A DNA stretch of 64,000 bases, from positions 32,001-96,000 of the IMG/VR virus record IMGVR_UViG_3300025400_000011; one strand, given 5' to 3'. This document shows, piece after piece, positions 1-64,000 of this stretch (position 1 is its first letter; the number at the start of each line of letters is the position of its first letter). The position numbers were made by a program, and so were the translations under genes. This DNA is from a virus. Below the pieces are notes generated by a model. It was not told where the DNA came from. It did not search any database and worked only from the letters and a program-made list of their open reading frames with translations.

Positions 1-878
1 CTTACCCATCAGCTGTAAACGGTAACGGTGTCATTGACGAAACAACTGGTGATTTATGGGTATACGCTAACGGTACTTGGACTGATGTCGGTCAAGTAAA
101 GGGTGATAAAGGTGATTCTGGTACCTCAGGTTGGTCTGGTATATCAGGTTTTTCTGGTCAATCAGGCTTCTCTGGTTTCTCAGGCTTTAGCGGTGACCCT
201 GTTAACATTTCTAGTCAGTTAATAATGGCTACTAACTCGTTTAGCGCTGGTCAAGTACTAAGACTAAACTACGGAGACGGTTTATGGTACCTAGCTCAAG
301 CTAATAACGTTGTAAATGCTGAAGCAACTGGTGTAGTAGAATATGCTACTTCGAGTCTATTCTATATTGTATATAACGGATTAATAACTTTCAACACTTC
401 TGATATTAATAACTTAGTACCAGGGGATTGCTTATTCCTTTCACCAACAGTTGCTGGTGCTACAACTTCAGATAATGTAAGTGCATTAAACACAGTTTCA
501 AAACCAATAATGCGCGCTGTTTCAAGCAACGTTGCAGTAGTTGTTAATGAACGTGGCATATTAAACACTAGCGATAATGTTCTTAACTCTTATGTTCCGG
601 CAACATATGTAACAAATGCCTACTATACAGCTACACCTAGTGATTACTTTATCGGAGTAAATGTAGGGGGTCAAGCAACAGTTACACTACCGGTTGGTAC
701 ACCAGGTAAGACATACACCATTAAGGATATGTCAGGAAATGCTAACACAACAACAAATCTTATTACTATATCCGCAACAAACCCAGATCTGATTGATGGA
801 AGCACGTTTGATGTGATCGATACACCTTACGAAACAGTTTCTGTAATATATATTGGAGGTATGTGGAATTTAGTTTAA
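1..878 (+). CDS. 5'-truncated virion fibre protein with short G-X-S tract and two C-terminal modules shared with the next gene
   Basis: Frame is open from position 3 (YPSAVNGNGVIDETTGDLWVYANGTWTDVGQVKGDKGDSGTSGWSG...) into the tracked ORF at 225. C-terminal NSFSAGQV.RL / KP.MRA..S..AVVVNERG / DY.IG.NV modules are paralogous to 934..4152. Confidence 0.8.
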   Translation, partial: YPSAVNGNGVIDETTGDLWVYANGTWTDVGQVKGDKGDSGTSGWSGISGFSGQSGFSGFSGFSGDPVNISSQLIMATNSFSAGQVLRLNYGDGLWYLAQANNVVNAEATGVVEYATSSLFYIVYNGLITFNTSDINNLVPGDCLFLSPTVAGATTSDNVSALNTVSKPIMRAVSSNVAVVVNERGILNTSDNVLNSYVPATYVTNAYYTATPSDYFIGVNVGGQATVTLPVGTPGKTYTIKDMSGNANTTTNLITISATNPDLIDGSTFDVIDTPYETVSVIYIGGMWNLV

Positions 879-905
879 AAACACTCTCAAAACCTGCTAA
901 AGAAA

Positions 906-913
906 TATAAATA
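906..913 (+). promoter_or_regulatory. T4-like late promoter TATAAATA
   Basis: Exact T4 late consensus, 20 nt before ATG 934. Confidence 0.65.
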
Positions 914-933
914 TTAACAAATAACAAACTACT

Positions 934-3900
934 ATGGCAAATTCATTCGTCTACTCAGCAATTAGAGGTGCATCCGGCTTTTCCGGCTTCAGCGGGCAAA
1001 TAGGTACGTCCGGTTGGTCAGGTATATCTGGTTATTCTGGTGCATCAGGTGCCATAGGCCAATCAGGCTACTCCGGTATCTCTGGTTATTCAGGCTTTAG
1101 TGGCTTCTCAGGTTGGTCTGGTATAAGCGGCTATAGTGGTTTTACAGGTATTTCAGGTTTTAGTGGTATCAGTGGTTATAGTGGTTTCACTGGTATTTCT
1201 GGTTATACTGGTATTAGTGGTTACACTGGTATAAGCGGCTTTAGCGGCTTTACAGGTATTAGTGGTTGGTCTGGTATTTCCGGTTACTCTGGCTTCACAG
1301 GTATTTCTGGTTATTCAGGCTTTACTGGTATTTCAGGTTATTCAGGCTTTACAGGTATTAGCGGTTTTAGTGGTATTAGTGGCTACTCCGGCTTTTCAGG
1401 CTTTACTGGTATCTCAGGTTTTACAGGTATCAGTGGTTATTCCGGCTTTACCGGTATTTCAGGTTATTCTGGCTTCTCTGGTATAAGCGGTTTTACAGGT
1501 ATTTCTGGTTGGTCTGGTTATTCTGGTATTAGCGGTTTTAGCGGCTTTACCGGTATTTCAGGTTATTCTGGCTTCTCAGGCTTTACCGGTATTTCAGGTT
1601 GGTCAGGTATTTCTGGCTACTCCGGCTTTACAGGCATAAGCGGTTACAGCGGCTTTACAGGTATTTCAGGTTATACTGGTATATCTGGTTTTACAGGTAT
1701 TTCTGGTTTCAGCGGTATTAGCGGTTGGTCAGGTATTTCTGGTTATTCCGGCTTCACTGGTATAAGCGGTTATTCCGGCTTCACTGGTATTTCAGGTTAT
1801 ACCGGTATTAGCGGTTATAGTGGTATTAGCGGCTATAGTGGTTTTACAGGTATTTCAGGTTATACTGGTATATCTGGTTACAGCGGCTTTACAGGCTTTA
1901 GCGGTTATTCTGGCTTTACTGGTATTAGCGGTTACTCTGGCTTTACTGGTATTTCAGGTTATACAGGTTTCTCTGGTATCTCTGGTGGTACCGGTGCATC
2001 CATTTACGGTAGAACGTACTACCTACAAGAAGTAACAAGTGATCAAAACCCAACAGTATTTGAAGTAATGTCGTTAGTACCAGGCGGTGGTGGTACAGAT
2101 GTAAACGACGACGTATTAGCTCTTAACTCTACCACAGCAGGTCCAGGTAGCCCAAGCGCTTACGGTTGGTACTTAACACCAATTGGGGAACCAGGCTTAG
2201 TTGAAATTCCAGCTGGTTTGTGGGAATTCGATTTCTATCGTAACGTTTCTGCTAGCGCAGCAAACTTTGTTATTAGCGTATATAGTTACTCAATGGCTAC
2301 AAGCGCTACTAGCGCATTCATCTTAAGTGCTGATTCAGGCCCTGTTACAGATACAGTTTCAACTTTCCAAAAATTAGGTTACGTTACAAGCACGATTACA
2401 AAACTTTCTGCAACAGATCGTATCTTATTACAAGTTGCAGCTTACACAACAAGTACAGCAACAATTAGCGCTTCATACCATTACAATGGTAGTTCGATAT
2501 ATTCCGCTTTACGTACTCCAATCGGTCAAGGTGTTAGTGGTACATCTGGTTATTCCGGTATTGGTACTTCTGGTTACTCTGGTTTTAGCGGTATATCTGG
2601 TTTTACTGGTATCAGTGGTTTCAGCGGTATCAGTGGCTGGTCTGGTATTTCAGGCTACTCCGGCTTTAGCGGTATATCAGGTTATACAGGTATATCAGGT
2701 TATAGCGGTATTAGCGGTTACTCAGGCTTTACTGGTATTTCAGGTTACACTGGTATTAGCGGTTATAGCGGTATTTCAGGCTTTAGCGGCTTTACCGGTA
2801 TTAGCGGTTTTAGCGGTATTAGCGGTTGGTCTGGTATCTCAGGCTACAGCGGCTTTACCGGTATTTCAGGTTATACTGGTATCAGTGGTTTCACAGGTAT
2901 TTCAGGTTATTCTGGTATCAGTGGCTACAGTGGCTTTACAGGTATAAGCGGTTATTCAGGCTTTACCGGTATATCAGGTTATAGCGGCTTCACTGGTATT
3001 TCAGGTTACACAGGTACATCTGGCTACTCTGGTTATAGCGGCTTTACAGGTATAAGCGGTTATTCAGGCTTTACTGGTATATCAGGTTACTCCGGCTTTA
3101 GCGGCTTTACAGGTATAAGCGGTTACTCAGGCTTTACTGGTATATCAGGTTTCTCTGGTATCAGTGGCTATAGTGGCTTTACCGGTGTATCTGGTTTCAC
3201 TGGTATATCAGGTTTCTCTGGTATTAGTGGTTGGTCTGGTATTTCAGGCTACTCTGGCTTTACAGGTATTAGCGGTTACTCTGGTTTCAGTGGCTTCACT
3301 GGTATTAGTGGTTACTCAGGCTTTACCGGTATATCTGGTTACTCTGGTATTAGTGGCTATAGTGGCTTTACTGGTATATCGGGTTATACAGGTATAAGTG
3401 GTTTCAGTGGCTTTACCGGTATTAGCGGTTTCAGTGGTATTTCAGGCTTCAGTGGTTACACTGGTATGTCTGGTGCTACAACAAATATTTCAAGTCAAGT
3501 CATTACATACACGAACAGCTTTAGCGCTGGTCAAGTAGTACGTCTTGACAACGGTTCAAGCGGTTGGTTCTTAGCTCAAGCAGACAATGTAACAGATGCA
3601 GAAGCAACAGGTGTTGTCGCATCAGCTTCAGCTACAGGCTTCACCATTATATACATGGGCTTGATTACAAATCTTGCAAGCTTAACTCCTGGTGAATGTT
3701 ACTTCTTATCACCAACAGTTGCAGGTGCTGTAACAACAGTTGCTCCAAGTGCTTTTGGTACAGTATCGAAACCGGTCATGAGAGCTATTACATCTTCAAC
3801 AGCTGTAGTAGTAAATGAACGTGGTTATCTAAACTCTGATAACGCGTTGTTACTATATCCAAACGTACAAGGTGTACGTCTAGTAACAAGCAACCCATAC

Positions 3901-4152
3901 GTTGTACAATCAACTGACGAATATATCGGTATTAACGTTGCTACTCCAACCACTGTTTATCTACCAGCAATCGCAGGTATACAACAGGGCTTGTATGTAA
4001 CTATTAAAGATGAATCTGGTAATGCTAAGACAAACAACATTACATTATCTGGTGCAGGCGTAACCGTTGATGGTCAAGCTACTTACTTGTTAAACTACAA
4101 CTACGAAGCTGTATCATTAATATACAACGGCACTAACTGGTTTATCATATAA
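934..4152 (+). CDS. G-X-S/T repeat (collagen-like) virion fibre protein with inserted globular domain
   Basis: 1072 aa; two long (G-[FYIW]-[ST])n tracts flank a ~175-aa GRTY...RTPIGQG domain; C-terminus is paralogous to the preceding gene. Confidence 0.8.
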   Translation: MANSFVYSAIRGASGFSGFSGQIGTSGWSGISGYSGASGAIGQSGYSGISGYSGFSGFSGWSGISGYSGFTGISGFSGISGYSGFTGISGYTGISGYTGISGFSGFTGISGWSGISGYSGFTGISGYSGFTGISGYSGFTGISGFSGISGYSGFSGFTGISGFTGISGYSGFTGISGYSGFSGISGFTGISGWSGYSGISGFSGFTGISGYSGFSGFTGISGWSGISGYSGFTGISGYSGFTGISGYTGISGFTGISGFSGISGWSGISGYSGFTGISGYSGFTGISGYTGISGYSGISGYSGFTGISGYTGISGYSGFTGFSGYSGFTGISGYSGFTGISGYTGFSGISGGTGASIYGRTYYLQEVTSDQNPTVFEVMSLVPGGGGTDVNDDVLALNSTTAGPGSPSAYGWYLTPIGEPGLVEIPAGLWEFDFYRNVSASAANFVISVYSYSMATSATSAFILSADSGPVTDTVSTFQKLGYVTSTITKLSATDRILLQVAAYTTSTATISASYHYNGSSIYSALRTPIGQGVSGTSGYSGIGTSGYSGFSGISGFTGISGFSGISGWSGISGYSGFSGISGYTGISGYSGISGYSGFTGISGYTGISGYSGISGFSGFTGISGFSGISGWSGISGYSGFTGISGYTGISGFTGISGYSGISGYSGFTGISGYSGFTGISGYSGFTGISGYTGTSGYSGYSGFTGISGYSGFTGISGYSGFSGFTGISGYSGFTGISGFSGISGYSGFTGVSGFTGISGFSGISGWSGISGYSGFTGISGYSGFSGFTGISGYSGFTGISGYSGISGYSGFTGISGYTGISGFSGFTGISGFSGISGFSGYTGMSGATTNISSQVITYTNSFSAGQVVRLDNGSSGWFLAQADNVTDAEATGVVASASATGFTIIYMGLITNLASLTPGECYFLSPTVAGAVTTVAPSAFGTVSKPVMRAITSSTAVVVNERGYLNSDNALLLYPNVQGVRLVTSNPYVVQSTDEYIGINVATPTTVYLPAIAGIQQGLYVTIKDESGNAKTNNITLSGAGVTVDGQATYLLNYNYEAVSLIYNGTNWFII
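967..3475 (+). repeat. Degenerate 9-bp-period coding repeat (Gly-X-Ser/Thr), interrupted at about 2000-2530
   Basis: GGY-NNN-TCN/AGY/ACN periodicity is directly visible. Confidence 0.95.
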
Positions 4153-4156
4153 AGTG

Positions 4157-4164
4157 TATAAATA
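4157..4164 (+). promoter_or_regulatory. T4-like late promoter TATAAATA
   Basis: Exact consensus, 18 nt before ATG 4183. Confidence 0.65.
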
Positions 4165-4182
4165 TTATTGCTTAAATGAATC

Positions 4183-7100
4183 ATGAGCAATACATTTGTA
4201 TACACAGCAATTAAAGGACAATCCGGTTTTTCAGGCGCGCAAGGTGTAGCAGGAGCTACAGGCACTTCTGGTTATTCCGGTATCTCTGGTTATACAGGTA
4301 TTAGCGGCTTCACTGGTATATCCGGTTATAGCGGCTTTACCGGCACTTCCGGTTACTCTGGTTTCACAGGTATATCTGGTTTTACAGGTATATCTGGCTA
4401 TACTGGCTTTTCAGGTATATCCGGTTATACAGGTATATCTGGCTATTCTGGTATCTCAGGCTTTAGCGGTTTTACTGGTATTAGCGGTTATAGTGGTTTT
4501 TCTGGCTTTACAGGCATCTCTGGCTATACCGGTGTAAGTGGTTACAGCGGTTTTAGTGGAACAAGCGGCTACTCTGGTATTTCAGGTTATTCAGGCTTTA
4601 CAGGTATATCTGGTTATACAGGTATATCTGGTTATTCAGGCTATTCAGGCTTTAGCGGTTTTTCAGGTATTAGCGGTTATTCCGGCTTTAGCGGTTTTAC
4701 AGGTATCAGTGGTTATTCAGGCTTTACTGGTATATCAGGCTTCACTGGTATAAGCGGTTACTCTGGTTTTTCTAGCTTTAGTGGTTATAGTGGTTTCTCT
4801 GGTGTATCTGGTCCAACAGGTGCTTCTATATACGGTAGAACATATTTTTTTAATGAAACCAATAGTGACCAACCTGCTTATGAAACAATTGCATTGACAC
4901 CGGGTGGTGGTGGGGTTACTCAATATGATGATGTTGCTTATGTTAACAGTACTAATAGTAATGCTTATAGTGCACAATCAATAGGTGGTTATTTAACTCC
5001 TATTGGAGAGCCAGGTATTGCAGAAATACCAGCTGGTATTTGGGACATTGAATGGTTTTATCAAGTAGGCGCGGGTGCAACAACACCAAACCCTTCTGCA
5101 GGCTTTGTATTTAGTTTGTATAGCTATTCAATGGCTACAAGCTCAACTAGTGCATTTATTTTAAGTGCAGATACAGGAGCAGTGTTTACAACAGCTGCAA
5201 CACCAACATATACTAAGTTTAGTTATGTAACAAGTAATATTACTTTACTTTCAGCTACAGATAGAATACTTGTTAATGTAGGAATGTATTCACCGAATAC
5301 ACAAACAGTATCGGCTACATTTATATATAATGGTGCAACTAATTATTCTGTAATTAGAACTCCAATCGGTCAAGGTGTATCTGGTGCTTCTGGTTATTCT
5401 GGTGTTGGTACTTCAGGTTATTCAGGCTTTACTGGTATATCTGGTTTTACAGGTATTTCTGGCTATAGCGGTTTTTCTGGTGCTAAAGGCTCTACAGGTA
5501 CATCTGGTTATAGCGGCTTTACAGGTATTTCTGGTTATACAGGTATATCAGGTTATAGCGGTATAAGCGGTTACTCAGGCTTTACAGGTATAAGCGGTTA
5601 TTCAGGCTTTAGCGGTTTTACTGGTATATCTGGTTACTCAGGTATTTCTGGTTGGTCTGGCTTCACTGGTATATCAGGCTTTACTGGTATTTCAGGCTAT
5701 AGTGGTTTTAGTGGTATAAGCGGTTACACCGGTATATCTGGCTATAGTGGTATCAGTGGTTTCTCAGGTTTTACAGGCATAAGTGGTTATACCGGTATAT
5801 CAGGCTATTCTGGTATTAGTGGTTTTTCAGGCTTTACAGGTATATCAGGCTTTACAGGTATTTCTGGTTACTCTGGTTTTACAGGTGTATCAGGCTATAG
5901 CGGCTTTACTGGTATTTCCGGTTATACTGGTATATCAGGTTATTCTGGCTTCTCTGGTTCTGCTGGGGTTTCCGGTTTTAGTGGTATATCTGGTTTTTCT
6001 GGTACAAGCGGTTTAAATGCTACTAATGTAAACGTAACATACAGCAACTCTTTTAGTCCAGGCAATGTTATATACAAAACTTCTGGTGGTTATGCTTTAG
6101 CACAAGCAAATGCAGCTTCTACATCAGATATTATTGGTGTTGTAATAAGTGCAACAGGTACATCATTTCAGTATGTAGCTAACGGCTACACTTCAGGCTT
6201 TACCGGTATTGTAGACGCTGCACAATACTATCTTTCAGATACTACAGCAGGTCTAATGACCACAACACCTCCTTCAGCTATTGGTTCTATTATTAAACCA
6301 GTAATGATTGGTATAGGTACTACAGCTGGTCTAATAGTTGAGTATCCTGGTTCACAGATTCAGGCTGCTAATGCAAATTCTGGTTATTCTGGTTTTTCCG
6401 GTGCAGGACAATCTGGTTACAGTGGTTTTTCTGGCTTAAAAGGCTCAACAGGCGCTCAAGGTTCTACAGGTAGTACTGGTACATCTGGTTATTCGGGCTT
6501 TAGCGGAACTAATGGTACAAATGGTACTAACGGTACTTCTGGTTATTCAGGCTTTAGTGGTACAAATGGTACTAACGGTACTTCTGGTTACTCTGGTTTT
6601 ACAGGCATATCTGGTTATAGCGGTTTTTCAGGCTTTTCTGGAGCATTTGCAGGTAGTACAGGTACTACAAATTATGTAGCTAAGTTTACAGGTACGAATT
6701 CATTAGGCACAGGCTTAATATACGACAATGGTACTAATGTTGGTGTTGGTCTAACAGCTCCTAATACAAGCTTACAAATAAATAACAATGGTACTTACGC
6801 TACGACCGGTAATATGAATACCGGTATAGTTGTAGGTAATAACACTAGCGGAGCAGCTCTCAACTCTGGTGCATATGATTCAGGTACTACTACGACTTCT
6901 TATGGCTGGTTTAATACTGGTTATGCCAATAATGCTAATATAGGCGTTTCTATGATTTTTGCTGCAGGTGGTACCGAAAAAATGCGTATTACTACTGGTG
7001 GTAATGTCGGTATCGGTACGACTGCACCTAGCGGTACACTTACAGTTGCTGGTTCTTTGTCAGCTAAAACAGCAAGTATAGCTCAAAACTTTACAGTGGA

Positions 7101-7452
7101 TGTTAACGGTAACGCTACTGCTGTATCGTTTACTTCAACATCTTCTAAAGTTGGTAAGACAAATATCAGACCATTATCATCTTTTATTGTAGATCCATTA
7201 GCAACTACTCAATTATTAAATGCAGTCGTGTATGATAGTTTAATTGATGTATCCGCTACTAACGAAATTGGTTTTATTGCAGAAGATGTATTACCAGTAC
7301 TACCAGCTGTAGTTTCCACAGAAGGAGATGTAGTTGTTGGTATTGATTATAGCCGTATAACAGCTCTTCTTACTGAAGCAGTTAAAGCACAACAAGTACA
7401 AATAAACAACCTAAATATATTAATAACGCAATTAAGTGCAAGATTAAGTTAA
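4183..7452 (+). CDS. G-X-S repeat tail fibre with C-terminal intramolecular chaperone (peptidase S74-like)
   Basis: 1089 aa; G-X-S tracts, GRTY domain, GNVGIGTTAP beta-repeats, then TSSKVGKTNI...IGFIAEDV...IDYSRITALLTEAVK plus coiled coil. Confidence 0.85.
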   Translation: MSNTFVYTAIKGQSGFSGAQGVAGATGTSGYSGISGYTGISGFTGISGYSGFTGTSGYSGFTGISGFTGISGYTGFSGISGYTGISGYSGISGFSGFTGISGYSGFSGFTGISGYTGVSGYSGFSGTSGYSGISGYSGFTGISGYTGISGYSGYSGFSGFSGISGYSGFSGFTGISGYSGFTGISGFTGISGYSGFSSFSGYSGFSGVSGPTGASIYGRTYFFNETNSDQPAYETIALTPGGGGVTQYDDVAYVNSTNSNAYSAQSIGGYLTPIGEPGIAEIPAGIWDIEWFYQVGAGATTPNPSAGFVFSLYSYSMATSSTSAFILSADTGAVFTTAATPTYTKFSYVTSNITLLSATDRILVNVGMYSPNTQTVSATFIYNGATNYSVIRTPIGQGVSGASGYSGVGTSGYSGFTGISGFTGISGYSGFSGAKGSTGTSGYSGFTGISGYTGISGYSGISGYSGFTGISGYSGFSGFTGISGYSGISGWSGFTGISGFTGISGYSGFSGISGYTGISGYSGISGFSGFTGISGYTGISGYSGISGFSGFTGISGFTGISGYSGFTGVSGYSGFTGISGYTGISGYSGFSGSAGVSGFSGISGFSGTSGLNATNVNVTYSNSFSPGNVIYKTSGGYALAQANAASTSDIIGVVISATGTSFQYVANGYTSGFTGIVDAAQYYLSDTTAGLMTTTPPSAIGSIIKPVMIGIGTTAGLIVEYPGSQIQAANANSGYSGFSGAGQSGYSGFSGLKGSTGAQGSTGSTGTSGYSGFSGTNGTNGTNGTSGYSGFSGTNGTNGTSGYSGFTGISGYSGFSGFSGAFAGSTGTTNYVAKFTGTNSLGTGLIYDNGTNVGVGLTAPNTSLQINNNGTYATTGNMNTGIVVGNNTSGAALNSGAYDSGTTTTSYGWFNTGYANNANIGVSMIFAAGGTEKMRITTGGNVGIGTTAPSGTLTVAGSLSAKTASIAQNFTVDVNGNATAVSFTSTSSKVGKTNIRPLSSFIVDPLATTQLLNAVVYDSLIDVSATNEIGFIAEDVLPVLPAVVSTEGDVVVGIDYSRITALLTEAVKAQQVQINNLNILITQLSARLS

Positions 7453-7461
7453 ATATAGAAT

Positions 7462-8493
7462 ATGGCTACTCCATTTACATATAGTATACAAGGTGTTTCT
7501 GGTTTTTCTGGTACTCAAGGTGCAACCGGTACGTCGGGATATTCTGGTTTTAGCGGACCTCAAGGGCCACAAGGATTTAGTGGAGCTGCAGGTACTTCTG
7601 GTTATAGTGGTATATCTGGTGCACAAGGTGCACAAGGAACTAATGGAACGATTGGGCAGAACGGTGCACAAGGTGCACAAGGCGCAACAGGTGCTCAAGG
7701 TGCAGCAGGTACGTCAGGATATTCTGGTTTTAGTGGAGCTAAAGGATCTACTGGAGCTCAAGGATCTACTGGTGCTCAAGGCTCAACAGGTGCTCAAGGC
7801 TCAACAGGTGCTCAAGGCACTTCAGGCGCTCAAGGCGCAACCGGTACTTCTGGTTTTTCAGGCCAGCTTGGCGCTAACACTACTGTGTATGTACAAAGTG
7901 GTTCAGTAAGTGGTGTACCTACAGCCGCGGGTAATGGTAATCTTTGGTGGAACACAGATACTGGTGCCTTAAACATTTGGATATCGTCTTCTAGTTCTTG
8001 GGTAGTTGCAGTGCCATATGTTGATCCTTCTACTATATTTAAAACTTCTGGTGGTAACATAACTGGTAACGTTGGTATATCTGGAGCGTTAAACGTAACA
8101 GGTGCTATTACAGCTACTAGTAGTATTACTGCTAATTATTCTGATAAACGACTTAAAGATATTAAAGGCAATATTTTAAATGCGTTGTCAAAAGTTTTAT
8201 TACTTAATGGTGTGAACTACACTGCTAATGAAACTGCTCAACGTTACGGTTATTCATCTGAAACTCCTGAAGTAGGTTTAATAGCTCAGGAAGTACAGGT
8301 AGTTTTACCTGAAGTTATTAAGTTAGCACCGTTCGATACTGTAACCAATGAAGATGGTTCAACATATTCTAAGAGCGGTGAAAACTATATAACTATACAA
8401 TATGAAAGAATGATTCCTTTACTTGTTGAGGCCATAAAAGAACAGCAAGCTCAGATAGAGGAACTTAAAGCACTCATTAAAGCAAAGGCCTAA
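7462..8493 (+). CDS. Collagen-like (GAQ/GST) short fibre with S74 chaperone domain
   Basis: GAQ/GST triplets, LWWNTDTGALNIW module, canonical SDKRLK...GLIAQEV...YERMIPLLVEAIKE. Confidence 0.88.
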   Translation: MATPFTYSIQGVSGFSGTQGATGTSGYSGFSGPQGPQGFSGAAGTSGYSGISGAQGAQGTNGTIGQNGAQGAQGATGAQGAAGTSGYSGFSGAKGSTGAQGSTGAQGSTGAQGSTGAQGTSGAQGATGTSGFSGQLGANTTVYVQSGSVSGVPTAAGNGNLWWNTDTGALNIWISSSSSWVVAVPYVDPSTIFKTSGGNITGNVGISGALNVTGAITATSSITANYSDKRLKDIKGNILNALSKVLLLNGVNYTANETAQRYGYSSETPEVGLIAQEVQVVLPEVIKLAPFDTVTNEDGSTYSKSGENYITIQYERMIPLLVEAIKEQQAQIEELKALIKAKA

Positions 8494-8496
8494 AGT

Positions 8497-9558
8497 ATGG
8501 CAAACCAGCTAAGTTTTCCAACTTCACCTTCAAGTGCACAAAGGTACATTTCTCCTATAGGGTGGGTGTACACTTATGACGGTTATACCTGGAATACAAC
8601 AGGTAGGTTAGGTATGGCTGGGTTTACAGCTGAAAACTCATTTTTATATCGTACCGTGTATACTCGTGGTTATGTACATTGCGGTTATCAAGGTGGTAGT
8701 CCTTGGCGTAATACTAATAGAACTATACATTTAACCGATACAACCACTAACTTAGGTGATATGATGGATAATGGTGCATCATACATTGACGGTGGGTTTA
8801 GTGATTATAACACGTATGTGTTTAATGACTCTGGTGCAGTTAATGGTACTTCTTCTTACACGTCATCAATGAGTATGACGACTGAATCTTTAAGAACTCA
8901 TAATAGTAATAGAGATTTAAAACAGTCTCGTGCAAACTGTAAAGCGTTAATGAACGCAGGACTCACTTCAATATATATTACTGGTGGTAACTCTTCTAAT
9001 ACAGATAAATTTTGCACTATTACAGATACAATGTTGTCATTAAGTCTTATTAGCGGTGGTAACTCAGGTCAAACAGCAGGTGGTCTTAGCGGTTTTTGGG
9101 GTCAGTACTATGGCTGGGTTAGTAGCGATAACTCTGGCACTAGTTGTTTTGCTTGGAGTACTGAAACTTATATAACAGTCATCAACTACAGTTTAGATAC
9201 AGACGGTCAACCGAAAGGTTTATCTAGTAAATGGGGATTTGGATACAACTCAACCGGTTCATATGCTGGTTCGTCAACATTATATAAGTTTAACGATACT
9301 AACGGTACTTCAGTATCAAGTTTTAGTCGTCCTGAATCTTGCGGAGAAGAAAATATGCAAGTAGGGCAAGATTGGGGATATGCCCTTGGTTCCTATAACG
9401 GTGGTAACCAAACAAATAACACTCAAAAGATATACTACACCACAGATACCTGTTCAGGTATGGGTTCCACTACTCAACCTAAAGGCCACGGTGGAATGTC
9501 ATCCGGTAGTTGCGGTTCTGGTAGTGTAACTTTATTAGGTGGTTCATTAGGTGGTTAA
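8497..9558 (+). CDS. Gly/Ser/Thr-rich virion-associated protein (possible beta-propeller), paralogue A
   Basis: N-terminal LSFP...YTYDGYTW module; collinear with 9571..10641. Confidence 0.65.
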   Translation: MANQLSFPTSPSSAQRYISPIGWVYTYDGYTWNTTGRLGMAGFTAENSFLYRTVYTRGYVHCGYQGGSPWRNTNRTIHLTDTTTNLGDMMDNGASYIDGGFSDYNTYVFNDSGAVNGTSSYTSSMSMTTESLRTHNSNRDLKQSRANCKALMNAGLTSIYITGGNSSNTDKFCTITDTMLSLSLISGGNSGQTAGGLSGFWGQYYGWVSSDNSGTSCFAWSTETYITVINYSLDTDGQPKGLSSKWGFGYNSTGSYAGSSTLYKFNDTNGTSVSSFSRPESCGEENMQVGQDWGYALGSYNGGNQTNNTQKIYYTTDTCSGMGSTTQPKGHGGMSSGSCGSGSVTLLGGSLGG

Positions 9559-9570
9559 ATAAATATTTTT

Positions 9571-10641
9571 ATGCCTTTAAGTTTTCCATCAACACATCCA
9601 GCAGGTACAATATACGAAGGGTTTGCCAATGGCTATCTTTATGTTTTTGATGGCTACGAATGGGTAATGACTCCAAACACGTTTACCAATGCTATATCAG
9701 CCTGGTTTACCAGCTTTTTATACCGTACACTTTACACTCGTGGGTATATGCACTGTGGATATCAAAATAGTTCACTTTGGAGAAACACTAACAGGACTGT
9801 ACATAGTACTGACGTTACCACCAATCTCGGTGATATGATGGATAACGTTGCAAACTATATGGATTGTGGGTTTAGTGATTATCATTCTTATGTGTTTAAC
9901 GATAGCGGTTCATTTCAAGGTAGTTCAACTACTGTTTCTAGAATGAATATGACTACAGAGTCGTTAATAGGATATACAGGTAATGCAAATATGACTGTAA
10001 GCAGGACAGATTGTAAAACGCTTATGAGCCCTACATTAACCTACATATATATTACCGGTGGTGGTAACTCTAGCACTGATAAACTTAATACCGTATCAGA
10101 TACAACTCTTAACTCCGGTAATGTTGGCGGATCAAGTTGTTCTGGTGGTACTGCAGGCGGTCTTAGCGGGTTCTTCGGTCAGTTTTACGGTACAGTTGGA
10201 GCAAACAGTTCATCAGCTTCTTTAAACTTTTCAAATGAAACCTGGACTACTGGTACCTGGTCTTTTGCTTCTAGTACTGACGGACAACCGAAAGGTCTAT
10301 CAAGTAAAGTAGGTTACGGGTATAACTCTTCAGGTACGTATAATGGTAGTTCAACATATTACAAATTTAACGATACAACAAGATCTCAAATCTCCTCATT
10401 CAGCCGTCCAGAATCTTGCGGGGAAGAAAACTGTGAAATAGGACAAGACTGGGGCTATACGTTAGGTTCTTATAACGGTAGTGGACAAACTAATAACTCT
10501 ACTAAAACATATTATACAACAGATTCTTGTGTATCAATGGGTTCCACTACTCAACCTAAAGGACACGGAGGTGCTTCTTCTGGCGGTTGCGGTACAGGTA
10601 GTTGTTCTTTATTAGGTGGACTTCCAGGCACATCAATGTAA
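9571..10641 (+). CDS. Gly/Ser/Thr-rich virion-associated protein, paralogue B
   Basis: Shares RGY.HCGYQ, TDGQPKGLSSK, RPESCGEEN and QPKGHGG.SSG with paralogue A. Confidence 0.65.
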   Translation: MPLSFPSTHPAGTIYEGFANGYLYVFDGYEWVMTPNTFTNAISAWFTSFLYRTLYTRGYMHCGYQNSSLWRNTNRTVHSTDVTTNLGDMMDNVANYMDCGFSDYHSYVFNDSGSFQGSSTTVSRMNMTTESLIGYTGNANMTVSRTDCKTLMSPTLTYIYITGGGNSSTDKLNTVSDTTLNSGNVGGSSCSGGTAGGLSGFFGQFYGTVGANSSSASLNFSNETWTTGTWSFASSTDGQPKGLSSKVGYGYNSSGTYNGSSTYYKFNDTTRSQISSFSRPESCGEENCEIGQDWGYTLGSYNGSGQTNNSTKTYYTTDSCVSMGSTTQPKGHGGASSGGCGTGSCSLLGGLPGTSM

Positions 10642-10654
10642 CTATTTAACGAAT

Positions 10655-11287
10655 ATGAATTATTATCTTACTAAATTTTTCCGATACATACCTAATATTG
10701 ATGGTATGACCGTTATAACAGGTATTGATAATTTTAATATTGTCAGCCTTGCAACCGATACTGCTATTGCAACATTAAGTGCTTACGAAGCACATCCTTT
10801 TGAAGGCATACCAAAGACAATACCTATGGTAGAGTTGACTGAAGTTGAAGCACTGTCTGCTCATAAGTTTTATGCTGAAACTCGTGGTTACCGTAAAGCA
10901 TATTCCGATCTAGAAGGATTAGAACCGGATGCTGATGAGTTAGCAAAAGGTAGCAGAAAAACAAAAATTTACTTGACTGATGATATGACAGCAGCTACTA
11001 TATCACTAATGAAGAAAGCTCATAAGTTACACATTGATCAAGAAATGGAAGATAGACGTTTAGGTTTACCTAATCTTGATAGCACTGAAAGACCTGCTTA
11101 TAACGCAGATAAACACGCCGAATTGTTAACACAGGCAGATAGTTTATCTTCTATTGATGATCACGTTGAAGCACGAGAAACGGTACTTGGTCACGAAATG
11201 ACAAAGGATCTTGCTAGTAGAAAAGGACTTTGGGATGATACTAGAAACGCTAGAAAAGAAAAAGTAAAATTTGGATACCAATTCTAA
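10655..11287 (+). CDS. Hypothetical phage protein (fibre-cassette accessory)
   Basis: ORF; ATG 10655 preferred over the tracked 10616 start, which overlaps the previous gene. Confidence 0.7.
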   Translation: MNYYLTKFFRYIPNIDGMTVITGIDNFNIVSLATDTAIATLSAYEAHPFEGIPKTIPMVELTEVEALSAHKFYAETRGYRKAYSDLEGLEPDADELAKGSRKTKIYLTDDMTAATISLMKKAHKLHIDQEMEDRRLGLPNLDSTERPAYNADKHAELLTQADSLSSIDDHVEARETVLGHEMTKDLASRKGLWDDTRNARKEKVKFGYQF

Positions 11288-11288
11288 T

Positions 11289-11999
11289 ATGGAAAACGAA
11301 GATATTATTAAATTTGTCGATGAAAACGAAAACTCTATCGGTATGTCCGATTTTCAGGCTCGTTATTTTGTTGTAAATTCTCAGGTAACAGATTACCGCA
11401 GAGTGCGTCAAGCTTTATTAGAGATTGACAATCGTAACGGTATGTTAAAACAGGTTCAACGTCAGCGTAAAAAGCGTATTATCGAAAAACAAATAATACA
11501 AAGAGATATCGATAATGAGTTTGATGATCTTAAAAAACAAATATTACAGGTAGACTTAGAGCAAGCAGTTTGGGACATTCATATGTATGACAAGAAAGAG
11601 AAAATGTGTCAAAATGAAATTGATATGTTTTCTGATATGGTAAGATCAATGTGTCCAGATATGCAGAGTTTAGAGAAATATAAAGACAACAATGAAGAGC
11701 TAGAACGCGAGTACTGGATTACAAGAATGGCTAAACAGGCTGCAATGGACTTAAATACTATCGGTCGTATCGGTCAAGGTAACTTAGATTCGATTTTAAT
11801 GATGCCTTTAACAGATGTTAAAGAAACACTTCAGTTAGCTATTAAATACAACGGCGTGTTAGGTAAAGGTATCGATGCTATTGGTCAAGCAACAATGAAG
11901 CAGTTAATAGGTTCAAAAGGAACCGATTTAGCTTATATTGATGATGTTGCTAAAGATCAGTTAAAGATCGAAGCCAAGACCAAGAGTGAAGATATTTAG
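11289..11999 (+). CDS. Coiled-coil hypothetical phage protein
   Basis: Helical charged protein with YWITRMAKQAAMDL...IGRIGQGNLDSI; ATG lies directly after the previous stop. Confidence 0.7.
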   Translation: MENEDIIKFVDENENSIGMSDFQARYFVVNSQVTDYRRVRQALLEIDNRNGMLKQVQRQRKKRIIEKQIIQRDIDNEFDDLKKQILQVDLEQAVWDIHMYDKKEKMCQNEIDMFSDMVRSMCPDMQSLEKYKDNNEELEREYWITRMAKQAAMDLNTIGRIGQGNLDSILMMPLTDVKETLQLAIKYNGVLGKGIDAIGQATMKQLIGSKGTDLAYIDDVAKDQLKIEAKTKSEDI

Positions 12000-13620
12000 T
12001 ATACCTCTTAACCCTAAGCTTACAGAACAACAGTTCTACACGTTTTTAGAGTTCTGTAAAGAGTATAAAGATTATATATACGACATATATTTTACTTGTC
12101 GTATTGATCCTTTCTTGCAAGATGCAATGGGTGATGTGTTTGTACAAAAAGATGCACATCAGTTTGCTATTGAAACAGCTTTATATGTACAAAAAGAAAC
12201 AGGTATAACTGTATCTGCTACGTTTAATAATATATCAGTACGAGCTAGTCAAAAGAACTTAGAGACTTGGATAAAAAACTTTAAACCTTTATATGATGCT
12301 GGTATAAGGTCTTGTACCCTACCCCATACACACTGGATGTTAACTAAACAGGTTAAACATAACTTTCCAGAACTATTTGTTAAGAACACTATTTTAAGAG
12401 CGGTTAAAGAACCAAGAGAAGTAGCAGCTTTAGCACAGGCTGGTTTTAACTATGTTAATCTTGATCGAGTACTCATGAGAGATCATGATAGACTTAGAGA
12501 GATAAAAAGAGTTAAAGACAAATACGATATCAAGCTATCTTTATTAGCTAATGAAGGTTGTGTAGGCGGGTGCCCTGTAATGGATGAGCATTACCACTTT
12601 AATAATACTAGAACAACAGGCAATCAGTACTTTACAGATCCTATTAGTAGAGTTAGTTGCCCTAAATGGCAGACTCAAGATTCAGCTGTACAGTTAACTA
12701 ATGCTAACTTTCCACCTTGGAGAGAAGATTGGTTAGAGTTTTTAGAGCTAGGTATTGATACGATTAAAATGCACGGTAGAGAGAATAGTAACCGTCTTAA
12801 TGAGACAATGGACATTATTCGTAGGTTTGCCAATAAAGAAGAAATACTGTTCAGTGGTTTCGAGCCTTATATAGAAGACACGAACTTAATAGAAAAACCT
12901 ATAAACACTTGGCGTCAAAAGATTAAGACGTGTAAGTTTAACTGTTGGGATTGTGATTACTGTACAAAAGTATGGAGAGCCAAGGGTAATAAAAACAATA
13001 AGAAAGTTGAAAAGGTAGCTCAATTATTAATAGACACTGTTAATCAGCCAATAGGAGATACTGTAGAAGGTATTACTTCAGATAAGATGAAACAGTTGTT
13101 AAACGGTATTGGTAAAATATCGACAGGTTACCTCGAAGTGGGTGTGTTAAACGGTGGCACATTTTGCGCTACCATTAAAGATAATAATCTCAAGGCATAT
13201 GCAGTCGATCATTGGCAAGAACAAACCAAATCTGCTAATGGTAAGGTAGATCTTGAATCCTCGAAAGAAAAATTTATTGAGAATGCTAAAAAGTATAAAG
13301 GTAATAACACTTTAAAGATATTCAATAGCCATTTTTTACAAGTCGAAAAATCTGATATTGGTAATATAGACTTTTTCTTTTATGATGCAGATCATAGCGA
13401 AGAAGCCAACTATCAAGCTATAATGTACTTTGCAGATAAGCTAGTAGATGAAGCTGTTCTTATATTTGACGATGCAAATTTTGATGGGGTAGTTAGCGGT
13501 GCTAAACGCGGTATTGCTGATGCTGGTTTAGAAGTAATATACGATAAGATATTATTAAATGATTTAGAAGATCCTGATATGTGGTGGAATGGTTTTTACC
13601 TGGCTATTGTAAAGAAATAA
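11986..13620 (+). CDS. U32-family (Fe-S hydroxylase-like) domain fused to class I SAM methyltransferase (Methyltransf_24-like)
   Basis: NLDR.L.RD, LLANEGCVGGC, SC, IDTIKMHGRE, CKFNCWDCDYC; then YLEVGVLNGGT, AVDHW, FFYDADH, IFDD. Confidence 0.75.
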   Translation: MKIFSIPLNPKLTEQQFYTFLEFCKEYKDYIYDIYFTCRIDPFLQDAMGDVFVQKDAHQFAIETALYVQKETGITVSATFNNISVRASQKNLETWIKNFKPLYDAGIRSCTLPHTHWMLTKQVKHNFPELFVKNTILRAVKEPREVAALAQAGFNYVNLDRVLMRDHDRLREIKRVKDKYDIKLSLLANEGCVGGCPVMDEHYHFNNTRTTGNQYFTDPISRVSCPKWQTQDSAVQLTNANFPPWREDWLEFLELGIDTIKMHGRENSNRLNETMDIIRRFANKEEILFSGFEPYIEDTNLIEKPINTWRQKIKTCKFNCWDCDYCTKVWRAKGNKNNKKVEKVAQLLIDTVNQPIGDTVEGITSDKMKQLLNGIGKISTGYLEVGVLNGGTFCATIKDNNLKAYAVDHWQEQTKSANGKVDLESSKEKFIENAKKYKGNNTLKIFNSHFLQVEKSDIGNIDFFFYDADHSEEANYQAIMYFADKLVDEAVLIFDDANFDGVVSGAKRGIADAGLEVIYDKILLNDLEDPDMWWNGFYLAIVKK

Positions 13621-13634
13621 TATAAAATATAGCT

Positions 13635-14702
13635 ATGAGTGACTTTTTAGACCGTTTTTATCTCGGAGACGAAATCTATCTCTTTGTACTCTTTACTATT
13701 ATGGTAGTAGCGGGTATTGCCAAAGAGCATAACCTGTTTGGATGTACGTACGGATGGTTAAAATTTAAACTTAAAAGTAACAAGTTAGTTATTGCTGTTA
13801 TTAGTCTTATTAGCGGTATATTACCTCTAGAAGGTAGAAGTACAGTTAGTGCAGGTATATTAGATACAGCAACAGCTTCAAAGGAGAAAGATGTAAAAGC
13901 ACGTCAAAAACTTGGACCTATCGACTTCCTTACCACCCATCACTATTATATGTGGTCTCCTATTGAGAAACCAGTAATACTACCAATGGCTGCGTTTGGT
14001 ATTACATATGCAGTATGGTTAAAAATGTTATGGCCGTTGATAGCTGTTAGTGCTGCATTTATTTTTTACTATTTATTCTTTGTTATTAAAGAAGACGAAA
14101 TAGAGATTACACCTCAAGAAAATCTTGGCGCTGGTAATTTTATCAAAAACGTAATACCGTTTATTGCTGCTGTTCTTACGTATATGCTACTTGGAGGAGA
14201 AGGCCCAGAGTTAGTGTTTCCTATCTTCGGTACTCTATTAGCTTATTATCTGTATATTACTAAGACTTATAGCTGGAAAAAGATTAGTAGTTATGTTAAT
14301 TGGACTACAATCACACTGATTGGTGTCATCTTCTTTACATCTGGTTATATGCAAGAGCATAGAGCTTGGATTGAACACGCTGTAAGAAACTGGGGCTTGG
14401 ATCCACATACATTTAGTGGTATGTATATTATTAGTATGTTACTATTTGCTGCTAGCTTTAGTATGGGTAGTGACGGTAAGTTTGCTGCACTAACAGTATT
14501 AGCTACAACAGTATTCGGTAGACAGTATCTACTATGGTTTTTTGCATTAGATTATTGTGGTTATCTTTTAACTCCAATGCACGAATGTGTTATGATTGGT
14601 AAACGTTACTTTGGTACCCCTCTATCCACATATTATAAAGCATTAGGTACCTGGGCATTTTTACTTTTATTAACTGCAGCTATTTTTACTTTTATTAAAT
14701 GA
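13635..14702 (+). CDS. Polytopic membrane transporter, IT (citrate/ArsB/NhaD-like) superfamily
   Basis: About 10 hydrophobic segments; SGILP..GR...SAG and GYLLTPMHEC motifs. Confidence 0.6.
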   Translation: MSDFLDRFYLGDEIYLFVLFTIMVVAGIAKEHNLFGCTYGWLKFKLKSNKLVIAVISLISGILPLEGRSTVSAGILDTATASKEKDVKARQKLGPIDFLTTHHYYMWSPIEKPVILPMAAFGITYAVWLKMLWPLIAVSAAFIFYYLFFVIKEDEIEITPQENLGAGNFIKNVIPFIAAVLTYMLLGGEGPELVFPIFGTLLAYYLYITKTYSWKKISSYVNWTTITLIGVIFFTSGYMQEHRAWIEHAVRNWGLDPHTFSGMYIISMLLFAASFSMGSDGKFAALTVLATTVFGRQYLLWFFALDYCGYLLTPMHECVMIGKRYFGTPLSTYYKALGTWAFLLLLTAAIFTFIK

Positions 14703-14842
14703 AAAACTTATTAACAGCATTCTCACGGTTTTGAAGGTGGATTCGTCTTTACTTTTTAGCTTTGACAAATCCGTTTATTTTTTATTTTAAAACTCATACA
14801 AACTGTAGTATTTTTTACTAAATATTAACAACCAATACTACT

Positions 14843-15868
14843 ATGGCATATTTTAATCCAGCAAACGCTTACTCAGGTTATTCAGGCTACGGTGCACAAG
14901 GCTTCCAAGGAGCTCAGGGCGCTACAGGTGCTCAAGGTGCACAGGGTTTCCAAGGCCCACAAGGCGTTTCTGGTTACTCAGGCTTTACTGGCATAAGTGG
15001 TTATAGCGGTTTTACTGGTATTTCTGGTTACTCCGGCTTCAGCGGTGTTAAAGGTTCAACAGGTCTTTCTGGTACTTCAGGTTACTCAGGCTTTACTGGT
15101 ATTTCAGGCTACTCTGGTTTCTCTGGCCCACAAGGCTTCCAAGGACCTCAAGGTTTTTCAGGTACATCTGGTTACTCAGGCTTTACTGGTATTTCAGGTT
15201 TTAGTGGTCCTGGCGCTAACCAAACATTAAACACAAACAGCACTGTAGTATTCCAAACACTTTCAGCATTTTCAATCAGTGCAGTTAACTTAATCACGTT
15301 AAACGAGTATTTTGCATCTGCATCAAACTTTACTACATATGGTAATACGTTATTAAGTGGTGCTACTACAGTACAAGGTAACATGACTGTAAACGGTGTA
15401 GTCTTAGCTTCAGGTAATCTAGGTGTTGGTACAGCTTCACCAAGTTCCACATTAACAGTTAACGGTACATTATCAGCTGCTGGTGCAGTTGCTGTATCCA
15501 ATAACACATTTACGATTGATAAGACTGGTAACGTAGTAGCTTTAAGCTATAGTTCAACATCTACAAGACTACAAAAGACTAACATCAGAGATTTAGAAGA
15601 TGTTATTCCTGATGCTTTAGGCGTTACTCAAAACCTACACCCAGTTGTATACGATAGTTTAGTTGATGCATCAAGCAAAGACAACATCGGTCTTATTGCT
15701 GAAGACGTGTATTCTTTATTACCAAATGTGGTTAACCAATACACTGATGCTAATGGTGACCAAACATTTGTTGGTATTGATTACAGCCGTCTAACAGCTA
15801 TTCTTATTGATAACATTAAAGTGTTATCAAACAAGATTCAAGAGCTTAGTGCAAAGCTGCCACAATAA
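14843..15868 (+). CDS. Short G-X-S/GAQ fibre with S74-like chaperone
   Basis: Triplet tract, GNLGVGTASP, STSTRLQKTNI...IGLIAEDV...IDYSRLTAIL. Confidence 0.83.
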   Translation: MAYFNPANAYSGYSGYGAQGFQGAQGATGAQGAQGFQGPQGVSGYSGFTGISGYSGFTGISGYSGFSGVKGSTGLSGTSGYSGFTGISGYSGFSGPQGFQGPQGFSGTSGYSGFTGISGFSGPGANQTLNTNSTVVFQTLSAFSISAVNLITLNEYFASASNFTTYGNTLLSGATTVQGNMTVNGVVLASGNLGVGTASPSSTLTVNGTLSAAGAVAVSNNTFTIDKTGNVVALSYSSTSTRLQKTNIRDLEDVIPDALGVTQNLHPVVYDSLVDASSKDNIGLIAEDVYSLLPNVVNQYTDANGDQTFVGIDYSRLTAILIDNIKVLSNKIQELSAKLPQ

Positions 15869-15881
15869 CGTAAGTTAGAGT

Positions 15882-16115
15882 GTGGCTACACTTAAAACAA
15901 GCGTATTCAATCTTACCGAAACTCTAATAAACACTATTAGAGTGTATCGACAACAAGGAGCGGTGCTTGCTTCTGAGAGTAGGCAAGTTGCACGTATGGA
16001 TTCTTGTTCAAACTGTGAAAAGCTATCTGAAAAAGGCATATGTAATGTATGTGCTTGTTATATGAACTTAAAGGTTCGTCTTGAAGCAGCTAAATGCCCA
16101 CTTGGGAAATGGTAA
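15882..16115 (+). CDS. Small Cys-rich (Zn/Fe-S binding) phage protein
   Basis: R...CSNC...CNVCAC.M..K......CPLGKW pattern. Confidence 0.7.
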   Translation: MATLKTSVFNLTETLINTIRVYRQQGAVLASESRQVARMDSCSNCEKLSEKGICNVCACYMNLKVRLEAAKCPLGKW

Positions 16116-16143
16116 AAACGTATTTCTGCTGTAAGTAATAATA

Positions 16144-17178
16144 ATGCCTGTTATTAATATACAGTCCCTTACAAGTCCTACTACTTTAGCTGTAGGTACA
16201 GATGTAGGTAATCCGTATTCTTTCCAGCAATGGTTACAAAATAATAGCAATATTGATGTTAACTCTCAAGTTAGCCAATACAACACGTATTTAAAGACTT
16301 GGTACAAGAACAGAGCCAACTCACCGGCTACTATGTCTTTATATGTAAAGAACCTTTACATTAACTTCATAAAACAGCTTGGATTATCCACTCGTAATCC
16401 AGAAGAACAGGCATTTTTTAGTAGTATAGATTATAACAATGATTTGGATATACAAGGAGCAATAACTTATTATGCTCGTAAACTAAAAGACGTATCTAGA
16501 TATATAGCAGAACAACGTAATAACATAGTTTACTCCAAGATAAAAAATAACTTAATAGGTACTAGTGATTATCTGTCGAGCTTGTTTTATACCTATATCC
16601 TCAATGTTTTTACCATTAAACCAGATCCAAATAATGTGGTCATTACAAATGGTGATTTATTACAATACTTGCCTTCATTAAGTGCAATAGCGGATACTTT
16701 TAGTGTAGAAATAGAAGAGTTATACGACACTGCAAATTACTTAGATAGAGATCCAAGTGTAGATATTTCTCAGTACACCACCTTTGCTGCTAATACAAGT
16801 GCGCAGTTATATGAAACATCTTTTTACGATGTTCCTTCAGAATATATTCTTAACTTAATTATTCAGGCCCTACAATCAGCAAATACGTTAAATCCTTGCT
16901 ATGGTGTATCCGGCTTCGTAGGCACAACTATAAGTAATAATACAAATAACACTTCTACAATGAGTAATGTCTATGTTTATTCAGGCGACGGTCAAAGCAC
17001 GTCCTACCCTCTTGCAGGTATCACAAACGGTGATGCCTCTTTATATAGAGTTACTCTTGATGGTTTAGTACAAACACCTGGTACAGCTTATACCATAAGT
17101 GTTCAGAACGCAAATATACTTTTTAGTGGTATCCCGCCACTTGGTTCAGAAATAGTCATCGTAGCTCCAACCTCATAA
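16144..17178 (+). CDS. Hypothetical virion structural protein
   Basis: 344 aa ORF; C-terminal GDG....Y......V.LDG.VQ.PG..Y beta module typical of large-phage structural proteins. Confidence 0.6.
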   Translation: MPVINIQSLTSPTTLAVGTDVGNPYSFQQWLQNNSNIDVNSQVSQYNTYLKTWYKNRANSPATMSLYVKNLYINFIKQLGLSTRNPEEQAFFSSIDYNNDLDIQGAITYYARKLKDVSRYIAEQRNNIVYSKIKNNLIGTSDYLSSLFYTYILNVFTIKPDPNNVVITNGDLLQYLPSLSAIADTFSVEIEELYDTANYLDRDPSVDISQYTTFAANTSAQLYETSFYDVPSEYILNLIIQALQSANTLNPCYGVSGFVGTTISNNTNNTSTMSNVYVYSGDGQSTSYPLAGITNGDASLYRVTLDGLVQTPGTAYTISVQNANILFSGIPPLGSEIVIVAPTS

Positions 17179-17179
17179 C

Positions 17180-20100
17180 ATGTCGCTAACAACAGTAAAC
17201 CAACTTAGTCTTATACCTGCAGCCGCTGGGGTTTCAGGCCGTTCTGGTTTTTCTGGCTTCTCTGGGTTTCCTGGAGCACAAGGAGCACCCGGTGGTGCTT
17301 CTGGTTATAGTGGTCAATCAGGTACTTCTGGTTTCTCTGGGTTTACCGGTTTCAGTGGTTTTAGCGGTCTAAACGGTACAGTAGCATATTCCGGTACTTC
17401 TGGTTTCTCTGGGTTTAGCGGTTTTAGCGGTTATTCAGGCGCTACCGGTTTTAGCGGTTTTTCTAGTTTTTCAGGCTTCTCTGGGTTTTCAAGTTTTAGT
17501 GGTTATTCTGGCTACACCGGTCAATCTGGTTTTAGTGGTATATCAGGCTTTAGCGGTATAAGTGGTTTTAGCGGTATATCTGGTTATAGTGGTATGAGCG
17601 GTTTTACAGGTATATCTGGTTTCAGTGGTGCTCCTGGTGCAGCTGCAGCTTCCGGTTATTCTGGTTTTAGCGGTTATAGCGGTATTTCCGGTTATAGTGG
17701 TTTTTCTAGCTTTTCCGGTTACAGCGGTTTTAGTAGCTTTAGTGGTTACTCGGGCTTTAGCAGTTTTTCAGGTTTTTCAGGTTACTCCGGTTTTAGCAGC
17801 TTTAGCGGGTTCTCTGGTTTTAGTAGCTTTAGTGGTTTTTCAGGTACATCAGGTTATTCTGGTCAATCTGGTTTCTCAGGCTTCACTGGTTTATCAGGCT
17901 ATTCTGGTACGAGTGGTTTTAGCGGGAATTCAGGTACATCAGGTTATAGCGGGTATACCGGTTTACAAGGCTATTCTGGTTTAAGCGGTTATTCCGGACA
18001 ATCAGGTTTTAGCGGCATTTCAGGATGGTCAGGAGATTCAGGTATTAGCGGTTATTCTGGCTTTAGCGGTCAATCTGGTGCTTTAGGCATTTCAGGTTTT
18101 TCTGGTTACAGTGGTCAATCAGGCTACTCTGGTACTTCTGGTTATGTAGGTATTTCTGGTTACAGTGGTTTTAGCGGACAATCTGGTTGGTCTGGTTATT
18201 CTGGTATAAGTGGTACTAGTGGTTATTCTGGTCAATCAGGTTTTTCAGGCCCGTCTGGTTATTCCGGCTTTACAGGTATTTCTGGCTACTCTGGCTTTAG
18301 TGGTCAAGTAGGTACAACCGGTCAATCAGGTTATTCTGGTTTTAGTGGTCAATCAGGTTACAGTGGTCAATCTGGCTTCTCTGGTATTTCAGGCTTTAGT
18401 GGTTATACAGGTACATCTGGTACTTCTGGTTACTCCGGTATTAGCGGTTATTCAGGCTTTACTGGTATTTCAGGTACCTCAGGCTATTCCGGTTCAGTAG
18501 GTACATCCGGTACTTCAGGTTATTCCGGTACTTCTGGTTATTCAGGGCTTTCTGGTTACTCAGGTACAAGCGGCTATTCCGGTACTTCAGGCTATTCTGG
18601 TACAATAGGTACAAGCGGTTATTCTGGTATTAGTGGTTACTCAGGCTTTACTGGTATTTCAGGCTATTCCGGTTTTACAGGTACTTCAGGCTTTACTGGT
18701 ATATCTGGTTATAGTGGTATTTCAGGCTTTAGTGGCTTTACTGGTATTTCAGGTTATTCTGGACAATCAGGCTACTCCGGTACTTCTGGTACGGTAGGTA
18801 CTTCAGGTTACTCCGGTTATTCTGGCTTGTCTGGTGCTTCAGGTTATTCTGGTTTATCAGGCTTTAGCGGTATATCAGGTTATACAGGTATTTCAGGTCA
18901 TTCAGGCTTTAGTAGTTATTCTGGTTATAGCGGTCAATCAGGTTTTACAGGTATTTCTGGTTTCTCAGGTTGGTCAGGGCCAACAGGCGGTTCGGTTTAC
19001 GGTAGAACGTACTTCTTTAATGAAACTAATAGTGATCAAAACCCAGCAGTATTTGAACAACTAACCTTACAACCAGGTGGTATTAGTATAGAAGACGATC
19101 AAGTCACTATTACATCTGCAGCAGGTATAAGTGCTATTGGTTGGTACTTAACACCCCCAGGTGAACCTGGTTTAGTATATATTGAATCAGGTCTATGGGA
19201 TATTGAGTTCTACCGTTACGTAACGGGTGGTAGTGCTGGGTTTATATTCAGTATATACACATTCTCGATGGCTACTAGTGCCACGAGTACATTTATTTTA
19301 AGTGCTGATTCAGGACTTGTTTCTGATACAGTTTCGACATATCAAAAGATAGGCGCTGTTACAAGTAGTATCACCTCTCTATCTTCTACAGATCGTATTT
19401 TACTACAAGTAGCTGCTTATACTAACAGTGTAACACCAGTAACTGCTGCTTACCAATATAATGGTAGTTCAGTGTACAGTGTAGTACGTACTCCTATTGG
19501 TCAAGGTGTTGCTGGTCAGTCTGGTTATTCTGGCTACAGCGGTTTAGGTTATTCAGGCTACAGTGGTCAATCAGGCTATAGTGGTTTTACAGGCTTTAGT
19601 GGCTTCACTGGTATTAGTGGTTTCACTGGTACTTCAGGTTATTCAGGCTTTACAGGTATTTCTGGTGCTTCAGGCTATTCTGGTACAGTAGGTATTAGCG
19701 GTACTTCAGGTTATTCCGGCTTCACTGGTATATCTGGTTACTCTGGTATCTCTGGTTTTTCAGGCTTTACTGGTATAAGCGGTACTTCAGGTTACTCTGG
19801 CATTTCAGGTTATTCTGGTATTTCTGGTTATAGTGGTTATTCTGGTGCTTCAGGTTATTCTGGTACATCTGGCTTCTCTGGTATCTCAGGCTTTACTGGT
19901 ATTAGCGGTTATTCAGGCTTTACAGGTATTTCAGGTTATAGTGGTACTTCAGGCTACTCAGGTACATCTGGTTACAGCGGTTATTCCGGTCAATCTGGTT
20001 TCTCAGGTATATCAGGCTATAGTGGTACTTCAGGCTTTAGCGGTATATCTGGTTATAGCGGTTTTACAGGTCAATCTGGTACTTCAGGTTATAGCGGCTT

Positions 20101-23100
20101 AAGCGGTTATAGCGGTACTTCAGGTTTCTCAGGCTTCACAGGTATAAGCGGTTATTCCGGTCAATCAGGCTTTAGTGGTTTCACTGGTATATCTGGTTAC
20201 TCTGGTACTTCAGGCTTTAGTGGTATATCAGGCTTCTCTGGTTACACCGGTATTTCAGGCTTCTCAGGTATTAGCGGTTGGTCAGGCTATTCTGGCTTTA
20301 CGGGTTTATCAGGCTTTAGTGGTTACTCCGGTTTATCAGGCTTTACAGGTATTTCAGGTTACTCAGGCTTTAGTGGTCAAATAGGCTACTCTGGTCAATC
20401 AGGCTTTAGTGGTTTTACTGGTGTAAGCGGGTTCAGTGGTACATCTGGTATTTCTGGTTATTCTGGCTTTACAGGCATTTCCGGCTTTAGCGGTATTTCA
20501 GGCTTTAGCGGTATAAGCGGTTTTAGCGGTATTTCTGGTTACTCTGGTTTATCAGGGTTCTCAGGTTACACAGGTATAAGTGGTTTCTCAGGCTTTACAG
20601 GCGCTTCTGGTTTCTCTGGTATATCAGGCTGGTCTGGCTATAGCGGCTTTAGCGGTTTTTCAGGCTTTAGTAGCTACTCCGGATTTAGCGGCTTTAGTGG
20701 TTTCTCAAGCTATTCCGGTTTCTCAGGGTTTAGCGGTTTTTCAAGCTTCTCTGGTTTCTCTGGTTTTAGTAGCTTCTCTGGTTTCTCAGGCTTCAGTAGT
20801 TATTCCGGTTATACAGGTGTTTCTGGTTACTCTGGTTATTCTGGTTTTACTGGCTTCTCAGGCTTTACTGGTTGGTCTGGTTTTAGCGGTTATCAAGGCT
20901 ACTCTGGTTTTAGTGGCTTCTCTGGTTTTAGTGGAGCAGGTATAACAAGTACTGCTACTACAAGTTATATACCTAAGATGTCAAGCTCGACATCTGTAGC
21001 TAATAGTTTAGTATATGACAACGGTACTAATGTAGGTATCAATACTACTAGCCCAGCACATACATTACATGTCCAGGGGGATATATATTCTTCTGGTGCT
21101 ATTATCGGTAGTATCAACAATACACTTAAAACAACTAATGTCGGTGCTACTAGTTCAATATATGTAAGATCAGACGGTAGCACAGGCGCATTTAATGATT
21201 CTAATACTGCTTTCTATGTAGATAATATCGGTAACTTATCTATTTTCAATCAGCTTTACTATAACTCTTCTACACAAAAGTTCGTCATTGCTGGTACATT
21301 GCAAGCAGCTTCAATAGGTGCAACAAGTGCAATATATATTGCTGCAACAGGTGTTACACCTTCATTTAGTGCATGCAATACACCTTTCTATGCTGATAAT
21401 ACTGGTAACTTCTCGTTAGGTAATAAGTTTGCTTGGAACAGTAAGACAAACGTTTTAAATGTTGGTGGTACAATAAATGCTGCTAATATAGGTGCAACAA
21501 GTGCTATATACATTGCTGGTGCAACAGTAACACCTTCATTTAGTGCTTCTAATACACCTTTTTGGGTAGATAGTTCTGGTAGATTATCTCTAGGTAGCAA
21601 ACTTACCTGGGACGGTAATGGTACGTTAAATGTAGGTGGTACTATTAAGACTACAACAGCAGACGCTACAAGTGCAATATATGTAAGAGCAGATGGTGGT
21701 GTTGGTGCATTTAACGACTCTAATACAGCTTTCTGGGTAGATAATACTGGTAACTTATCTATTTTTAATAAACTTTATTACAATGCTTCTACTCAAAAGT
21801 TCTGGATCGGTGGGACATTGCAGGCTTCTACAGTAGGTTCTACTAGTGCAATATATGTACGTACAGATGGTAGTGCTGGTGCATATAACAACTCAAGCAC
21901 ACCATTCTATGTAGATAATACAGGTCAATTTTCTCTTGGTAATAATGTAACTTGGAGCGGTGGTGCATTAACAGTAAATGGTACTGTTACTACTGGTGCA
22001 TTAACAGCTACAGGTGGTAAAATATCAAACTGGAATATTAATACCAATAGTTTTACATCAACTAATGGTGATATAACTCTTAATAGTAGTTCTACCCCTT
22101 ATATAGGCGTTAATACAACCACATTTGGTAGTGCTGGTATATTCTTAGGTAAGAGTGGTACTAACTACGTATTCTATGCAGGTAACGGTAGTAATCAAGC
22201 TTTAAAATGGGACGGTAGCGCATTAACAGTATCCGGTACTATTGGTGCAACTGCTGGTAATATAGGTGGTTGGGGTATAGGTAGTACATCTCTTACATCA
22301 ACTAATATAACTATTGATAGTTCTGCCGGGTCAATAACAAGTACAGATGGTGCTGGTAGTTATGTATATCTTACTTCAAACTTTGTAAGCGGTTATGGTG
22401 GTGCTGTAACTAATAGCGCATCTTACAAGTTATATGCTTTAGGTAATGGTGCATATTTAAATATTTCAAATGCCTCTTTTAGTGTTGGTGGTGGGGTAGC
22501 TAGTAGCTCATTAGCTACGTGGTCGGTTACAGGTGGTGGTGGTACAGTTTCAATGACCCCCGGCAGATTAGATGCAAGTTCTGCAGTTTCTGGTTTTAGT
22601 GGTACTTTCACTCGTCTAGTAGTTGGTAATAACGGTTTTGATGTTACAGGTGGTGGTACAATATCTGGAGATGTAGGACTAGGTACAGGTGCCAAGATAT
22701 ACCTACATGCAGCTTCAGGTTGGGTAGGAGTTTCAGGCGGTATTGCATTCGGAGATGGTACTACAATGAACACTGCTGGTGGTTCTACTGGACCACAAGG
22801 TGCTTCTGGTACTTCAGGGTGGTCTGGTTTTAGCGGTATAAATGGCTCTAACGGTGCTTCTGGTACTTCAGGGTGGTCTGGTTTCTCTGGACAAAAAGGT
22901 GCAACAGGACCGCAAGGATTAAGAGGCCCAACAGGACCACAAGGGCAAAGAGGTCCTACAGGTTCTCAAGGCTTTAGCGGTATTTCAGGTTGGTCTGGCG
23001 CAAAAGGTGCTCAAGGTTCACCTGGTTCAACTTCTTATAACCAATCTCTCAACACATACAACTCTGTAACATTTGCAGGTCTAACAGTTTCTGATGGTAC

Positions 23101-23737
23101 AGCTAGTGATGTAGTAGCTACATTTAGTGGTTTAGTAAACCTTCAATCAGGTACAGTTGGACCACACGTAATATATACTGCAGGAGCTGCAGGTACCACT
23201 GGTAATGAATACGGTTTAGGTTTATCCGATTCTTCGTATGGTAATCCTGCAAATACTTGGTTAAAAGGTAACGGTGATGCTTCCTTTGGTGGTGCTGTTT
23301 CTAAAGGCTCTGGTTCATTTAAAATTAACCATCCGTTACCCTCGTTAAGTGCTACAAACTATTTAGTACATTCATTTATTGAAGGTCCAAGAGTAGATCT
23401 TATATATAGAGGTACAGCAGCACTTAGTGCAGGTCAAGCTGTTTTAAACTTAGATGAAACAGTAGGTATGACAGAAGGTACGTTTGTAGCTTTATGTAGA
23501 GAGGTACAAGTATTTGTTACAAATCAAACAGATTGGTCTGGTGTGCGTGGTTCAGTTACTGATAATATTTTAACCATAACATGTCAAGATCCTTCTGCTA
23601 CGTCTACTGTTAACTGGATGGTAATAGGTGAACGTCATGACCCACACATTATTAGTACAAGCTGGACTGATGCAAGCGGTAAACCTATATTAGAACCAGT
23701 TATTCCACCACCAATACCATTATCTGCTATATTATAA
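17180..23737 (+). CDS. Giant G-X-S repeat long tail fibre
   Basis: 2185 aa; roughly 1050 aa of G-X-S triplets around a GRTY domain, five ~57-aa beta repeats, a short GPT/GPQ collagen, C-terminal KGSGSFKINHP...LVHSFIEGP domain. Confidence 0.85.
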   Translation: MSLTTVNQLSLIPAAAGVSGRSGFSGFSGFPGAQGAPGGASGYSGQSGTSGFSGFTGFSGFSGLNGTVAYSGTSGFSGFSGFSGYSGATGFSGFSSFSGFSGFSSFSGYSGYTGQSGFSGISGFSGISGFSGISGYSGMSGFTGISGFSGAPGAAAASGYSGFSGYSGISGYSGFSSFSGYSGFSSFSGYSGFSSFSGFSGYSGFSSFSGFSGFSSFSGFSGTSGYSGQSGFSGFTGLSGYSGTSGFSGNSGTSGYSGYTGLQGYSGLSGYSGQSGFSGISGWSGDSGISGYSGFSGQSGALGISGFSGYSGQSGYSGTSGYVGISGYSGFSGQSGWSGYSGISGTSGYSGQSGFSGPSGYSGFTGISGYSGFSGQVGTTGQSGYSGFSGQSGYSGQSGFSGISGFSGYTGTSGTSGYSGISGYSGFTGISGTSGYSGSVGTSGTSGYSGTSGYSGLSGYSGTSGYSGTSGYSGTIGTSGYSGISGYSGFTGISGYSGFTGTSGFTGISGYSGISGFSGFTGISGYSGQSGYSGTSGTVGTSGYSGYSGLSGASGYSGLSGFSGISGYTGISGHSGFSSYSGYSGQSGFTGISGFSGWSGPTGGSVYGRTYFFNETNSDQNPAVFEQLTLQPGGISIEDDQVTITSAAGISAIGWYLTPPGEPGLVYIESGLWDIEFYRYVTGGSAGFIFSIYTFSMATSATSTFILSADSGLVSDTVSTYQKIGAVTSSITSLSSTDRILLQVAAYTNSVTPVTAAYQYNGSSVYSVVRTPIGQGVAGQSGYSGYSGLGYSGYSGQSGYSGFTGFSGFTGISGFTGTSGYSGFTGISGASGYSGTVGISGTSGYSGFTGISGYSGISGFSGFTGISGTSGYSGISGYSGISGYSGYSGASGYSGTSGFSGISGFTGISGYSGFTGISGYSGTSGYSGTSGYSGYSGQSGFSGISGYSGTSGFSGISGYSGFTGQSGTSGYSGLSGYSGTSGFSGFTGISGYSGQSGFSGFTGISGYSGTSGFSGISGFSGYTGISGFSGISGWSGYSGFTGLSGFSGYSGLSGFTGISGYSGFSGQIGYSGQSGFSGFTGVSGFSGTSGISGYSGFTGISGFSGISGFSGISGFSGISGYSGLSGFSGYTGISGFSGFTGASGFSGISGWSGYSGFSGFSGFSSYSGFSGFSGFSSYSGFSGFSGFSSFSGFSGFSSFSGFSGFSSYSGYTGVSGYSGYSGFTGFSGFTGWSGFSGYQGYSGFSGFSGFSGAGITSTATTSYIPKMSSSTSVANSLVYDNGTNVGINTTSPAHTLHVQGDIYSSGAIIGSINNTLKTTNVGATSSIYVRSDGSTGAFNDSNTAFYVDNIGNLSIFNQLYYNSSTQKFVIAGTLQAASIGATSAIYIAATGVTPSFSACNTPFYADNTGNFSLGNKFAWNSKTNVLNVGGTINAANIGATSAIYIAGATVTPSFSASNTPFWVDSSGRLSLGSKLTWDGNGTLNVGGTIKTTTADATSAIYVRADGGVGAFNDSNTAFWVDNTGNLSIFNKLYYNASTQKFWIGGTLQASTVGSTSAIYVRTDGSAGAYNNSSTPFYVDNTGQFSLGNNVTWSGGALTVNGTVTTGALTATGGKISNWNINTNSFTSTNGDITLNSSSTPYIGVNTTTFGSAGIFLGKSGTNYVFYAGNGSNQALKWDGSALTVSGTIGATAGNIGGWGIGSTSLTSTNITIDSSAGSITSTDGAGSYVYLTSNFVSGYGGAVTNSASYKLYALGNGAYLNISNASFSVGGGVASSSLATWSVTGGGGTVSMTPGRLDASSAVSGFSGTFTRLVVGNNGFDVTGGGTISGDVGLGTGAKIYLHAASGWVGVSGGIAFGDGTTMNTAGGSTGPQGASGTSGWSGFSGINGSNGASGTSGWSGFSGQKGATGPQGLRGPTGPQGQRGPTGSQGFSGISGWSGAKGAQGSPGSTSYNQSLNTYNSVTFAGLTVSDGTASDVVATFSGLVNLQSGTVGPHVIYTAGAAGTTGNEYGLGLSDSSYGNPANTWLKGNGDASFGGAVSKGSGSFKINHPLPSLSATNYLVHSFIEGPRVDLIYRGTAALSAGQAVLNLDETVGMTEGTFVALCREVQVFVTNQTDWSGVRGSVTDNILTITCQDPSATSTVNWMVIGERHDPHIISTSWTDASGKPILEPVIPPPIPLSAIL
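17228..20940 (+). repeat. Degenerate 9-bp-period coding repeat (Gly-X-Ser/Thr), interrupted at about 18995-19507
   Basis: Triplet periodicity directly visible. Confidence 0.95.
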
Positions 23738-23740
23738 TCA

Positions 23741-25303
23741 ATGCTTTCTGCAACACAAGTCGACGTTAATACAACATCTGACCAGATTAACGCTCAGTTA
23801 GTAACCCTATCTGAAAAGTATCTAGGTAATAACGTTATTGTACTATCTGGTACTAATACAGGTTATATAGGTGCAAATATTGCACCTTTAGCACCATGGG
23901 GTAACTTAGCTAATAAGTACTTCCCTACTGTTGCTACATTATCTCAGAGTGGAGACAATATATTAACTAAAGACCAGCTTGGTGGTTATTTTACACCTAA
24001 TAATCTTGGTGCTTCTACTTATTTAGCTAAAAACCTTACACCGTTTATTAATATTAACGAGGTCAAACCTGGTGTAATATACAAATATGCTGATCCAGCT
24101 AAGTTTAACAAAGGTAGTGGTTTATCTGAAAAAGATCAAGATAATATTATAACCCATATACAGGACCTAAGTTGGTTAAAGGCTACTAACACAGGTACTA
24201 TATATGATGGTCAGGTTATCGGTACTACTGATTATCAAAAGTTTGTTCCTTATCAATCTGCTTATGAAACTACTAAACTAGATACTAACGGAGTAGTAGA
24301 TGTTCGTAATGATTATGAGTTTTGGACAGGACCGCAGAAAAACATCTGGTTAACCACTAATAAGTTTACGGAAGAAGATTGGTTAAAGTACCATGATATA
24401 GATAACAGGGTACAAAGACTACTCATTAACACCGGACAAGAGCTATACTCTTGGAACACTGATGTGTTTGGTAATCAATATGCATTATATAAAGCACCGC
24501 CTGTAGAAGGGCGTACTATATACCATATGCAAAATGCTTATGGTCCGTTGTGGGTAAGAACAGTAGACGGGATAGTATATTCAGCTACAGATGCACTTAC
24601 TGCTATATACAACAAGTACTTAAACGAGCCTGCTATATATGCTCAGTTATCAGCTAATAATATTAAAAATCTTGATGTATTTTATGATACTCTAGTGTTT
24701 GATTTGAGCGGTTATACAATATTCGAAAAGATAACGTTCGATTATAATACTAAGACTATACAAACAACAGATAAAGACTTTTTATGGTTAGATTATCATC
24801 AAAACGTTTCTAGTCGTTTACTTTCCTCTTCTTCTTTAACAGGTATACATGTTAAAGATAGTGCTGCGGTTTATTATGGTGGTAACTGGTATGATGAAAA
24901 CAAAAAGACCATTACTTCTTGTTTATTATTGTCTGCTGCAGTTACTACAACAAGTACTACTTCTGCACTAGTAGTGCCTGTACTATATCAGTACGATATT
25001 AACAACCCTTCAAAGAGAACTAGAATATTCCCTACCAATAATACTGATTTTGATTACTTTACATATAGTAGAGGTATAAGTTCAGTAAATAGCGATCAAG
25101 AGTTATTAACTTATATGGAAGCACCTGTTATTACATATAATAAGGATATTGGTTCTTATATTATAAGTTTTGTTGCTTTTATTAATCAAAACTTCAAAAT
25201 AGTAACTTACAATACTAAGGAAGCTTTACTTGGTAGAATACTAGTTAACGAAGCAGTAATACCAATCGTAACAGATACAGGAAGCCCAGTAACAGTCGTA
25301 TGA
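23741..25303 (+). CDS. Hypothetical virion structural protein (baseplate/tail region)
   Basis: 520 aa ORF, N/T/Y-rich, within the structural operon. Confidence 0.6.
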   Translation: MLSATQVDVNTTSDQINAQLVTLSEKYLGNNVIVLSGTNTGYIGANIAPLAPWGNLANKYFPTVATLSQSGDNILTKDQLGGYFTPNNLGASTYLAKNLTPFININEVKPGVIYKYADPAKFNKGSGLSEKDQDNIITHIQDLSWLKATNTGTIYDGQVIGTTDYQKFVPYQSAYETTKLDTNGVVDVRNDYEFWTGPQKNIWLTTNKFTEEDWLKYHDIDNRVQRLLINTGQELYSWNTDVFGNQYALYKAPPVEGRTIYHMQNAYGPLWVRTVDGIVYSATDALTAIYNKYLNEPAIYAQLSANNIKNLDVFYDTLVFDLSGYTIFEKITFDYNTKTIQTTDKDFLWLDYHQNVSSRLLSSSSLTGIHVKDSAAVYYGGNWYDENKKTITSCLLLSAAVTTTSTTSALVVPVLYQYDINNPSKRTRIFPTNNTDFDYFTYSRGISSVNSDQELLTYMEAPVITYNKDIGSYIISFVAFINQNFKIVTYNTKEALLGRILVNEAVIPIVTDTGSPVTVV

Positions 25304-25800
25304 TAACTAACTATACATTTACAACTTCAACAAGTAGTGCAAAACTATATACCCCTACCATTATTGTTTTTAAACCAAGCAATATATCATTAACAGGTAA
25401 CCAGTTTTTAAGCAAAATGGTGTATCAGTTACCAGACGGGGTTATAACTAAAGTAAACACATTTGTACCTAATGGTTACGGTAATGATGATTGTAGATCG
25501 GATTTTGTATACACCGTACCTAACGTTACTACTACTTCAGTTAGCGGTTACACTACAGCTGTTATTAGTATATCTGCCTTTATAGGTCCAGGTAACTACT
25601 TTAATCCTTCTACATATACATTAAGTTTAACAGGTATACCCCCAAAGTTTACTCGCAATCCTTTAGCTTCTGCTGAAGCATATGTATTTGATGAGGTTCA
25701 TTTAGTTAAAATGAAATCCTGGGGTCCAGATAATAATCAAATACTTGCTTTAGAAGGTAAAAATCCAAACTATTTACTGCTGAATTATAATGGATTGTAA
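25300..25800 (+). CDS. Hypothetical structural protein
   Basis: ATGA overlap with the previous gene; Thr-rich. Confidence 0.6.
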   Translation: MITNYTFTTSTSSAKLYTPTIIVFKPSNISLTGNQFLSKMVYQLPDGVITKVNTFVPNGYGNDDCRSDFVYTVPNVTTTSVSGYTTAVISISAFIGPGNYFNPSTYTLSLTGIPPKFTRNPLASAEAYVFDEVHLVKMKSWGPDNNQILALEGKNPNYLLLNYNGL

Positions 25801-25828
25801 CATACATAACAACTAAATATTACTACCG

Positions 25829-28800
25829 ATGCCACTTAAAATTACAGATTTACCGCAAGTACCAGCCGGCACAATATCCCAAAACATTTCTATTCCTGTT
25901 TCCCAAAGTGAAACAGATCCAAAGACTTATAAAATGTCTTTAGCTCAGACCGTTGCTTGGTTACAGACCCAGGGCATTGGTGCAGGTGGTACCGGGCCAC
26001 GTGGCCCTACAGGTCCTATTGGCCCAACAGGTCCTATTGGCCCAACAGGTGGTATTGGACCAACAGGCCCACAGGGTATTCCTGGTTCATCAGGTTATTC
26101 TGGGTTTGGTGGTAACTCAGGCTTTTCTGGTTTTATTGGTTCATCAGGTTTCTCAGGCTTTCAAGGGGATTCAGGGTTTTCAGGTTTCCATGGTTCATCA
26201 GGTTATTCTGGTGTAAGTGGTCCTTCAGGTTTTTCTGGTTCTGCTGGTTCAAATACCGGTTTACCTGGTCCTGGTCTAGTATATACCGGTTATTATAGAG
26301 GTAATAACTATACATATTATAACTCTAACGATCGTAAAGACGTGGTCAGTTATTCTGGTGGTGGTGGTTTAGCTTATTATATCGCTAATAGTGAAACTTT
26401 AAGTAGTACTGGTTATACCGGCTACACAGGATGGCCAGCACCTGGTACAACAAGTGACTGGGCTTCATTCCAAGAAAACTTTCAAAGTGTAGCTACAGAC
26501 TTATTATTAACTAATGACGTAGCAGTAGAAAAGGTTATTACATTAGGTACAGTTGGTAACCTTTCTGCAGGTATTATACGTTCAGTAAATACCGATTGGG
26601 TAGGTACTGAAAATAGTAAAGGTTTTTGGTTAGGTAACGACGTTGATGGTTATCCAAAGTTTTTCATTGGTGATTATTCTCCGGGCGGTAGTTACCTAAT
26701 ATATGACGGTTCCCCTATAGACGGTTTTACAAATGGTACTATCATATTATCTGGTACTATATTAGCAGATCAAGGTCGTATCGGTGGTGTGGGTATTGCT
26801 AAAGGCCAGCTATATACTGGTAACCCTGGTACAGCTGGCTCTATTACAACTCCGTTCTATGTTAACGGTACCTCAGATGATGGCATGACTGACCGTACTT
26901 ATGCAGCAATGGGTAATGCTCTTAAGTTTTACCGACACAACGGTATTAATTATTTTAATCTCTCTGGTGGTATAACAGCCACTTATGGTTCTATAGGCGG
27001 GGTAGGTATTGCACTAGATAGAATTTATACTGGTAATCCTGAAACAGCTGGTTCCATTACAACCCCGTTCTATATAAATGGTAGTGCTGATCCAGGTGGT
27101 AATACAAATCGTACCTATATGACTATGGGAGATACGTTTAAGTATTACAGAGTAGCTGGTGATTCATCTAATAGTTATACCCCTATCAACTATATGTGGT
27201 TGTCTGGTGGTATTACTGCTACGTACGGCTCTATAGGCGGGGTAGGCATTGATACTGATCACATTTATACAGGTCGCCCTGATACTGCTGGAACAATAAC
27301 AACACCTCTCTTTATTAACGGTAACAATTCTGCAGTAGACGGTTCTAATACTGGTCAAGCTATAATGTACTTGGGAGATTCTTTTAAATACTATAAACAA
27401 GCTGGTGTTTCTTCTCCTACTTATAACTTACTATTAGGTAGTACAGGTTTACAAGCTGATTACACTTTGAGTTCTACAGGAGATTACCTCTGGTGGAATG
27501 GTAGTACTTTAAAATTAAAAGGTAGTATTGAAGTTACAGGAGACTCTAACTTTGCTACGACAGGTCAAGTACAAGCAGCTTCAGCAGCTGCATACTCACA
27601 ATCAATCTCATATGCAGATAAAATTGCAAACGGCACTTATCCAGGTAGTACATTTATTTCACAAAACTCTATCATATCACCGATTATCGCTGGTGTAGAT
27701 GGTTATTTTAACAGCTACTTTAAAGTAGGTTCTGGTGGTATAGTGTTAGACGGTAATAATAAACGTATGTATATCGGCAACGGTAACTACGGTAACACTG
27801 ATACAGGGTTTTATGCAAGTTACTCTGGTTGGTTCTCATTAGCTGATAAACTTACATATAACCCTTCTACAGGGCTAGCTATTACTGGTGCTATTACAGT
27901 ACAACCAGGTGGTAATGCGGCTACAGTTGCTAATGTAACAGATGCTTATAATAATGCTTCTGGTGTTGCTGATGCTGTAGCAAGAGGTAACTACACAGGT
28001 GCAGGTACTTCATTTATTAGCGGTAAGTCTATATTCTCTCCTTATATTGCAGGTGCAAGTGGTTATATTGGTGGTACCTTCACAGTAGGTCAAGCTCCTA
28101 ATCACATTTTATTTGACGGTATTAATAAAAAGATGTATATCGGTAATGGTAACTATGCTAATGGAGATACACCTTTCTATGCTGATGGTACTGGTCAGTT
28201 CTCCTTAGGTGCAAGGTTTACTTGGGATACATCTAGTAACTTAACAGTGGGTAACTATATTGGTAATAAATACCTACAATATAACTACGGTAGCAATACA
28301 CTAATACTTAAAGGTGCAGAGTCAGCTGATGGTATTACTATTACATCAAATCAGGGCATGAGGTATGTAAACGATAATGGGGTATTTACTATTACTGGTG
28401 GTTCAGCAAACGGTGTAAATCATGGTGCACAAATCGACTTTGTTGGTACTGGTGGTGCTGGTGCAGGTAGTTACGGTTTATTAAGCTTAAATGCTGGCTG
28501 GCCAGATTCTAATACCAGTGACGGTCGTATACGTTTTGGTGTAGGTAATGCAGGCACTAACGGTTATGGCGAAGGTTTAAACTATGAAGCATTTACTATA
28601 TGGAAAGACGGTTTAGTAGAAGTTGGTAGAGATGGTAGTTTAGCAAATAGCGGTAATTTACAAGTAGACAACGATATACATGTACATGGTTATATATATG
28701 CTACTAAGAGTGCACAGTTCTATCAAAACGTTGCTGTGAATGGTCAAGTAGCTGTTTATAACAACGCAGATTATACTATACAAACCGGTACAGGAAATCT

Positions 28801-29173
28801 TACTTCTGGTGGTACAGTTAACTTCCAAGTAGATTATAACGGTAATGTTAACGCAACAAGCTTTAACCCTACCTCTACAAGAAAAGTTAAAAACAACATA
28901 CGCCCTTTAAGTACATTTATTTCTAATCCTTTAAATACTCTTTCAAAACTTGAAGGTATCGTATATGATAGTAGCTTGTTCCCTAAGGTAACTAATCAAA
29001 TAGGTTATATTGCTGAAGATGTATATCAAGTTATACCTGAAATCGTGCAGTTAGATGAAAACAACGAACCTAAAGCACTAGATTATTCTCGTATTACAGT
29101 TGTATTAGTAGAAGCTATTAAACAACTTAACGACAAGATTACATCCTTACAAAACACTATTAACTCCAAGTAA
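25829..29173 (+). CDS. Tail fibre with GPT/GPI collagen, G-X-S tract, internal tandem repeats and S74-like chaperone
   Basis: KITDLP N-terminus, collagen triplets, repeats, PTSTRKVKNNI...IGYIAEDV...LDYSRITVVLVEAIK. Confidence 0.83.
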   Translation: MPLKITDLPQVPAGTISQNISIPVSQSETDPKTYKMSLAQTVAWLQTQGIGAGGTGPRGPTGPIGPTGPIGPTGGIGPTGPQGIPGSSGYSGFGGNSGFSGFIGSSGFSGFQGDSGFSGFHGSSGYSGVSGPSGFSGSAGSNTGLPGPGLVYTGYYRGNNYTYYNSNDRKDVVSYSGGGGLAYYIANSETLSSTGYTGYTGWPAPGTTSDWASFQENFQSVATDLLLTNDVAVEKVITLGTVGNLSAGIIRSVNTDWVGTENSKGFWLGNDVDGYPKFFIGDYSPGGSYLIYDGSPIDGFTNGTIILSGTILADQGRIGGVGIAKGQLYTGNPGTAGSITTPFYVNGTSDDGMTDRTYAAMGNALKFYRHNGINYFNLSGGITATYGSIGGVGIALDRIYTGNPETAGSITTPFYINGSADPGGNTNRTYMTMGDTFKYYRVAGDSSNSYTPINYMWLSGGITATYGSIGGVGIDTDHIYTGRPDTAGTITTPLFINGNNSAVDGSNTGQAIMYLGDSFKYYKQAGVSSPTYNLLLGSTGLQADYTLSSTGDYLWWNGSTLKLKGSIEVTGDSNFATTGQVQAASAAAYSQSISYADKIANGTYPGSTFISQNSIISPIIAGVDGYFNSYFKVGSGGIVLDGNNKRMYIGNGNYGNTDTGFYASYSGWFSLADKLTYNPSTGLAITGAITVQPGGNAATVANVTDAYNNASGVADAVARGNYTGAGTSFISGKSIFSPYIAGASGYIGGTFTVGQAPNHILFDGINKKMYIGNGNYANGDTPFYADGTGQFSLGARFTWDTSSNLTVGNYIGNKYLQYNYGSNTLILKGAESADGITITSNQGMRYVNDNGVFTITGGSANGVNHGAQIDFVGTGGAGAGSYGLLSLNAGWPDSNTSDGRIRFGVGNAGTNGYGEGLNYEAFTIWKDGLVEVGRDGSLANSGNLQVDNDIHVHGYIYATKSAQFYQNVAVNGQVAVYNNADYTIQTGTGNLTSGGTVNFQVDYNGNVNATSFNPTSTRKVKNNIRPLSTFISNPLNTLSKLEGIVYDSSLFPKVTNQIGYIAEDVYQVIPEIVQLDENNEPKALDYSRITVVLVEAIKQLNDKITSLQNTINSK

Positions 29174-29224
29174 TATCCAGGTAAAATAGGTAGTATAACT
29201 AATCTTCACTACTAAATATTTTAT

Positions 29225-32200
29225 ATGGCGATTGTTAGTACCTACCCAGTTAGCTTAACCTACAAATACGGAGTTAATGTAGGTACTCCAAACTCTTCAT
29301 ATACAACAAATGACGGAGTTACATTCGCGTTTAATCCGTTACTATCTGGAGCTAAAGATGTTACTTTAAATCAAAGTACGGTAAGTGTATTAACAAATAA
29401 CTTTGCACTTTCGGATTGTTTAAGTTCTGAACCTTATTTAAGTAATTTACAATATACAACTCAATCAGTTTTAAGCATTGGTAGTTATTACTTGTCTGCT
29501 TCTACAGCTGTTAATAGTAAAATACAGTTTATCACTGATTCTACTAAAGCTACCTTATTTACATTAAACTTTAATACAGTACTTAATACTGTTTCTTTCT
29601 CTTATTCGAACTTGTTTGTTACCTGGGTTGATGGTGATAGCTATATTAGAATGGCAGCACCGGTTAATGACAACTCTCAGTACTTTACATATAACCTATA
29701 CAAAAATAATATAAGCCTGTTTGTTGATGCACCAGGAGACTCTAGAGACGGTTATGTCTTATGTAATGTAGATAGCACTTATTTAGAAGTAGCCGTATTT
29801 GCTGGTTTTAACAATACTATCAATGTTTTTACAATAAACCGTTTATCTGAACCGTCATACAAGTCTTTAGGTAACTCTAGTAACATAAAATATGTAAGTG
29901 CTCCCAATAGTATCAATGTAGCAGCAACTACATCTGCATTAAAGTATAACTATCTATTAACAGCACCTTATACTAATGTTGATCCTACCACTAATGAACT
30001 AGGATACAATATAACCCCTCTTAAAAACTATTATTCACCTCAGCACATACAGACTCCTGTATTAAGCGCACAATCTCGTTCATATAATAAGATTTTTACA
30101 GGTTTAAACACTGAAGATGGTTACGAAAAGATTTATTTGAGTTATTTAGGTAATGAAGTAGCTCAAACATTTTATAAAGATACAGACACCTATTTTCACT
30201 ACCCTGTCAGCGCTGTAAACATTGCTTTATCAGCGAGCACATTAGCTGCAGCAGGTGCTTATGCAAGTTCGTCACCTTGGCGTTCAGATCGTTTATTTGT
30301 AAAGCGTGCCGACTACAGAAAATACACCCCTTGGGGCAATGTTAACGGTTCTCCGCAAAATGGAGTGCTATTCTGTTCTTGGTTATGGTTATCTTCTGGT
30401 GCAGGTACTGCTACTACTCCAGTATGGGTAGATAGGTACTTTGATCCAACTAAAATCAGCACTACAGCGGTGTTAAACACAAATGGTGCTGGTCCAAGCA
30501 ATAATAACTATCCAGACGTCGTGTGGGACACTATTTCAACACAAGTACTAAGTGGTGAAAGTTTATATGTTTATCATAGAATAGGAAATAATGATAATCA
30601 GCTAGTGGTAGACACACTATCTAGTAACTTAACACATTATATACAAGAATGGGCTAACCCGCTTGTCAATGCAGCTACAGGTCTGAGTGCAGGGTATGTA
30701 AACAACTTTTCTGCAAGTGCTTCTGTAACAACTTATCAAAACACAAGAGAACCTGCACTTAATACAGGTACAAGTTTTGCGGTAATGAGCATGGACAATA
30801 ATGACTTTTATTCTCCAGGCATTACATTAGCGTTCCAGGCTTACAATAATGATTGGGCTGCTATAAGAGGGGATCAGATAGTAGGTAACTATTATAATGG
30901 TGGTATTGGGTTCTTTAAGTATAACCCACTATTAACTCCTTTTGTAACTATATTAGGTAATAACTTACAGACATATAATACTAATATTGTTAGTTTAGCA
31001 AATACTTCCACTGCACCAGCAAGTGGTAATAACTTTGCATTAAAGAGTAGCTACGATGAGAGCTATTTTATAGTAGATGTATACTTTAATGTATATGAGT
31101 ACGATCAGGACGGTGTAAAACTCAATCAATACAACTTAAATGATGGTGGTGCTACAGTTAGCGGGGTTCTATTAGGTGCTCACTTAGTAAACTTTAGTAG
31201 TGTACGCCGTATAATGGTATTTACAAAGATCGGTACCGCAGTACACTGGTACATGTTTGATACTATTAATAATGCTTTATTGCTTTATCAAGGCAGTCAA
31301 GCTGGTGTTAATAACTATGCTTTAGATATAGAATGTAATCCTTATTTCTATACCGGTACAGGTAATAGTACTGTTGATAATAATGACATTATATTCCATT
31401 TACAAAACGACGTACTTGTAAAGGGTCTCAACACAAGCTCTCCACAATATATACTTTCTGCTTATAAAGCTGAGTATATTGCATGTGACCATGAAAATAA
31501 TATTTGGTTATTATATGCTGATAACAACTTATGTAAGTTAGATAACTATGGTAGACTACTATGGGATATTAGTTTAACAAACAGTCAAGCATTTACCGAT
31601 GATAAGGGTAATCTAAGAAACTCTAAACGTATTATTAACTTTACAGCCGAGCTTGACTCAAATAGTAATAAAATGCTTTACTACGGATTAGTAATCGACG
31701 GCAGAACACAGAGTGTTATTAAAGTAGAGCCATTAAGCGGTGGTATTGTAATAAACAATCAACTAACACCTGCTACATATTACAGTTTAAGTTCATCTCC
31801 ATTAAACATACAACCAGCAGGAGATTGTACTGGTTATGATTACCAGCGCAAGTATGTTTACGATGCTGAAAATACTCCAAACATTGTAAGAGTAAAAGCT
31901 TTCATTAAAAACATATCAACTCTTGAAGCCCTTGATGTTATTACACTAGATTATGATGTATCTAATCTAACGCCTGGTTGGCACCATTTTGCAGTTACTA
32001 TTACTCCTGGAGACGAGATGAGAATGTATGTAGATGGTAGTTATGTAAACCGTGCACAGTTAGTTACACCTCAGTTCGGTATATACAGAGTTTATAACAA
32101 TAGAAATAACTCAGATTTAGTTATTGGTACTTCTAGCTTTAAATCTCAAACGTTATATCAATATACCAATCAAAATGTAGATCCTTATAGTTTTAACGGT

Positions 32201-32518
32201 AGTATAGCAGATGTACGCTTCTATGATACTGCTTTATACATATCTGATATTAAAGCTATACAAAAGAGGTTCTTTACTAATAGCTTCTCTGATCTTACTT
32301 GGTCTGCCCCAGCTGGTCAACGTTATTATATTGAACAAGTAGAACGTTTCTTCCCACATCGTTTACCTGGTGCTAAATCTCATAAGTTTAACATTAAAAT
32401 TAAGAACTCCAACATTATTGATCCAGGTATCAGAAGTATTATAGAGCAAAATATAATCGCAGCTCTAAGTAAAACGACACCTGTTTACACCGAACTTAAT
32501 AAGATAATCTGGCAATAA
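29225..32518 (+). CDS. Virion protein with C-terminal LamG/concanavalin-A-like domain
   Basis: GWHHFAVT...MYVDG...LVIG...FNGSIADVRFYDTAL; propeller-like segments in the middle. Confidence 0.72.
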   Translation: MAIVSTYPVSLTYKYGVNVGTPNSSYTTNDGVTFAFNPLLSGAKDVTLNQSTVSVLTNNFALSDCLSSEPYLSNLQYTTQSVLSIGSYYLSASTAVNSKIQFITDSTKATLFTLNFNTVLNTVSFSYSNLFVTWVDGDSYIRMAAPVNDNSQYFTYNLYKNNISLFVDAPGDSRDGYVLCNVDSTYLEVAVFAGFNNTINVFTINRLSEPSYKSLGNSSNIKYVSAPNSINVAATTSALKYNYLLTAPYTNVDPTTNELGYNITPLKNYYSPQHIQTPVLSAQSRSYNKIFTGLNTEDGYEKIYLSYLGNEVAQTFYKDTDTYFHYPVSAVNIALSASTLAAAGAYASSSPWRSDRLFVKRADYRKYTPWGNVNGSPQNGVLFCSWLWLSSGAGTATTPVWVDRYFDPTKISTTAVLNTNGAGPSNNNYPDVVWDTISTQVLSGESLYVYHRIGNNDNQLVVDTLSSNLTHYIQEWANPLVNAATGLSAGYVNNFSASASVTTYQNTREPALNTGTSFAVMSMDNNDFYSPGITLAFQAYNNDWAAIRGDQIVGNYYNGGIGFFKYNPLLTPFVTILGNNLQTYNTNIVSLANTSTAPASGNNFALKSSYDESYFIVDVYFNVYEYDQDGVKLNQYNLNDGGATVSGVLLGAHLVNFSSVRRIMVFTKIGTAVHWYMFDTINNALLLYQGSQAGVNNYALDIECNPYFYTGTGNSTVDNNDIIFHLQNDVLVKGLNTSSPQYILSAYKAEYIACDHENNIWLLYADNNLCKLDNYGRLLWDISLTNSQAFTDDKGNLRNSKRIINFTAELDSNSNKMLYYGLVIDGRTQSVIKVEPLSGGIVINNQLTPATYYSLSSSPLNIQPAGDCTGYDYQRKYVYDAENTPNIVRVKAFIKNISTLEALDVITLDYDVSNLTPGWHHFAVTITPGDEMRMYVDGSYVNRAQLVTPQFGIYRVYNNRNNSDLVIGTSSFKSQTLYQYTNQNVDPYSFNGSIADVRFYDTALYISDIKAIQKRFFTNSFSDLTWSAPAGQRYYIEQVERFFPHRLPGAKSHKFNIKIKNSNIIDPGIRSIIEQNIIAALSKTTPVYTELNKIIWQ

Positions 32519-32519
32519 T

Positions 32520-32777
32520 ATGACAACATTTCAAACTAATACATATTACGATTATAAGGATGCATATAATGATATTATTGCTCAAATAGCAGGTAGTGCT
32601 GCTTTAAACTCAGCACAGATTGCTGATTGTATTAAAGCTATACAAACTATTGCACCTTATCCAACACCTACTGGTTCAGTTAGCAACACTCCAGTTACTA
32701 ACCCTACCCCGACGCCGGTTACTCCGCCTCCAGTATATAACCCACAAACACCTTCTAATTTCGCAGCTCTACCATAA
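32520..32777 (+). CDS. Small Pro/Thr-rich hypothetical protein
   Basis: 85 aa ORF, translationally coupled on both sides. Confidence 0.6.
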   Translation: MTTFQTNTYYDYKDAYNDIIAQIAGSAALNSAQIADCIKAIQTIAPYPTPTGSVSNTPVTNPTPTPVTPPPVYNPQTPSNFAALP

Positions 32778-35700
32778 TGGCAACTACAGTAACCAATACC
32801 CCTGTTACTTTTAACTATACCGGACCAAACGGGTATATTAGTACGGTTACATATAGTTATATACCAAACGGCACTTCACAGATTTCATTATCTATTGATG
32901 AAAAAGCTGCACCTACCAATCCACCAACCACTGTAAAGCTTTCTCCGTCTAACTTACCTAACGGTCAGTTAACAGTCGCGTACAATCAAACCATTACTGC
33001 TACAGGCGGTACAGGGCCTTATACATTTGCAGTTAATAGCAGCAATCCTATTTCTACTGCAGATGGTAACAATATATATTTTGCTAATGTTGTTATAGGT
33101 CCTACAACCGCTGGTAAAGTAACTTCTAAAGCAGATTGGGGACCTAAGCACTCTGGTGGTTATTTTGCAGGAGATGTGGTATGGTTAGTAGCTACCCCTG
33201 CAGCTGGGCACACATTTAATAACTGGGTAGTAGTAAACAGTGATGGTACCACATTTAATGATGTAGATACAAGTATAGCTAATCAAATAAGCTTTTATAT
33301 GCCTCCAAACGGAGTTACTGTTATAGCTAACTTTGACTCGTCTAATATTTCTAGTCAGTATCTATTACCTAATGGTTGGACATTATCTCAAAGTGGTGTA
33401 CTAGCTGGTACACCTACTTCTACAGGTGCTTTTACATTTACAGTAGAAGCTACAGACAGTCTTGGTAATACTGGCAGTCAAACATATACCTTAACTGTAT
33501 TGCCTGCAGCTTTACCTGATTTTACTCAACCATCACCCCCAGCAGGCTTCCCTCCTACTCCTACTGCTGATACGAAGAGCTATAGGTATGTACGCGGTAT
33601 TTCTTACGTATCACCTGGTATTATTACACTAGACGGGGTACCTACTAACAATCAAACAGTAGGTTGCTGGATAACCAATACAGCTTCCCAACCTGTTGTA
33701 CTTAAAGTACAAGATATAAGTGTATTTTTAAATCGTGCGCCTCTTAGAAACATACCAGACGGTACAACAGTAACTCTATACGATCAATATGGTAATATTT
33801 TAGCTGATACAAGCGGTTACACATTAAAGAACATACAGACATTAACTTTATATTATAAGACAACTGCAACAGACCTTATTTGTACAGCTTTAGTCACTAC
33901 AAGTAATCAAGGTACAGCTTGGATACCAGTAACAACGTTAAGTGCTACTGGTACTGGCCGTATTATAGAGGGCTCTAATCATGCAGCTATATTTGGTCCA
34001 GATGTAGGTAATACTGGTAGCGGTTTATTTGCAGGTGGTAATGCAGATAACACATATATAAGAAGCGTTGATTTCCAAGATTTTATTCGAGTTAGCAACG
34101 GTGTAACTGGTTCATTAGTAGGTAATAATAACTTTACATATAGACTGTATGGTCAAGGCTTTAAAAACCCATACTACGGACCATTAATAACTAATACTGG
34201 TATTCCTACATACGGAGACGAAGTTGGTTTCGGTCAAATAGCTAATAGTACAGCAGGCACTCCTTTTGGTAGTAAAATATTAGACACGATTTTAGAGTTC
34301 ACTGTAGTAACACCTGCTTTAATACAAGACACTACACCTTTAAAGCTATATACACCTTACACATATGCTCAAACAGTGCAATCGGTTTGGTTTCAAACAG
34401 TTTCTGCTTATGCAGTTAATACTGGCGGTTATAGTGGTTATTCAGTTGATTGGGGTGATGGAATCGTAGACAACGTTAGTAACCCAAGTGTACCTGGTTC
34501 TGATGTATTCTTTGTACATTCTTATTCAACCCCAAGCAACACACCTTATAGTGTTAAAGTAAGTGCATACAATACAGGGGTACTTGCTAACTTTAACTCT
34601 GGTACTTTATTAGCTAGAGCTTCTCTACCTAATCAGTATTATGTACAAGATAATTTTCCTGAAATAAGTTTAGCAGACTATTCTAAGACTTTAGGTGGTA
34701 TTATACCTGTATTGCCTTATGCAAAGACTGACATTGAAGTCGGTTCCAATGAATGGGCAGTAGCCGATAATATTAATGCTGCTTTACAAAAAGTAGATGC
34801 TAACTTTCAGTATTTAAACACTATTTCAAGTACAATAAGAAGAACACCTTCATTTGAACTAGTACAATGGTTGTACGACTTAATACGGTACCCAACTTGG
34901 AATGATAACCTGTCAGGCTCTAATGCTTACTTTAACCTATCTTCTACATATAACTTTGGTGTAACACCTGGTACAATAGTAGACTTTAAATCTTATAAGT
35001 CAGCTTATATAGCACCAGATTATTATAACTACATAACATATTCCGCTGCAAGTACATATAGTTTTGTAGAAGTACGTAAAAACGATTTCAACAACACCAC
35101 TGTTTTAACTCTAAGTTCAGTTATACCTAACGGTAATAACATTAATATTATAACTACAGACGTTAGTGCTTCTAACCTTTATGTATTAGCTGCAAATACA
35201 GGCACTATTAGTCCTGTAACATTATACAGATTTAACTTAGACTATATTAATGGTGCTGCTAACATTATTAATCAAATCGGTGGTGAGCCAGGTGGTTTAA
35301 CTGATGCCTATAACTTCTCATCAGGTGAAACAATGAGAGATATACCTAGCGATATACATCTCTTTAATAACCGGGTATATGTGGGAGATAAAGGCAATAA
35401 CTGTGTTAAGGTTTACAACTCTGCTTTAACATATGTAGATACCATATATTCACAAGATTTAAGCGCTTATAATGTAGGGCCTTTCGATGTTGATCCTGCT
35501 ACTAACAACGTATTTTTATTAGGCACATTAAAAGCACCTAATACACCGGTTATTGTTAATGTACAGCTTTCTGCTCTAGATGATGCTACAACTACATATG
35601 CTATTACCTGGGATCATGATGGTAACAGACTAGCCAGTGTAAGAAGCGATACTACGGCTAACTTTTTAATATACGGGGAGGTAGATGGGGCTGGTGGTAA

Positions 35701-38032
35701 CTACTCTTATATAGATCAGGTATTAAACCCTTATCTATCTTCTGCTAACCCCACCCCACCACCTAACCTCACTCGTTATGCATTTAACTCAACCACCCCT
35801 TACATAAGGTTCACTGTACAGGCATTAGGTAGAGATCAGGGCTTTAACTCAGGTTATAGTTCGAGCACACCTACACCAAATAAAGACGTTTTCCCATCAC
35901 CTTACAAGGTTAACGTTTATAATACTTCAAGTACACTCTTAAGTTCATTAGCTGTTCCAGAAGTACCTGCAGATGCTAATGTACGCAAACTTTTAGTAGA
36001 AAACACTGGTGTATTTTTCTATATTGTAACAGATTCTTATATATACAAATATACCACAAACGGCTTGTTTGTAAACAGAGTAAACAACCCAAGCCTTGGT
36101 TCTAGTTTCTTAAATGAACCTATAGTAACAGCCTTTATTGATGATAGGAACTACTTCTATGTTGCTACAGCTACGAGAATATTTAAGTTTATTGATATCT
36201 CTGATACTGCTGACTTGTTTGACATTACAGTAGTACCAACCTATTACAACTTGTTGTCTTCTTATCAAATAGGTGAAAACGAGCTTATTCAAGATTGGGT
36301 TTATAATAAAGCTGTAAACAAAGTGCTTAAAAATCACGACATACTTGCAAAAAGTATAGCCGGAAAGTACGTTTATACTGTAGATACAAGTAATAACTTA
36401 GTATCATTTACTACTCGGGCACTTTCTAGTAAAGATGTTATTAACTCTTTAAGTGCTGATAATAGTTCTTATGTACATAGTAATGAAATAGTAAGTTCAG
36501 CTGTTGTTAATAGGGTTCTAGATAAGATTTATGACATACAAATAGCAATATTAAATGCTGTAACACCTGAAATAATAGTACAACCTTCTTATTATACAAA
36601 TAACGTATTAGGTAAAGTGTCGTTTGCTGAACAAAATGTGTTTACAGTTTGGCAGTACGTACAGCCACAACCTATCATTATAGAGCAACCAGCCTCTATT
36701 ACCAACTTAACACAAGGTCAGAGCGCAACCTTAACATTCAGTATTTCTTCTGTTGTTGCTAGCGCGGTAAACTATCAGTGGTACTATGAAGGTACTGTAA
36801 TACCTGGTGCTTCAGCAAGTACGTATGTACTGTCAGCTGCACAACTTACAGATGCAGGTGGTTACATTTGTGTAGGTAGTGATAATGTAGGTTCCTTATT
36901 AAGCAATAGCGCTACTGTTAATGTAGTGCTTGAAACGTTGTTCTATTATCTATCTGCTTGTACGGTTGGTAATCTATATAGTTCAATCTATGGCACTACA
37001 CCTACTCGTTATGGTAATGATTACACACTAGACTTTAATATATTAAATGCTGCATTATCGTCAAGTCTCGTTATTAAGTTAGAAGAATCTTACGGCTCCA
37101 CATTTGGTACTTTTGCTAACCCAATCTACATTACAGTAAAAGAGAATACAGTACCGATTTATTCAACAAGTACTGCAGCAGCTACAAGCATTACAGTGCC
37201 TCTCAGTGCGTATCTTGCAACAGATAGTAGTGGTATACAACCTGATGGTTACCCAGGCACATATACAGATAACTTTAGTATTACGTTAAATGTAGGAGCG
37301 GTAACTGCAGCAAACCCAAGTATACCTAAGATGACAGTAACTTGTTCTGATGGGGTGTTGTATAATGCTTCATTTACTAATGCTATAGGTGCAACAAGCG
37401 ATATGTCAACAAGCACATTAACAGTATCTGCTTTAAGTGGTACTATGACATATGCCGGTGTTACTAATAATAGTTTAGGTGGTTACATTAACACCAACCC
37501 TTATATTACTCATACTTGGAAGATTGACGGTACATCTAATGGTACTAATCCAGTGCTTTATAAAGCTCCTGCTACACCACATACCTATTCTACAATAACA
37601 GCAACTCGTACAACAACTCCTGGTGAAACCGAGGTTACATTAGCTTATAGAAGAGATATTCCTACGACACCAACCGCTCCTTATTATACTCTAGACACTC
37701 AATCTACTATTGAAGGGGTAGGTAATGGATACTTAATCGGTGGTGGTACATATCCTGCAGGTACATTAGTAACAGTGCGGGCAGTAACAACATATGCTCA
37801 CCCAGCCGGTGAGTTACCTCCAGGTCTAGGGCCTGATAGCAATAACGGTCCAATTATTATTTCCGGTGCTGGTATATGGGATGTAGACACATACGCTCAA
37901 GTACCTACTTCTGGTGGTGGTACTATTATTAACTTACAACTAGACCCAACCTCCCATTCAGTATCGGTTATGACAATCTATATAGACGGAGATAAGCAAA
38001 TAATAGGCGTCTTTAAAGCAGCAACTTCTTAA
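32777..38032 (+). CDS. Large multidomain virion protein (putative Ig, PKD-like, NHL-like and Ig-like domains)
   Basis: LPNG...AYNQTITATGGTGPYTF / LAGTPT..G.FTFTVEATD (putative Ig), VDWGDG (PKD-like), VYVGDKGNNCVKVY (NHL-like), YQWY...DAGGYIC (Ig). Confidence 0.75.
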   Translation: MATTVTNTPVTFNYTGPNGYISTVTYSYIPNGTSQISLSIDEKAAPTNPPTTVKLSPSNLPNGQLTVAYNQTITATGGTGPYTFAVNSSNPISTADGNNIYFANVVIGPTTAGKVTSKADWGPKHSGGYFAGDVVWLVATPAAGHTFNNWVVVNSDGTTFNDVDTSIANQISFYMPPNGVTVIANFDSSNISSQYLLPNGWTLSQSGVLAGTPTSTGAFTFTVEATDSLGNTGSQTYTLTVLPAALPDFTQPSPPAGFPPTPTADTKSYRYVRGISYVSPGIITLDGVPTNNQTVGCWITNTASQPVVLKVQDISVFLNRAPLRNIPDGTTVTLYDQYGNILADTSGYTLKNIQTLTLYYKTTATDLICTALVTTSNQGTAWIPVTTLSATGTGRIIEGSNHAAIFGPDVGNTGSGLFAGGNADNTYIRSVDFQDFIRVSNGVTGSLVGNNNFTYRLYGQGFKNPYYGPLITNTGIPTYGDEVGFGQIANSTAGTPFGSKILDTILEFTVVTPALIQDTTPLKLYTPYTYAQTVQSVWFQTVSAYAVNTGGYSGYSVDWGDGIVDNVSNPSVPGSDVFFVHSYSTPSNTPYSVKVSAYNTGVLANFNSGTLLARASLPNQYYVQDNFPEISLADYSKTLGGIIPVLPYAKTDIEVGSNEWAVADNINAALQKVDANFQYLNTISSTIRRTPSFELVQWLYDLIRYPTWNDNLSGSNAYFNLSSTYNFGVTPGTIVDFKSYKSAYIAPDYYNYITYSAASTYSFVEVRKNDFNNTTVLTLSSVIPNGNNINIITTDVSASNLYVLAANTGTISPVTLYRFNLDYINGAANIINQIGGEPGGLTDAYNFSSGETMRDIPSDIHLFNNRVYVGDKGNNCVKVYNSALTYVDTIYSQDLSAYNVGPFDVDPATNNVFLLGTLKAPNTPVIVNVQLSALDDATTTYAITWDHDGNRLASVRSDTTANFLIYGEVDGAGGNYSYIDQVLNPYLSSANPTPPPNLTRYAFNSTTPYIRFTVQALGRDQGFNSGYSSSTPTPNKDVFPSPYKVNVYNTSSTLLSSLAVPEVPADANVRKLLVENTGVFFYIVTDSYIYKYTTNGLFVNRVNNPSLGSSFLNEPIVTAFIDDRNYFYVATATRIFKFIDISDTADLFDITVVPTYYNLLSSYQIGENELIQDWVYNKAVNKVLKNHDILAKSIAGKYVYTVDTSNNLVSFTTRALSSKDVINSLSADNSSYVHSNEIVSSAVVNRVLDKIYDIQIAILNAVTPEIIVQPSYYTNNVLGKVSFAEQNVFTVWQYVQPQPIIIEQPASITNLTQGQSATLTFSISSVVASAVNYQWYYEGTVIPGASASTYVLSAAQLTDAGGYICVGSDNVGSLLSNSATVNVVLETLFYYLSACTVGNLYSSIYGTTPTRYGNDYTLDFNILNAALSSSLVIKLEESYGSTFGTFANPIYITVKENTVPIYSTSTAAATSITVPLSAYLATDSSGIQPDGYPGTYTDNFSITLNVGAVTAANPSIPKMTVTCSDGVLYNASFTNAIGATSDMSTSTLTVSALSGTMTYAGVTNNSLGGYINTNPYITHTWKIDGTSNGTNPVLYKAPATPHTYSTITATRTTTPGETEVTLAYRRDIPTTPTAPYYTLDTQSTIEGVGNGYLIGGGTYPAGTLVTVRAVTTYAHPAGELPPGLGPDSNNGPIIISGAGIWDVDTYAQVPTSGGGTIINLQLDPTSHSVSVMTIYIDGDKQIIGVFKAATS

Positions 38033-38248
38033 TTAACTAATAAAACCAGTCTTGTAATCAAACTTTACAAGATTGGTTGAAGCTTCTTTAATTTTAAAGA
38101 CAGTTTCGTTATTAGCTAGATTGCATTTCCAAAACACAGCCTTATGTGCTTCGTATTGATCCTTAGCTGTAACACTTATTTCTTTTAACGTTATTTCTTC
38201 AGTAGTGGTTTCATCAACCATGCCTAAGACGGCAATATATTTGTTCAT
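38033..38248 (-). CDS. Hypothetical protein
   Basis: 71 aa ORF converging on the end of the structural operon. Confidence 0.6.
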   Translation of the reverse strand: MNKYIAVLGMVDETTTEEITLKEISVTAKDQYEAHKAVFWKCNLANNETVFKIKEASTNLVKFDYKTGFIS

Positions 38249-38356
38249 ATTTTAGTCATTAAATAGTGTTATCTTGGATTGTACAAATATTTATAATATT
38301 TCTTAATATATCTAGTAGAACTTTAGAAAAACTATGTTATACTGTTGGAGTAAATT

Positions 38357-38581
38357 ATGAACACCATATCAGAAAACGTTATCGTTAAGGACATCAATAC
38401 CCGCACCCTCGGAGACGAAAGTGTAGAGACTCGTATGAATGCCGTGACCCGTCGTTTCAATCCAACTAAGTACCACGTACTTGGATTCTTGAATCGTTCA
38501 AGTCAAGTCATTTTACAACCTCGTTTTTACAACGTTCGCGATTCAAAGGGACGTTGGGCAAAGATCCGTCAGTCACGATAA
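38357..38581 (+). CDS. Hypothetical basic protein
   Basis: ORF with upstream TATACT and downstream terminator; RDSKGRW motif. Confidence 0.7.
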   Translation: MNTISENVIVKDINTRTLGDESVETRMNAVTRRFNPTKYHVLGFLNRSSQVILQPRFYNVRDSKGRWAKIRQSR

Positions 38582-38592
38582 TCGATAACACC

Positions 38593-38633
38593 AAGGAGCC
38601 TACTATTGCGAATATATAGTAGGCTCCTTTTTT
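38593..38633 (+). terminator. Intrinsic terminator
   Basis: 14-bp perfect stem AAGGAGCCTACTAT/ATAGTAGGCTCCTT, 9-nt loop, T-run. Confidence 0.88.
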
Positions 38634-38640
38634 ATCCACT

Positions 38641-38886
38641 ATGACTGTTAATTTTCTTGATATTGCATTTGAGTGTAAGTTAGCATCTTTTCAACAAGAT
38701 GCGGTTAAAGCTTTATTATGTATTGAAAAGGATATAACAATAGACATTAAAACGGTTAAAATGTTTACACCTGATTTTCCACGTAGTTTTAGAGAGTGGT
38801 TACACATAAATAATCCTGATGCTATATTTTTTAGTGGACCTCCTAAAAAAGTATACGATAATACCGAATACAGAGATTTTATTTAA
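38641..38886 (+). CDS. Hypothetical protein
   Basis: 81 aa ORF. Confidence 0.6.
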   Translation: MTVNFLDIAFECKLASFQQDAVKALLCIEKDITIDIKTVKMFTPDFPRSFREWLHINNPDAIFFSGPPKKVYDNTEYRDFI

Positions 38887-38895
38887 TACAGAAAT

Positions 38896-39147
38896 ATGCA
38901 AATAACCATTATTGGTAATATTAACGAGTTTACTGCAAGCGAGCAGAAGACTCTTTACTCAGACGGTGCAGATATGACAACAGGTATGTATTATCTTGTT
39001 GCTGATGCAAAAGACTTCGTTACTCAAGGTAGAGAAGTAATACCTAACTTGCCAGCATTAAGGAGCTTAACAGCTTCGGCTAACATTAGTTGGATTATTA
39101 CTAACTACCGCGGTAATAGAGTAGCGTTTGGTTCAGCTTCAGCTTAA
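38896..39147 (+). CDS. Hypothetical protein
   Basis: 83 aa ORF. Confidence 0.6.
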   Translation: MQITIIGNINEFTASEQKTLYSDGADMTTGMYYLVADAKDFVTQGREVIPNLPALRSLTASANISWIITNYRGNRVAFGSASA

Positions 39148-39150
39148 AGC

Positions 39151-39178
39151 TTGCACTAGTCTAATAAAGTACCATAAT
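39151..39178 (+). promoter_or_regulatory. Sigma70-like promoter, probably leaderless
   Basis: TTGCAC-16nt-CATAAT, 7 nt before ATG 39186. Confidence 0.65.
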
Positions 39179-39185
39179 AGGTACT

Positions 39186-39479
39186 ATGAATAAAGCATTC
39201 TTACGTAGACAAGCCGCTTCTAAGTGGAAAGACTTACAATGCGGTATTTGGGAACGATGGGACTATCGTTGCTGTTATCTTGTCATACGTCAACTTGATA
39301 ACGGTAAGTTCAAACCTATGATCGGTGCTATGGGTGATTTGAGCATGCCCGGTGCAGATCTACCACCAGCTGGTTACCATCAACTTAATACATTAGAAGA
39401 AGCAAAAAACTTTTTACACAAATACGTTGCCTATATTCGGGAAGTATGGGATAAACAAGTATTAGACGGACGCAAATAA
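39186..39479 (+). CDS. Hypothetical protein
   Basis: 97 aa ORF with its own promoter. Confidence 0.65.
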   Translation: MNKAFLRRQAASKWKDLQCGIWERWDYRCCYLVIRQLDNGKFKPMIGAMGDLSMPGADLPPAGYHQLNTLEEAKNFLHKYVAYIREVWDKQVLDGRK

Positions 39480-39482
39480 ACT

Positions 39483-39935
39483 ATGCAAACATTCTTACCA
39501 TACGCTAACTTTCGAGAATCTGCTAAAAGTCTTGATATGAAAAGACTTGGCAAGCAGCGTGTTGAAGTATTACAACTACTTAACTCATTTCATAAGCTTG
39601 ATTATAAAGGCTGGAAAAACCATCCTTGCCGTGAAATGTGGCGCGGGCATGAGAATGCTTTAGCTTTATATGGCATGATTATATGTGAAGTATGGAAAGA
39701 ACGTGGTTATAAAGATACGTGTTACGATAAAATACGTGTTTACTACGATGAATCCAAAGATACAACGTTTCCTTGGTGGTTAGGTATGTTAGATGTACAT
39801 TTAACACATCAATCAATGCTAATAAAGAAATATCCAGATCATTATAAGCAAGAGTTTCCAGATGCACCAGAAGGATTAGAGTATATTTGGCCCTCGAGCA
39901 ATCCCAATACCTTTCAGACTTTAACTAGTAAATAA
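39483..39935 (+). CDS. Pyrimidine-dimer DNA glycosylase / endonuclease V-like protein (MSMEG_6728 family)
   Basis: MQTFLPY..F..SA..LD.KRLGKQRVE..Q.L...GW.NHP...MW.G.E.AL..YG...PWWLG...H..HQS.L..K.P.HY. Confidence 0.82.
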   Translation: MQTFLPYANFRESAKSLDMKRLGKQRVEVLQLLNSFHKLDYKGWKNHPCREMWRGHENALALYGMIICEVWKERGYKDTCYDKIRVYYDESKDTTFPWWLGMLDVHLTHQSMLIKKYPDHYKQEFPDAPEGLEYIWPSSNPNTFQTLTSK

Positions 39936-39941
39936 TAACGT

Positions 39942-40082
39942 ATGAAAACATTAATCATTATTCTCGTTCTCGCAGCAGCTGGCTTCTTAGCTTATAAGAA
40001 ATTCTTCGCTAAGAAATCCGCTTCATCAGTAGCTCCTGCAACACCAGCAGCTCCTGATCCAACAAATCAGCAACAACAATAA
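39942..40082 (+). CDS. 46-aa single-pass membrane protein (not in ORF track)
   Basis: MKTLIIILVLAAAGFLAYKKFFAKKSASSVAPATPAAPDPTNQQQQ; TM helix, basic stop-transfer residues, Pro/Ala tail; followed by a hairpin. Confidence 0.7.
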   Translation: MKTLIIILVLAAAGFLAYKKFFAKKSASSVAPATPAAPDPTNQQQQ

Positions 40083-40088
40083 TAAAAA

Positions 40089-40122
40089 TAGTGCTTGATC
40101 TTAATCGGTCAGGCACTATAAT
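40089..40122 (+). promoter_or_regulatory. Hairpin (possible terminator) overlapping a sigma70-like promoter
   Basis: TAGTGCTTGATC/GGTCAGGCACTA inverted repeat with G-U pairs; TTGATC-16nt-TATAAT. Confidence 0.55.
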
Positions 40123-40128
40123 TATTTT

Positions 40129-40258
40129 CGTTCTTTAGACACTTTGTAAGTTTAATCGCTTACATTACAAAGACTCTTTTAACCAAAGCCTGATCCCTGC
40201 GCGATAACGTATACTTTCGCGGTGCAGCTATAGCAAAAAATACAGGGCTGTAGAGTTT
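40129..40258 (+). ncRNA. Candidate structured non-coding RNA
   Basis: Follows a promoter, begins with BoxA-like CGTTCTTTAGACA, has nested stems, is GC-richer than other intergenic DNA, no convincing ORF. Confidence 0.4.
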
Positions 40259-40277
40259 CATAAAGGCATCTATTTTT

Positions 40278-40796
40278 GTGGTCATATTCAAACCAAATAA
40301 ACTTATTAGAAAAGCGTATCCTATGATTAACTGGGATACGCTTTCCCTTGTTTATTCTGCAATACTTGATCCTGTATACAAAGCTAAAAAGAAAAGAAAC
40401 TTTGTTATCAGGATAAGAGGTGTAAAACATGGTACATGGAACTGGTATAGCTATAATTCAGATGGAGCATACTTTGTTATTGCACTTAAACTAAGAATAG
40501 GTCAGTTTCATAGAGTTATAATACATGAGTTTAGACATTTTATTCAAGATAAGATTCTACACGTACCTATGACTGCAGATTATGAAAAGATGTACTACCG
40601 TCACCCATTAGAGGTAGATGCTAGATATTTTGAAAATAAAGGTTTGCACTTCGCTAGAAGGTTATATAATCGTATTGAGAAACAGAAAAAAACATTCGCA
40701 ATATTAAATGAATACAGACCAAAAGGTGAAAAAACTAATCGAAATGGGAATACTTCCCGATCCAAACTACGTTCCAAGGGAAAAGGTAGCAAATAG
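40278..40796 (+). CDS. Putative zinc metallopeptidase-like protein
   Basis: HEFRH motif with downstream YYRHPLEVDA. Confidence 0.6.
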   Translation: MVIFKPNKLIRKAYPMINWDTLSLVYSAILDPVYKAKKKRNFVIRIRGVKHGTWNWYSYNSDGAYFVIALKLRIGQFHRVIIHEFRHFIQDKILHVPMTADYEKMYYRHPLEVDARYFENKGLHFARRLYNRIEKQKKTFAILNEYRPKGEKTNRNGNTSRSKLRSKGKGSK

Positions 40797-40935
40797 GTTT
40801 GGTGTGATGGTATGGGATCACAAGACTGCAGGTACTTGTCAAGTAATGACTGGTGATAGCTTTAAACAAGCTAAGCAGTATATGGCAAGACCAGGACATC
40901 GTTCCGGTATACAGAAGCTAGGCTATAGAGGTTAA
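40708..40935 (+). CDS. Hypothetical protein
   Basis: 75 aa ORF overlapping the previous gene's low-complexity tail. Confidence 0.55.
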   Translation: MNTDQKVKKLIEMGILPDPNYVPREKVANRFGVMVWDHKTAGTCQVMTGDSFKQAKQYMARPGHRSGIQKLGYRG

Positions 40936-42335
40936 AGTTTGCCCATCGGCTTACTGTTAATAGCTTCCTGCTTCTTACGTTCTTCTATTACCTGTTTTAA
41001 AAGCTTAAACTCATCTGGGTTAATAGCTGTTACAGGCATTACTTCAGTCTTATTATCGACTACCGGCTCTGGTTTAGGTTCAGGCTTAGGCTCTGGCTTT
41101 GGTTCTAGTTTCTTAACAGGCTTACTTAATCTATAGTTTTTAACAATAACGTTAAAGCATAGAAGTAAAGAAACTGCTAAAGGATCAAACACGGACATGA
41201 TTAACCAAATAAACCAAGTCACTGTTTGATCTAACTGTAAGTTTAATGTTTTAGCTACATATTTAAAAGTACCTACATCTGTAGTGAGTATTTTTGATTG
41301 AAGTATGTTATTAGCTGATTCAAGCTTTTGTATTTCATTTTGATCAGATTTAACTCTAACCTCATTTGACTTAATCTTGTTTTCTCTCAAAGTCACTAAC
41401 CCAGCAATGCTAGCTTCTGTAGAGCTCTGTATTTTATCAAAGCCTTGCTTATCTTTAGTTATTTCAGCTTGTATTTGTAGAATCTGATCTTCATTAGTTT
41501 TAATAGAAGCTAGTAACTCTTTGTTTGTTTCTTCTATTTGCGTTTCACTAATAGCTCTAAGCTTATCAGTACGATCTTGTACAGCTTTTATTTGTACATC
41601 TATTTGAGCTCTTTCTGCAGCTTGTTGCTCTTTAACTATACGTGCTTTATCAAGACTACTCTTTTTAAAGAACCCACCATCATCGTTTTTATCTAACCAT
41701 GTCTGTATTTCTTTATCTAGTATAGCTAACCTATCGTTATAGAGTTTTATCTGTTCAGAAGTTTTATTAACGCTTGTTTCAAGCTGAGCTCTATTAGCAT
41801 TGACTGCATCAATAGCTTTTTTCTTATCATTTTCAATAACAGCTCTAATCTCAGTCACTCGCTGCTCTTTTTGCTTTATTAGCATATTAAGCTGTTCAAC
41901 TTGTTTGTCTTTATTAGTATTAACTAAAGCTACGTCTTTATCATTATTAGGTATAACTGAAAACGTTGTTACATCACTTTTATATGCTTCAATCTGTCTA
42001 TTATTGTTGTCTATTTGTTGTTGAAGATCTTTAACTTTTAAAGAAGTAGTGGTATAACCTGAAGCGAGGTATCCGTAAATGCCTATAGAAGTAATCGCCA
42101 TCAGTGCAATACAAGCTATAAAAAGGTAGGCCTTTAAAGCAGTATTCATTTTTTCCCAATATTGATGTAAAAATGTAACAGCCACAAGTTTACCTACCTC
42201 TAATGTTGTACCCATTATCAATATAGGGGTACCTGCTCCTACAAATAATAAGCTTAAACCAATAATACTAAAATAAGCTCCAACTGATGCTATTGCCAAA
42301 GATGCCAACAGCAAGATAAATGCTAATAGTAACAT
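40932..42335 (-). CDS. Membrane-anchored long coiled-coil protein
   Basis: Three N-terminal TM segments (AYFSIIGL..LF, LEVGKLV, ITSIGIYGYL), ~270-aa coiled coil, TM VFDPLAV; ATG 42335 preceded by TAAATA. Confidence 0.78.
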   Translation of the reverse strand: MLLLAFILLLASLAIASVGAYFSIIGLSLLFVGAGTPILIMGTTLEVGKLVAVTFLHQYWEKMNTALKAYLFIACIALMAITSIGIYGYLASGYTTTSLKVKDLQQQIDNNNRQIEAYKSDVTTFSVIPNNDKDVALVNTNKDKQVEQLNMLIKQKEQRVTEIRAVIENDKKKAIDAVNANRAQLETSVNKTSEQIKLYNDRLAILDKEIQTWLDKNDDGGFFKKSSLDKARIVKEQQAAERAQIDVQIKAVQDRTDKLRAISETQIEETNKELLASIKTNEDQILQIQAEITKDKQGFDKIQSSTEASIAGLVTLRENKIKSNEVRVKSDQNEIQKLESANNILQSKILTTDVGTFKYVAKTLNLQLDQTVTWFIWLIMSVFDPLAVSLLLCFNVIVKNYRLSKPVKKLEPKPEPKPEPKPEPVVDNKTEVMPVTAINPDEFKLLKQVIEERKKQEAINSKPMGKL

Positions 42336-42392
42336 ACTTATATTTAGTAGAAAAGAAGTAGACTTATTCGGCATCCGCTATAACTATTGATT

Positions 42393-42450
42393 GGCCGGTA
42401 GTTGTATTTAGTGGGTGTGAAATGGGTGTTTAACAACTACCGGCTTTTTT
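42393..42450 (+). other. Orphan 12-bp hairpin with 27-nt loop and T-run (terminator or small RNA)
   Basis: GCCGGTAGTTGT/ACAACTACCGGC + TTTTTT, in a divergent intergenic region. Confidence 0.6.
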
Positions 42451-42473
42451 AATGTCTATTTGTAAATAATATT

Positions 42474-43463
42474 ATGCCATGGAACTTTCGTAAAGTAGGT
42501 AATAAGACTTGTGCTTATAATAAAGCTACAGGTAAGAAAAAGGGTTGTACAGCTGGCAGCGCTAAAGCCTATAAAGCAGCTTTATATGCTAATGCTTTAG
42601 AAGAAAAAAACACACCTAATAAAATTACTCAAAAGGATGTTATGTCTGGAGTGCGTAAGAGCATGCCACCACCATCTATTAAACATAAAGATAAAAAAAC
42701 TTACGATAGAAAGAAGTTTAAAACTTTTAAAGCATTTTGGGATGAAAACGCAATGGGGTTAGACGGTAGTCAGAAAATTACAGATGATACTACAGCTACT
42801 GCAGAAAGTACAGCTGGTACTTTAGGTTATGGTAGTAGTGATACTACTTATAATACTGAACCAGGTCAAGGCGCACCAAACAGCCCTATAAAGTATGAAG
42901 TTAAAAAGAAAAATGCTGTTATAGACAGTGTAATAGAGTATTTAGAAAAGTTTGTAGATGGGGAAATGCCTAATGAAGGAGAAGAACTAGAAGCGTTTTT
43001 AAGCGATTTAAAACATATGGCTGATGAACTACAAAAAGTAGGTGTTGAGCCAGTAGACATATTAGCTGCTATTGAGTTTCCTAATATGGCACAGCAGTAT
43101 CTAATACGCGGACCTTCAGCAAAGGGTAATGCCGGTAAGGGTGCATTAGAAGATCTTAAAGATGTAAGAACTGCTGAAATATTAGAAGATGAATCTAATC
43201 CAGGCGGTTCAAATGATAATGCTATGCCTTCTCGAGAGATGAGCGAAGATGACGACCCAACTGAACAACAAGCAGGCAATATAGGTGAAAACTTTATAGA
43301 TGGTAAACATCCAGGACGTAAGGGATTAGCAAAAAGATCAGGTGTTAACACTAAAGCTAGTGTAAGCACGCTACGTAATGTTGCAAAACACTCTTCTGGG
43401 GAAAAAGCTCGTATGGCTCATTGGTTAGCTAATATGAAAGCTGGTAAAGCAAAACATCATTAA
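42474..43463 (+). CDS. Hypothetical, probably head-packaged protein with alternating basic and acidic modules
   Basis: TAAATA box; short modules bounded by LEE/DEN/GEN; basic C-terminal ENF.DGK.PGRKGL.KR...MAHW.ANMK module. Confidence 0.6.
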   Translation: MPWNFRKVGNKTCAYNKATGKKKGCTAGSAKAYKAALYANALEEKNTPNKITQKDVMSGVRKSMPPPSIKHKDKKTYDRKKFKTFKAFWDENAMGLDGSQKITDDTTATAESTAGTLGYGSSDTTYNTEPGQGAPNSPIKYEVKKKNAVIDSVIEYLEKFVDGEMPNEGEELEAFLSDLKHMADELQKVGVEPVDILAAIEFPNMAQQYLIRGPSAKGNAGKGALEDLKDVRTAEILEDESNPGGSNDNAMPSREMSEDDDPTEQQAGNIGENFIDGKHPGRKGLAKRSGVNTKASVSTLRNVAKHSSGEKARMAHWLANMKAGKAKHH

Positions 43464-43503
43464 AATATATTGAAGTTACTACTCTTCTGGATAAATAGAA
43501 GAT

Positions 43504-44691
43504 ATGGGTAAAAAAGTCGCAATGATTGGTATAGGTAAGCTCGGTAAGGACTGTGCTGAAGTTATGGCTTTAGCGGGTCACGAAGTTTACGGGTATGACA
43601 CTAATAAAAACATACAATCCGAACATATAAAGATTGTAGATACTATTAGAGAAGTTATAGAAGGTAAAGACATTATTTTTATAGCTGTACCCACACCTCA
43701 CAACCCTGCTTATGGTGGTGAAACACCTACAAGTCGTTTAGAGCCTAAAGACTTTGATTACACTATTGTTAAAAATGTTTTAAGACAGGTTAACTTGTGG
43801 ACTATTGATAAACAACTTATCGTACTCATTAGCACTGTATTGCCCGGTACAGTTAGAAGTCAACTCATAAAACTAATACCTGATAAACGCTTTGTATATA
43901 ACCCGTATCTAATAGCTATGGGTACCATTAAAGAAGATATGGTTAAACCAGAGATGGTTATTATTGGTACAGAAAAAGGCGAGACATCAGATGATGCTAA
44001 AGAGTTGCTCGAGTTTTACAATACAGTTATTGAAAAGGACTATAGAGCAGAAATAGGTACTTGGGATGAAGCAGAGTGTATTAAAATATTTTATAACACG
44101 TTTATTTCTACTAAACTAGCTTTAGTTAATATGATACAAGATGTTGCTGAAAAAAATGGTAATATCAATGTAGATGTTGTTACTAAAGCATTAAAAAATA
44201 GTGATTACCGTATTATGGGCCCGGCATATATGACTGCTGGTATGGGTGATGGTGGAGCATGTCACCCTAGAGATAATATTGCTTTACGTTGGTTAGCACA
44301 GCGTTTAGAGTTAGGCTACGACTTGTTTGATAGTATAATGACTAGTAGAGAAATACAAGCAGAAAACCTAGCTTTACGGTGTGTAAAAGAAGGAGAAAAA
44401 GTGTGTGTTATAGGTAAAGCTTATAAACCAGACGTGCCTTATACTAACGGTTCATATAGCTTATTAGTTGCATATTATATTGAGAAACATGGCGGTAAAG
44501 TAACTTATTACGATCCTAACACTGGAGACTCTACTTTTGATTTCAAAGCTGATGTTTACTTAATAGGTTACTGGAGCTGGTGGGTAGACGAAATAGATTT
44601 TCCGTATGGTAGTGTAGTTATTGACCCTTGGCGCAAAAACAAAAAATACGACTCTAGAATTAAAATAATACATTACGGTAACACAAGGTGA
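43504..44691 (+). CDS. ugd: UDP-glucose/GDP-mannose dehydrogenase family protein
   Basis: GIGKLG Rossmann motif, FIAVPTP, STVLPGT, AECIKIFYNTF, GDGGACHPRD (catalytic Cys), GKAYKP. Confidence 0.9.
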   Translation: MGKKVAMIGIGKLGKDCAEVMALAGHEVYGYDTNKNIQSEHIKIVDTIREVIEGKDIIFIAVPTPHNPAYGGETPTSRLEPKDFDYTIVKNVLRQVNLWTIDKQLIVLISTVLPGTVRSQLIKLIPDKRFVYNPYLIAMGTIKEDMVKPEMVIIGTEKGETSDDAKELLEFYNTVIEKDYRAEIGTWDEAECIKIFYNTFISTKLALVNMIQDVAEKNGNINVDVVTKALKNSDYRIMGPAYMTAGMGDGGACHPRDNIALRWLAQRLELGYDLFDSIMTSREIQAENLALRCVKEGEKVCVIGKAYKPDVPYTNGSYSLLVAYYIEKHGGKVTYYDPNTGDSTFDFKADVYLIGYWSWWVDEIDFPYGSVVIDPWRKNKKYDSRIKIIHYGNTR

Positions 44692-44909
44692 TCTTAATAC
44701 GCAGAGCAACTAAAGGTGGTAGAGATTATACCGTTATTATGCTTAAAGGCGAAGAACCTAAGTGGATCTTAACTACTGATTATGAACACAGACGTATATT
44801 AGAGATTTTTAAACAAGACAAGTTCTATGATGGTATTGAAAATGATTTTTCTGATAAAGATTGGCAAATGTTAATGAGTATACCGACCTATAAAAAAGAT
44901 AAAGAATGA
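44688..44909 (+). CDS. Hypothetical protein
   Basis: GTGA overlap; 73 aa. Confidence 0.6.
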   Translation: MILIRRATKGGRDYTVIMLKGEEPKWILTTDYEHRRILEIFKQDKFYDGIENDFSDKDWQMLMSIPTYKKDKE

Positions 44910-45664
44910 AAAACTTAATAGTAGTAGGTGACAGTCAAGCAGCAGGGTTCACTGAAGATAGTGGTACAATGAAGAGTTATGGGCAGTGGCTAGCTGAGTA
45001 CAACAACCTACAGCTATTTAACTTTAGTAAACCCGGTGTAGATAATACTTTTATTAAACGTAGTCTGCTCTCAAATATAGGTAAGTTTAAACAAGAAGAA
45101 ACATTCGTTATATTTCATACAGCTCCGTTCACAAGAAGATTGTTCTGGTTTGATGAAAACAAACCTATTGATAAAAGCGATCATATATGGTATCCAAGCT
45201 TTACAGGAAATGATAGTAAAGGATGGTACCGCTCTAAGGGTAACGCTAGAGGCAAAAAAGGAGTGAAGACAGCTGTAAATATTACCGATCACAAGAACGT
45301 ATTCGGTAATCATTACTTTGATGTATATTATCATACATATTTTTCTTTGCTTGAATCTTACGGGGATACATTAGATGCTTTATTATCCGTACAGGACTAT
45401 TTAAACAACAGAAACTACAAGTATCTATTCGTTTTAAACAACAAGAATCTACTTAAAGAAAGTGTACCACACAAAGAAGAGTTTTGTTATGCTTTAGATA
45501 ACTTGGATTACACTAAGTTTCTTTTTCAAGATAAAGGATTTGATGATTTTATTCTTATTAACAAATATACTGTTACAGAGACAGATTATCATGCTAGTGC
45601 AAAAGGGCATGAAGAATATAGCAAGTTAGTTCAAGAACATATTACTAAACATAACTTGATTTAA
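44906..45664 (+). CDS. SGNH/GDSL-like hydrolase or acyltransferase
   Basis: VVGDS, NFSKPG.DN, DYHAS..GH motifs. Confidence 0.75.
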   Translation: MKNLIVVGDSQAAGFTEDSGTMKSYGQWLAEYNNLQLFNFSKPGVDNTFIKRSLLSNIGKFKQEETFVIFHTAPFTRRLFWFDENKPIDKSDHIWYPSFTGNDSKGWYRSKGNARGKKGVKTAVNITDHKNVFGNHYFDVYYHTYFSLLESYGDTLDALLSVQDYLNNRNYKYLFVLNNKNLLKESVPHKEEFCYALDNLDYTKFLFQDKGFDDFILINKYTVTETDYHASAKGHEEYSKLVQEHITKHNLI

Positions 45665-45683
45665 TAATAATAGTTCTTATAAT
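45656..45683 (+). promoter_or_regulatory. Sigma70-like promoter, probably leaderless
   Basis: TTGATT-16nt-TATAAT, 7 nt before ATG 45691. Confidence 0.6.
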
Positions 45684-45690
45684 ACTACAT

Positions 45691-45993
45691 ATGGCAACTA
45701 AAAACAATCCATCTAAACTACACCCTGAAGTTCTAAAGTTATATGGTTCACCTATATACCGTAGGAAGATTAAACGTATTGTTGAGACTGCAAAGACTTT
45801 CCATAATATGATAGGTAAAAAGGTACCTAATCGTGTCAAACTTAATAAGCATAATCCAACTGATAAAGAACTGCAAGATTTTAATAAAAAAAATGCAATA
45901 AAGTTAGATAAAGAATGTCTACATTATTTTGCACAACCTAACGATCCAAGTCAGGAACGTAGACTTGCAAGACCACAAACACCTATACAATAA
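45691..45993 (+). CDS. Hypothetical basic protein
   Basis: 100 aa ORF. Confidence 0.65.
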   Translation: MATKNNPSKLHPEVLKLYGSPIYRRKIKRIVETAKTFHNMIGKKVPNRVKLNKHNPTDKELQDFNKKNAIKLDKECLHYFAQPNDPSQERRLARPQTPIQ

Positions 45994-45995
45994 GC

Positions 45996-46024
45996 TTGCA
46001 TAACAACAAGTAAGGTACCATAAT
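45996..46024 (+). promoter_or_regulatory. Sigma70-like promoter, probably leaderless
   Basis: TTGCAT-17nt-CATAAT, 6 nt before ATG 46031. Confidence 0.65.
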
Positions 46025-46030
46025 GTACCT

Positions 46031-46576
46031 ATGAACATTGATCCTAACATTATTGCCGTATCTAAAGACGGCAAATACGTTTATCCGGTAGATCATATCT
46101 CTGGACATAAAACGTTTGCTCCTATTGATTACTTCAAAAAGACTGTCACTGAGAAATATGGTGGCAGTGTTGAAAGGTTCGTTAAAGAGTACATTACAAG
46201 AGAAACTAAAAAATATTTAGCAGCTGGCTATACACCGGAACAAATTAAGGATCTTGCTTCTAAATGTAAAGGTAACAAATTACCTAAGATTAATGTTAAG
46301 CTAAAACCACACCCAAATGCACCTAAAAAAGAAAGACGTAAGCGATTAGCTTCTCATGCAGAGACATCTAAACTAGTAGTTAATGAAGACGGGGTAGAAG
46401 AAAGAGTTCGTACTTACCCCTGGACTGGTAATCCAGATTATTTTAGAAGTGAAAAATCTTATATAGATTTAGCAGAAACTTCTAAAGAAGCTTGCTTAAT
46501 GCCTCATATCTATCTTGATGATGAATGTAACGGTTGTAAGTATTACGAAATTTGCCAATGCCCTCTGAAACAATAA
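46031..46576 (+). CDS. Hypothetical protein with C-terminal Cys cluster
   Basis: C..P..YLD..CNGC.YY..CQC. Confidence 0.7.
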   Translation: MNIDPNIIAVSKDGKYVYPVDHISGHKTFAPIDYFKKTVTEKYGGSVERFVKEYITRETKKYLAAGYTPEQIKDLASKCKGNKLPKINVKLKPHPNAPKKERRKRLASHAETSKLVVNEDGVEERVRTYPWTGNPDYFRSEKSYIDLAETSKEACLMPHIYLDDECNGCKYYEICQCPLKQ

Positions 46577-47088
46577 ACATATTCGTCGATTTAGACGAAA
46601 CTCTAATTCATACTCTTGGTATGAAAACCATTGCAGGAGATCTTGGTAATGAATCTAATCTTTGCGATACACCTGTAACTATAAGCTTAAGCAAAAAAGA
46701 ACAATACGTAACAATATTGCGACCTGGTGCTAATTATCTGTTATTTGCTTTAAGAGACTTTGGTAAACTTTATATGCTTACAAGAGCTCATAAAGATTAT
46801 GCTATAGCAATGAACAAAGCTTTTAACTTTGGTTTTAATGAAGATAAAATATTTGATAGGAAATTTATTGAGAAACCAAAATATAACACACCGACAGGTG
46901 TAGCGCATGGTAGAAACTTTCTTATTGATGACTTAGACGTTAAAGATAATTTCGAGAAGATAACCTTTATTAAAAGATTTGGTAAAAGTGGTTATATTCA
47001 AATACCTGCTTTTTACGGTAATAAAGAAGAAGGTATAACACATAGTTTAATAAGCGATATTATAGACGATATTAAATCAAATGCCTAA
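46552..47088 (+). CDS. HAD-superfamily phosphatase (NIF/FCP1-like)
   Basis: FVDLDETLIH, LRPG, LT.A..DYA, LIDD; exact start codon uncertain. Confidence 0.8.
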   Translation: MPMPSETINIFVDLDETLIHTLGMKTIAGDLGNESNLCDTPVTISLSKKEQYVTILRPGANYLLFALRDFGKLYMLTRAHKDYAIAMNKAFNFGFNEDKIFDRKFIEKPKYNTPTGVAHGRNFLIDDLDVKDNFEKITFIKRFGKSGYIQIPAFYGNKEEGITHSLISDIIDDIKSNA

Positions 47089-47716
47089 GCTCTCTATATT
47101 AGTTTGCACGCTTAACTCCCGTAAACCGTTTTTTGATGTTATTAACAAAAAGATCAAAAGACAGTTAACACCTGATGTTGAGTGTCTTACATACTGTGAT
47201 AACGGGGAAATAACTATTGGTGCTAAAAGAGAAGTCCTTAAACATCAAGCAACAGGGGATTATATTGTTTATGTAGATGATGATGATCGTATTAGTCGTT
47301 ATTATGTTCGTAATATATTAGAAGCTATTAATAATAAATACGGGTATCAACCAGATTCAATAGGTATAAGAGGTTTTCAGACTTCTGATTTAAAAGACTT
47401 AAAGTACTTTGAGTGCTCGTCTTTACATAAAGGTAAAAAGTGGAGCACAGTACATAACGGTATAGTTCTCAAACCTACTAACCATATTAACCCAGTAAAA
47501 AGAGAAATAGCATTAAAATGTCCTTTTCCTGATTTGTATTACGGAGAAGATAAGTTCTATTCAGAAGCATTAAAACCTTTAATAATAACCGAAATAATGG
47601 CTGATGGTTGGTTGTATTGGTATGATTATAGACCTAATAACTCTGAATCCGTGAGAATGGATATTATTGATAAGAATAAAGGTTTAAAGTTATTACACGC
47701 TGCTGGATTTGAATAA
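47081..47716 (+). CDS. Glycosyltransferase family 2 (GT-A)
   Basis: LSILVCT, IGAKR, GDYIVYVDDDD, GED. Confidence 0.85.
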   Translation: MPKLSILVCTLNSRKPFFDVINKKIKRQLTPDVECLTYCDNGEITIGAKREVLKHQATGDYIVYVDDDDRISRYYVRNILEAINNKYGYQPDSIGIRGFQTSDLKDLKYFECSSLHKGKKWSTVHNGIVLKPTNHINPVKREIALKCPFPDLYYGEDKFYSEALKPLIITEIMADGWLYWYDYRPNNSESVRMDIIDKNKGLKLLHAAGFE

Positions 47717-47736
47717 GAGGTTGAGTAAGTGTTGTT

Positions 47737-48066
47737 ATGAAATCTAAGAATGATAAATTTACAACACCTGAAGCACCTACACCGAGGAAAGATTACGACC
47801 CTAAAAGCTTTCCAAATCCAGACATGGTACATGTCTTAAAAACTAATAAAGTAGACGTACGCTTTAAAAAAGACGGTCAAGATTTGTTGTTATGGTGTAA
47901 CTATTCAAAACTTAATAAAGATAAGCCTGGTCAAGGTTTAGAGGTTTGGGGTAGATCGCAAAATATTATTGAGCACATCACTCGTACGGTATTATCATTT
48001 TACCCACGAGCTGAGGTTACTTCTCAAAATATGAACGCAAACATAGTTTTTAGATTGAACTCTTAA
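47737..48066 (+). CDS. Hypothetical protein
   Basis: 109 aa ORF. Confidence 0.65.
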   Translation: MKSKNDKFTTPEAPTPRKDYDPKSFPNPDMVHVLKTNKVDVRFKKDGQDLLLWCNYSKLNKDKPGQGLEVWGRSQNIIEHITRTVLSFYPRAEVTSQNMNANIVFRLNS

Positions 48067-48089
48067 TATATCTTAATAAGTCCTTTATT

Positions 48090-48365
48090 ATGGAAGATAC
48101 AATTAATCAATCCACCGTTCAGTCAGCAACTAAAAAACGTCGTGCTCCATCCGCTAAAAGAGCCGCTACTAAGGTACAAAAAGAACAATCTCGCGGATTT
48201 CCTCTACCGTTATATCTTACTTGCCCAGTAACGAATAAAACCAACAAATACACATCTTTAGCATATATTCGTAAACTTATTGCAAAGCATGGCACTATAG
48301 AAAACGTTAAAAAAACATACGTTTCTACAGAGGGCAAAAAGCTACAAAATAATAAACAAAGTTAA
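48090..48365 (+). CDS. Small basic protein, distantly similar to the N-terminus of 46031..46576
   Basis: Y..K....K.G...E.....Y...E.KK pattern shared. Confidence 0.65.
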   Translation: MEDTINQSTVQSATKKRRAPSAKRAATKVQKEQSRGFPLPLYLTCPVTNKTNKYTSLAYIRKLIAKHGTIENVKKTYVSTEGKKLQNNKQS

Positions 48366-48399
48366 TGCAGATTTAAGGTCTTTTGGATAAGTATACATA

Positions 48400-48711
48400 A
48401 TGAGCTTATCAGCAGTACCAGTAAATAAGGTTGGCAGTCTAGTATGTAACCAACTGGCCTTTTTGTATGATGGTAGCGGTAATGTTAATGCTGCCTATTT
48501 AAATGCAGGTGATTACACGCCTATTATTATTAATGCAACAGGCGGTACACCTGGTGCAGTTTATACAGTAGTTGCAGGTGTAAGTGCATCTGTTAACTTA
48601 GCGGCTGGTACGTTATCAGCTGGTAATGTAGTAGGTATTTCGGCTTATTACAATCCTACAAAACCAGGTTGGCCAAATTACACAAAATACAGCACATACA
48701 CTGCATCTTAA
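48400..48711 (+). CDS. Hypothetical small structural-type protein
   Basis: TAAGTA box; A/G/V/S-rich. Confidence 0.6.
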   Translation: MSLSAVPVNKVGSLVCNQLAFLYDGSGNVNAAYLNAGDYTPIIINATGGTPGAVYTVVAGVSASVNLAAGTLSAGNVVGISAYYNPTKPGWPNYTKYSTYTAS

Positions 48712-48731
48712 TTTTGTAAATATATACAACC

Positions 48732-48995
48732 ATGGCATCAAATTATACAGTAACTGGACACGGCGATTTAGATACGATCTTTAACCCGGTCACCGCTACT
48801 AATCACGGACCAAATGCCCCTACTACTGGCTTTAAAGTTGGTGCACAAGACTTAGCTGCTCGTTATGCAGGTTCTAATAACCAATCATTCGACGTTATTA
48901 CGTACAATACTACCTTTTATTCACAAAGCAAAGCTTTAATCAATGGTAGTCAAACTGGTGACTTAAGGTACATTTTCCAGAAAATAGGTTATTAA
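48732..48995 (+). CDS. Hypothetical protein
   Basis: TAAATA box; repeated GDL..IF motif. Confidence 0.6.
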   Translation: MASNYTVTGHGDLDTIFNPVTATNHGPNAPTTGFKVGAQDLAARYAGSNNQSFDVITYNTTFYSQSKALINGSQTGDLRYIFQKIGY

Positions 48996-49042
48996 TATAT
49001 CTTGATCTTTAAGGGCGATAGGTTAATTAACTTTAACCTATT

Positions 49043-50884
49043 ATGAGCGAGAAAACCAGCCCATCCCCATTAACTGATTCTAGTATTAGTAGTTTAGAGT
49101 TAGAACTTTTACAGCCAGCAGAGCCAGTAAAAGAAGTACAGAGAATAAGCAAAGAGGATATTACTTTTGTTATTCCTGTATATAAGTTAAAAGCTACAAG
49201 GCTTAAAAACTTTATGTTTATACTGCCGTATATTGCGGCAACAAAGTGTAAGGTCATCGTTGCAGAACAAACAGATGAACCAACACCATCAGGTATACCT
49301 GAGCTTATTAAGTCTTTAGATAATGTAAAGTATGTAATGTGGCCCAAGAAGTTCGATGAAGATGTACCAAAGAGGTTTCATCGCACTGCTTTAATAAACT
49401 ACATTACTCAGTTTCATATTGATACTAAATGGGTATGGGTCAACAATGCAGATGTACATTTAAAATGGGAAAAGCTGTTTACTTGGTTAGACCCAGTTTA
49501 TGATTTTATCCAGCCTTACAACGAGTGTAAGATGGTAGATGAAGAAACCACTACAAAGTTAGTTAATGGACAAAAGGTAGAGCTTCATTTTACTGATCCG
49601 TTAGGGGAGTATGAAAACTGCTATGGGGATCATTCTTTCTTATACCGTAAACAACGCTTCTTAGATGAAGGTGGTATGGATGAGAACTTTATTGGTTCTC
49701 GTTATGAAGGCTTAGACCTATACAGGATGATGATTCTTAAGAATATACCTATTCAAAAGATTAAAGCACCTGCTGCTCATCTATGGCACGAAATAGATGT
49801 AGATGAGTATAATATGATTAGTAGTTTACACTTTGTTAAGTTAGAAGCAAAGTTTAGTAATGAAGCTAAATCATTAGAAACTATAGATATTAAGTTCTTA
49901 AAAGAGTGGCGTAAAAAGAAACCTACATTGCGTCACCGTAATGATATGGCTGTTATTACAAGTCATTTTAACTGGGCTGGTTACAAGCGTCCTAAAGCTA
50001 ACTTAATGCGGTTTCTACGCTATATGGAATCGCAACAGATTCCAGTATACGGGGTAGAGGTATCATTATCAGATAGCTTTACCACGGAAGGTAATGATAA
50101 CTGGTTACGTATTAAAGGTGACCAAAATAATATCTTATTCCAGAAAGAATGTTTATTAAACTTAGCAGAAAAAATGGTACCTGAAAAGTACACCAAGATT
50201 GCTTGGTTTGATCACGATGTGTTTTTAGACAATAACTCCTGGTATGATGAAACTTCATTTGCACTAGACCACAATCAAATCGTACAAGTATTTGATACAT
50301 GTTACTGGACCACTGAAACAGGTACTATTGGTAAATCGTTAGAAGCAATGTGCAAATGTCCTCCAAGGGAAGAACGCTGGACCGGGCACCCTGGCTTTGG
50401 TATAGCTGCTAAGAGAACAATGTGGCATCCAGAAATAGGCGGGTTATATCCTTATTGTCCATTAGGTCATGGTGATACTACATTCATGTATAGTATCTTC
50501 GAAGTACCTATAGGTGTTCACACTCAAATAGGTATTGGATTAAATAACTGCCCTGATTACATACCTTATCACAAATGGTATAACAATATTATAGACTTTG
50601 CTGCAGGAGCACCAATCGGTTCAGGTGAAGGTAAAGGTGCTAAAAAGCTTGTATCATATGTACAGGGTAACTGCTTCCATGAATGGCATGGCGATATATT
50701 CAATCGTAGCTATGTAGATAGAGCTTTCTTAATGACTTGGTACAATCCTGAAAAACATATCTTTATTAATGAGAAAGGTATATTAGAATTACGTAATGTA
50801 CCTGAAACTTGGTTAAAGATGATACAAAAGTACTTCTTTGATAGACGAGAAGATGGATGCATATTGAAAGGAATTCCACAATGA
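49043..50884 (+). CDS. Two-domain glycosyltransferase-like protein
   Basis: N-domain: ITFVIP, VIVAEQ, NADV, GGMDENFIG..YEG, HLWH. C-domain: LFQKECLLN, IAWFDHDV, G.GD, HEWHG...NRSY. Confidence 0.72.
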   Translation: MSEKTSPSPLTDSSISSLELELLQPAEPVKEVQRISKEDITFVIPVYKLKATRLKNFMFILPYIAATKCKVIVAEQTDEPTPSGIPELIKSLDNVKYVMWPKKFDEDVPKRFHRTALINYITQFHIDTKWVWVNNADVHLKWEKLFTWLDPVYDFIQPYNECKMVDEETTTKLVNGQKVELHFTDPLGEYENCYGDHSFLYRKQRFLDEGGMDENFIGSRYEGLDLYRMMILKNIPIQKIKAPAAHLWHEIDVDEYNMISSLHFVKLEAKFSNEAKSLETIDIKFLKEWRKKKPTLRHRNDMAVITSHFNWAGYKRPKANLMRFLRYMESQQIPVYGVEVSLSDSFTTEGNDNWLRIKGDQNNILFQKECLLNLAEKMVPEKYTKIAWFDHDVFLDNNSWYDETSFALDHNQIVQVFDTCYWTTETGTIGKSLEAMCKCPPREERWTGHPGFGIAAKRTMWHPEIGGLYPYCPLGHGDTTFMYSIFEVPIGVHTQIGIGLNNCPDYIPYHKWYNNIIDFAAGAPIGSGEGKGAKKLVSYVQGNCFHEWHGDIFNRSYVDRAFLMTWYNPEKHIFINEKGILELRNVPETWLKMIQKYFFDRREDGCILKGIPQ

Positions 50885-51495
50885 GTAGACAACCCACATA
50901 CACGCTAGATACTTTTACTAAACATATACCTACTTGGGAACGAGTATTAGATGAACCATATAGACAGACCTTTATTAATACCCCTACCAATATATTAGAT
51001 ATTGGTGCAGCAGAAGGGGCAGCAACTATATGGTTCGCTGAAAATCTTATTAGTAACCCTAAGTCAAAGGTTTACAGTGTTGATAGTTGGTGGCAAAAAG
51101 AACTCGAAAAGAAGTTTGATGCTAATGTTTCAGATAGTGGCCTCTCATACAGAGTAATAAAACAAAAAGGTAGTATACCGCACATTCTTAGTGAACTCGT
51201 TGTTAAGCAAACAGGCTGGAACAAGTTCGGTGTTATACATTACAACTATAGCACTAACACTATAGATGCTCTTAATATTATCACTACATGTTTTAACCTA
51301 CTTTTAAGGGATGATGGTATTTTAGTTATTAATAACTACGACACCACACATAAAATTAACCTATTAGGCGGTACTGCAGTGCATTATAGAGAAGCACTAG
51401 AGTTTTTAAAGAGAGTGTATGCAGGTAGATATGAAGTGTTAGTTGCAGATAAGCTTTTGATACTTAAAAAGCTATCACCAGAACAAATACTATAA
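50881..51495 (+). CDS. Class I SAM methyltransferase-like (Methyltransf_24), possibly degenerate
   Basis: ILDIGAAEG..T.W, YSVDSW; the usual DG.H and DDY positions appear replaced (NYST, NNY). Confidence 0.68.
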   Translation: MSRQPTYTLDTFTKHIPTWERVLDEPYRQTFINTPTNILDIGAAEGAATIWFAENLISNPKSKVYSVDSWWQKELEKKFDANVSDSGLSYRVIKQKGSIPHILSELVVKQTGWNKFGVIHYNYSTNTIDALNIITTCFNLLLRDDGILVINNYDTTHKINLLGGTAVHYREALEFLKRVYAGRYEVLVADKLLILKKLSPEQIL

Positions 51496-52964
51496 TGGAA
51501 AATAAAATCATATGGGGTGCATCTGGTTTATCCCACGATGCTGCATTATCTGTAATAAAAGACGGTAAACTTGTATTTGCGTCTTCATCAGAACGCTATT
51601 CTCGTGTTAAAAATGATCTTAACTTTGACCCACTTTTAATAAGAGATGCATTAGAGTTTGGTAAACCAGACGTTATAGTATGGTACGAAAAGCCTTTTAA
51701 AAAGTTCTTAAGACGGTTAGTTGTAGATAAACTTTGGCAACCATATAGTGTAAAAGACGTATTTAAGAAGCACGAAGTACAAGCACCCATACAGTACGTA
51801 GATCATCATTTATCGCATCTATGTGCATCTCTATATACTGCACCATTTAACACGGATAAAACATTAGGATTAGTAGTGGATTCAGTAGGAGAGTTTGATA
51901 CACTAACTGTGTGGGACATAGATAACGGTAAATACAAATGCATTGATAAGAGAAAATATCCAAACTCATTAGGTTTGTTTTATTCTTCTATTACAGACTT
52001 GTTAGGTTTAAAAGCTCAAGAAGAAGAATATATTATGATGGGTATGGCAGCTTATGGTACCAATAACTATAAGAAATACTATAACTTTTTTTTAGAAAAC
52101 TTATTTGATAACGATTGTAACTTAGTTATTGATTTACGTAGAGGTTGTAGAGGTTTATTAACTAAAGAAGAAGTAGAAGCTAATAAGTTTGATATTGCTT
52201 TAGCTGCTCAAAAAATATACGAAGATATTGTAGTAGACATTACAAAAGAGTATCTTGCTAAAACAGGTTATAAAAAGCTTATACTGTCTGGTGGTTGTGC
52301 ACTTAACTGTACAGCTAATACTTTTCTATTAGAGTTAGTAGATGATATGTGGATATTTCCTAATCCAGGAGATTCTGGTTCTGCAGTAGGTGCTGCTCTA
52401 GCCTATTACAATCAACCGGTAGAAATGCGCAATCTCTATCTTGGTCATGATGCTCAATCTAGTGTTGATATAGATGAACTAGTAAACTATTTAGATACTA
52501 ACAAAATGGCCGGTGTAATATATGGTAAAGCAGAGTTTGGTCCAAGAGCATTAGGACATCGTTCTATTTTAGCAGACCCTAGAGTACACAATATTAAAGA
52601 TATTGTTAATGAAGTAAAAGGACGTGAAAAGTTTAGACCGTTTGCTCCTATTGTATTAAAAGAGCATTTTAACGAAATATTCTATAATAAGGGTACGAGT
52701 GATTCTTATCCTTACATGCAGTACACTCATATGTGTAAACGTCCAGATGTATATCCAGGTATAGTACACGTTGATGGTAGTTCTCGAGTACAAACAGTAG
52801 ACGTAAACACTCCTTTTATACACCAAGTGCTTAAAAAGTGGTACGATAAGACCGGTTGTCCTATTTTACTTAATACAAGTTTAAACATAAAAGGTAGACC
52901 TTTACTTAATAGTAGAGAAGATATAAAAGAGTTTGGCCATACTAAACTAAAAATATTTGGCTAA
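51495..52964 (+). CDS. O-carbamoyltransferase (CmcH/NodU/TobZ family)
   Basis: HDAA, ERYSR.KND, HH.SH, SLGLFY, MGMAAYG, GGCALNC, PGDSG, EFGPRALGHRSIL, RE.FRPFAP, HVDGSSRVQTV, LNTSLN. Confidence 0.93.
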   Translation: MENKIIWGASGLSHDAALSVIKDGKLVFASSSERYSRVKNDLNFDPLLIRDALEFGKPDVIVWYEKPFKKFLRRLVVDKLWQPYSVKDVFKKHEVQAPIQYVDHHLSHLCASLYTAPFNTDKTLGLVVDSVGEFDTLTVWDIDNGKYKCIDKRKYPNSLGLFYSSITDLLGLKAQEEEYIMMGMAAYGTNNYKKYYNFFLENLFDNDCNLVIDLRRGCRGLLTKEEVEANKFDIALAAQKIYEDIVVDITKEYLAKTGYKKLILSGGCALNCTANTFLLELVDDMWIFPNPGDSGSAVGAALAYYNQPVEMRNLYLGHDAQSSVDIDELVNYLDTNKMAGVIYGKAEFGPRALGHRSILADPRVHNIKDIVNEVKGREKFRPFAPIVLKEHFNEIFYNKGTSDSYPYMQYTHMCKRPDVYPGIVHVDGSSRVQTVDVNTPFIHQVLKKWYDKTGCPILLNTSLNIKGRPLLNSREDIKEFGHTKLKIFG

Positions 52965-52965
52965 T

Positions 52966-54435
52966 ATGCCTGAAAAACCACCATTAATACATGATGCAGT
53001 ACAGAGACTAGTAAATGTCAAGAAAACATTAGACACTACTAGTTCTAGTTTCTGTTTAGCTAAGTGGAATCAAGTAACTATACATCTTACTAATGGTACT
53101 ACACATAGTTGTCATCATTGCCCTGCTCATAAAATACCTTTAGACGAGCTTAAGAACAACGTTTCTGCTTTACATAACACTAGCGAAAAGAAAGAAAAAC
53201 GTAAGATGATGCTCGAAGGTAAGCGTCCAGAAGAGTGTAACTTTTGCTGGCGTGTTGAAGATCTTAATAACCCAGACTTGTTTAGTGATAGAGTTAAGAA
53301 AAGTTCTAACCTCTGGAATGACAATACTATAGAGATTATACCCAAGCTACCTTGGGATACTGATGTCATACCTAAGTCGATGGAACTAGACTTTTCTAAT
53401 GCTTGTAACTTTAAGTGTTTATACTGTTCACCGGTTTACTCTTCTACTTGGGCTAAAGAAATAAGAGAACATGGTCCTATACATGCAGGTGCATTTATTA
53501 ACAACTCATTAAAGATGATAGCTATGGAGGAAAAGACTCCTATAGAAGATGAAGACAGTAACCCATACGTACAAGCATTTTGGAAATGGTTTCCTGATAT
53601 ACTAGAAAGCGGTCAATTAAGAGAGTTGAGAGTTACAGGCGGGGAGCCCTTATTGAGTAAAAATACGTTCAAGTTAATGGACTTTTTTATTGAACACCCT
53701 CAACCAGAGATGGTATTCAGTGTTAACTCAAATCTTGGTGCACCAGAAGCTTCGATTACTAAGCTTATAGACAAGCTCAATAAAATAACATCAGCTAAAG
53801 CAGCTAAAAGAGTGGCCCTATACACAAGCGGTGAAGGTCACAGTGAAAGAGGCGAATACATACGTTACGGACTTAAATACGATACATGGTTAAGTAACGT
53901 CGATCGTATACTAAAAGAATGTCCAGAAGTAGAAATGATTTTTATGTGCACATATAATGCACTATCAGTTACTTCGTTTAAAGGGTTTTTAATGGATGCA
54001 TATGACTTGATACAGAAGTACACCGATCCTTATGTACGTATGCAGCCTATTATTATTAGTATACCATATCTAAGACAGCCTGAGTTTTTAAGTGCATGGA
54101 ACCTTACTGAAGACTTTTTAGGTTATATAGAAGAGTGTACTGAATACATGAAAGAAAAAACTCGTAAAACTAAAAAAGATCCTGATGCACCAGAAAGATA
54201 TAGTGTGGTTGAGCCAGGCTTTCCTTTATTATGTACCCAAGAAATGGAAAGAGTGCTTGAGGTCATGAAAAATGCTATAATTAACAATGTAGGCAGAAAT
54301 CATGACGTTGCGGTTCTACGTAGAGCGTTTCATCAGTTTATAGATGAATGTGATAGTAGACGTAACACTAGCTTTTTAACTACATTCCCAGAAATGGCTG
54401 ATTTTTATTATTTTTGCAAAAACAACTACCCATAA
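52966..54435 (+). CDS. Twitch-domain radical SAM protein 1
   Basis: N-terminal FCLAKW...SCHHC...ECNFCW; CNFKCLYC; TGGEPLL. Confidence 0.9.
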   Translation: MPEKPPLIHDAVQRLVNVKKTLDTTSSSFCLAKWNQVTIHLTNGTTHSCHHCPAHKIPLDELKNNVSALHNTSEKKEKRKMMLEGKRPEECNFCWRVEDLNNPDLFSDRVKKSSNLWNDNTIEIIPKLPWDTDVIPKSMELDFSNACNFKCLYCSPVYSSTWAKEIREHGPIHAGAFINNSLKMIAMEEKTPIEDEDSNPYVQAFWKWFPDILESGQLRELRVTGGEPLLSKNTFKLMDFFIEHPQPEMVFSVNSNLGAPEASITKLIDKLNKITSAKAAKRVALYTSGEGHSERGEYIRYGLKYDTWLSNVDRILKECPEVEMIFMCTYNALSVTSFKGFLMDAYDLIQKYTDPYVRMQPIIISIPYLRQPEFLSAWNLTEDFLGYIEECTEYMKEKTRKTKKDPDAPERYSVVEPGFPLLCTQEMERVLEVMKNAIINNVGRNHDVAVLRRAFHQFIDECDSRRNTSFLTTFPEMADFYYFCKNNYP

Positions 54436-54436
54436 T

Positions 54437-55039
54437 ATGAAAGAAAAAACTTTAAAAGAACTACAAAGACAGTATTTTAGTCCAGAGGGCTTTGCATACG
54501 ACGAGTTCCTATCTTATAACAAGTATAGAATGAACCCAGTATCATCATTTGATTATGCTGGACCCAGTCGTATTAAAAACATACTTAATCCAGAACAAGA
54601 CAGCTGTATTGTTATTATAGAAAGAGATTCTGGAACGAACATATCTTTAATGGATGGAGAAATGGGTAGAGGTTTGATAGACAAATGTCTAGAAAAAGAA
54701 TGGAAGCCTAAACTCATTGTACCCGGTAGATCTTTTAGTTTTAACAATACTAAAGCAGAACCAGGAGAGCCTGTAGAGATCAAGTTTCAGTTTTATAACT
54801 CGTTTCCTATAGAAAAAACAGAGGATAATGAAAGTGCTTTAAACCTGGTTGTAGGAGAGATTATATTTGCGTTTAAATCGTTTTATAACTTTGATGAAAT
54901 AAACTTTACTCAAGATCTGTTAGAAGCTATACTTAAAAAGGAACCGGCATTTTTTAAAATAGATTTAATAAATGAAAAAACTCACATGAACGGATTATTT
55001 AGTTTAGTACCTCCACCAGTAGCAGAACCACAACAATAA
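54437..55039 (+). CDS. Hypothetical protein
   Basis: 200 aa ORF between the radical SAM paralogues. Confidence 0.65.
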   Translation: MKEKTLKELQRQYFSPEGFAYDEFLSYNKYRMNPVSSFDYAGPSRIKNILNPEQDSCIVIIERDSGTNISLMDGEMGRGLIDKCLEKEWKPKLIVPGRSFSFNNTKAEPGEPVEIKFQFYNSFPIEKTEDNESALNLVVGEIIFAFKSFYNFDEINFTQDLLEAILKKEPAFFKIDLINEKTHMNGLFSLVPPPVAEPQQ

Positions 55040-55052
55040 GCTAAATTATTAT

Positions 55053-56531
55053 ATGTCACTTAATGGCCAAATGGATGGTACTCTAAAAACGGTTAAGAAT
55101 AAGCTTAATGCTGTTAGCCCTAGCTTTTGCTTAGCTAAATGGAATCAGGTAACTATACATTTAAATAATGGTACTACTCATAGTTGCCATCATTGCCCTT
55201 CTCACAAAATACCTTTAGAAGAGCTTAAGAACAATCCGTCTGCTCTACACAATACAAACGAGAAAAAGAACACTCGTAAAATGATGTTAAACGGAGAAAG
55301 ACCTAAAGAGTGTAACTTTTGTTGGCGAGTAGAAGATTTAAAAGATGAAAACATATTTAGTGATAGAGTGAAAAAAAGTTCTGACCCATGGAATGATGAT
55401 CGTATCGATACGGTGCCTAAGATGCCATGGGACGTTAATGTTATACCAAAGTATATCGAGTTAGACTTTTCTAATGCATGTAACTTTAAATGTTTATACT
55501 GTTCCCCTGCTTATTCTACTAGCTGGGTAAAAGAAATAAAAGAACATGGACCTATAGAAGCTGGTAAGTTTCGAGTAAATTCTTTGCAGGCTTTAGCAGC
55601 AAAAGGAGAACTACCTTTTGATGGAGACGAAGAAGATAACCCATACATTCAAGCTTTTTGGAAATGGTTTCCAGACGTACTAGCAAGCGGAGAGTTAAGA
55701 GACATAAGAATCACAGGCGGTGAACCTTTACTCAGTAAAAATACGTTTAAGTTGATGGACTATCTTATAGACCACCCACAACCTAATCTTATTTTTAATA
55801 TTAACTCAAACTTAGGTGCACCTAAACCGTATATTGATAAACTTATTGAATATGCAAATAAACTTCACAACACAAAAGCTGTTTCTAGGGTAACTCTTTT
55901 TACTAGCGGTGAAGGTTATGGGGAAAGAGGTAACTATATAAGAACTGGTTTAGACTATAAACAATGGTATGAAAATGTAGACCGTATTATTAGTTCTTGT
56001 CCAGCACTATACACAACATATATGTGTACATACAATGCATTATGTGTTACTTCATTTAAAGACTTTCTAAAAGATGCACTCGCTTTAATGAAAAAGCATG
56101 TAAATTACATTGATCGTTGGCATCCGATTTTATTAAGCATACCTTATATGAGAGACCCAGAGTTTTTAGCTGGCTGGGTTTTAACACCTGACTTTTTAAA
56201 GTATATTGAAGAGTGTATAGAGTACATGAAAGAAAACGAGCAGATTATTGGTCCACACCCTTTAAAGGGTACCTTACCTAAATACGATCAATGGGAGCAA
56301 CTTGTCAGGCCTGGATTTACACCATATATTATACACGATATGGAGCGAGTGTTAGAGGTTATGAAAAACGCTATTAATACTGGAGCGGGTAGAGTAACGG
56401 ATTTAGCTATATTACGTCAGTCATTTCATAAGTTTATTGACGAAAGCGATAGACGCCGTGGAACCAACTTTGTAGAAACGTTCCCAGAAATGGCGGGTTT
56501 CTATTATATGTGTAAGAATGAGTATCCGTAA
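55053..56531 (+). CDS. Twitch-domain radical SAM protein 2 (close paralogue of 1)
   Basis: Same motifs, collinear, both about 490 aa. Confidence 0.9.
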   Translation: MSLNGQMDGTLKTVKNKLNAVSPSFCLAKWNQVTIHLNNGTTHSCHHCPSHKIPLEELKNNPSALHNTNEKKNTRKMMLNGERPKECNFCWRVEDLKDENIFSDRVKKSSDPWNDDRIDTVPKMPWDVNVIPKYIELDFSNACNFKCLYCSPAYSTSWVKEIKEHGPIEAGKFRVNSLQALAAKGELPFDGDEEDNPYIQAFWKWFPDVLASGELRDIRITGGEPLLSKNTFKLMDYLIDHPQPNLIFNINSNLGAPKPYIDKLIEYANKLHNTKAVSRVTLFTSGEGYGERGNYIRTGLDYKQWYENVDRIISSCPALYTTYMCTYNALCVTSFKDFLKDALALMKKHVNYIDRWHPILLSIPYMRDPEFLAGWVLTPDFLKYIEECIEYMKENEQIIGPHPLKGTLPKYDQWEQLVRPGFTPYIIHDMERVLEVMKNAINTGAGRVTDLAILRQSFHKFIDESDRRRGTNFVETFPEMAGFYYMCKNEYP

Positions 56532-56546
56532 TAGCTAAGTATATAG

Positions 56547-56840
56547 ATGAGTTCCTATAAACTATTAGCTGAAAAGTATAGTCAAGTTCTAGAAGAAGAA
56601 GGTAATGATTTAGCAGCTTTATTACATAACCTAGAAAATAATATTAAGACTGTAAACAATAGGGATTTATCAAGCGCGTTTAATCAAGTCTTATTAGCTT
56701 TAAATGCTTCTACAGATAACAACGTAAAACAAGCAGCTATTACTTTACTGAATCAACAAACTCAAATAGCTTCAGAAGAAGATGAAGCTATAGATAATGA
56801 AAATGACAACACAACCGGTGTAAATGGTAACGGATATTGA
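56547..56840 (+). CDS. Acidic hypothetical protein
   Basis: TAAGTA box; LLAEKY..VLEE N-terminus. Confidence 0.6.
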   Translation: MSSYKLLAEKYSQVLEEEGNDLAALLHNLENNIKTVNNRDLSSAFNQVLLALNASTDNNVKQAAITLLNQQTQIASEEDEAIDNENDNTTGVNGNGY

Positions 56841-56867
56841 GGCAATTTTTACTAAATAATATTATAT

Positions 56868-57566
56868 ATGGCTACCTACTACAATTCTCAAGTAACACAA
56901 AATCAAGTTGGCAACAACCCTACCACTTATCAAGGGATTGATTGCAATATCAGCGACACGAGAGCTGCTATACTTTTCAATGTAATACCTAATCCAGTAA
57001 ACAGTTTATCAGGTACAGGTAGTGCACAAGCAAACTTTACTTTAAATTACGTGAATACGGCTAATAATACCGGCGTAGAAGGTCTTTCATCTGGTACAGG
57101 TTCCATATTTGTTGACGGTGCTTATCAATGCACTACAGCAACAGGTACAGTATCTTATCTAGCAGGTGGTACATATACACAAAGCATTAGCGGTGTTGTA
57201 ATTACAAATGGTGGATTAGGCTATTGGGGTCCAGGTAATGATGGTGCAGTAACTTGTACTTTCTCAGCTCCACAATCCGGTTCAAATCGCGCAACTGGTG
57301 TGCCTATTGTTGGTAACGGTAACATTATTGGCGTACAAATCACTAACACAGGTTCAGGTTATGCTAACCCAGGTTCTGCTACAGTAACATTTTCGTCTCC
57401 AGTAGCTCACAAAATGTATTTACAAAAGCATGATTATTCTTGCTTTGAATTTACAGTACCTGCTACAGGTAGTAACGGTGGCGGCGCACAAGCTGTCACA
57501 TTAACCCCAGTAGGTTATAAAGTAGAAGGTCCAACAAAGCGCCGCAAGTATCTCTTAGGTTACTAA
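56868..57566 (+). CDS. Virion structural-type protein
   Basis: ITNGGLGY / ITNTGSGY repeats typical of T4-like structural proteins; TAAATA box. Confidence 0.65.
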   Translation: MATYYNSQVTQNQVGNNPTTYQGIDCNISDTRAAILFNVIPNPVNSLSGTGSAQANFTLNYVNTANNTGVEGLSSGTGSIFVDGAYQCTTATGTVSYLAGGTYTQSISGVVITNGGLGYWGPGNDGAVTCTFSAPQSGSNRATGVPIVGNGNIIGVQITNTGSGYANPGSATVTFSSPVAHKMYLQKHDYSCFEFTVPATGSNGGGAQAVTLTPVGYKVEGPTKRRKYLLGY

Positions 57567-57567
57567 G

Positions 57568-59622
57568 TTATTTCGACGTAGCTCTATAAACTCCGTCCCA
57601 ATCAGCTCCAAGGTTAGCTCCTTGGAGCTCTTTTATTCTCTCTAGCATAGCCTCGTAGTACTTTTTGAGTTCAGGATTGTATTTCTTTAACGCTGTAGCT
57701 AGTTGTATGGCTTCATCCCATTTTTGAGTTCTATAATCTATTAAGAACGCTTCGTGCATTCTGTTTACTTCTGTAACCATCTCGGTTAAGCTGTTTTCTA
57801 ATATAGTGTAAATTCTAACACCTTCTTTTTTACCCTTAACTGCTATACAGTCAAGTTCAAAACATTGATAGTCGTTTTTAACGTATTTGTGCGTTACCGG
57901 TCCAACAATAATACGCACCCCATACGGTTTTGATTGTCCTTCTAGACGAGAAGCCAAGTTGACACCATCCCCTAAGCATGTATAATCAAAGCGCTGAGTA
58001 CTACCCATATTACCTACTACTACAGAAGCAGTATTGATACCTAAACCCATACCAAATGCTGGTATACCTTCTTTAGTTATTTCTTCATTAAACGTGTCAA
58101 GTCTCTTTAGCATTTGCATAGCAGTCTTAACAGCATTACGAGCATGATCTGGATCATCTAAAGGAGCGTTCCAGAAAGCCATTTGTGCGTCACCAATATA
58201 TTTGTCGAGGGTACCGTCGTTATCTAATATGGCTTGAGTCATAGCAGTCATATAACGATTCATTATCATTGTCAGACCTTGTACGTCTTTACCATAATGC
58301 TCTGATATAGTTGTGAAGCCTCTTACATCAGTAAACATAATAGATAACTCTCTTTCATCTCCACCAAGCTTTAACAAACCTGGATTTTTTTGTAGTTTCT
58401 CTACTAATGCTGCACTTAAATAAGTACCAAATTGCTTCTTGATCTGCTGCTTTAACTTAAACTCCATTACAAATCTAAAGAATATAGCACCTACCCAAGG
58501 CAGCAATACCGCTAAAGTAGGCCAAGTATAATCCGTAAGATATCCGTAATTAGCAAATAAGCGTAATCCAATAAAATAAGGTACACATAAGAATGCTGTG
58601 ATTAGTAGGCCATTTAGGATATACCCCAAATAACAAGCAGCAACAATAAGAATAATAGCAAGTATAATACCACCTGTAAGCTCATATAGATCGAATGTTG
58701 AGGGCCTTTGTAATCTGCTGCTATCTATCAACATTTGCAAGGTTTGAGCAGATACCTCATACCCTTGGGAAATACCAACAGGAGTAGCTACAGTATTATT
58801 TAGGCCTTCTGCAGTTAAAGCAATGAATACTATCTTATCTTTAACAATGGACCAGTTAGCATCTGCAAATGAAACCGAATCAAATGTGTATTTAAAGTTT
58901 ATCCACACTCTACCGTTAGCATCAGTAGCGATAGGTGGCGTGCCTTTAACTCTAATAGCCTGTACTCCAGCTTGATCTACTTTAGCTTGATAAGACTCTT
59001 CTCCACCAAACATTCTTAGTGCTTCTAAAGGTATAGTGGGGTAGGTTTCTTTCTTTACTTGTACTACTAACGGTAAACGTCTCGTAACTGAGTCTATTTC
59101 AGGGGTTGTTAACAACATACCGACACCGCCCGACGACTGACCTATCTCTTTAGTTGGTCCAATAGCGGCAGGGTACGTATATAACCAATCACCTAAGTCT
59201 CCACCTATTGCTGCTAAACCTCTTGGTACAGGCTGTCCTTTACCTTTTTGTGCTGCTGATTGTGCAGTTATTACTGGATATTTTTGTAAAGTACTATTAA
59301 ATATTGTATCACCACCTAATCTATCTTTCTCTGAAAATAGAATAGGCATAACAACTAACTGCGCACCATTATTAAATGCTTTTTCCAAACCTTCGCTCAA
59401 TACTGCTCTGGACATCGGCCACTGGCCAAACTTGTCTAACGTCGCCTCGTCTATGGTTACTACAACAATATTATTACTTTTTACTTTACTTTGTTGCCTT
59501 TGATAATAATCTAATCCTTTTAAGCGGGCTGTTTCAATAAAAAACGGATCCTTTATTCTTAATATAACTAGTCCAGCAAGGATAGCAAACCCAGTGAGCA
59601 TTATCTTATATGTATGTTTCAC
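57568..59622 (-). CDS. CHASE2-domain membrane adenylate cyclase (class III)
   Basis: IVVVTIDE..L...GQWP..R (CHASE2), three TMs, FTDVRGFT, DKYIGDA.MAFWNAP, G.GINT...VGNMGS..RFDYT.LGD.VNLASRLEG; likely GTG start at 59622. Confidence 0.93.
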   Translation of the reverse strand: MKHTYKIMLTGFAILAGLVILRIKDPFFIETARLKGLDYYQRQQSKVKSNNIVVVTIDEATLDKFGQWPMSRAVLSEGLEKAFNNGAQLVVMPILFSEKDRLGGDTIFNSTLQKYPVITAQSAAQKGKGQPVPRGLAAIGGDLGDWLYTYPAAIGPTKEIGQSSGGVGMLLTTPEIDSVTRRLPLVVQVKKETYPTIPLEALRMFGGEESYQAKVDQAGVQAIRVKGTPPIATDANGRVWINFKYTFDSVSFADANWSIVKDKIVFIALTAEGLNNTVATPVGISQGYEVSAQTLQMLIDSSRLQRPSTFDLYELTGGIILAIILIVAACYLGYILNGLLITAFLCVPYFIGLRLFANYGYLTDYTWPTLAVLLPWVGAIFFRFVMEFKLKQQIKKQFGTYLSAALVEKLQKNPGLLKLGGDERELSIMFTDVRGFTTISEHYGKDVQGLTMIMNRYMTAMTQAILDNDGTLDKYIGDAQMAFWNAPLDDPDHARNAVKTAMQMLKRLDTFNEEITKEGIPAFGMGLGINTASVVVGNMGSTQRFDYTCLGDGVNLASRLEGQSKPYGVRIIVGPVTHKYVKNDYQCFELDCIAVKGKKEGVRIYTILENSLTEMVTEVNRMHEAFLIDYRTQKWDEAIQLATALKKYNPELKKYYEAMLERIKELQGANLGADWDGVYRATSK

Positions 59623-59657
59623 TTGTATATTTACAAATAACCAATAAATAGACTTAC

Positions 59658-61148
59658 ATGTACAAGAGAAAACCAGGCGAATCATTAACAGAGTATAGAG
59701 ATAGAGTTCTTAATACTATTAGTACAAGTTTTTGTGCTGCTAAGTGGTATAATGCTACTATATGGCTTGGTAATGGTACAACTACAAGCTGCCATCATCC
59801 TCCAGCACAAGATATTCCTTTAGAGGAGATAAAAGACAATCCTTCTGCCATTCATAATACGTCGCATAAAAAGTTGATGCGCAAGATGATGCTTGAGGGT
59901 AAGAAACCAGCTGAGTGTGAGTATTGCTGGAGAGTGGAAGGTATGGGACCTGATAAAGTTAGTGATAGAGTGTTTAAATCTATCATCTATGATGAAGAAG
60001 ACGTACAAAAGTTAGCTACCTTACCTTGGGACGCTAATGTTGATCTTAAAACATTAGAGATTAGTTTTGATAGAACATGTAATCTAGCTTGTTCTTATTG
60101 TAACTCAAGTTTTTCTACTACCTGGGGTAAAGACATTAAAATTAACGGTCCATATAAAAATCTTGTTAGTGACGGTTCCGGTACATACAAGTTAGATGGT
60201 AGTTGGGCAGACACATATAAAACTAACCCAGAAGATAATCCTTATTTACAATCTTTCTGGAAGTGGTGGGATGCTAGCTTAAACAAGAACTTAGAAGAAC
60301 TGAGAGTTACGGGCGGAGAGCCTTTATTAAGCCCTGAAACGTGGAAGCTGATGGATAGGTTTGAAACTCAGCAACTAGACATGAGATTATCTATTAATAG
60401 TAACTTAATGCCTAGAGAAGAGCTTATTACTAAGTTTATTGAGAAGTCTAAAAACATTAAAAATATTCAGGTATATACTAGCTGTGAAACAGTAGGCGCT
60501 CAAGCAGAGTATATTAGAGATGGGTTAAAGTATGATTACTGGAAAGGTAACTTAACACGTCTAATCACTGAAGGTAACTTTAGAGATCTTAACGTGATGA
60601 TGACTATCAACAGTCTTTGTTTGTTTAGTATTACTGATTTTCTTGATGAGATGTACGGACTTAAAGAGTTAGCAAAGAATACTGATAAACGAAAGCAGTT
60701 GTTATTAAGTCTTAATATTTTAAGATTTCCAAGCTTTCAAAGCCCGTTAGCATTACCTGGACATATTAAAGATTATTGCAGAACTAGATTACAAACTTGG
60801 TATGACGCAAGTAAAACTCGTCCACTATGGCACGTAGATGAACTAGCTAGTATTGAACGTCTTATAGACTACTTAGTAGCAGTAGATGCACCGCACCGCA
60901 GAACAAGCAATAAGATTACCTTATGGAGAGATTTTAAGTCATTCTATAAACAGTATGATCAACGTAGAGGTAAAAGCATATCAGTATTCCCAAGCATTTT
61001 AACAGACTGGTTTGCACAGTTACCAGATACTGATACATCTACTATGACTGATGAGCAAATAGATGAAACAGCTCTTAAAGAAGGTTGGATCTCACACTCC
61101 GAGAACCCAGCTCGTCCAGGATCTAGTCCAGATAACTCTTCTTTATAA
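59658..61148 (+). CDS. Twitch-domain radical SAM protein 3
   Basis: FCAAKW...SCHHP...ECEYCW; CNLACSYC; TGGEPLL. Confidence 0.9.
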   Translation: MYKRKPGESLTEYRDRVLNTISTSFCAAKWYNATIWLGNGTTTSCHHPPAQDIPLEEIKDNPSAIHNTSHKKLMRKMMLEGKKPAECEYCWRVEGMGPDKVSDRVFKSIIYDEEDVQKLATLPWDANVDLKTLEISFDRTCNLACSYCNSSFSTTWGKDIKINGPYKNLVSDGSGTYKLDGSWADTYKTNPEDNPYLQSFWKWWDASLNKNLEELRVTGGEPLLSPETWKLMDRFETQQLDMRLSINSNLMPREELITKFIEKSKNIKNIQVYTSCETVGAQAEYIRDGLKYDYWKGNLTRLITEGNFRDLNVMMTINSLCLFSITDFLDEMYGLKELAKNTDKRKQLLLSLNILRFPSFQSPLALPGHIKDYCRTRLQTWYDASKTRPLWHVDELASIERLIDYLVAVDAPHRRTSNKITLWRDFKSFYKQYDQRRGKSISVFPSILTDWFAQLPDTDTSTMTDEQIDETALKEGWISHSENPARPGSSPDNSSL

Positions 61149-61153
61149 AGTAC

Positions 61154-61181
61154 TTGATTTTGTCATAATAGGTACGATAAT
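61154..61181 (+). promoter_or_regulatory. Sigma70-like promoter
   Basis: TTGATT-16nt-GATAAT, 9 nt before ATG 61191. Confidence 0.5.
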
Positions 61182-61190
61182 ACCTGTATT

Positions 61191-61379
61191 ATGACATTTT
61201 TAGAAAAACTTAAACACATTATTATTGGGTTTGCGTCAGTCATTATTTTAATCAATATACCATTTGGTATATATTTTGGTTTTAAAGGCATTGTCACTAA
61301 CAACGATTGGATGTCTACCGCTGGTACTTTTCAAGTATTAACTGGTACATATATGTACCTCTTCTTAACTAAAGAATAA
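61191..61379 (+). CDS. Small two-TM membrane protein
   Basis: 62 aa, two hydrophobic segments. Confidence 0.65.
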   Translation: MTFLEKLKHIIIGFASVIILINIPFGIYFGFKGIVTNNDWMSTAGTFQVLTGTYMYLFLTKE

Positions 61380-61380
61380 T

Positions 61381-61461
61381 ATGGTCGTTTCTTATATAAC
61401 AGCATTAGTAATAGTTGCTCTAGTAATAGCAGCTTTAATAAAATATCTACCAAGAGATTAA
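61381..61461 (+). CDS. 26-aa single-TM microprotein (not in ORF track)
   Basis: MVVSYITALVIVALVIAALIKYLPRD; fills the gap exactly with 1-nt spacers on each side. Confidence 0.6.
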   Translation: MVVSYITALVIVALVIAALIKYLPRD

Positions 61462-61462
61462 T

Positions 61463-61888
61463 ATGAACAATAAAATTACTTGTACCAGGTATCACGACCT
61501 ATCAGTTGGACACAGAGTGTGTGGTCAAGGCGGTAAGTGTGAAAATCTTCACGGTCATAACTACCGTATACACCTCACAGTAGAAGCAGAACAGTTAGAT
61601 ACTGTTGGTCGAGTTATGGACTTTTCTGTTATTAAAGACAAGTTTGTTATATGGTTAGAGCAGCAATGGGATCATAAGTTCTTGGTTTGGGAAAACGATC
61701 CGTTTACAGATACATTAAAAAACTTAAACCCAGAAGGTGTTGTTGTAGTGCCTTTTAACCCAACTGCAGAAAACTTAGGTCAGCACTTAGTCAACGTTAT
61801 TGGACCTCAGCAACTTGCTGGTACTAATGTTAAGCTTGTTAAGGTTAATATTGAAGAGACTCGTAAGTGTAGTGTTACTGTTGAGTAA
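61463..61888 (+). CDS. queD: 6-carboxy-5,6,7,8-tetrahydropterin synthase
   Basis: GHR...CENLHGHNY, VMDF..IK, WDHKFL, NPTAENL, EET. Confidence 0.9.
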   Translation: MNNKITCTRYHDLSVGHRVCGQGGKCENLHGHNYRIHLTVEAEQLDTVGRVMDFSVIKDKFVIWLEQQWDHKFLVWENDPFTDTLKNLNPEGVVVVPFNPTAENLGQHLVNVIGPQQLAGTNVKLVKVNIEETRKCSVTVE

Positions 61889-62825
61889 TATTCATTAACA
61901 CGCCATCTCCAGAGCCCTGCTTTGCTTTAGCGGTACCGCCTGTGTACTTGTATATAACTTGAGCATTAGTAGTTTTAGGTACAGATATATGTAGTACGTT
62001 TCCACCTACTGATGACTTTAATATAGCATCAGTGTTTTCTTCAACGAATACAAACTTGTTAGGATCGATAACCTCGATAACCTTAATATCTTCTGGTTTA
62101 ATACCGTTATTGTTGAGATTATCTTTTTCGTGGCTATCAGTTTTTTGTTTTGCTACATCAAATACTGGTTTAGGACTATCAAGTAATAGGTTATTACCAA
62201 CACCACCCTCATCCATATTAAGAATAACAGGAGGAGAAGGCATTGTTTGAGCGGAAGCTACATAGGTACCTTCAAATGCTTTATCTAAAGTAACTTTACC
62301 TGCTGCTGTAGATACGTCAATACGACCAACTATGTACTGACCGTTTCTTCTATCTAATGCCGGTAGTAGAATAACCAAGCTTCTACCCATTTCATCTACA
62401 GCGAGACTCACATCAGTACCACGAACAGCTATACTCGCTGTAGGTGTAGTAACTGCAACACTATTGCTATTATGATGAGCTAACTTACCTGAAGTATATC
62501 TCAATGTACCTAAAGCAGCCTTAAAGCCTATTTTACCGTTACCTGTGGAAGGATCATACACAAACGTATCTATTAAGAGTTTACTGTGCTCTGTTACTTT
62601 TACTTCTGTATCATCTGCAAACTTTATATTAGTACGAGCTTCAAGTGTCTCCACAGTATCATTCATTTCTACCCCAGTCTTTAACTCGCACTTAATAAAT
62701 TCACTACCTCTGGTTATACGGGTAGGTCCTGTAATAGAAGTAATCTGTCCTGCAGCACCAAATGCTACAGCACATGACAATACTGTTAGTAGAAAGAATA
62801 GTATTGTAAGAGTAACAAGTTTCAT
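61875..62825 (-). CDS. Secreted FecR-domain protein
   Basis: Signal peptide; D.V.T, I.FADDT.V.VTEHSKL.ID.FVYDP, GTLRY.SG, TPTASIAVRGTD, G.V.LD..F.GT.V. Confidence 0.85.
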   Translation of the reverse strand: MKLVTLTILFFLLTVLSCAVAFGAAGQITSITGPTRITRGSEFIKCELKTGVEMNDTVETLEARTNIKFADDTEVKVTEHSKLLIDTFVYDPSTGNGKIGFKAALGTLRYTSGKLAHHNSNSVAVTTPTASIAVRGTDVSLAVDEMGRSLVILLPALDRRNGQYIVGRIDVSTAAGKVTLDKAFEGTYVASAQTMPSPPVILNMDEGGVGNNLLLDSPKPVFDVAKQKTDSHEKDNLNNNGIKPEDIKVIEVIDPNKFVFVEENTDAILKSSVGGNVLHISVPKTTNAQVIYKYTGGTAKAKQGSGDGVLMNITQQ

Positions 62826-62838
62826 AGTAATATTTACA

Positions 62839-62864
62839 TTAAAAAAGCCCGCCTAAGCGGGCTT
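62839..62864 (-). terminator. Intrinsic terminator of the curlin-like gene
   Basis: AAGCCCGC-TTAG-GCGGGCTT followed by a T-run on the minus strand. Confidence 0.88.
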
Positions 62865-62883
62865 GTGTCTCGAACAAATCCTA

Positions 62884-63567
62884 TTATGGACTCGACTGAG
62901 AGATTGTTACATTGTTGGAACTACCAGTTAAGTTATATTGCAACGTTTGTGTTGTCGTACCGGATTGAGATACGGTCAAGTTGTTGCTATTACCGTTAAC
63001 TGTTACTGTCTGGTTATGCCCAGATGTGCCTGTTACTAAACCTGTCTGAGTTAAAGCAAAAGTATTACTATTGCCAGCAACTGTATAGTCAAGTTTGTTA
63101 TAGGAACCATTTGCTACACCAATGTCAAATGAGTTACTGTTACCAGCAACGTCAAATGCAAAGGTACCGTGAGCTGTAGTAGCTTGTGCTGTACCAGTAT
63201 GTGTTCCGTCATTATTAAATACCATTGAGTTAGAACCACCAGCAAACACTGCACTAAAGTTATTATTAGCACCGTTCATAAACAGCTTTTGAGTGTTGCT
63301 ATCGCCAGTGTTCCATAACTTAAATGTGTAGTTGTCTCCAGTTAAATTGAAGTCAATAGCATTGTTATCACCAATTTGCTTGATGTTGAAGGTACCATTA
63401 TCACCGGTAATGGTGGATTGGGACCCGTTTGCGCCGATCCTGTTAGATGCGCCTGTTTGAGTAACAGTGTCTGTAGCAGAGGTCGAAATCTGATCCAAGT
63501 AGATCTGATTTTGAGCCTTTACCGAGACAGCTAATACTACAAAGAGTAATAGTGTTAAGTATTTCAT
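62884..63567 (-). CDS. Secreted curlin-like (CsgA/CsgB-type) repeat protein
   Basis: Signal peptide ending VKA; about a dozen ~11-aa Q/x-x-G-x-x-N repeats (QTGASN, QIGDNN, NTGDSN, MNGANN, VAGNSN, VNGNSN, LTGSSN); adjacent to csgG. Confidence 0.75.
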   Translation of the reverse strand: MKYLTLLLFVVLAVSVKAQNQIYLDQISTSATDTVTQTGASNRIGANGSQSTITGDNGTFNIKQIGDNNAIDFNLTGDNYTFKLWNTGDSNTQKLFMNGANNNFSAVFAGGSNSMVFNNDGTHTGTAQATTAHGTFAFDVAGNSNSFDIGVANGSYNKLDYTVAGNSNTFALTQTGLVTGTSGHNQTVTVNGNSNNLTVSQSGTTTQTLQYNLTGSSNNVTISQSSP

Positions 63568-63587
63568 AGGGGTGTTGCCAATACTTA

Positions 63588-64000
63588 TTACTTTTTACTA
63601 TTAAAGTTATTACTTCCGTTAACTTTAAACTTCCATAACCCTTTGTGCTCTCCCTGATGGATAAGTTCTATAACACTTTGATCTATAGCGGCTCTCAGTG
63701 CTAGATTTACTGGCTCATTACCAGCTGCACCAAGTTCTGCTTCACCATATTTTGTTCCATCACTTGAAAATGCCAATGCATTACCACTTATTGTAGCACT
63801 ATATATTGTTTTGGTAACAGCAACGGATATTAATACTTCTCCGGTGTTAGTGCTTACCAACCTTAAACTTGTTGTAATAACATCTTTGGAGTATTGTACA
63901 TTAGCGCCAATACCTAATATGCTTGCCCCATACCCGCCTGTTTGTACATCTGTATCATAACCTATAATACCACCTTCAGCAATAACACCTGCAAATAACA
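63588..64000 (-). CDS. csgG: Curli secretion channel CsgG/HfaB family (5' end outside the window)
   Basis: Frame open from the window edge: LFAGVIAEGGIIGYDTDVQTGGYGASILGIGANVQYSKDVITTSLRLVSTNTGEVLISVAVTKTIYS...EAELG...NEPV..ALRAAI...V.ELI..G...GLW. Confidence 0.9.
   Translation of the reverse strand, partial: LFAGVIAEGGIIGYDTDVQTGGYGASILGIGANVQYSKDVITTSLRLVSTNTGEVLISVAVTKTIYSATISGNALAFSSDGTKYGEAELGAAGNEPVNLALRAAIDQSVIELIHQGEHKGLWKFKVNGSNNFNSKK

Follow-up and report, generated by a model that had tools for sequence, protein, structure and literature searches.

Seven phage genes with aromatic, nearly proline-free Gly-X-Y tracts are candidate collagen-type fibre genes

Which kind of fibre is built from glycine, aromatic residues and serine, with almost no proline? 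The question is raised by a group of genes in the 64,000 nt stretch of viral DNA analysed here (the window; positions 32,001 to 96,000 of IMG/VR record IMGVR_UViG_3300025400_000011). An ORF scan for runs of at least six Gly-X-Y triplets identified seven fibre genes, A to G, all on the + strand. Pooled, they encode 1073 triplets (3219 residues) in runs of 6–125 triplets. Position X is Phe (27%), Tyr (23%), Ile (20%) or Trp (2.4%) in 72% of triplets; Phe, Tyr and Trp together account for 52%. Position Y is Ser (72%) or Thr (17%) in 89%. Proline occupies 2.9% of X and 0.6% of Y positions, which is less than 2% of X and Y combined, and charged residues approximately 1.6%. The 651 tract residues of gene B include no proline and no charge. 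These counts bear out a reading made earlier from sequence only, which described at least seven genes with Gly at every third residue, a bulky aromatic or Ile at X, a hydroxyl residue at Y, and tracts nearly free of proline and uncharged over hundreds of residues. The interval assigned to the family in that reading (1–26280) cuts off the beginning of gene A and extends only to the last tract, short of the end of gene G.

This composition was compared with that of collagen-like proteins matching PF01391, namely Scl1/Scl2, BclA, the E. coli prophage protein EPclA, PRD1 P5 and 'Bacteriophage collagen' (Smith et al. 1998). The likeness lies in fibres of the surface or tail that carry uninterrupted Gly-X-Y tracts beside trimerising domains, in HMM scores above threshold and in independence from a hydroxyproline system. 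However, the described bacterial and phage proteins have Pro at X, charged pairs, or Ala, Thr and Gln, and the pooled tracts lack this stabilising composition. Prophage collagens are devoid of Phe, Tyr, Trp, His and Cys (Ghosh et al. 2012, PMC3368898). This agrees with the sequence-only reading, in which Pro, charge or Thr/Gln were given as the usual basis of known bacterial and phage collagens.

The tracts alternate with other domains. Gene A (genome positions 28307–32878, equivalent to window −3693 to 878) encodes 1523 aa. It starts 3693 nt upstream of the window, where positions 1–878 show the last 291 codons alone. Its 741 tract residues form six Gly-X-Y segments, accompanied by two jelly-roll knobs, three copies of a small domain of ~50 aa and a C-terminal two-domain module common to gene B. 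Gene B (934–4152; 1072 aa) consists of an 11-aa N-terminal peptide, a collagen arm of 115 triplets (residues 12–356), a jelly-roll knob (~357–532), a second arm of 102 triplets (544–849) and the two-domain module (850–1072). In gene C (4183–7452; 1089 aa) the same knob lies between two 68-triplet arms. A beta domain (613–741), a third tract (742–822), a stalk and a Peptidase_S74 domain (992–1044) follow. Gene D (7462–8493; 343 aa) has 43 triplets, with GAQ, GST and GPQ mixed with GFS and GYS, then a stalk and Peptidase_S74 (227–286). Gene E (14843–15868; 341 aa) has 36 triplets, with GAQ, GPQ and GFQ mixed with GYS, GFT and GIS, and Peptidase_S74 at 244–297. Gene F (17180–23737; 2185 aa) contains 1029 tract residues. 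Arm 1 (42–605; 188 triplets) is followed by a knob, arm 2 (790–1254; 155 triplets), a beta-repeat region of ~600 aa, a mixed GPQ/GWS tract (1868–1951) and a C-terminal domain. The 30 triplets of gene G (25829–29173; 1114 aa) grade from GPT/GPI to GFS/GYS (53–142). This tract ends at nt ~26254, and a long beta-repeat shaft and Peptidase_S74 (1017–1073) lie beyond it.

Chance and recent slippage were considered as origins of the periodicity. Chance is ruled out by gene B, where Gly is held at every third position throughout both arms, and by gene F. Briefly, arm 1 of gene F keeps its register across 564 residues despite ten in-frame substitutions of Gly by Ser or Ala, and arm 2 contains five Gly to Ser substitutions. 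At the DNA level, repeat copies are merely 60–80% alike and Ser codons of both families are mixed (540 TCN, 257 AGY). Hence, recent slippage is also ruled out and the repeats point to selection at the protein level. Classical GAQ, GPQ, GPT and GST triplets share unbroken runs with aromatic triplets, in phase, in A1, D, E, F3 and G. The grading into ordinary GAQ/GPT collagen noticed earlier is thus present within single runs. This interleaving in phase argues for equivalence to ordinary collagen.

Profile searches were consistent with this. All seven full-length genes exceeded the curated Pfam Collagen threshold of 27.2 bits (A 337, B 316, C 236, D 71, E 64, F 471 and G 31), in matches carried largely by Gly. 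The 291-aa window fragment of gene A, taken alone, scored 22 bits and fell under the cut-off. Peptidase_S74 (curated cut-off 22 bits) was detected in C (23.2), D (41.4), E (25.2) and G (25.8); the sequence-only reading had described several members as ending in S74. The Pfam profile search found no such domain in A, B or F. In known S74 fibres and spikes, such as the K1F endosialidase and the T5 L-shaped fibre, S74 drives trimerisation of the fibre upstream of it and is then released by self-cleavage. Genes C, D, E and G share the terminal position of S74, and a Ser-x4-Lys pair is visible at the domain start in four of four cases (SSKVGK, SDKRLK, STRLQK and STRKVK). This pair may correspond to the Ser-Lys catalytic dyad of endosialidases, and self-cleavage is putative here. 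In known cases, S74 acts on triple beta-helices or beta-helical stalks, whereas here it also stands downstream of collagen-type tracts.

The jelly-roll knob interrupts the shafts of A, B, C and F. Monomer structure prediction of the inter-arm knob gave a jelly roll (pTM 0.73). In structure comparisons, the predicted knob resembles galactose-binding-like and, weakly, TNF-like sandwiches; it may be trimeric. The knob also matches uncultured Caudovirales collagen/S74 fibre proteins. Among the best 150 knob relatives, 50 have Gly-X-Y tracts, mostly with Pro, Ala or Val at X and Thr or Gln at Y; the tracts are aromatic in 2 only. Since classical Pro/Ala-Thr/Gln collagen flanks the knob in homologues, the aromatic tracts occupy the place of ordinary collagen.

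The genes lie in a structural region. A T4-type late-promoter-like box, TATAAATA, is located at 906–913 (+), 26 nt upstream of gene B, and a second exact copy of TATAAATA at 4157–4164 (+) precedes gene C. Nine TAAATA boxes lie no more than 60 nt ahead of a gene start, compared with 0.54 expected, and such late boxes stand before B, C, D, E and G. Among the fibre genes sits a six-gene cassette (8497–14702, +) that has no triplet tracts and contains phrog_1417 twice, 1604, 1409, 1458 and 14035. The phrog_1458 gene (11986–13620) has tblastn matches in 126 phage records, at up to 44.5% identity and nearly all from cyanomyoviruses. The syntenic cyanomyovirus cassette sits in the tail-fibre/structural region. 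Neighbours of the fibre genes encode sheath (phrog_23), TerL (phrog_2/5989; 36% identical to the phiM12 group) and head closure (phrog_679) proteins. Sheath, large terminase and neck genes beside fibres and late boxes are those of a T4-superfamily myovirus structural module. The best explanation is that the source virus is an uncultured, divergent T4-superfamily myovirus, distantly related to T4.

We conclude, with a probability of roughly 0.65, that the seven paralogous genes encode late-expressed, trimeric, collagen-type virion fibres. A triple helix is favoured by the Collagen matches in all seven proteins, S74 in four, the strict period of Gly, the phase continuity with classical triplets and the position of the knob between classical collagen tracts in homologues. 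A period of 3 gives a single Gly face only in a PPII-type helix. A role in the virion is favoured by the late boxes, by the sheath, terminase and head-closure neighbours, and by long tracts being common in viral contigs. Most likely, each polypeptide would form a homotrimer. The tracts would wind as collagen-type triple helices with Gly buried on the axis and the side chains at X (Phe/Tyr/Ile/Trp) and Y (Ser/Thr) exposed. The sequence-only reading spoke of an aromatic and a hydroxyl stripe. The two residue classes stand, but 'stripe' is loose wording for the geometry, since a triple helix exposes both X and Y side chains, interleaved around the rod. The C-terminal S74 intramolecular chaperone would probably set trimerisation and register in C, D, E and G; the beta-sandwich knobs spaced along A, B, C and F would probably do so too. 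Genes A, B and F are without S74, so we infer their trimerisation. At 0.286 nm per residue, segments would measure ~9–160 nm and whole shafts ~25 nm (G), ~190 nm (B) and >300 nm (F). The fibres would be very thin, long, uncharged rods. Their likely function would be adhesion to the host or another surface from the tail, baseplate or neck, and differing C-terminal modules may confer differing specificities.

Synteny points to a tail or neck fibre region. We think it unlikely that the fibres instead coat the capsid like hair, as the sequence-only reading had it. In favour of such a coat, a baseplate-binding domain would hardly fit into N-terminal peptides as short as ~10 aa, seven kinds of fibre seem a lot for a single tail, and capsid spike and decoration proteins are among the weak fold hits obtained with the C-terminal module. 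However, the proteins carry no capsid-binding domain, and their genes show synteny with the region of cyanomyoviruses that encodes tail fibres. Fibres ending in S74 are typically tail fibres or spikes. In addition, tailspike and baseplate domains are the best matches to the C-terminal ~100 aa of A and B (the T4 5iv5 602-aa chain and CBA120 TSP4; model pLDDT 65).

The aromatic residues count against a triple helix. The host–guest scale of Persikov and colleagues from 2000 is said to place Phe, Tyr and Trp among the least favourable residues, and Ser is reportedly poor at Y. Fibrillar collagens have only 8–14 aromatic residues per chain (PMC13507419). No PDB chain matched the aromatic Gly-X-Y composition except through Gly. 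An uncharged rod with about half of X aromatic might also aggregate. Both the reported low propensity and the PDB result would suit tracts that act as disordered tethers, either as sticky and flexible stretches of low complexity, like the [G/S]Y[G/S] regions of phase-separating proteins, or as cross-beta assemblies. Indeed, G-Y-S and G-F-S triplets look like aromatic stickers with Gly-Ser spacers. We nevertheless regard this as very unlikely. Stickers and spacers need neither Gly at every third position for 345 residues nor a register kept across substitutions, and an amphipathic beta strand is incompatible with a period of 3. Furthermore, the tracts pass into classical triplets without a change of phase, replace classical collagen at a homologous knob and precede trimer-specific S74 chaperones.

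Two other arrangements of the chain seem most improbable. In one, arms flanking a knob fold back as an antiparallel triple-helix pair zipped by aromatic surfaces. The N and C termini of jelly rolls are usually adjacent, which would suit such a fold, and the two arms of gene C are exactly equal. In gene F, five clustered Gly to Ser substitutions lie 389–428 residues before the knob and 375–417 after, and four of the five pairs are offset by a constant 11 residues. However, across 20 homologous contexts, the lengths of the arms on either side of the knob show no correlation (for instance 30/288 and 222/108 in gene A, and 240/279 in L045), and those of B and F are unequal. In the other, the tracts are polyglycine-II bundles, as in the snow-flea antifreeze protein and the tip protein gp38 of phage S16, the latter an example at a phage fibre tip. 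These share a Gly-rich PPII-type backbone and a period of 3. Known bundles have ~2/3 Gly or more and short helices joined by turns (bioRxiv 10.1101/2023.11.25.568672). In contrast, Gly is exactly one third (33%) of tract residues here and occupies X or Y in less than 1% of triplets, X is bulky, and runs extend unbroken for up to 375 residues with no turn-like breaks. Hence, of the two structures offered by the sequence-only reading, the trimeric collagen-type fibre is supported by indirect evidence and the polyglycine-II bundle is disfavoured.

The repeat class is common in environmental phages and not unique to this contig. Searching viral sequences for the repeat pattern, as had been proposed, revealed aromatic-serine tracts in at least 111 IMG/VR loci (of the 119 loci selected by the pattern, 111 had at least 40% Phe, Tyr, Trp or Ile at X). 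Pooled over those 111 loci, X is Tyr (36%), Ile (19%) or Phe (17%) and Y is Ser (76%) or Thr (14%). The repeat chemistry is that of the tracts described here; the present genome differs in having seven paralogues and in being a T4-like myovirus. The longest example in viral contigs has 2337 tract residues in one ORF; tracts of this kind in cellular genomes reach at most 123 aa. Two sequence rules are common to the present tracts and the wider IMG/VR set: Ile-Thr triplets are avoided, as are consecutive Ile triplets. The preference of the present genome for Thr-Gly-Ile is lineage-specific, and the wider set shows the opposite. The class also occurs in an isolate, P19250A, a siphovirus of a freshwater methylotroph (Methylophilaceae phage). 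Its protein P19250A_0023 (APC43908.1, 1201 aa) is mis-annotated as a 'tail length tape-measure protein'. Like the fibres described here, it has hundreds of G-[Y/F/I/W]-S triplets broken by small globular domains, although X is more often acidic (GES/GDS). The ~50-aa domain 'TS[VI]xI[VI]GSV...W..VG.I.G' is found in this protein and three times in gene A. Literature and PDB searches found no published description or structure of an aromatic-serine Gly-X-Y repeat.

The tracts may also be modified. Dense O-glycosylation of Ser/Thr at Y, with methylation, could stabilise the same triple helix and mask its aromatic surface, perhaps as in the Thr-glycosylated Riftia cuticle collagen and BclA. This is compatible with the collagen-type fibre, and we consider it possible but rather doubtful. 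In other lineages, Pfam identifies a GT2-methyltransferase (GT-MT) fusion and a second GT2 directly 3' of the fibre gene. Homologues of this cassette occur in 39–42 of the 119 loci chosen by repeat pattern alone, and at least about one third of the aromatic loci have it beside the fibre. Of 79 loci retrieved through the GT-MT protein, 68 contain a co-directional ORF with aromatic Gly-X-Y triplets, in most cases immediately upstream. In P19250A, the methyltransferase half (gp24, E 3e-106) and GT2 (gp25, E 1e-182) lie right behind the fibre gene. In contrast, the cassette was not found on the present contig, which is partial (108.9 kb), by tblastn (E 1e-3) or with profile HMMs (E 1) built from 68 and 81 cassette sequences. 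Sugar-related genes do occur in the window at 43.5–53 kb (UDP-glucose dehydrogenase, carbamoyltransferase, methyltransferase and two weak GT2-like ORFs). However, the GT2-like matches are under Pfam cut-offs and more than 16 kb from the fibres, and a host-surface or metabolic role is usually ascribed to comparable clusters of marine myoviruses. GT-MT identity among the 79 loci is 67% or higher, so they represent few independent lineages, which also weighs against this reading. O-glycosylation is putative for every member of the class.

A broader proposal is offered tentatively. G-[Phe/Tyr/Ile/Trp]-[Ser/Thr] tracts may be a distinct, widespread triple-helix solution without proline, hydroxyproline or charge pairs. 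They would be held by length and by interchain aromatic/hydroxyl contacts and, in many lineages, also by dedicated O-glycosylation/methylation of Ser/Thr at Y. The long rod, with an aromatic/hydroxyl or glycan-coated surface, would then itself be a multivalent adhesin for polysaccharide surfaces and not a mere spacer.

The rules of collagen stability derive from animal and a few bacterial collagens, where aromatics are rare and counted as destabilising. In hundreds of phage genes, tracts of 100–2300 residues are half aromatic with a hydroxyl residue at nearly every Y. Hence, either an uncharacterised mode of building or stabilising a triple helix is common in nature, or else a different period-3 fold is. 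P19250A is culturable and holds such a fibre gene plus putative modifying enzymes, so the question is directly testable. Genes of the class are filed as tape-measure or hypothetical, and their annotation therefore needs correcting. The tracts could be a source of proline-free, hydroxylase-independent recombinant collagen-like materials, and they are relevant to the host-range biology of abundant aquatic phages.

We focused on seven plus-strand genes encoding runs of Gly-X-Y triplets. These are A (28307–32878 in genome coordinates) and, in window coordinates, B (934–4152), C (4183–7452), D (7462–8493), E (14843–15868), F (17180–23737) and G (25829–29173). The sequence-only reading had proposed such runs in at least seven genes, and this is borne out; the seven genes encode 1073 triplets (3219 residues). 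Gene A encodes 1523 amino acids and starts 3.7 kb upstream of the window. Hence, only its tail was visible in the earlier reading. Across the 1073 triplets, the X position is filled by Phe (27%), Tyr (23%), Ile (20%) and Trp (2.4%), and the Y position by Ser (72%) and Thr (17%). Proline occupies 2.9% of X and 0.6% of Y positions, and charged residues about 1.6% of X and Y positions combined. The six commonest triplets are GIS, GYS, GFS, GFT, GTS and GYT. The two arms of B, with 115 and 102 perfect triplets, contain no proline and no charged residue. Grading into ordinary collagen, also noted in the earlier reading, occurs in A (first tract), D, E, F (last tract) and G. Here, aromatic triplets and GAQ, GPQ, GPT and GST alternate in register within the same unbroken run.

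Two features of triplet grammar are general, applying to the window tracts and to 11,397 IMG/VR triplets. Within a triplet, Ile at X is essentially never paired with Thr at Y, and no two Ile triplets stand side by side. A local 9-residue superrepeat, GYS-GFT-GIS, with coupling of Thr-Gly-Ile, is lineage-specific (tracts in window 1–30000). In the tracts of this genome the coupling was observed 105 times, against 37.5 expected. The wider IMG/VR set showed the opposite (18 versus 294). Hence, the coupling reflects repeat ancestry and was rejected as a structural rule.

The fibre open reading frames (ORFs) span 341–2185 codons. Boxes resembling T4-type late promoters (TAAATA) precede five of the seven genes; such boxes occur nine times within 60 nt upstream of gene starts, compared with 0.54 expected. 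Genes B and C share an exact upstream late-promoter-like box, TATAAATA. Within tracts, DNA repeat copies are no more than 60–80% alike, and both Ser codon families are in use (540 TCN, 257 AGY). In F, the triplet register is held across 564 residues despite ten changes of Gly to Ser or Ala. We conclude that the fibre ORFs are real genes, with selection at the protein level. The repeat DNA also contains ORFs of 111–170 codons in other frames of the plus strand (window 2435–2947, 7493–7909, 17625–17984 and 20580–20945) and on the opposite strand (15172–15507 and 22423–22773). These are by-products of periodic sequence, not genes.

The fibres are laid out as beads on a string. In A, B, C and F, the arms are split by a domain of about 180 amino acids, modelled by AlphaFold2 as a beta sandwich (pTM 0.73). 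Foldseek matched this knob to cocaine-esterase C-terminal (galactose-binding-like) jelly rolls and, less strongly, to TNF-family trimers. Many uncultured Caudovirales proteins annotated with collagen or S74 were also matched. C-terminal modules vary: four genes encode S74, A and B share a two-domain module, and F has another. Consistent with the earlier claim that several members end in S74 chaperones, the four are C, D, E and G, and each S74 domain opens with a Ser-x4-Lys pair.

Each of the seven proteins scores above the Pfam cut-off for Collagen when A is scanned at full length; the window fragment of A (291 aa) scores only 21.8 bits. A search of 1.84 billion representatives identified 326 relatives of the knob. 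Among the best 150 of these, 50 have Gly-X-Y tracts, which are mostly classical (X = P/A/V, Y = T/Q), and only two have aromatic tracts. Hence, aromatic tracts occupy the exact place of ordinary collagen in homologous fibres. This shared position is the best comparative argument that the two probably adopt the same structure. The earlier reading had allowed either a triple helix or a polyglycine-II bundle. A collagen-type fold is indirectly supported by the Pfam scores, the shared phase and the homologous position. Polyglycine-II bundles are about two-thirds Gly or more and consist of short helices linked by turns (bioRxiv 10.1101/2023.11.25.568672). In contrast, the tracts here are exactly one-third Gly and unbroken for up to 375 residues, so this part of the proposal is unlikely. 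Beta or disordered structure does not explain the tracts, since it leaves the strict period and register unaccounted for. The most likely interpretation is a collagen-type fold.

We also considered whether arms fold back on each other as hairpins. Hints of this were the arms of C (68 and 68 triplets) and mirrored Gly-to-Ser clusters in F. However, the lengths of the two arms show no correlation across 20 homologous knobs, and fold-back was therefore rejected as a general model. The F clusters each comprise five in-frame changes, at residues 177–216 and 1165–1207 (window 17708–17827 and 20672–20800). They lie 389–428 residues before the knob and 375–417 after it, nearly mirrored, with a constant 11-residue offset in four pairs. 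Separately, B, C and F have a conserved break, one residue short, of the form G-Y-S-G-[I/V/L]-G-[T/Y]-S-G, some 12–15 residues past the knob (window 2521–2565, residues 530–544, in B; about 5366–5410 in C; about 19490–19550 in F). This Gly-X-Gly break shifts the register where the second arm starts and may be a hinge.

Aromatic residues are said to be the least favourable for the triple helix on the host–guest scale of Persikov and colleagues from 2000. The sequence-only reading had stated that bacterial and phage collagens normally rely on Pro, charged pairs or Thr/Gln. This agrees with Ghosh et al. 2012 (PMC3368898): in their account, viral collagens are enriched in Pro at X, in Gln/Thr at Y and in charged residues, and prophage collagens lack Phe, Tyr, Trp, His and Cys. 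Fibrillar collagens have no more than 8–14 aromatic residues per chain (PMC13507419). A PDB sequence search found no chain of aromatic/hydroxyl composition; matches to animal collagens, BclA and the collagen-like fibril chains 8zxl/9ius arose from Gly alone. Literature searches with motif strings and for tyrosine/serine-rich phage collagens returned nothing relevant. Phage collagen-like fibres are already known as a kind, but we found no description or structure for a class of this composition. Candidate helix stabilisers are length, nucleation by knob and chaperone, low environmental temperature, inter-chain aromatic/hydroxyl contacts, and glycosylation.

In three of the loci scanned for neighbours, the fibre gene is followed by a GT2-methyltransferase fusion and then a second GT2. 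Homologues of this cassette occur in 39–42 of the 119 pattern-selected loci listed. In the reverse check, 68 of 79 loci fetched via the GT-methyltransferase protein had a same-strand ORF with aromatic Gly-X-Y. In Methylophilaceae phage P19250A, a culturable isolate whose host is IMCC19250, the fibre gene and the two 'hypothetical' genes directly after it together span L123:3564–7169 and L324:111–1701 (KX815270.1 21390–26600). Of these two genes, the first matches the fusion's methyltransferase half and the other the second GT2. Because the cassette adjoins fibre genes in these other phages, O-glycosylation of Y-position Ser/Thr is a serious hypothesis for the class. Thr-glycosylated collagens provide a precedent (Bann et al. 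2000, as cited in PMC3368898). The cassette-bearing loci are closely related and hence represent few independent events. Neither tblastn nor profile HMMs found the cassette on the 108,882-bp contig, which is shorter than T4-like genomes (about 170–250 kb). In this respect the window encodes only weak GT2-like ORFs, a methyltransferase, a UDP-glucose dehydrogenase and a carbamoyltransferase, 16–25 kb downstream of the fibres. In another IMG/VR locus, L045, a 2307-aa aromatic collagen-like gene is followed by an ORF (L045:1813–2772) and two 2OG-Fe(II) oxygenase genes of a prolyl-hydroxylase-like family (PF13759 and PF13640; L045:387–1546, minus strand), with no glycosyltransferases. The L045 tract is almost proline-free despite these neighbours.

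The window is bases 32001–96000 of that single contig. Tail sheath, large terminase and head-closure genes lie upstream of the fibre genes. The terminase is just 36% identical to that of the Sinorhizobium phiM12 group; for the sheath, identity to T4-like phages is about 34%. The fibre region also encloses a six-gene cassette (8497–14702) with a counterpart in cyanomyoviruses; one of its genes (11986–13620) has tblastn matches in 126 phage records, nearly all cyanomyoviruses, at up to 44.5% identity. When 14-kb and 25-kb portions of the window were compared with the phage collection by megablast, no DNA-level match was obtained. Together, these data point to an uncultured, divergent T4-superfamily myovirus. 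In P-HM2, the homologous cassette is within the tail-fibre/structural region, immediately ahead of neck genes, and Gly-X-Y tracts were not found in this syntenic region. Synteny thus favours a tail, baseplate or neck location for the fibres; no result tested assigns them to the capsid. At 0.286 nm per residue, predicted shafts span about 25–320 nm.

Terminal modules were also compared. Directly ahead of the first triplet, B, C and D share an N-terminal peptide of about 10 residues, M-[AS]-x-x-F-[VT]-Y-[ST]-[AI]-[IQ] (MANSFVYSAI, MSNTFVYTAI and MATPFTYSIQ; window 934–966, 4183–4215 and 7462–7494). The same peptide heads P0017, a 628-aa metagenomic relative, and may be a common docking peptide. 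The last 100 or so residues of A and B (genome 32590–32875 and window 3865–4149, respectively) weakly resemble tailspike and baseplate domains in Foldseek, with a model pLDDT of only 65. Matches to this low-confidence model were T4 baseplate 5iv5 (602-aa chain), CBA120 TSP4 N-terminal domains, Acinetobacter phage Solidus gp83 and the Klebsiella phage KP1 baseplate. On this model, the domain could serve for docking rather than receptor binding. A further domain of about 50 residues, TSVTI[IV]G[ST]VP...G.LWVY..G.W..VGQ[IV]KGD, occurs three times between collagen segments of A (residues 113–163, 655–710 and 1211–1266; genome 28643–28795, 30269–30436 and 31937–32104, the third at window about −63 to 104). 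It is also in P19250A gp23 and matches no Pfam family.

The earlier reading had called for a pattern search of viral proteins. Using a degenerate DNA pattern for seven aromatic triplets, we matched at least 119 IMG/VR stretches. In 111 of the 119 loci listed, F/Y/W/I fill at least 40% of X positions in the tracts, and the longest tract content in one ORF is 2337 residues. A protein search scored 8000 candidates and gave 386 matches, most of which share this chemistry; cellular genomes had only short tracts (up to 123 aa). Since the low-complexity filter masks repeats, tblastn with gene B matched only its C-terminal domain, in Salicola phage SCTP-2. The P19250A fibre is a 1201-aa aromatic-Ser collagen-like protein annotated 'tail length tape-measure protein'. 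Several IMG/VR contigs assigned to giant-virus MAGs (L007, L016, L017, L028, L040, L059 and L080) have the same aromatic Gly-X-Y genes; one of them, L080, additionally encodes a homologue of B's last domain. The genes may stem from phage DNA contaminating the bins, or giant viruses may genuinely have such fibres. We conclude that the family is a real and striking one: its members are collagen-type phage fibres whose repeat is proline-free, uncharged and built from aromatic and hydroxyl residues. Repeats of this composition are common among environmental phages.
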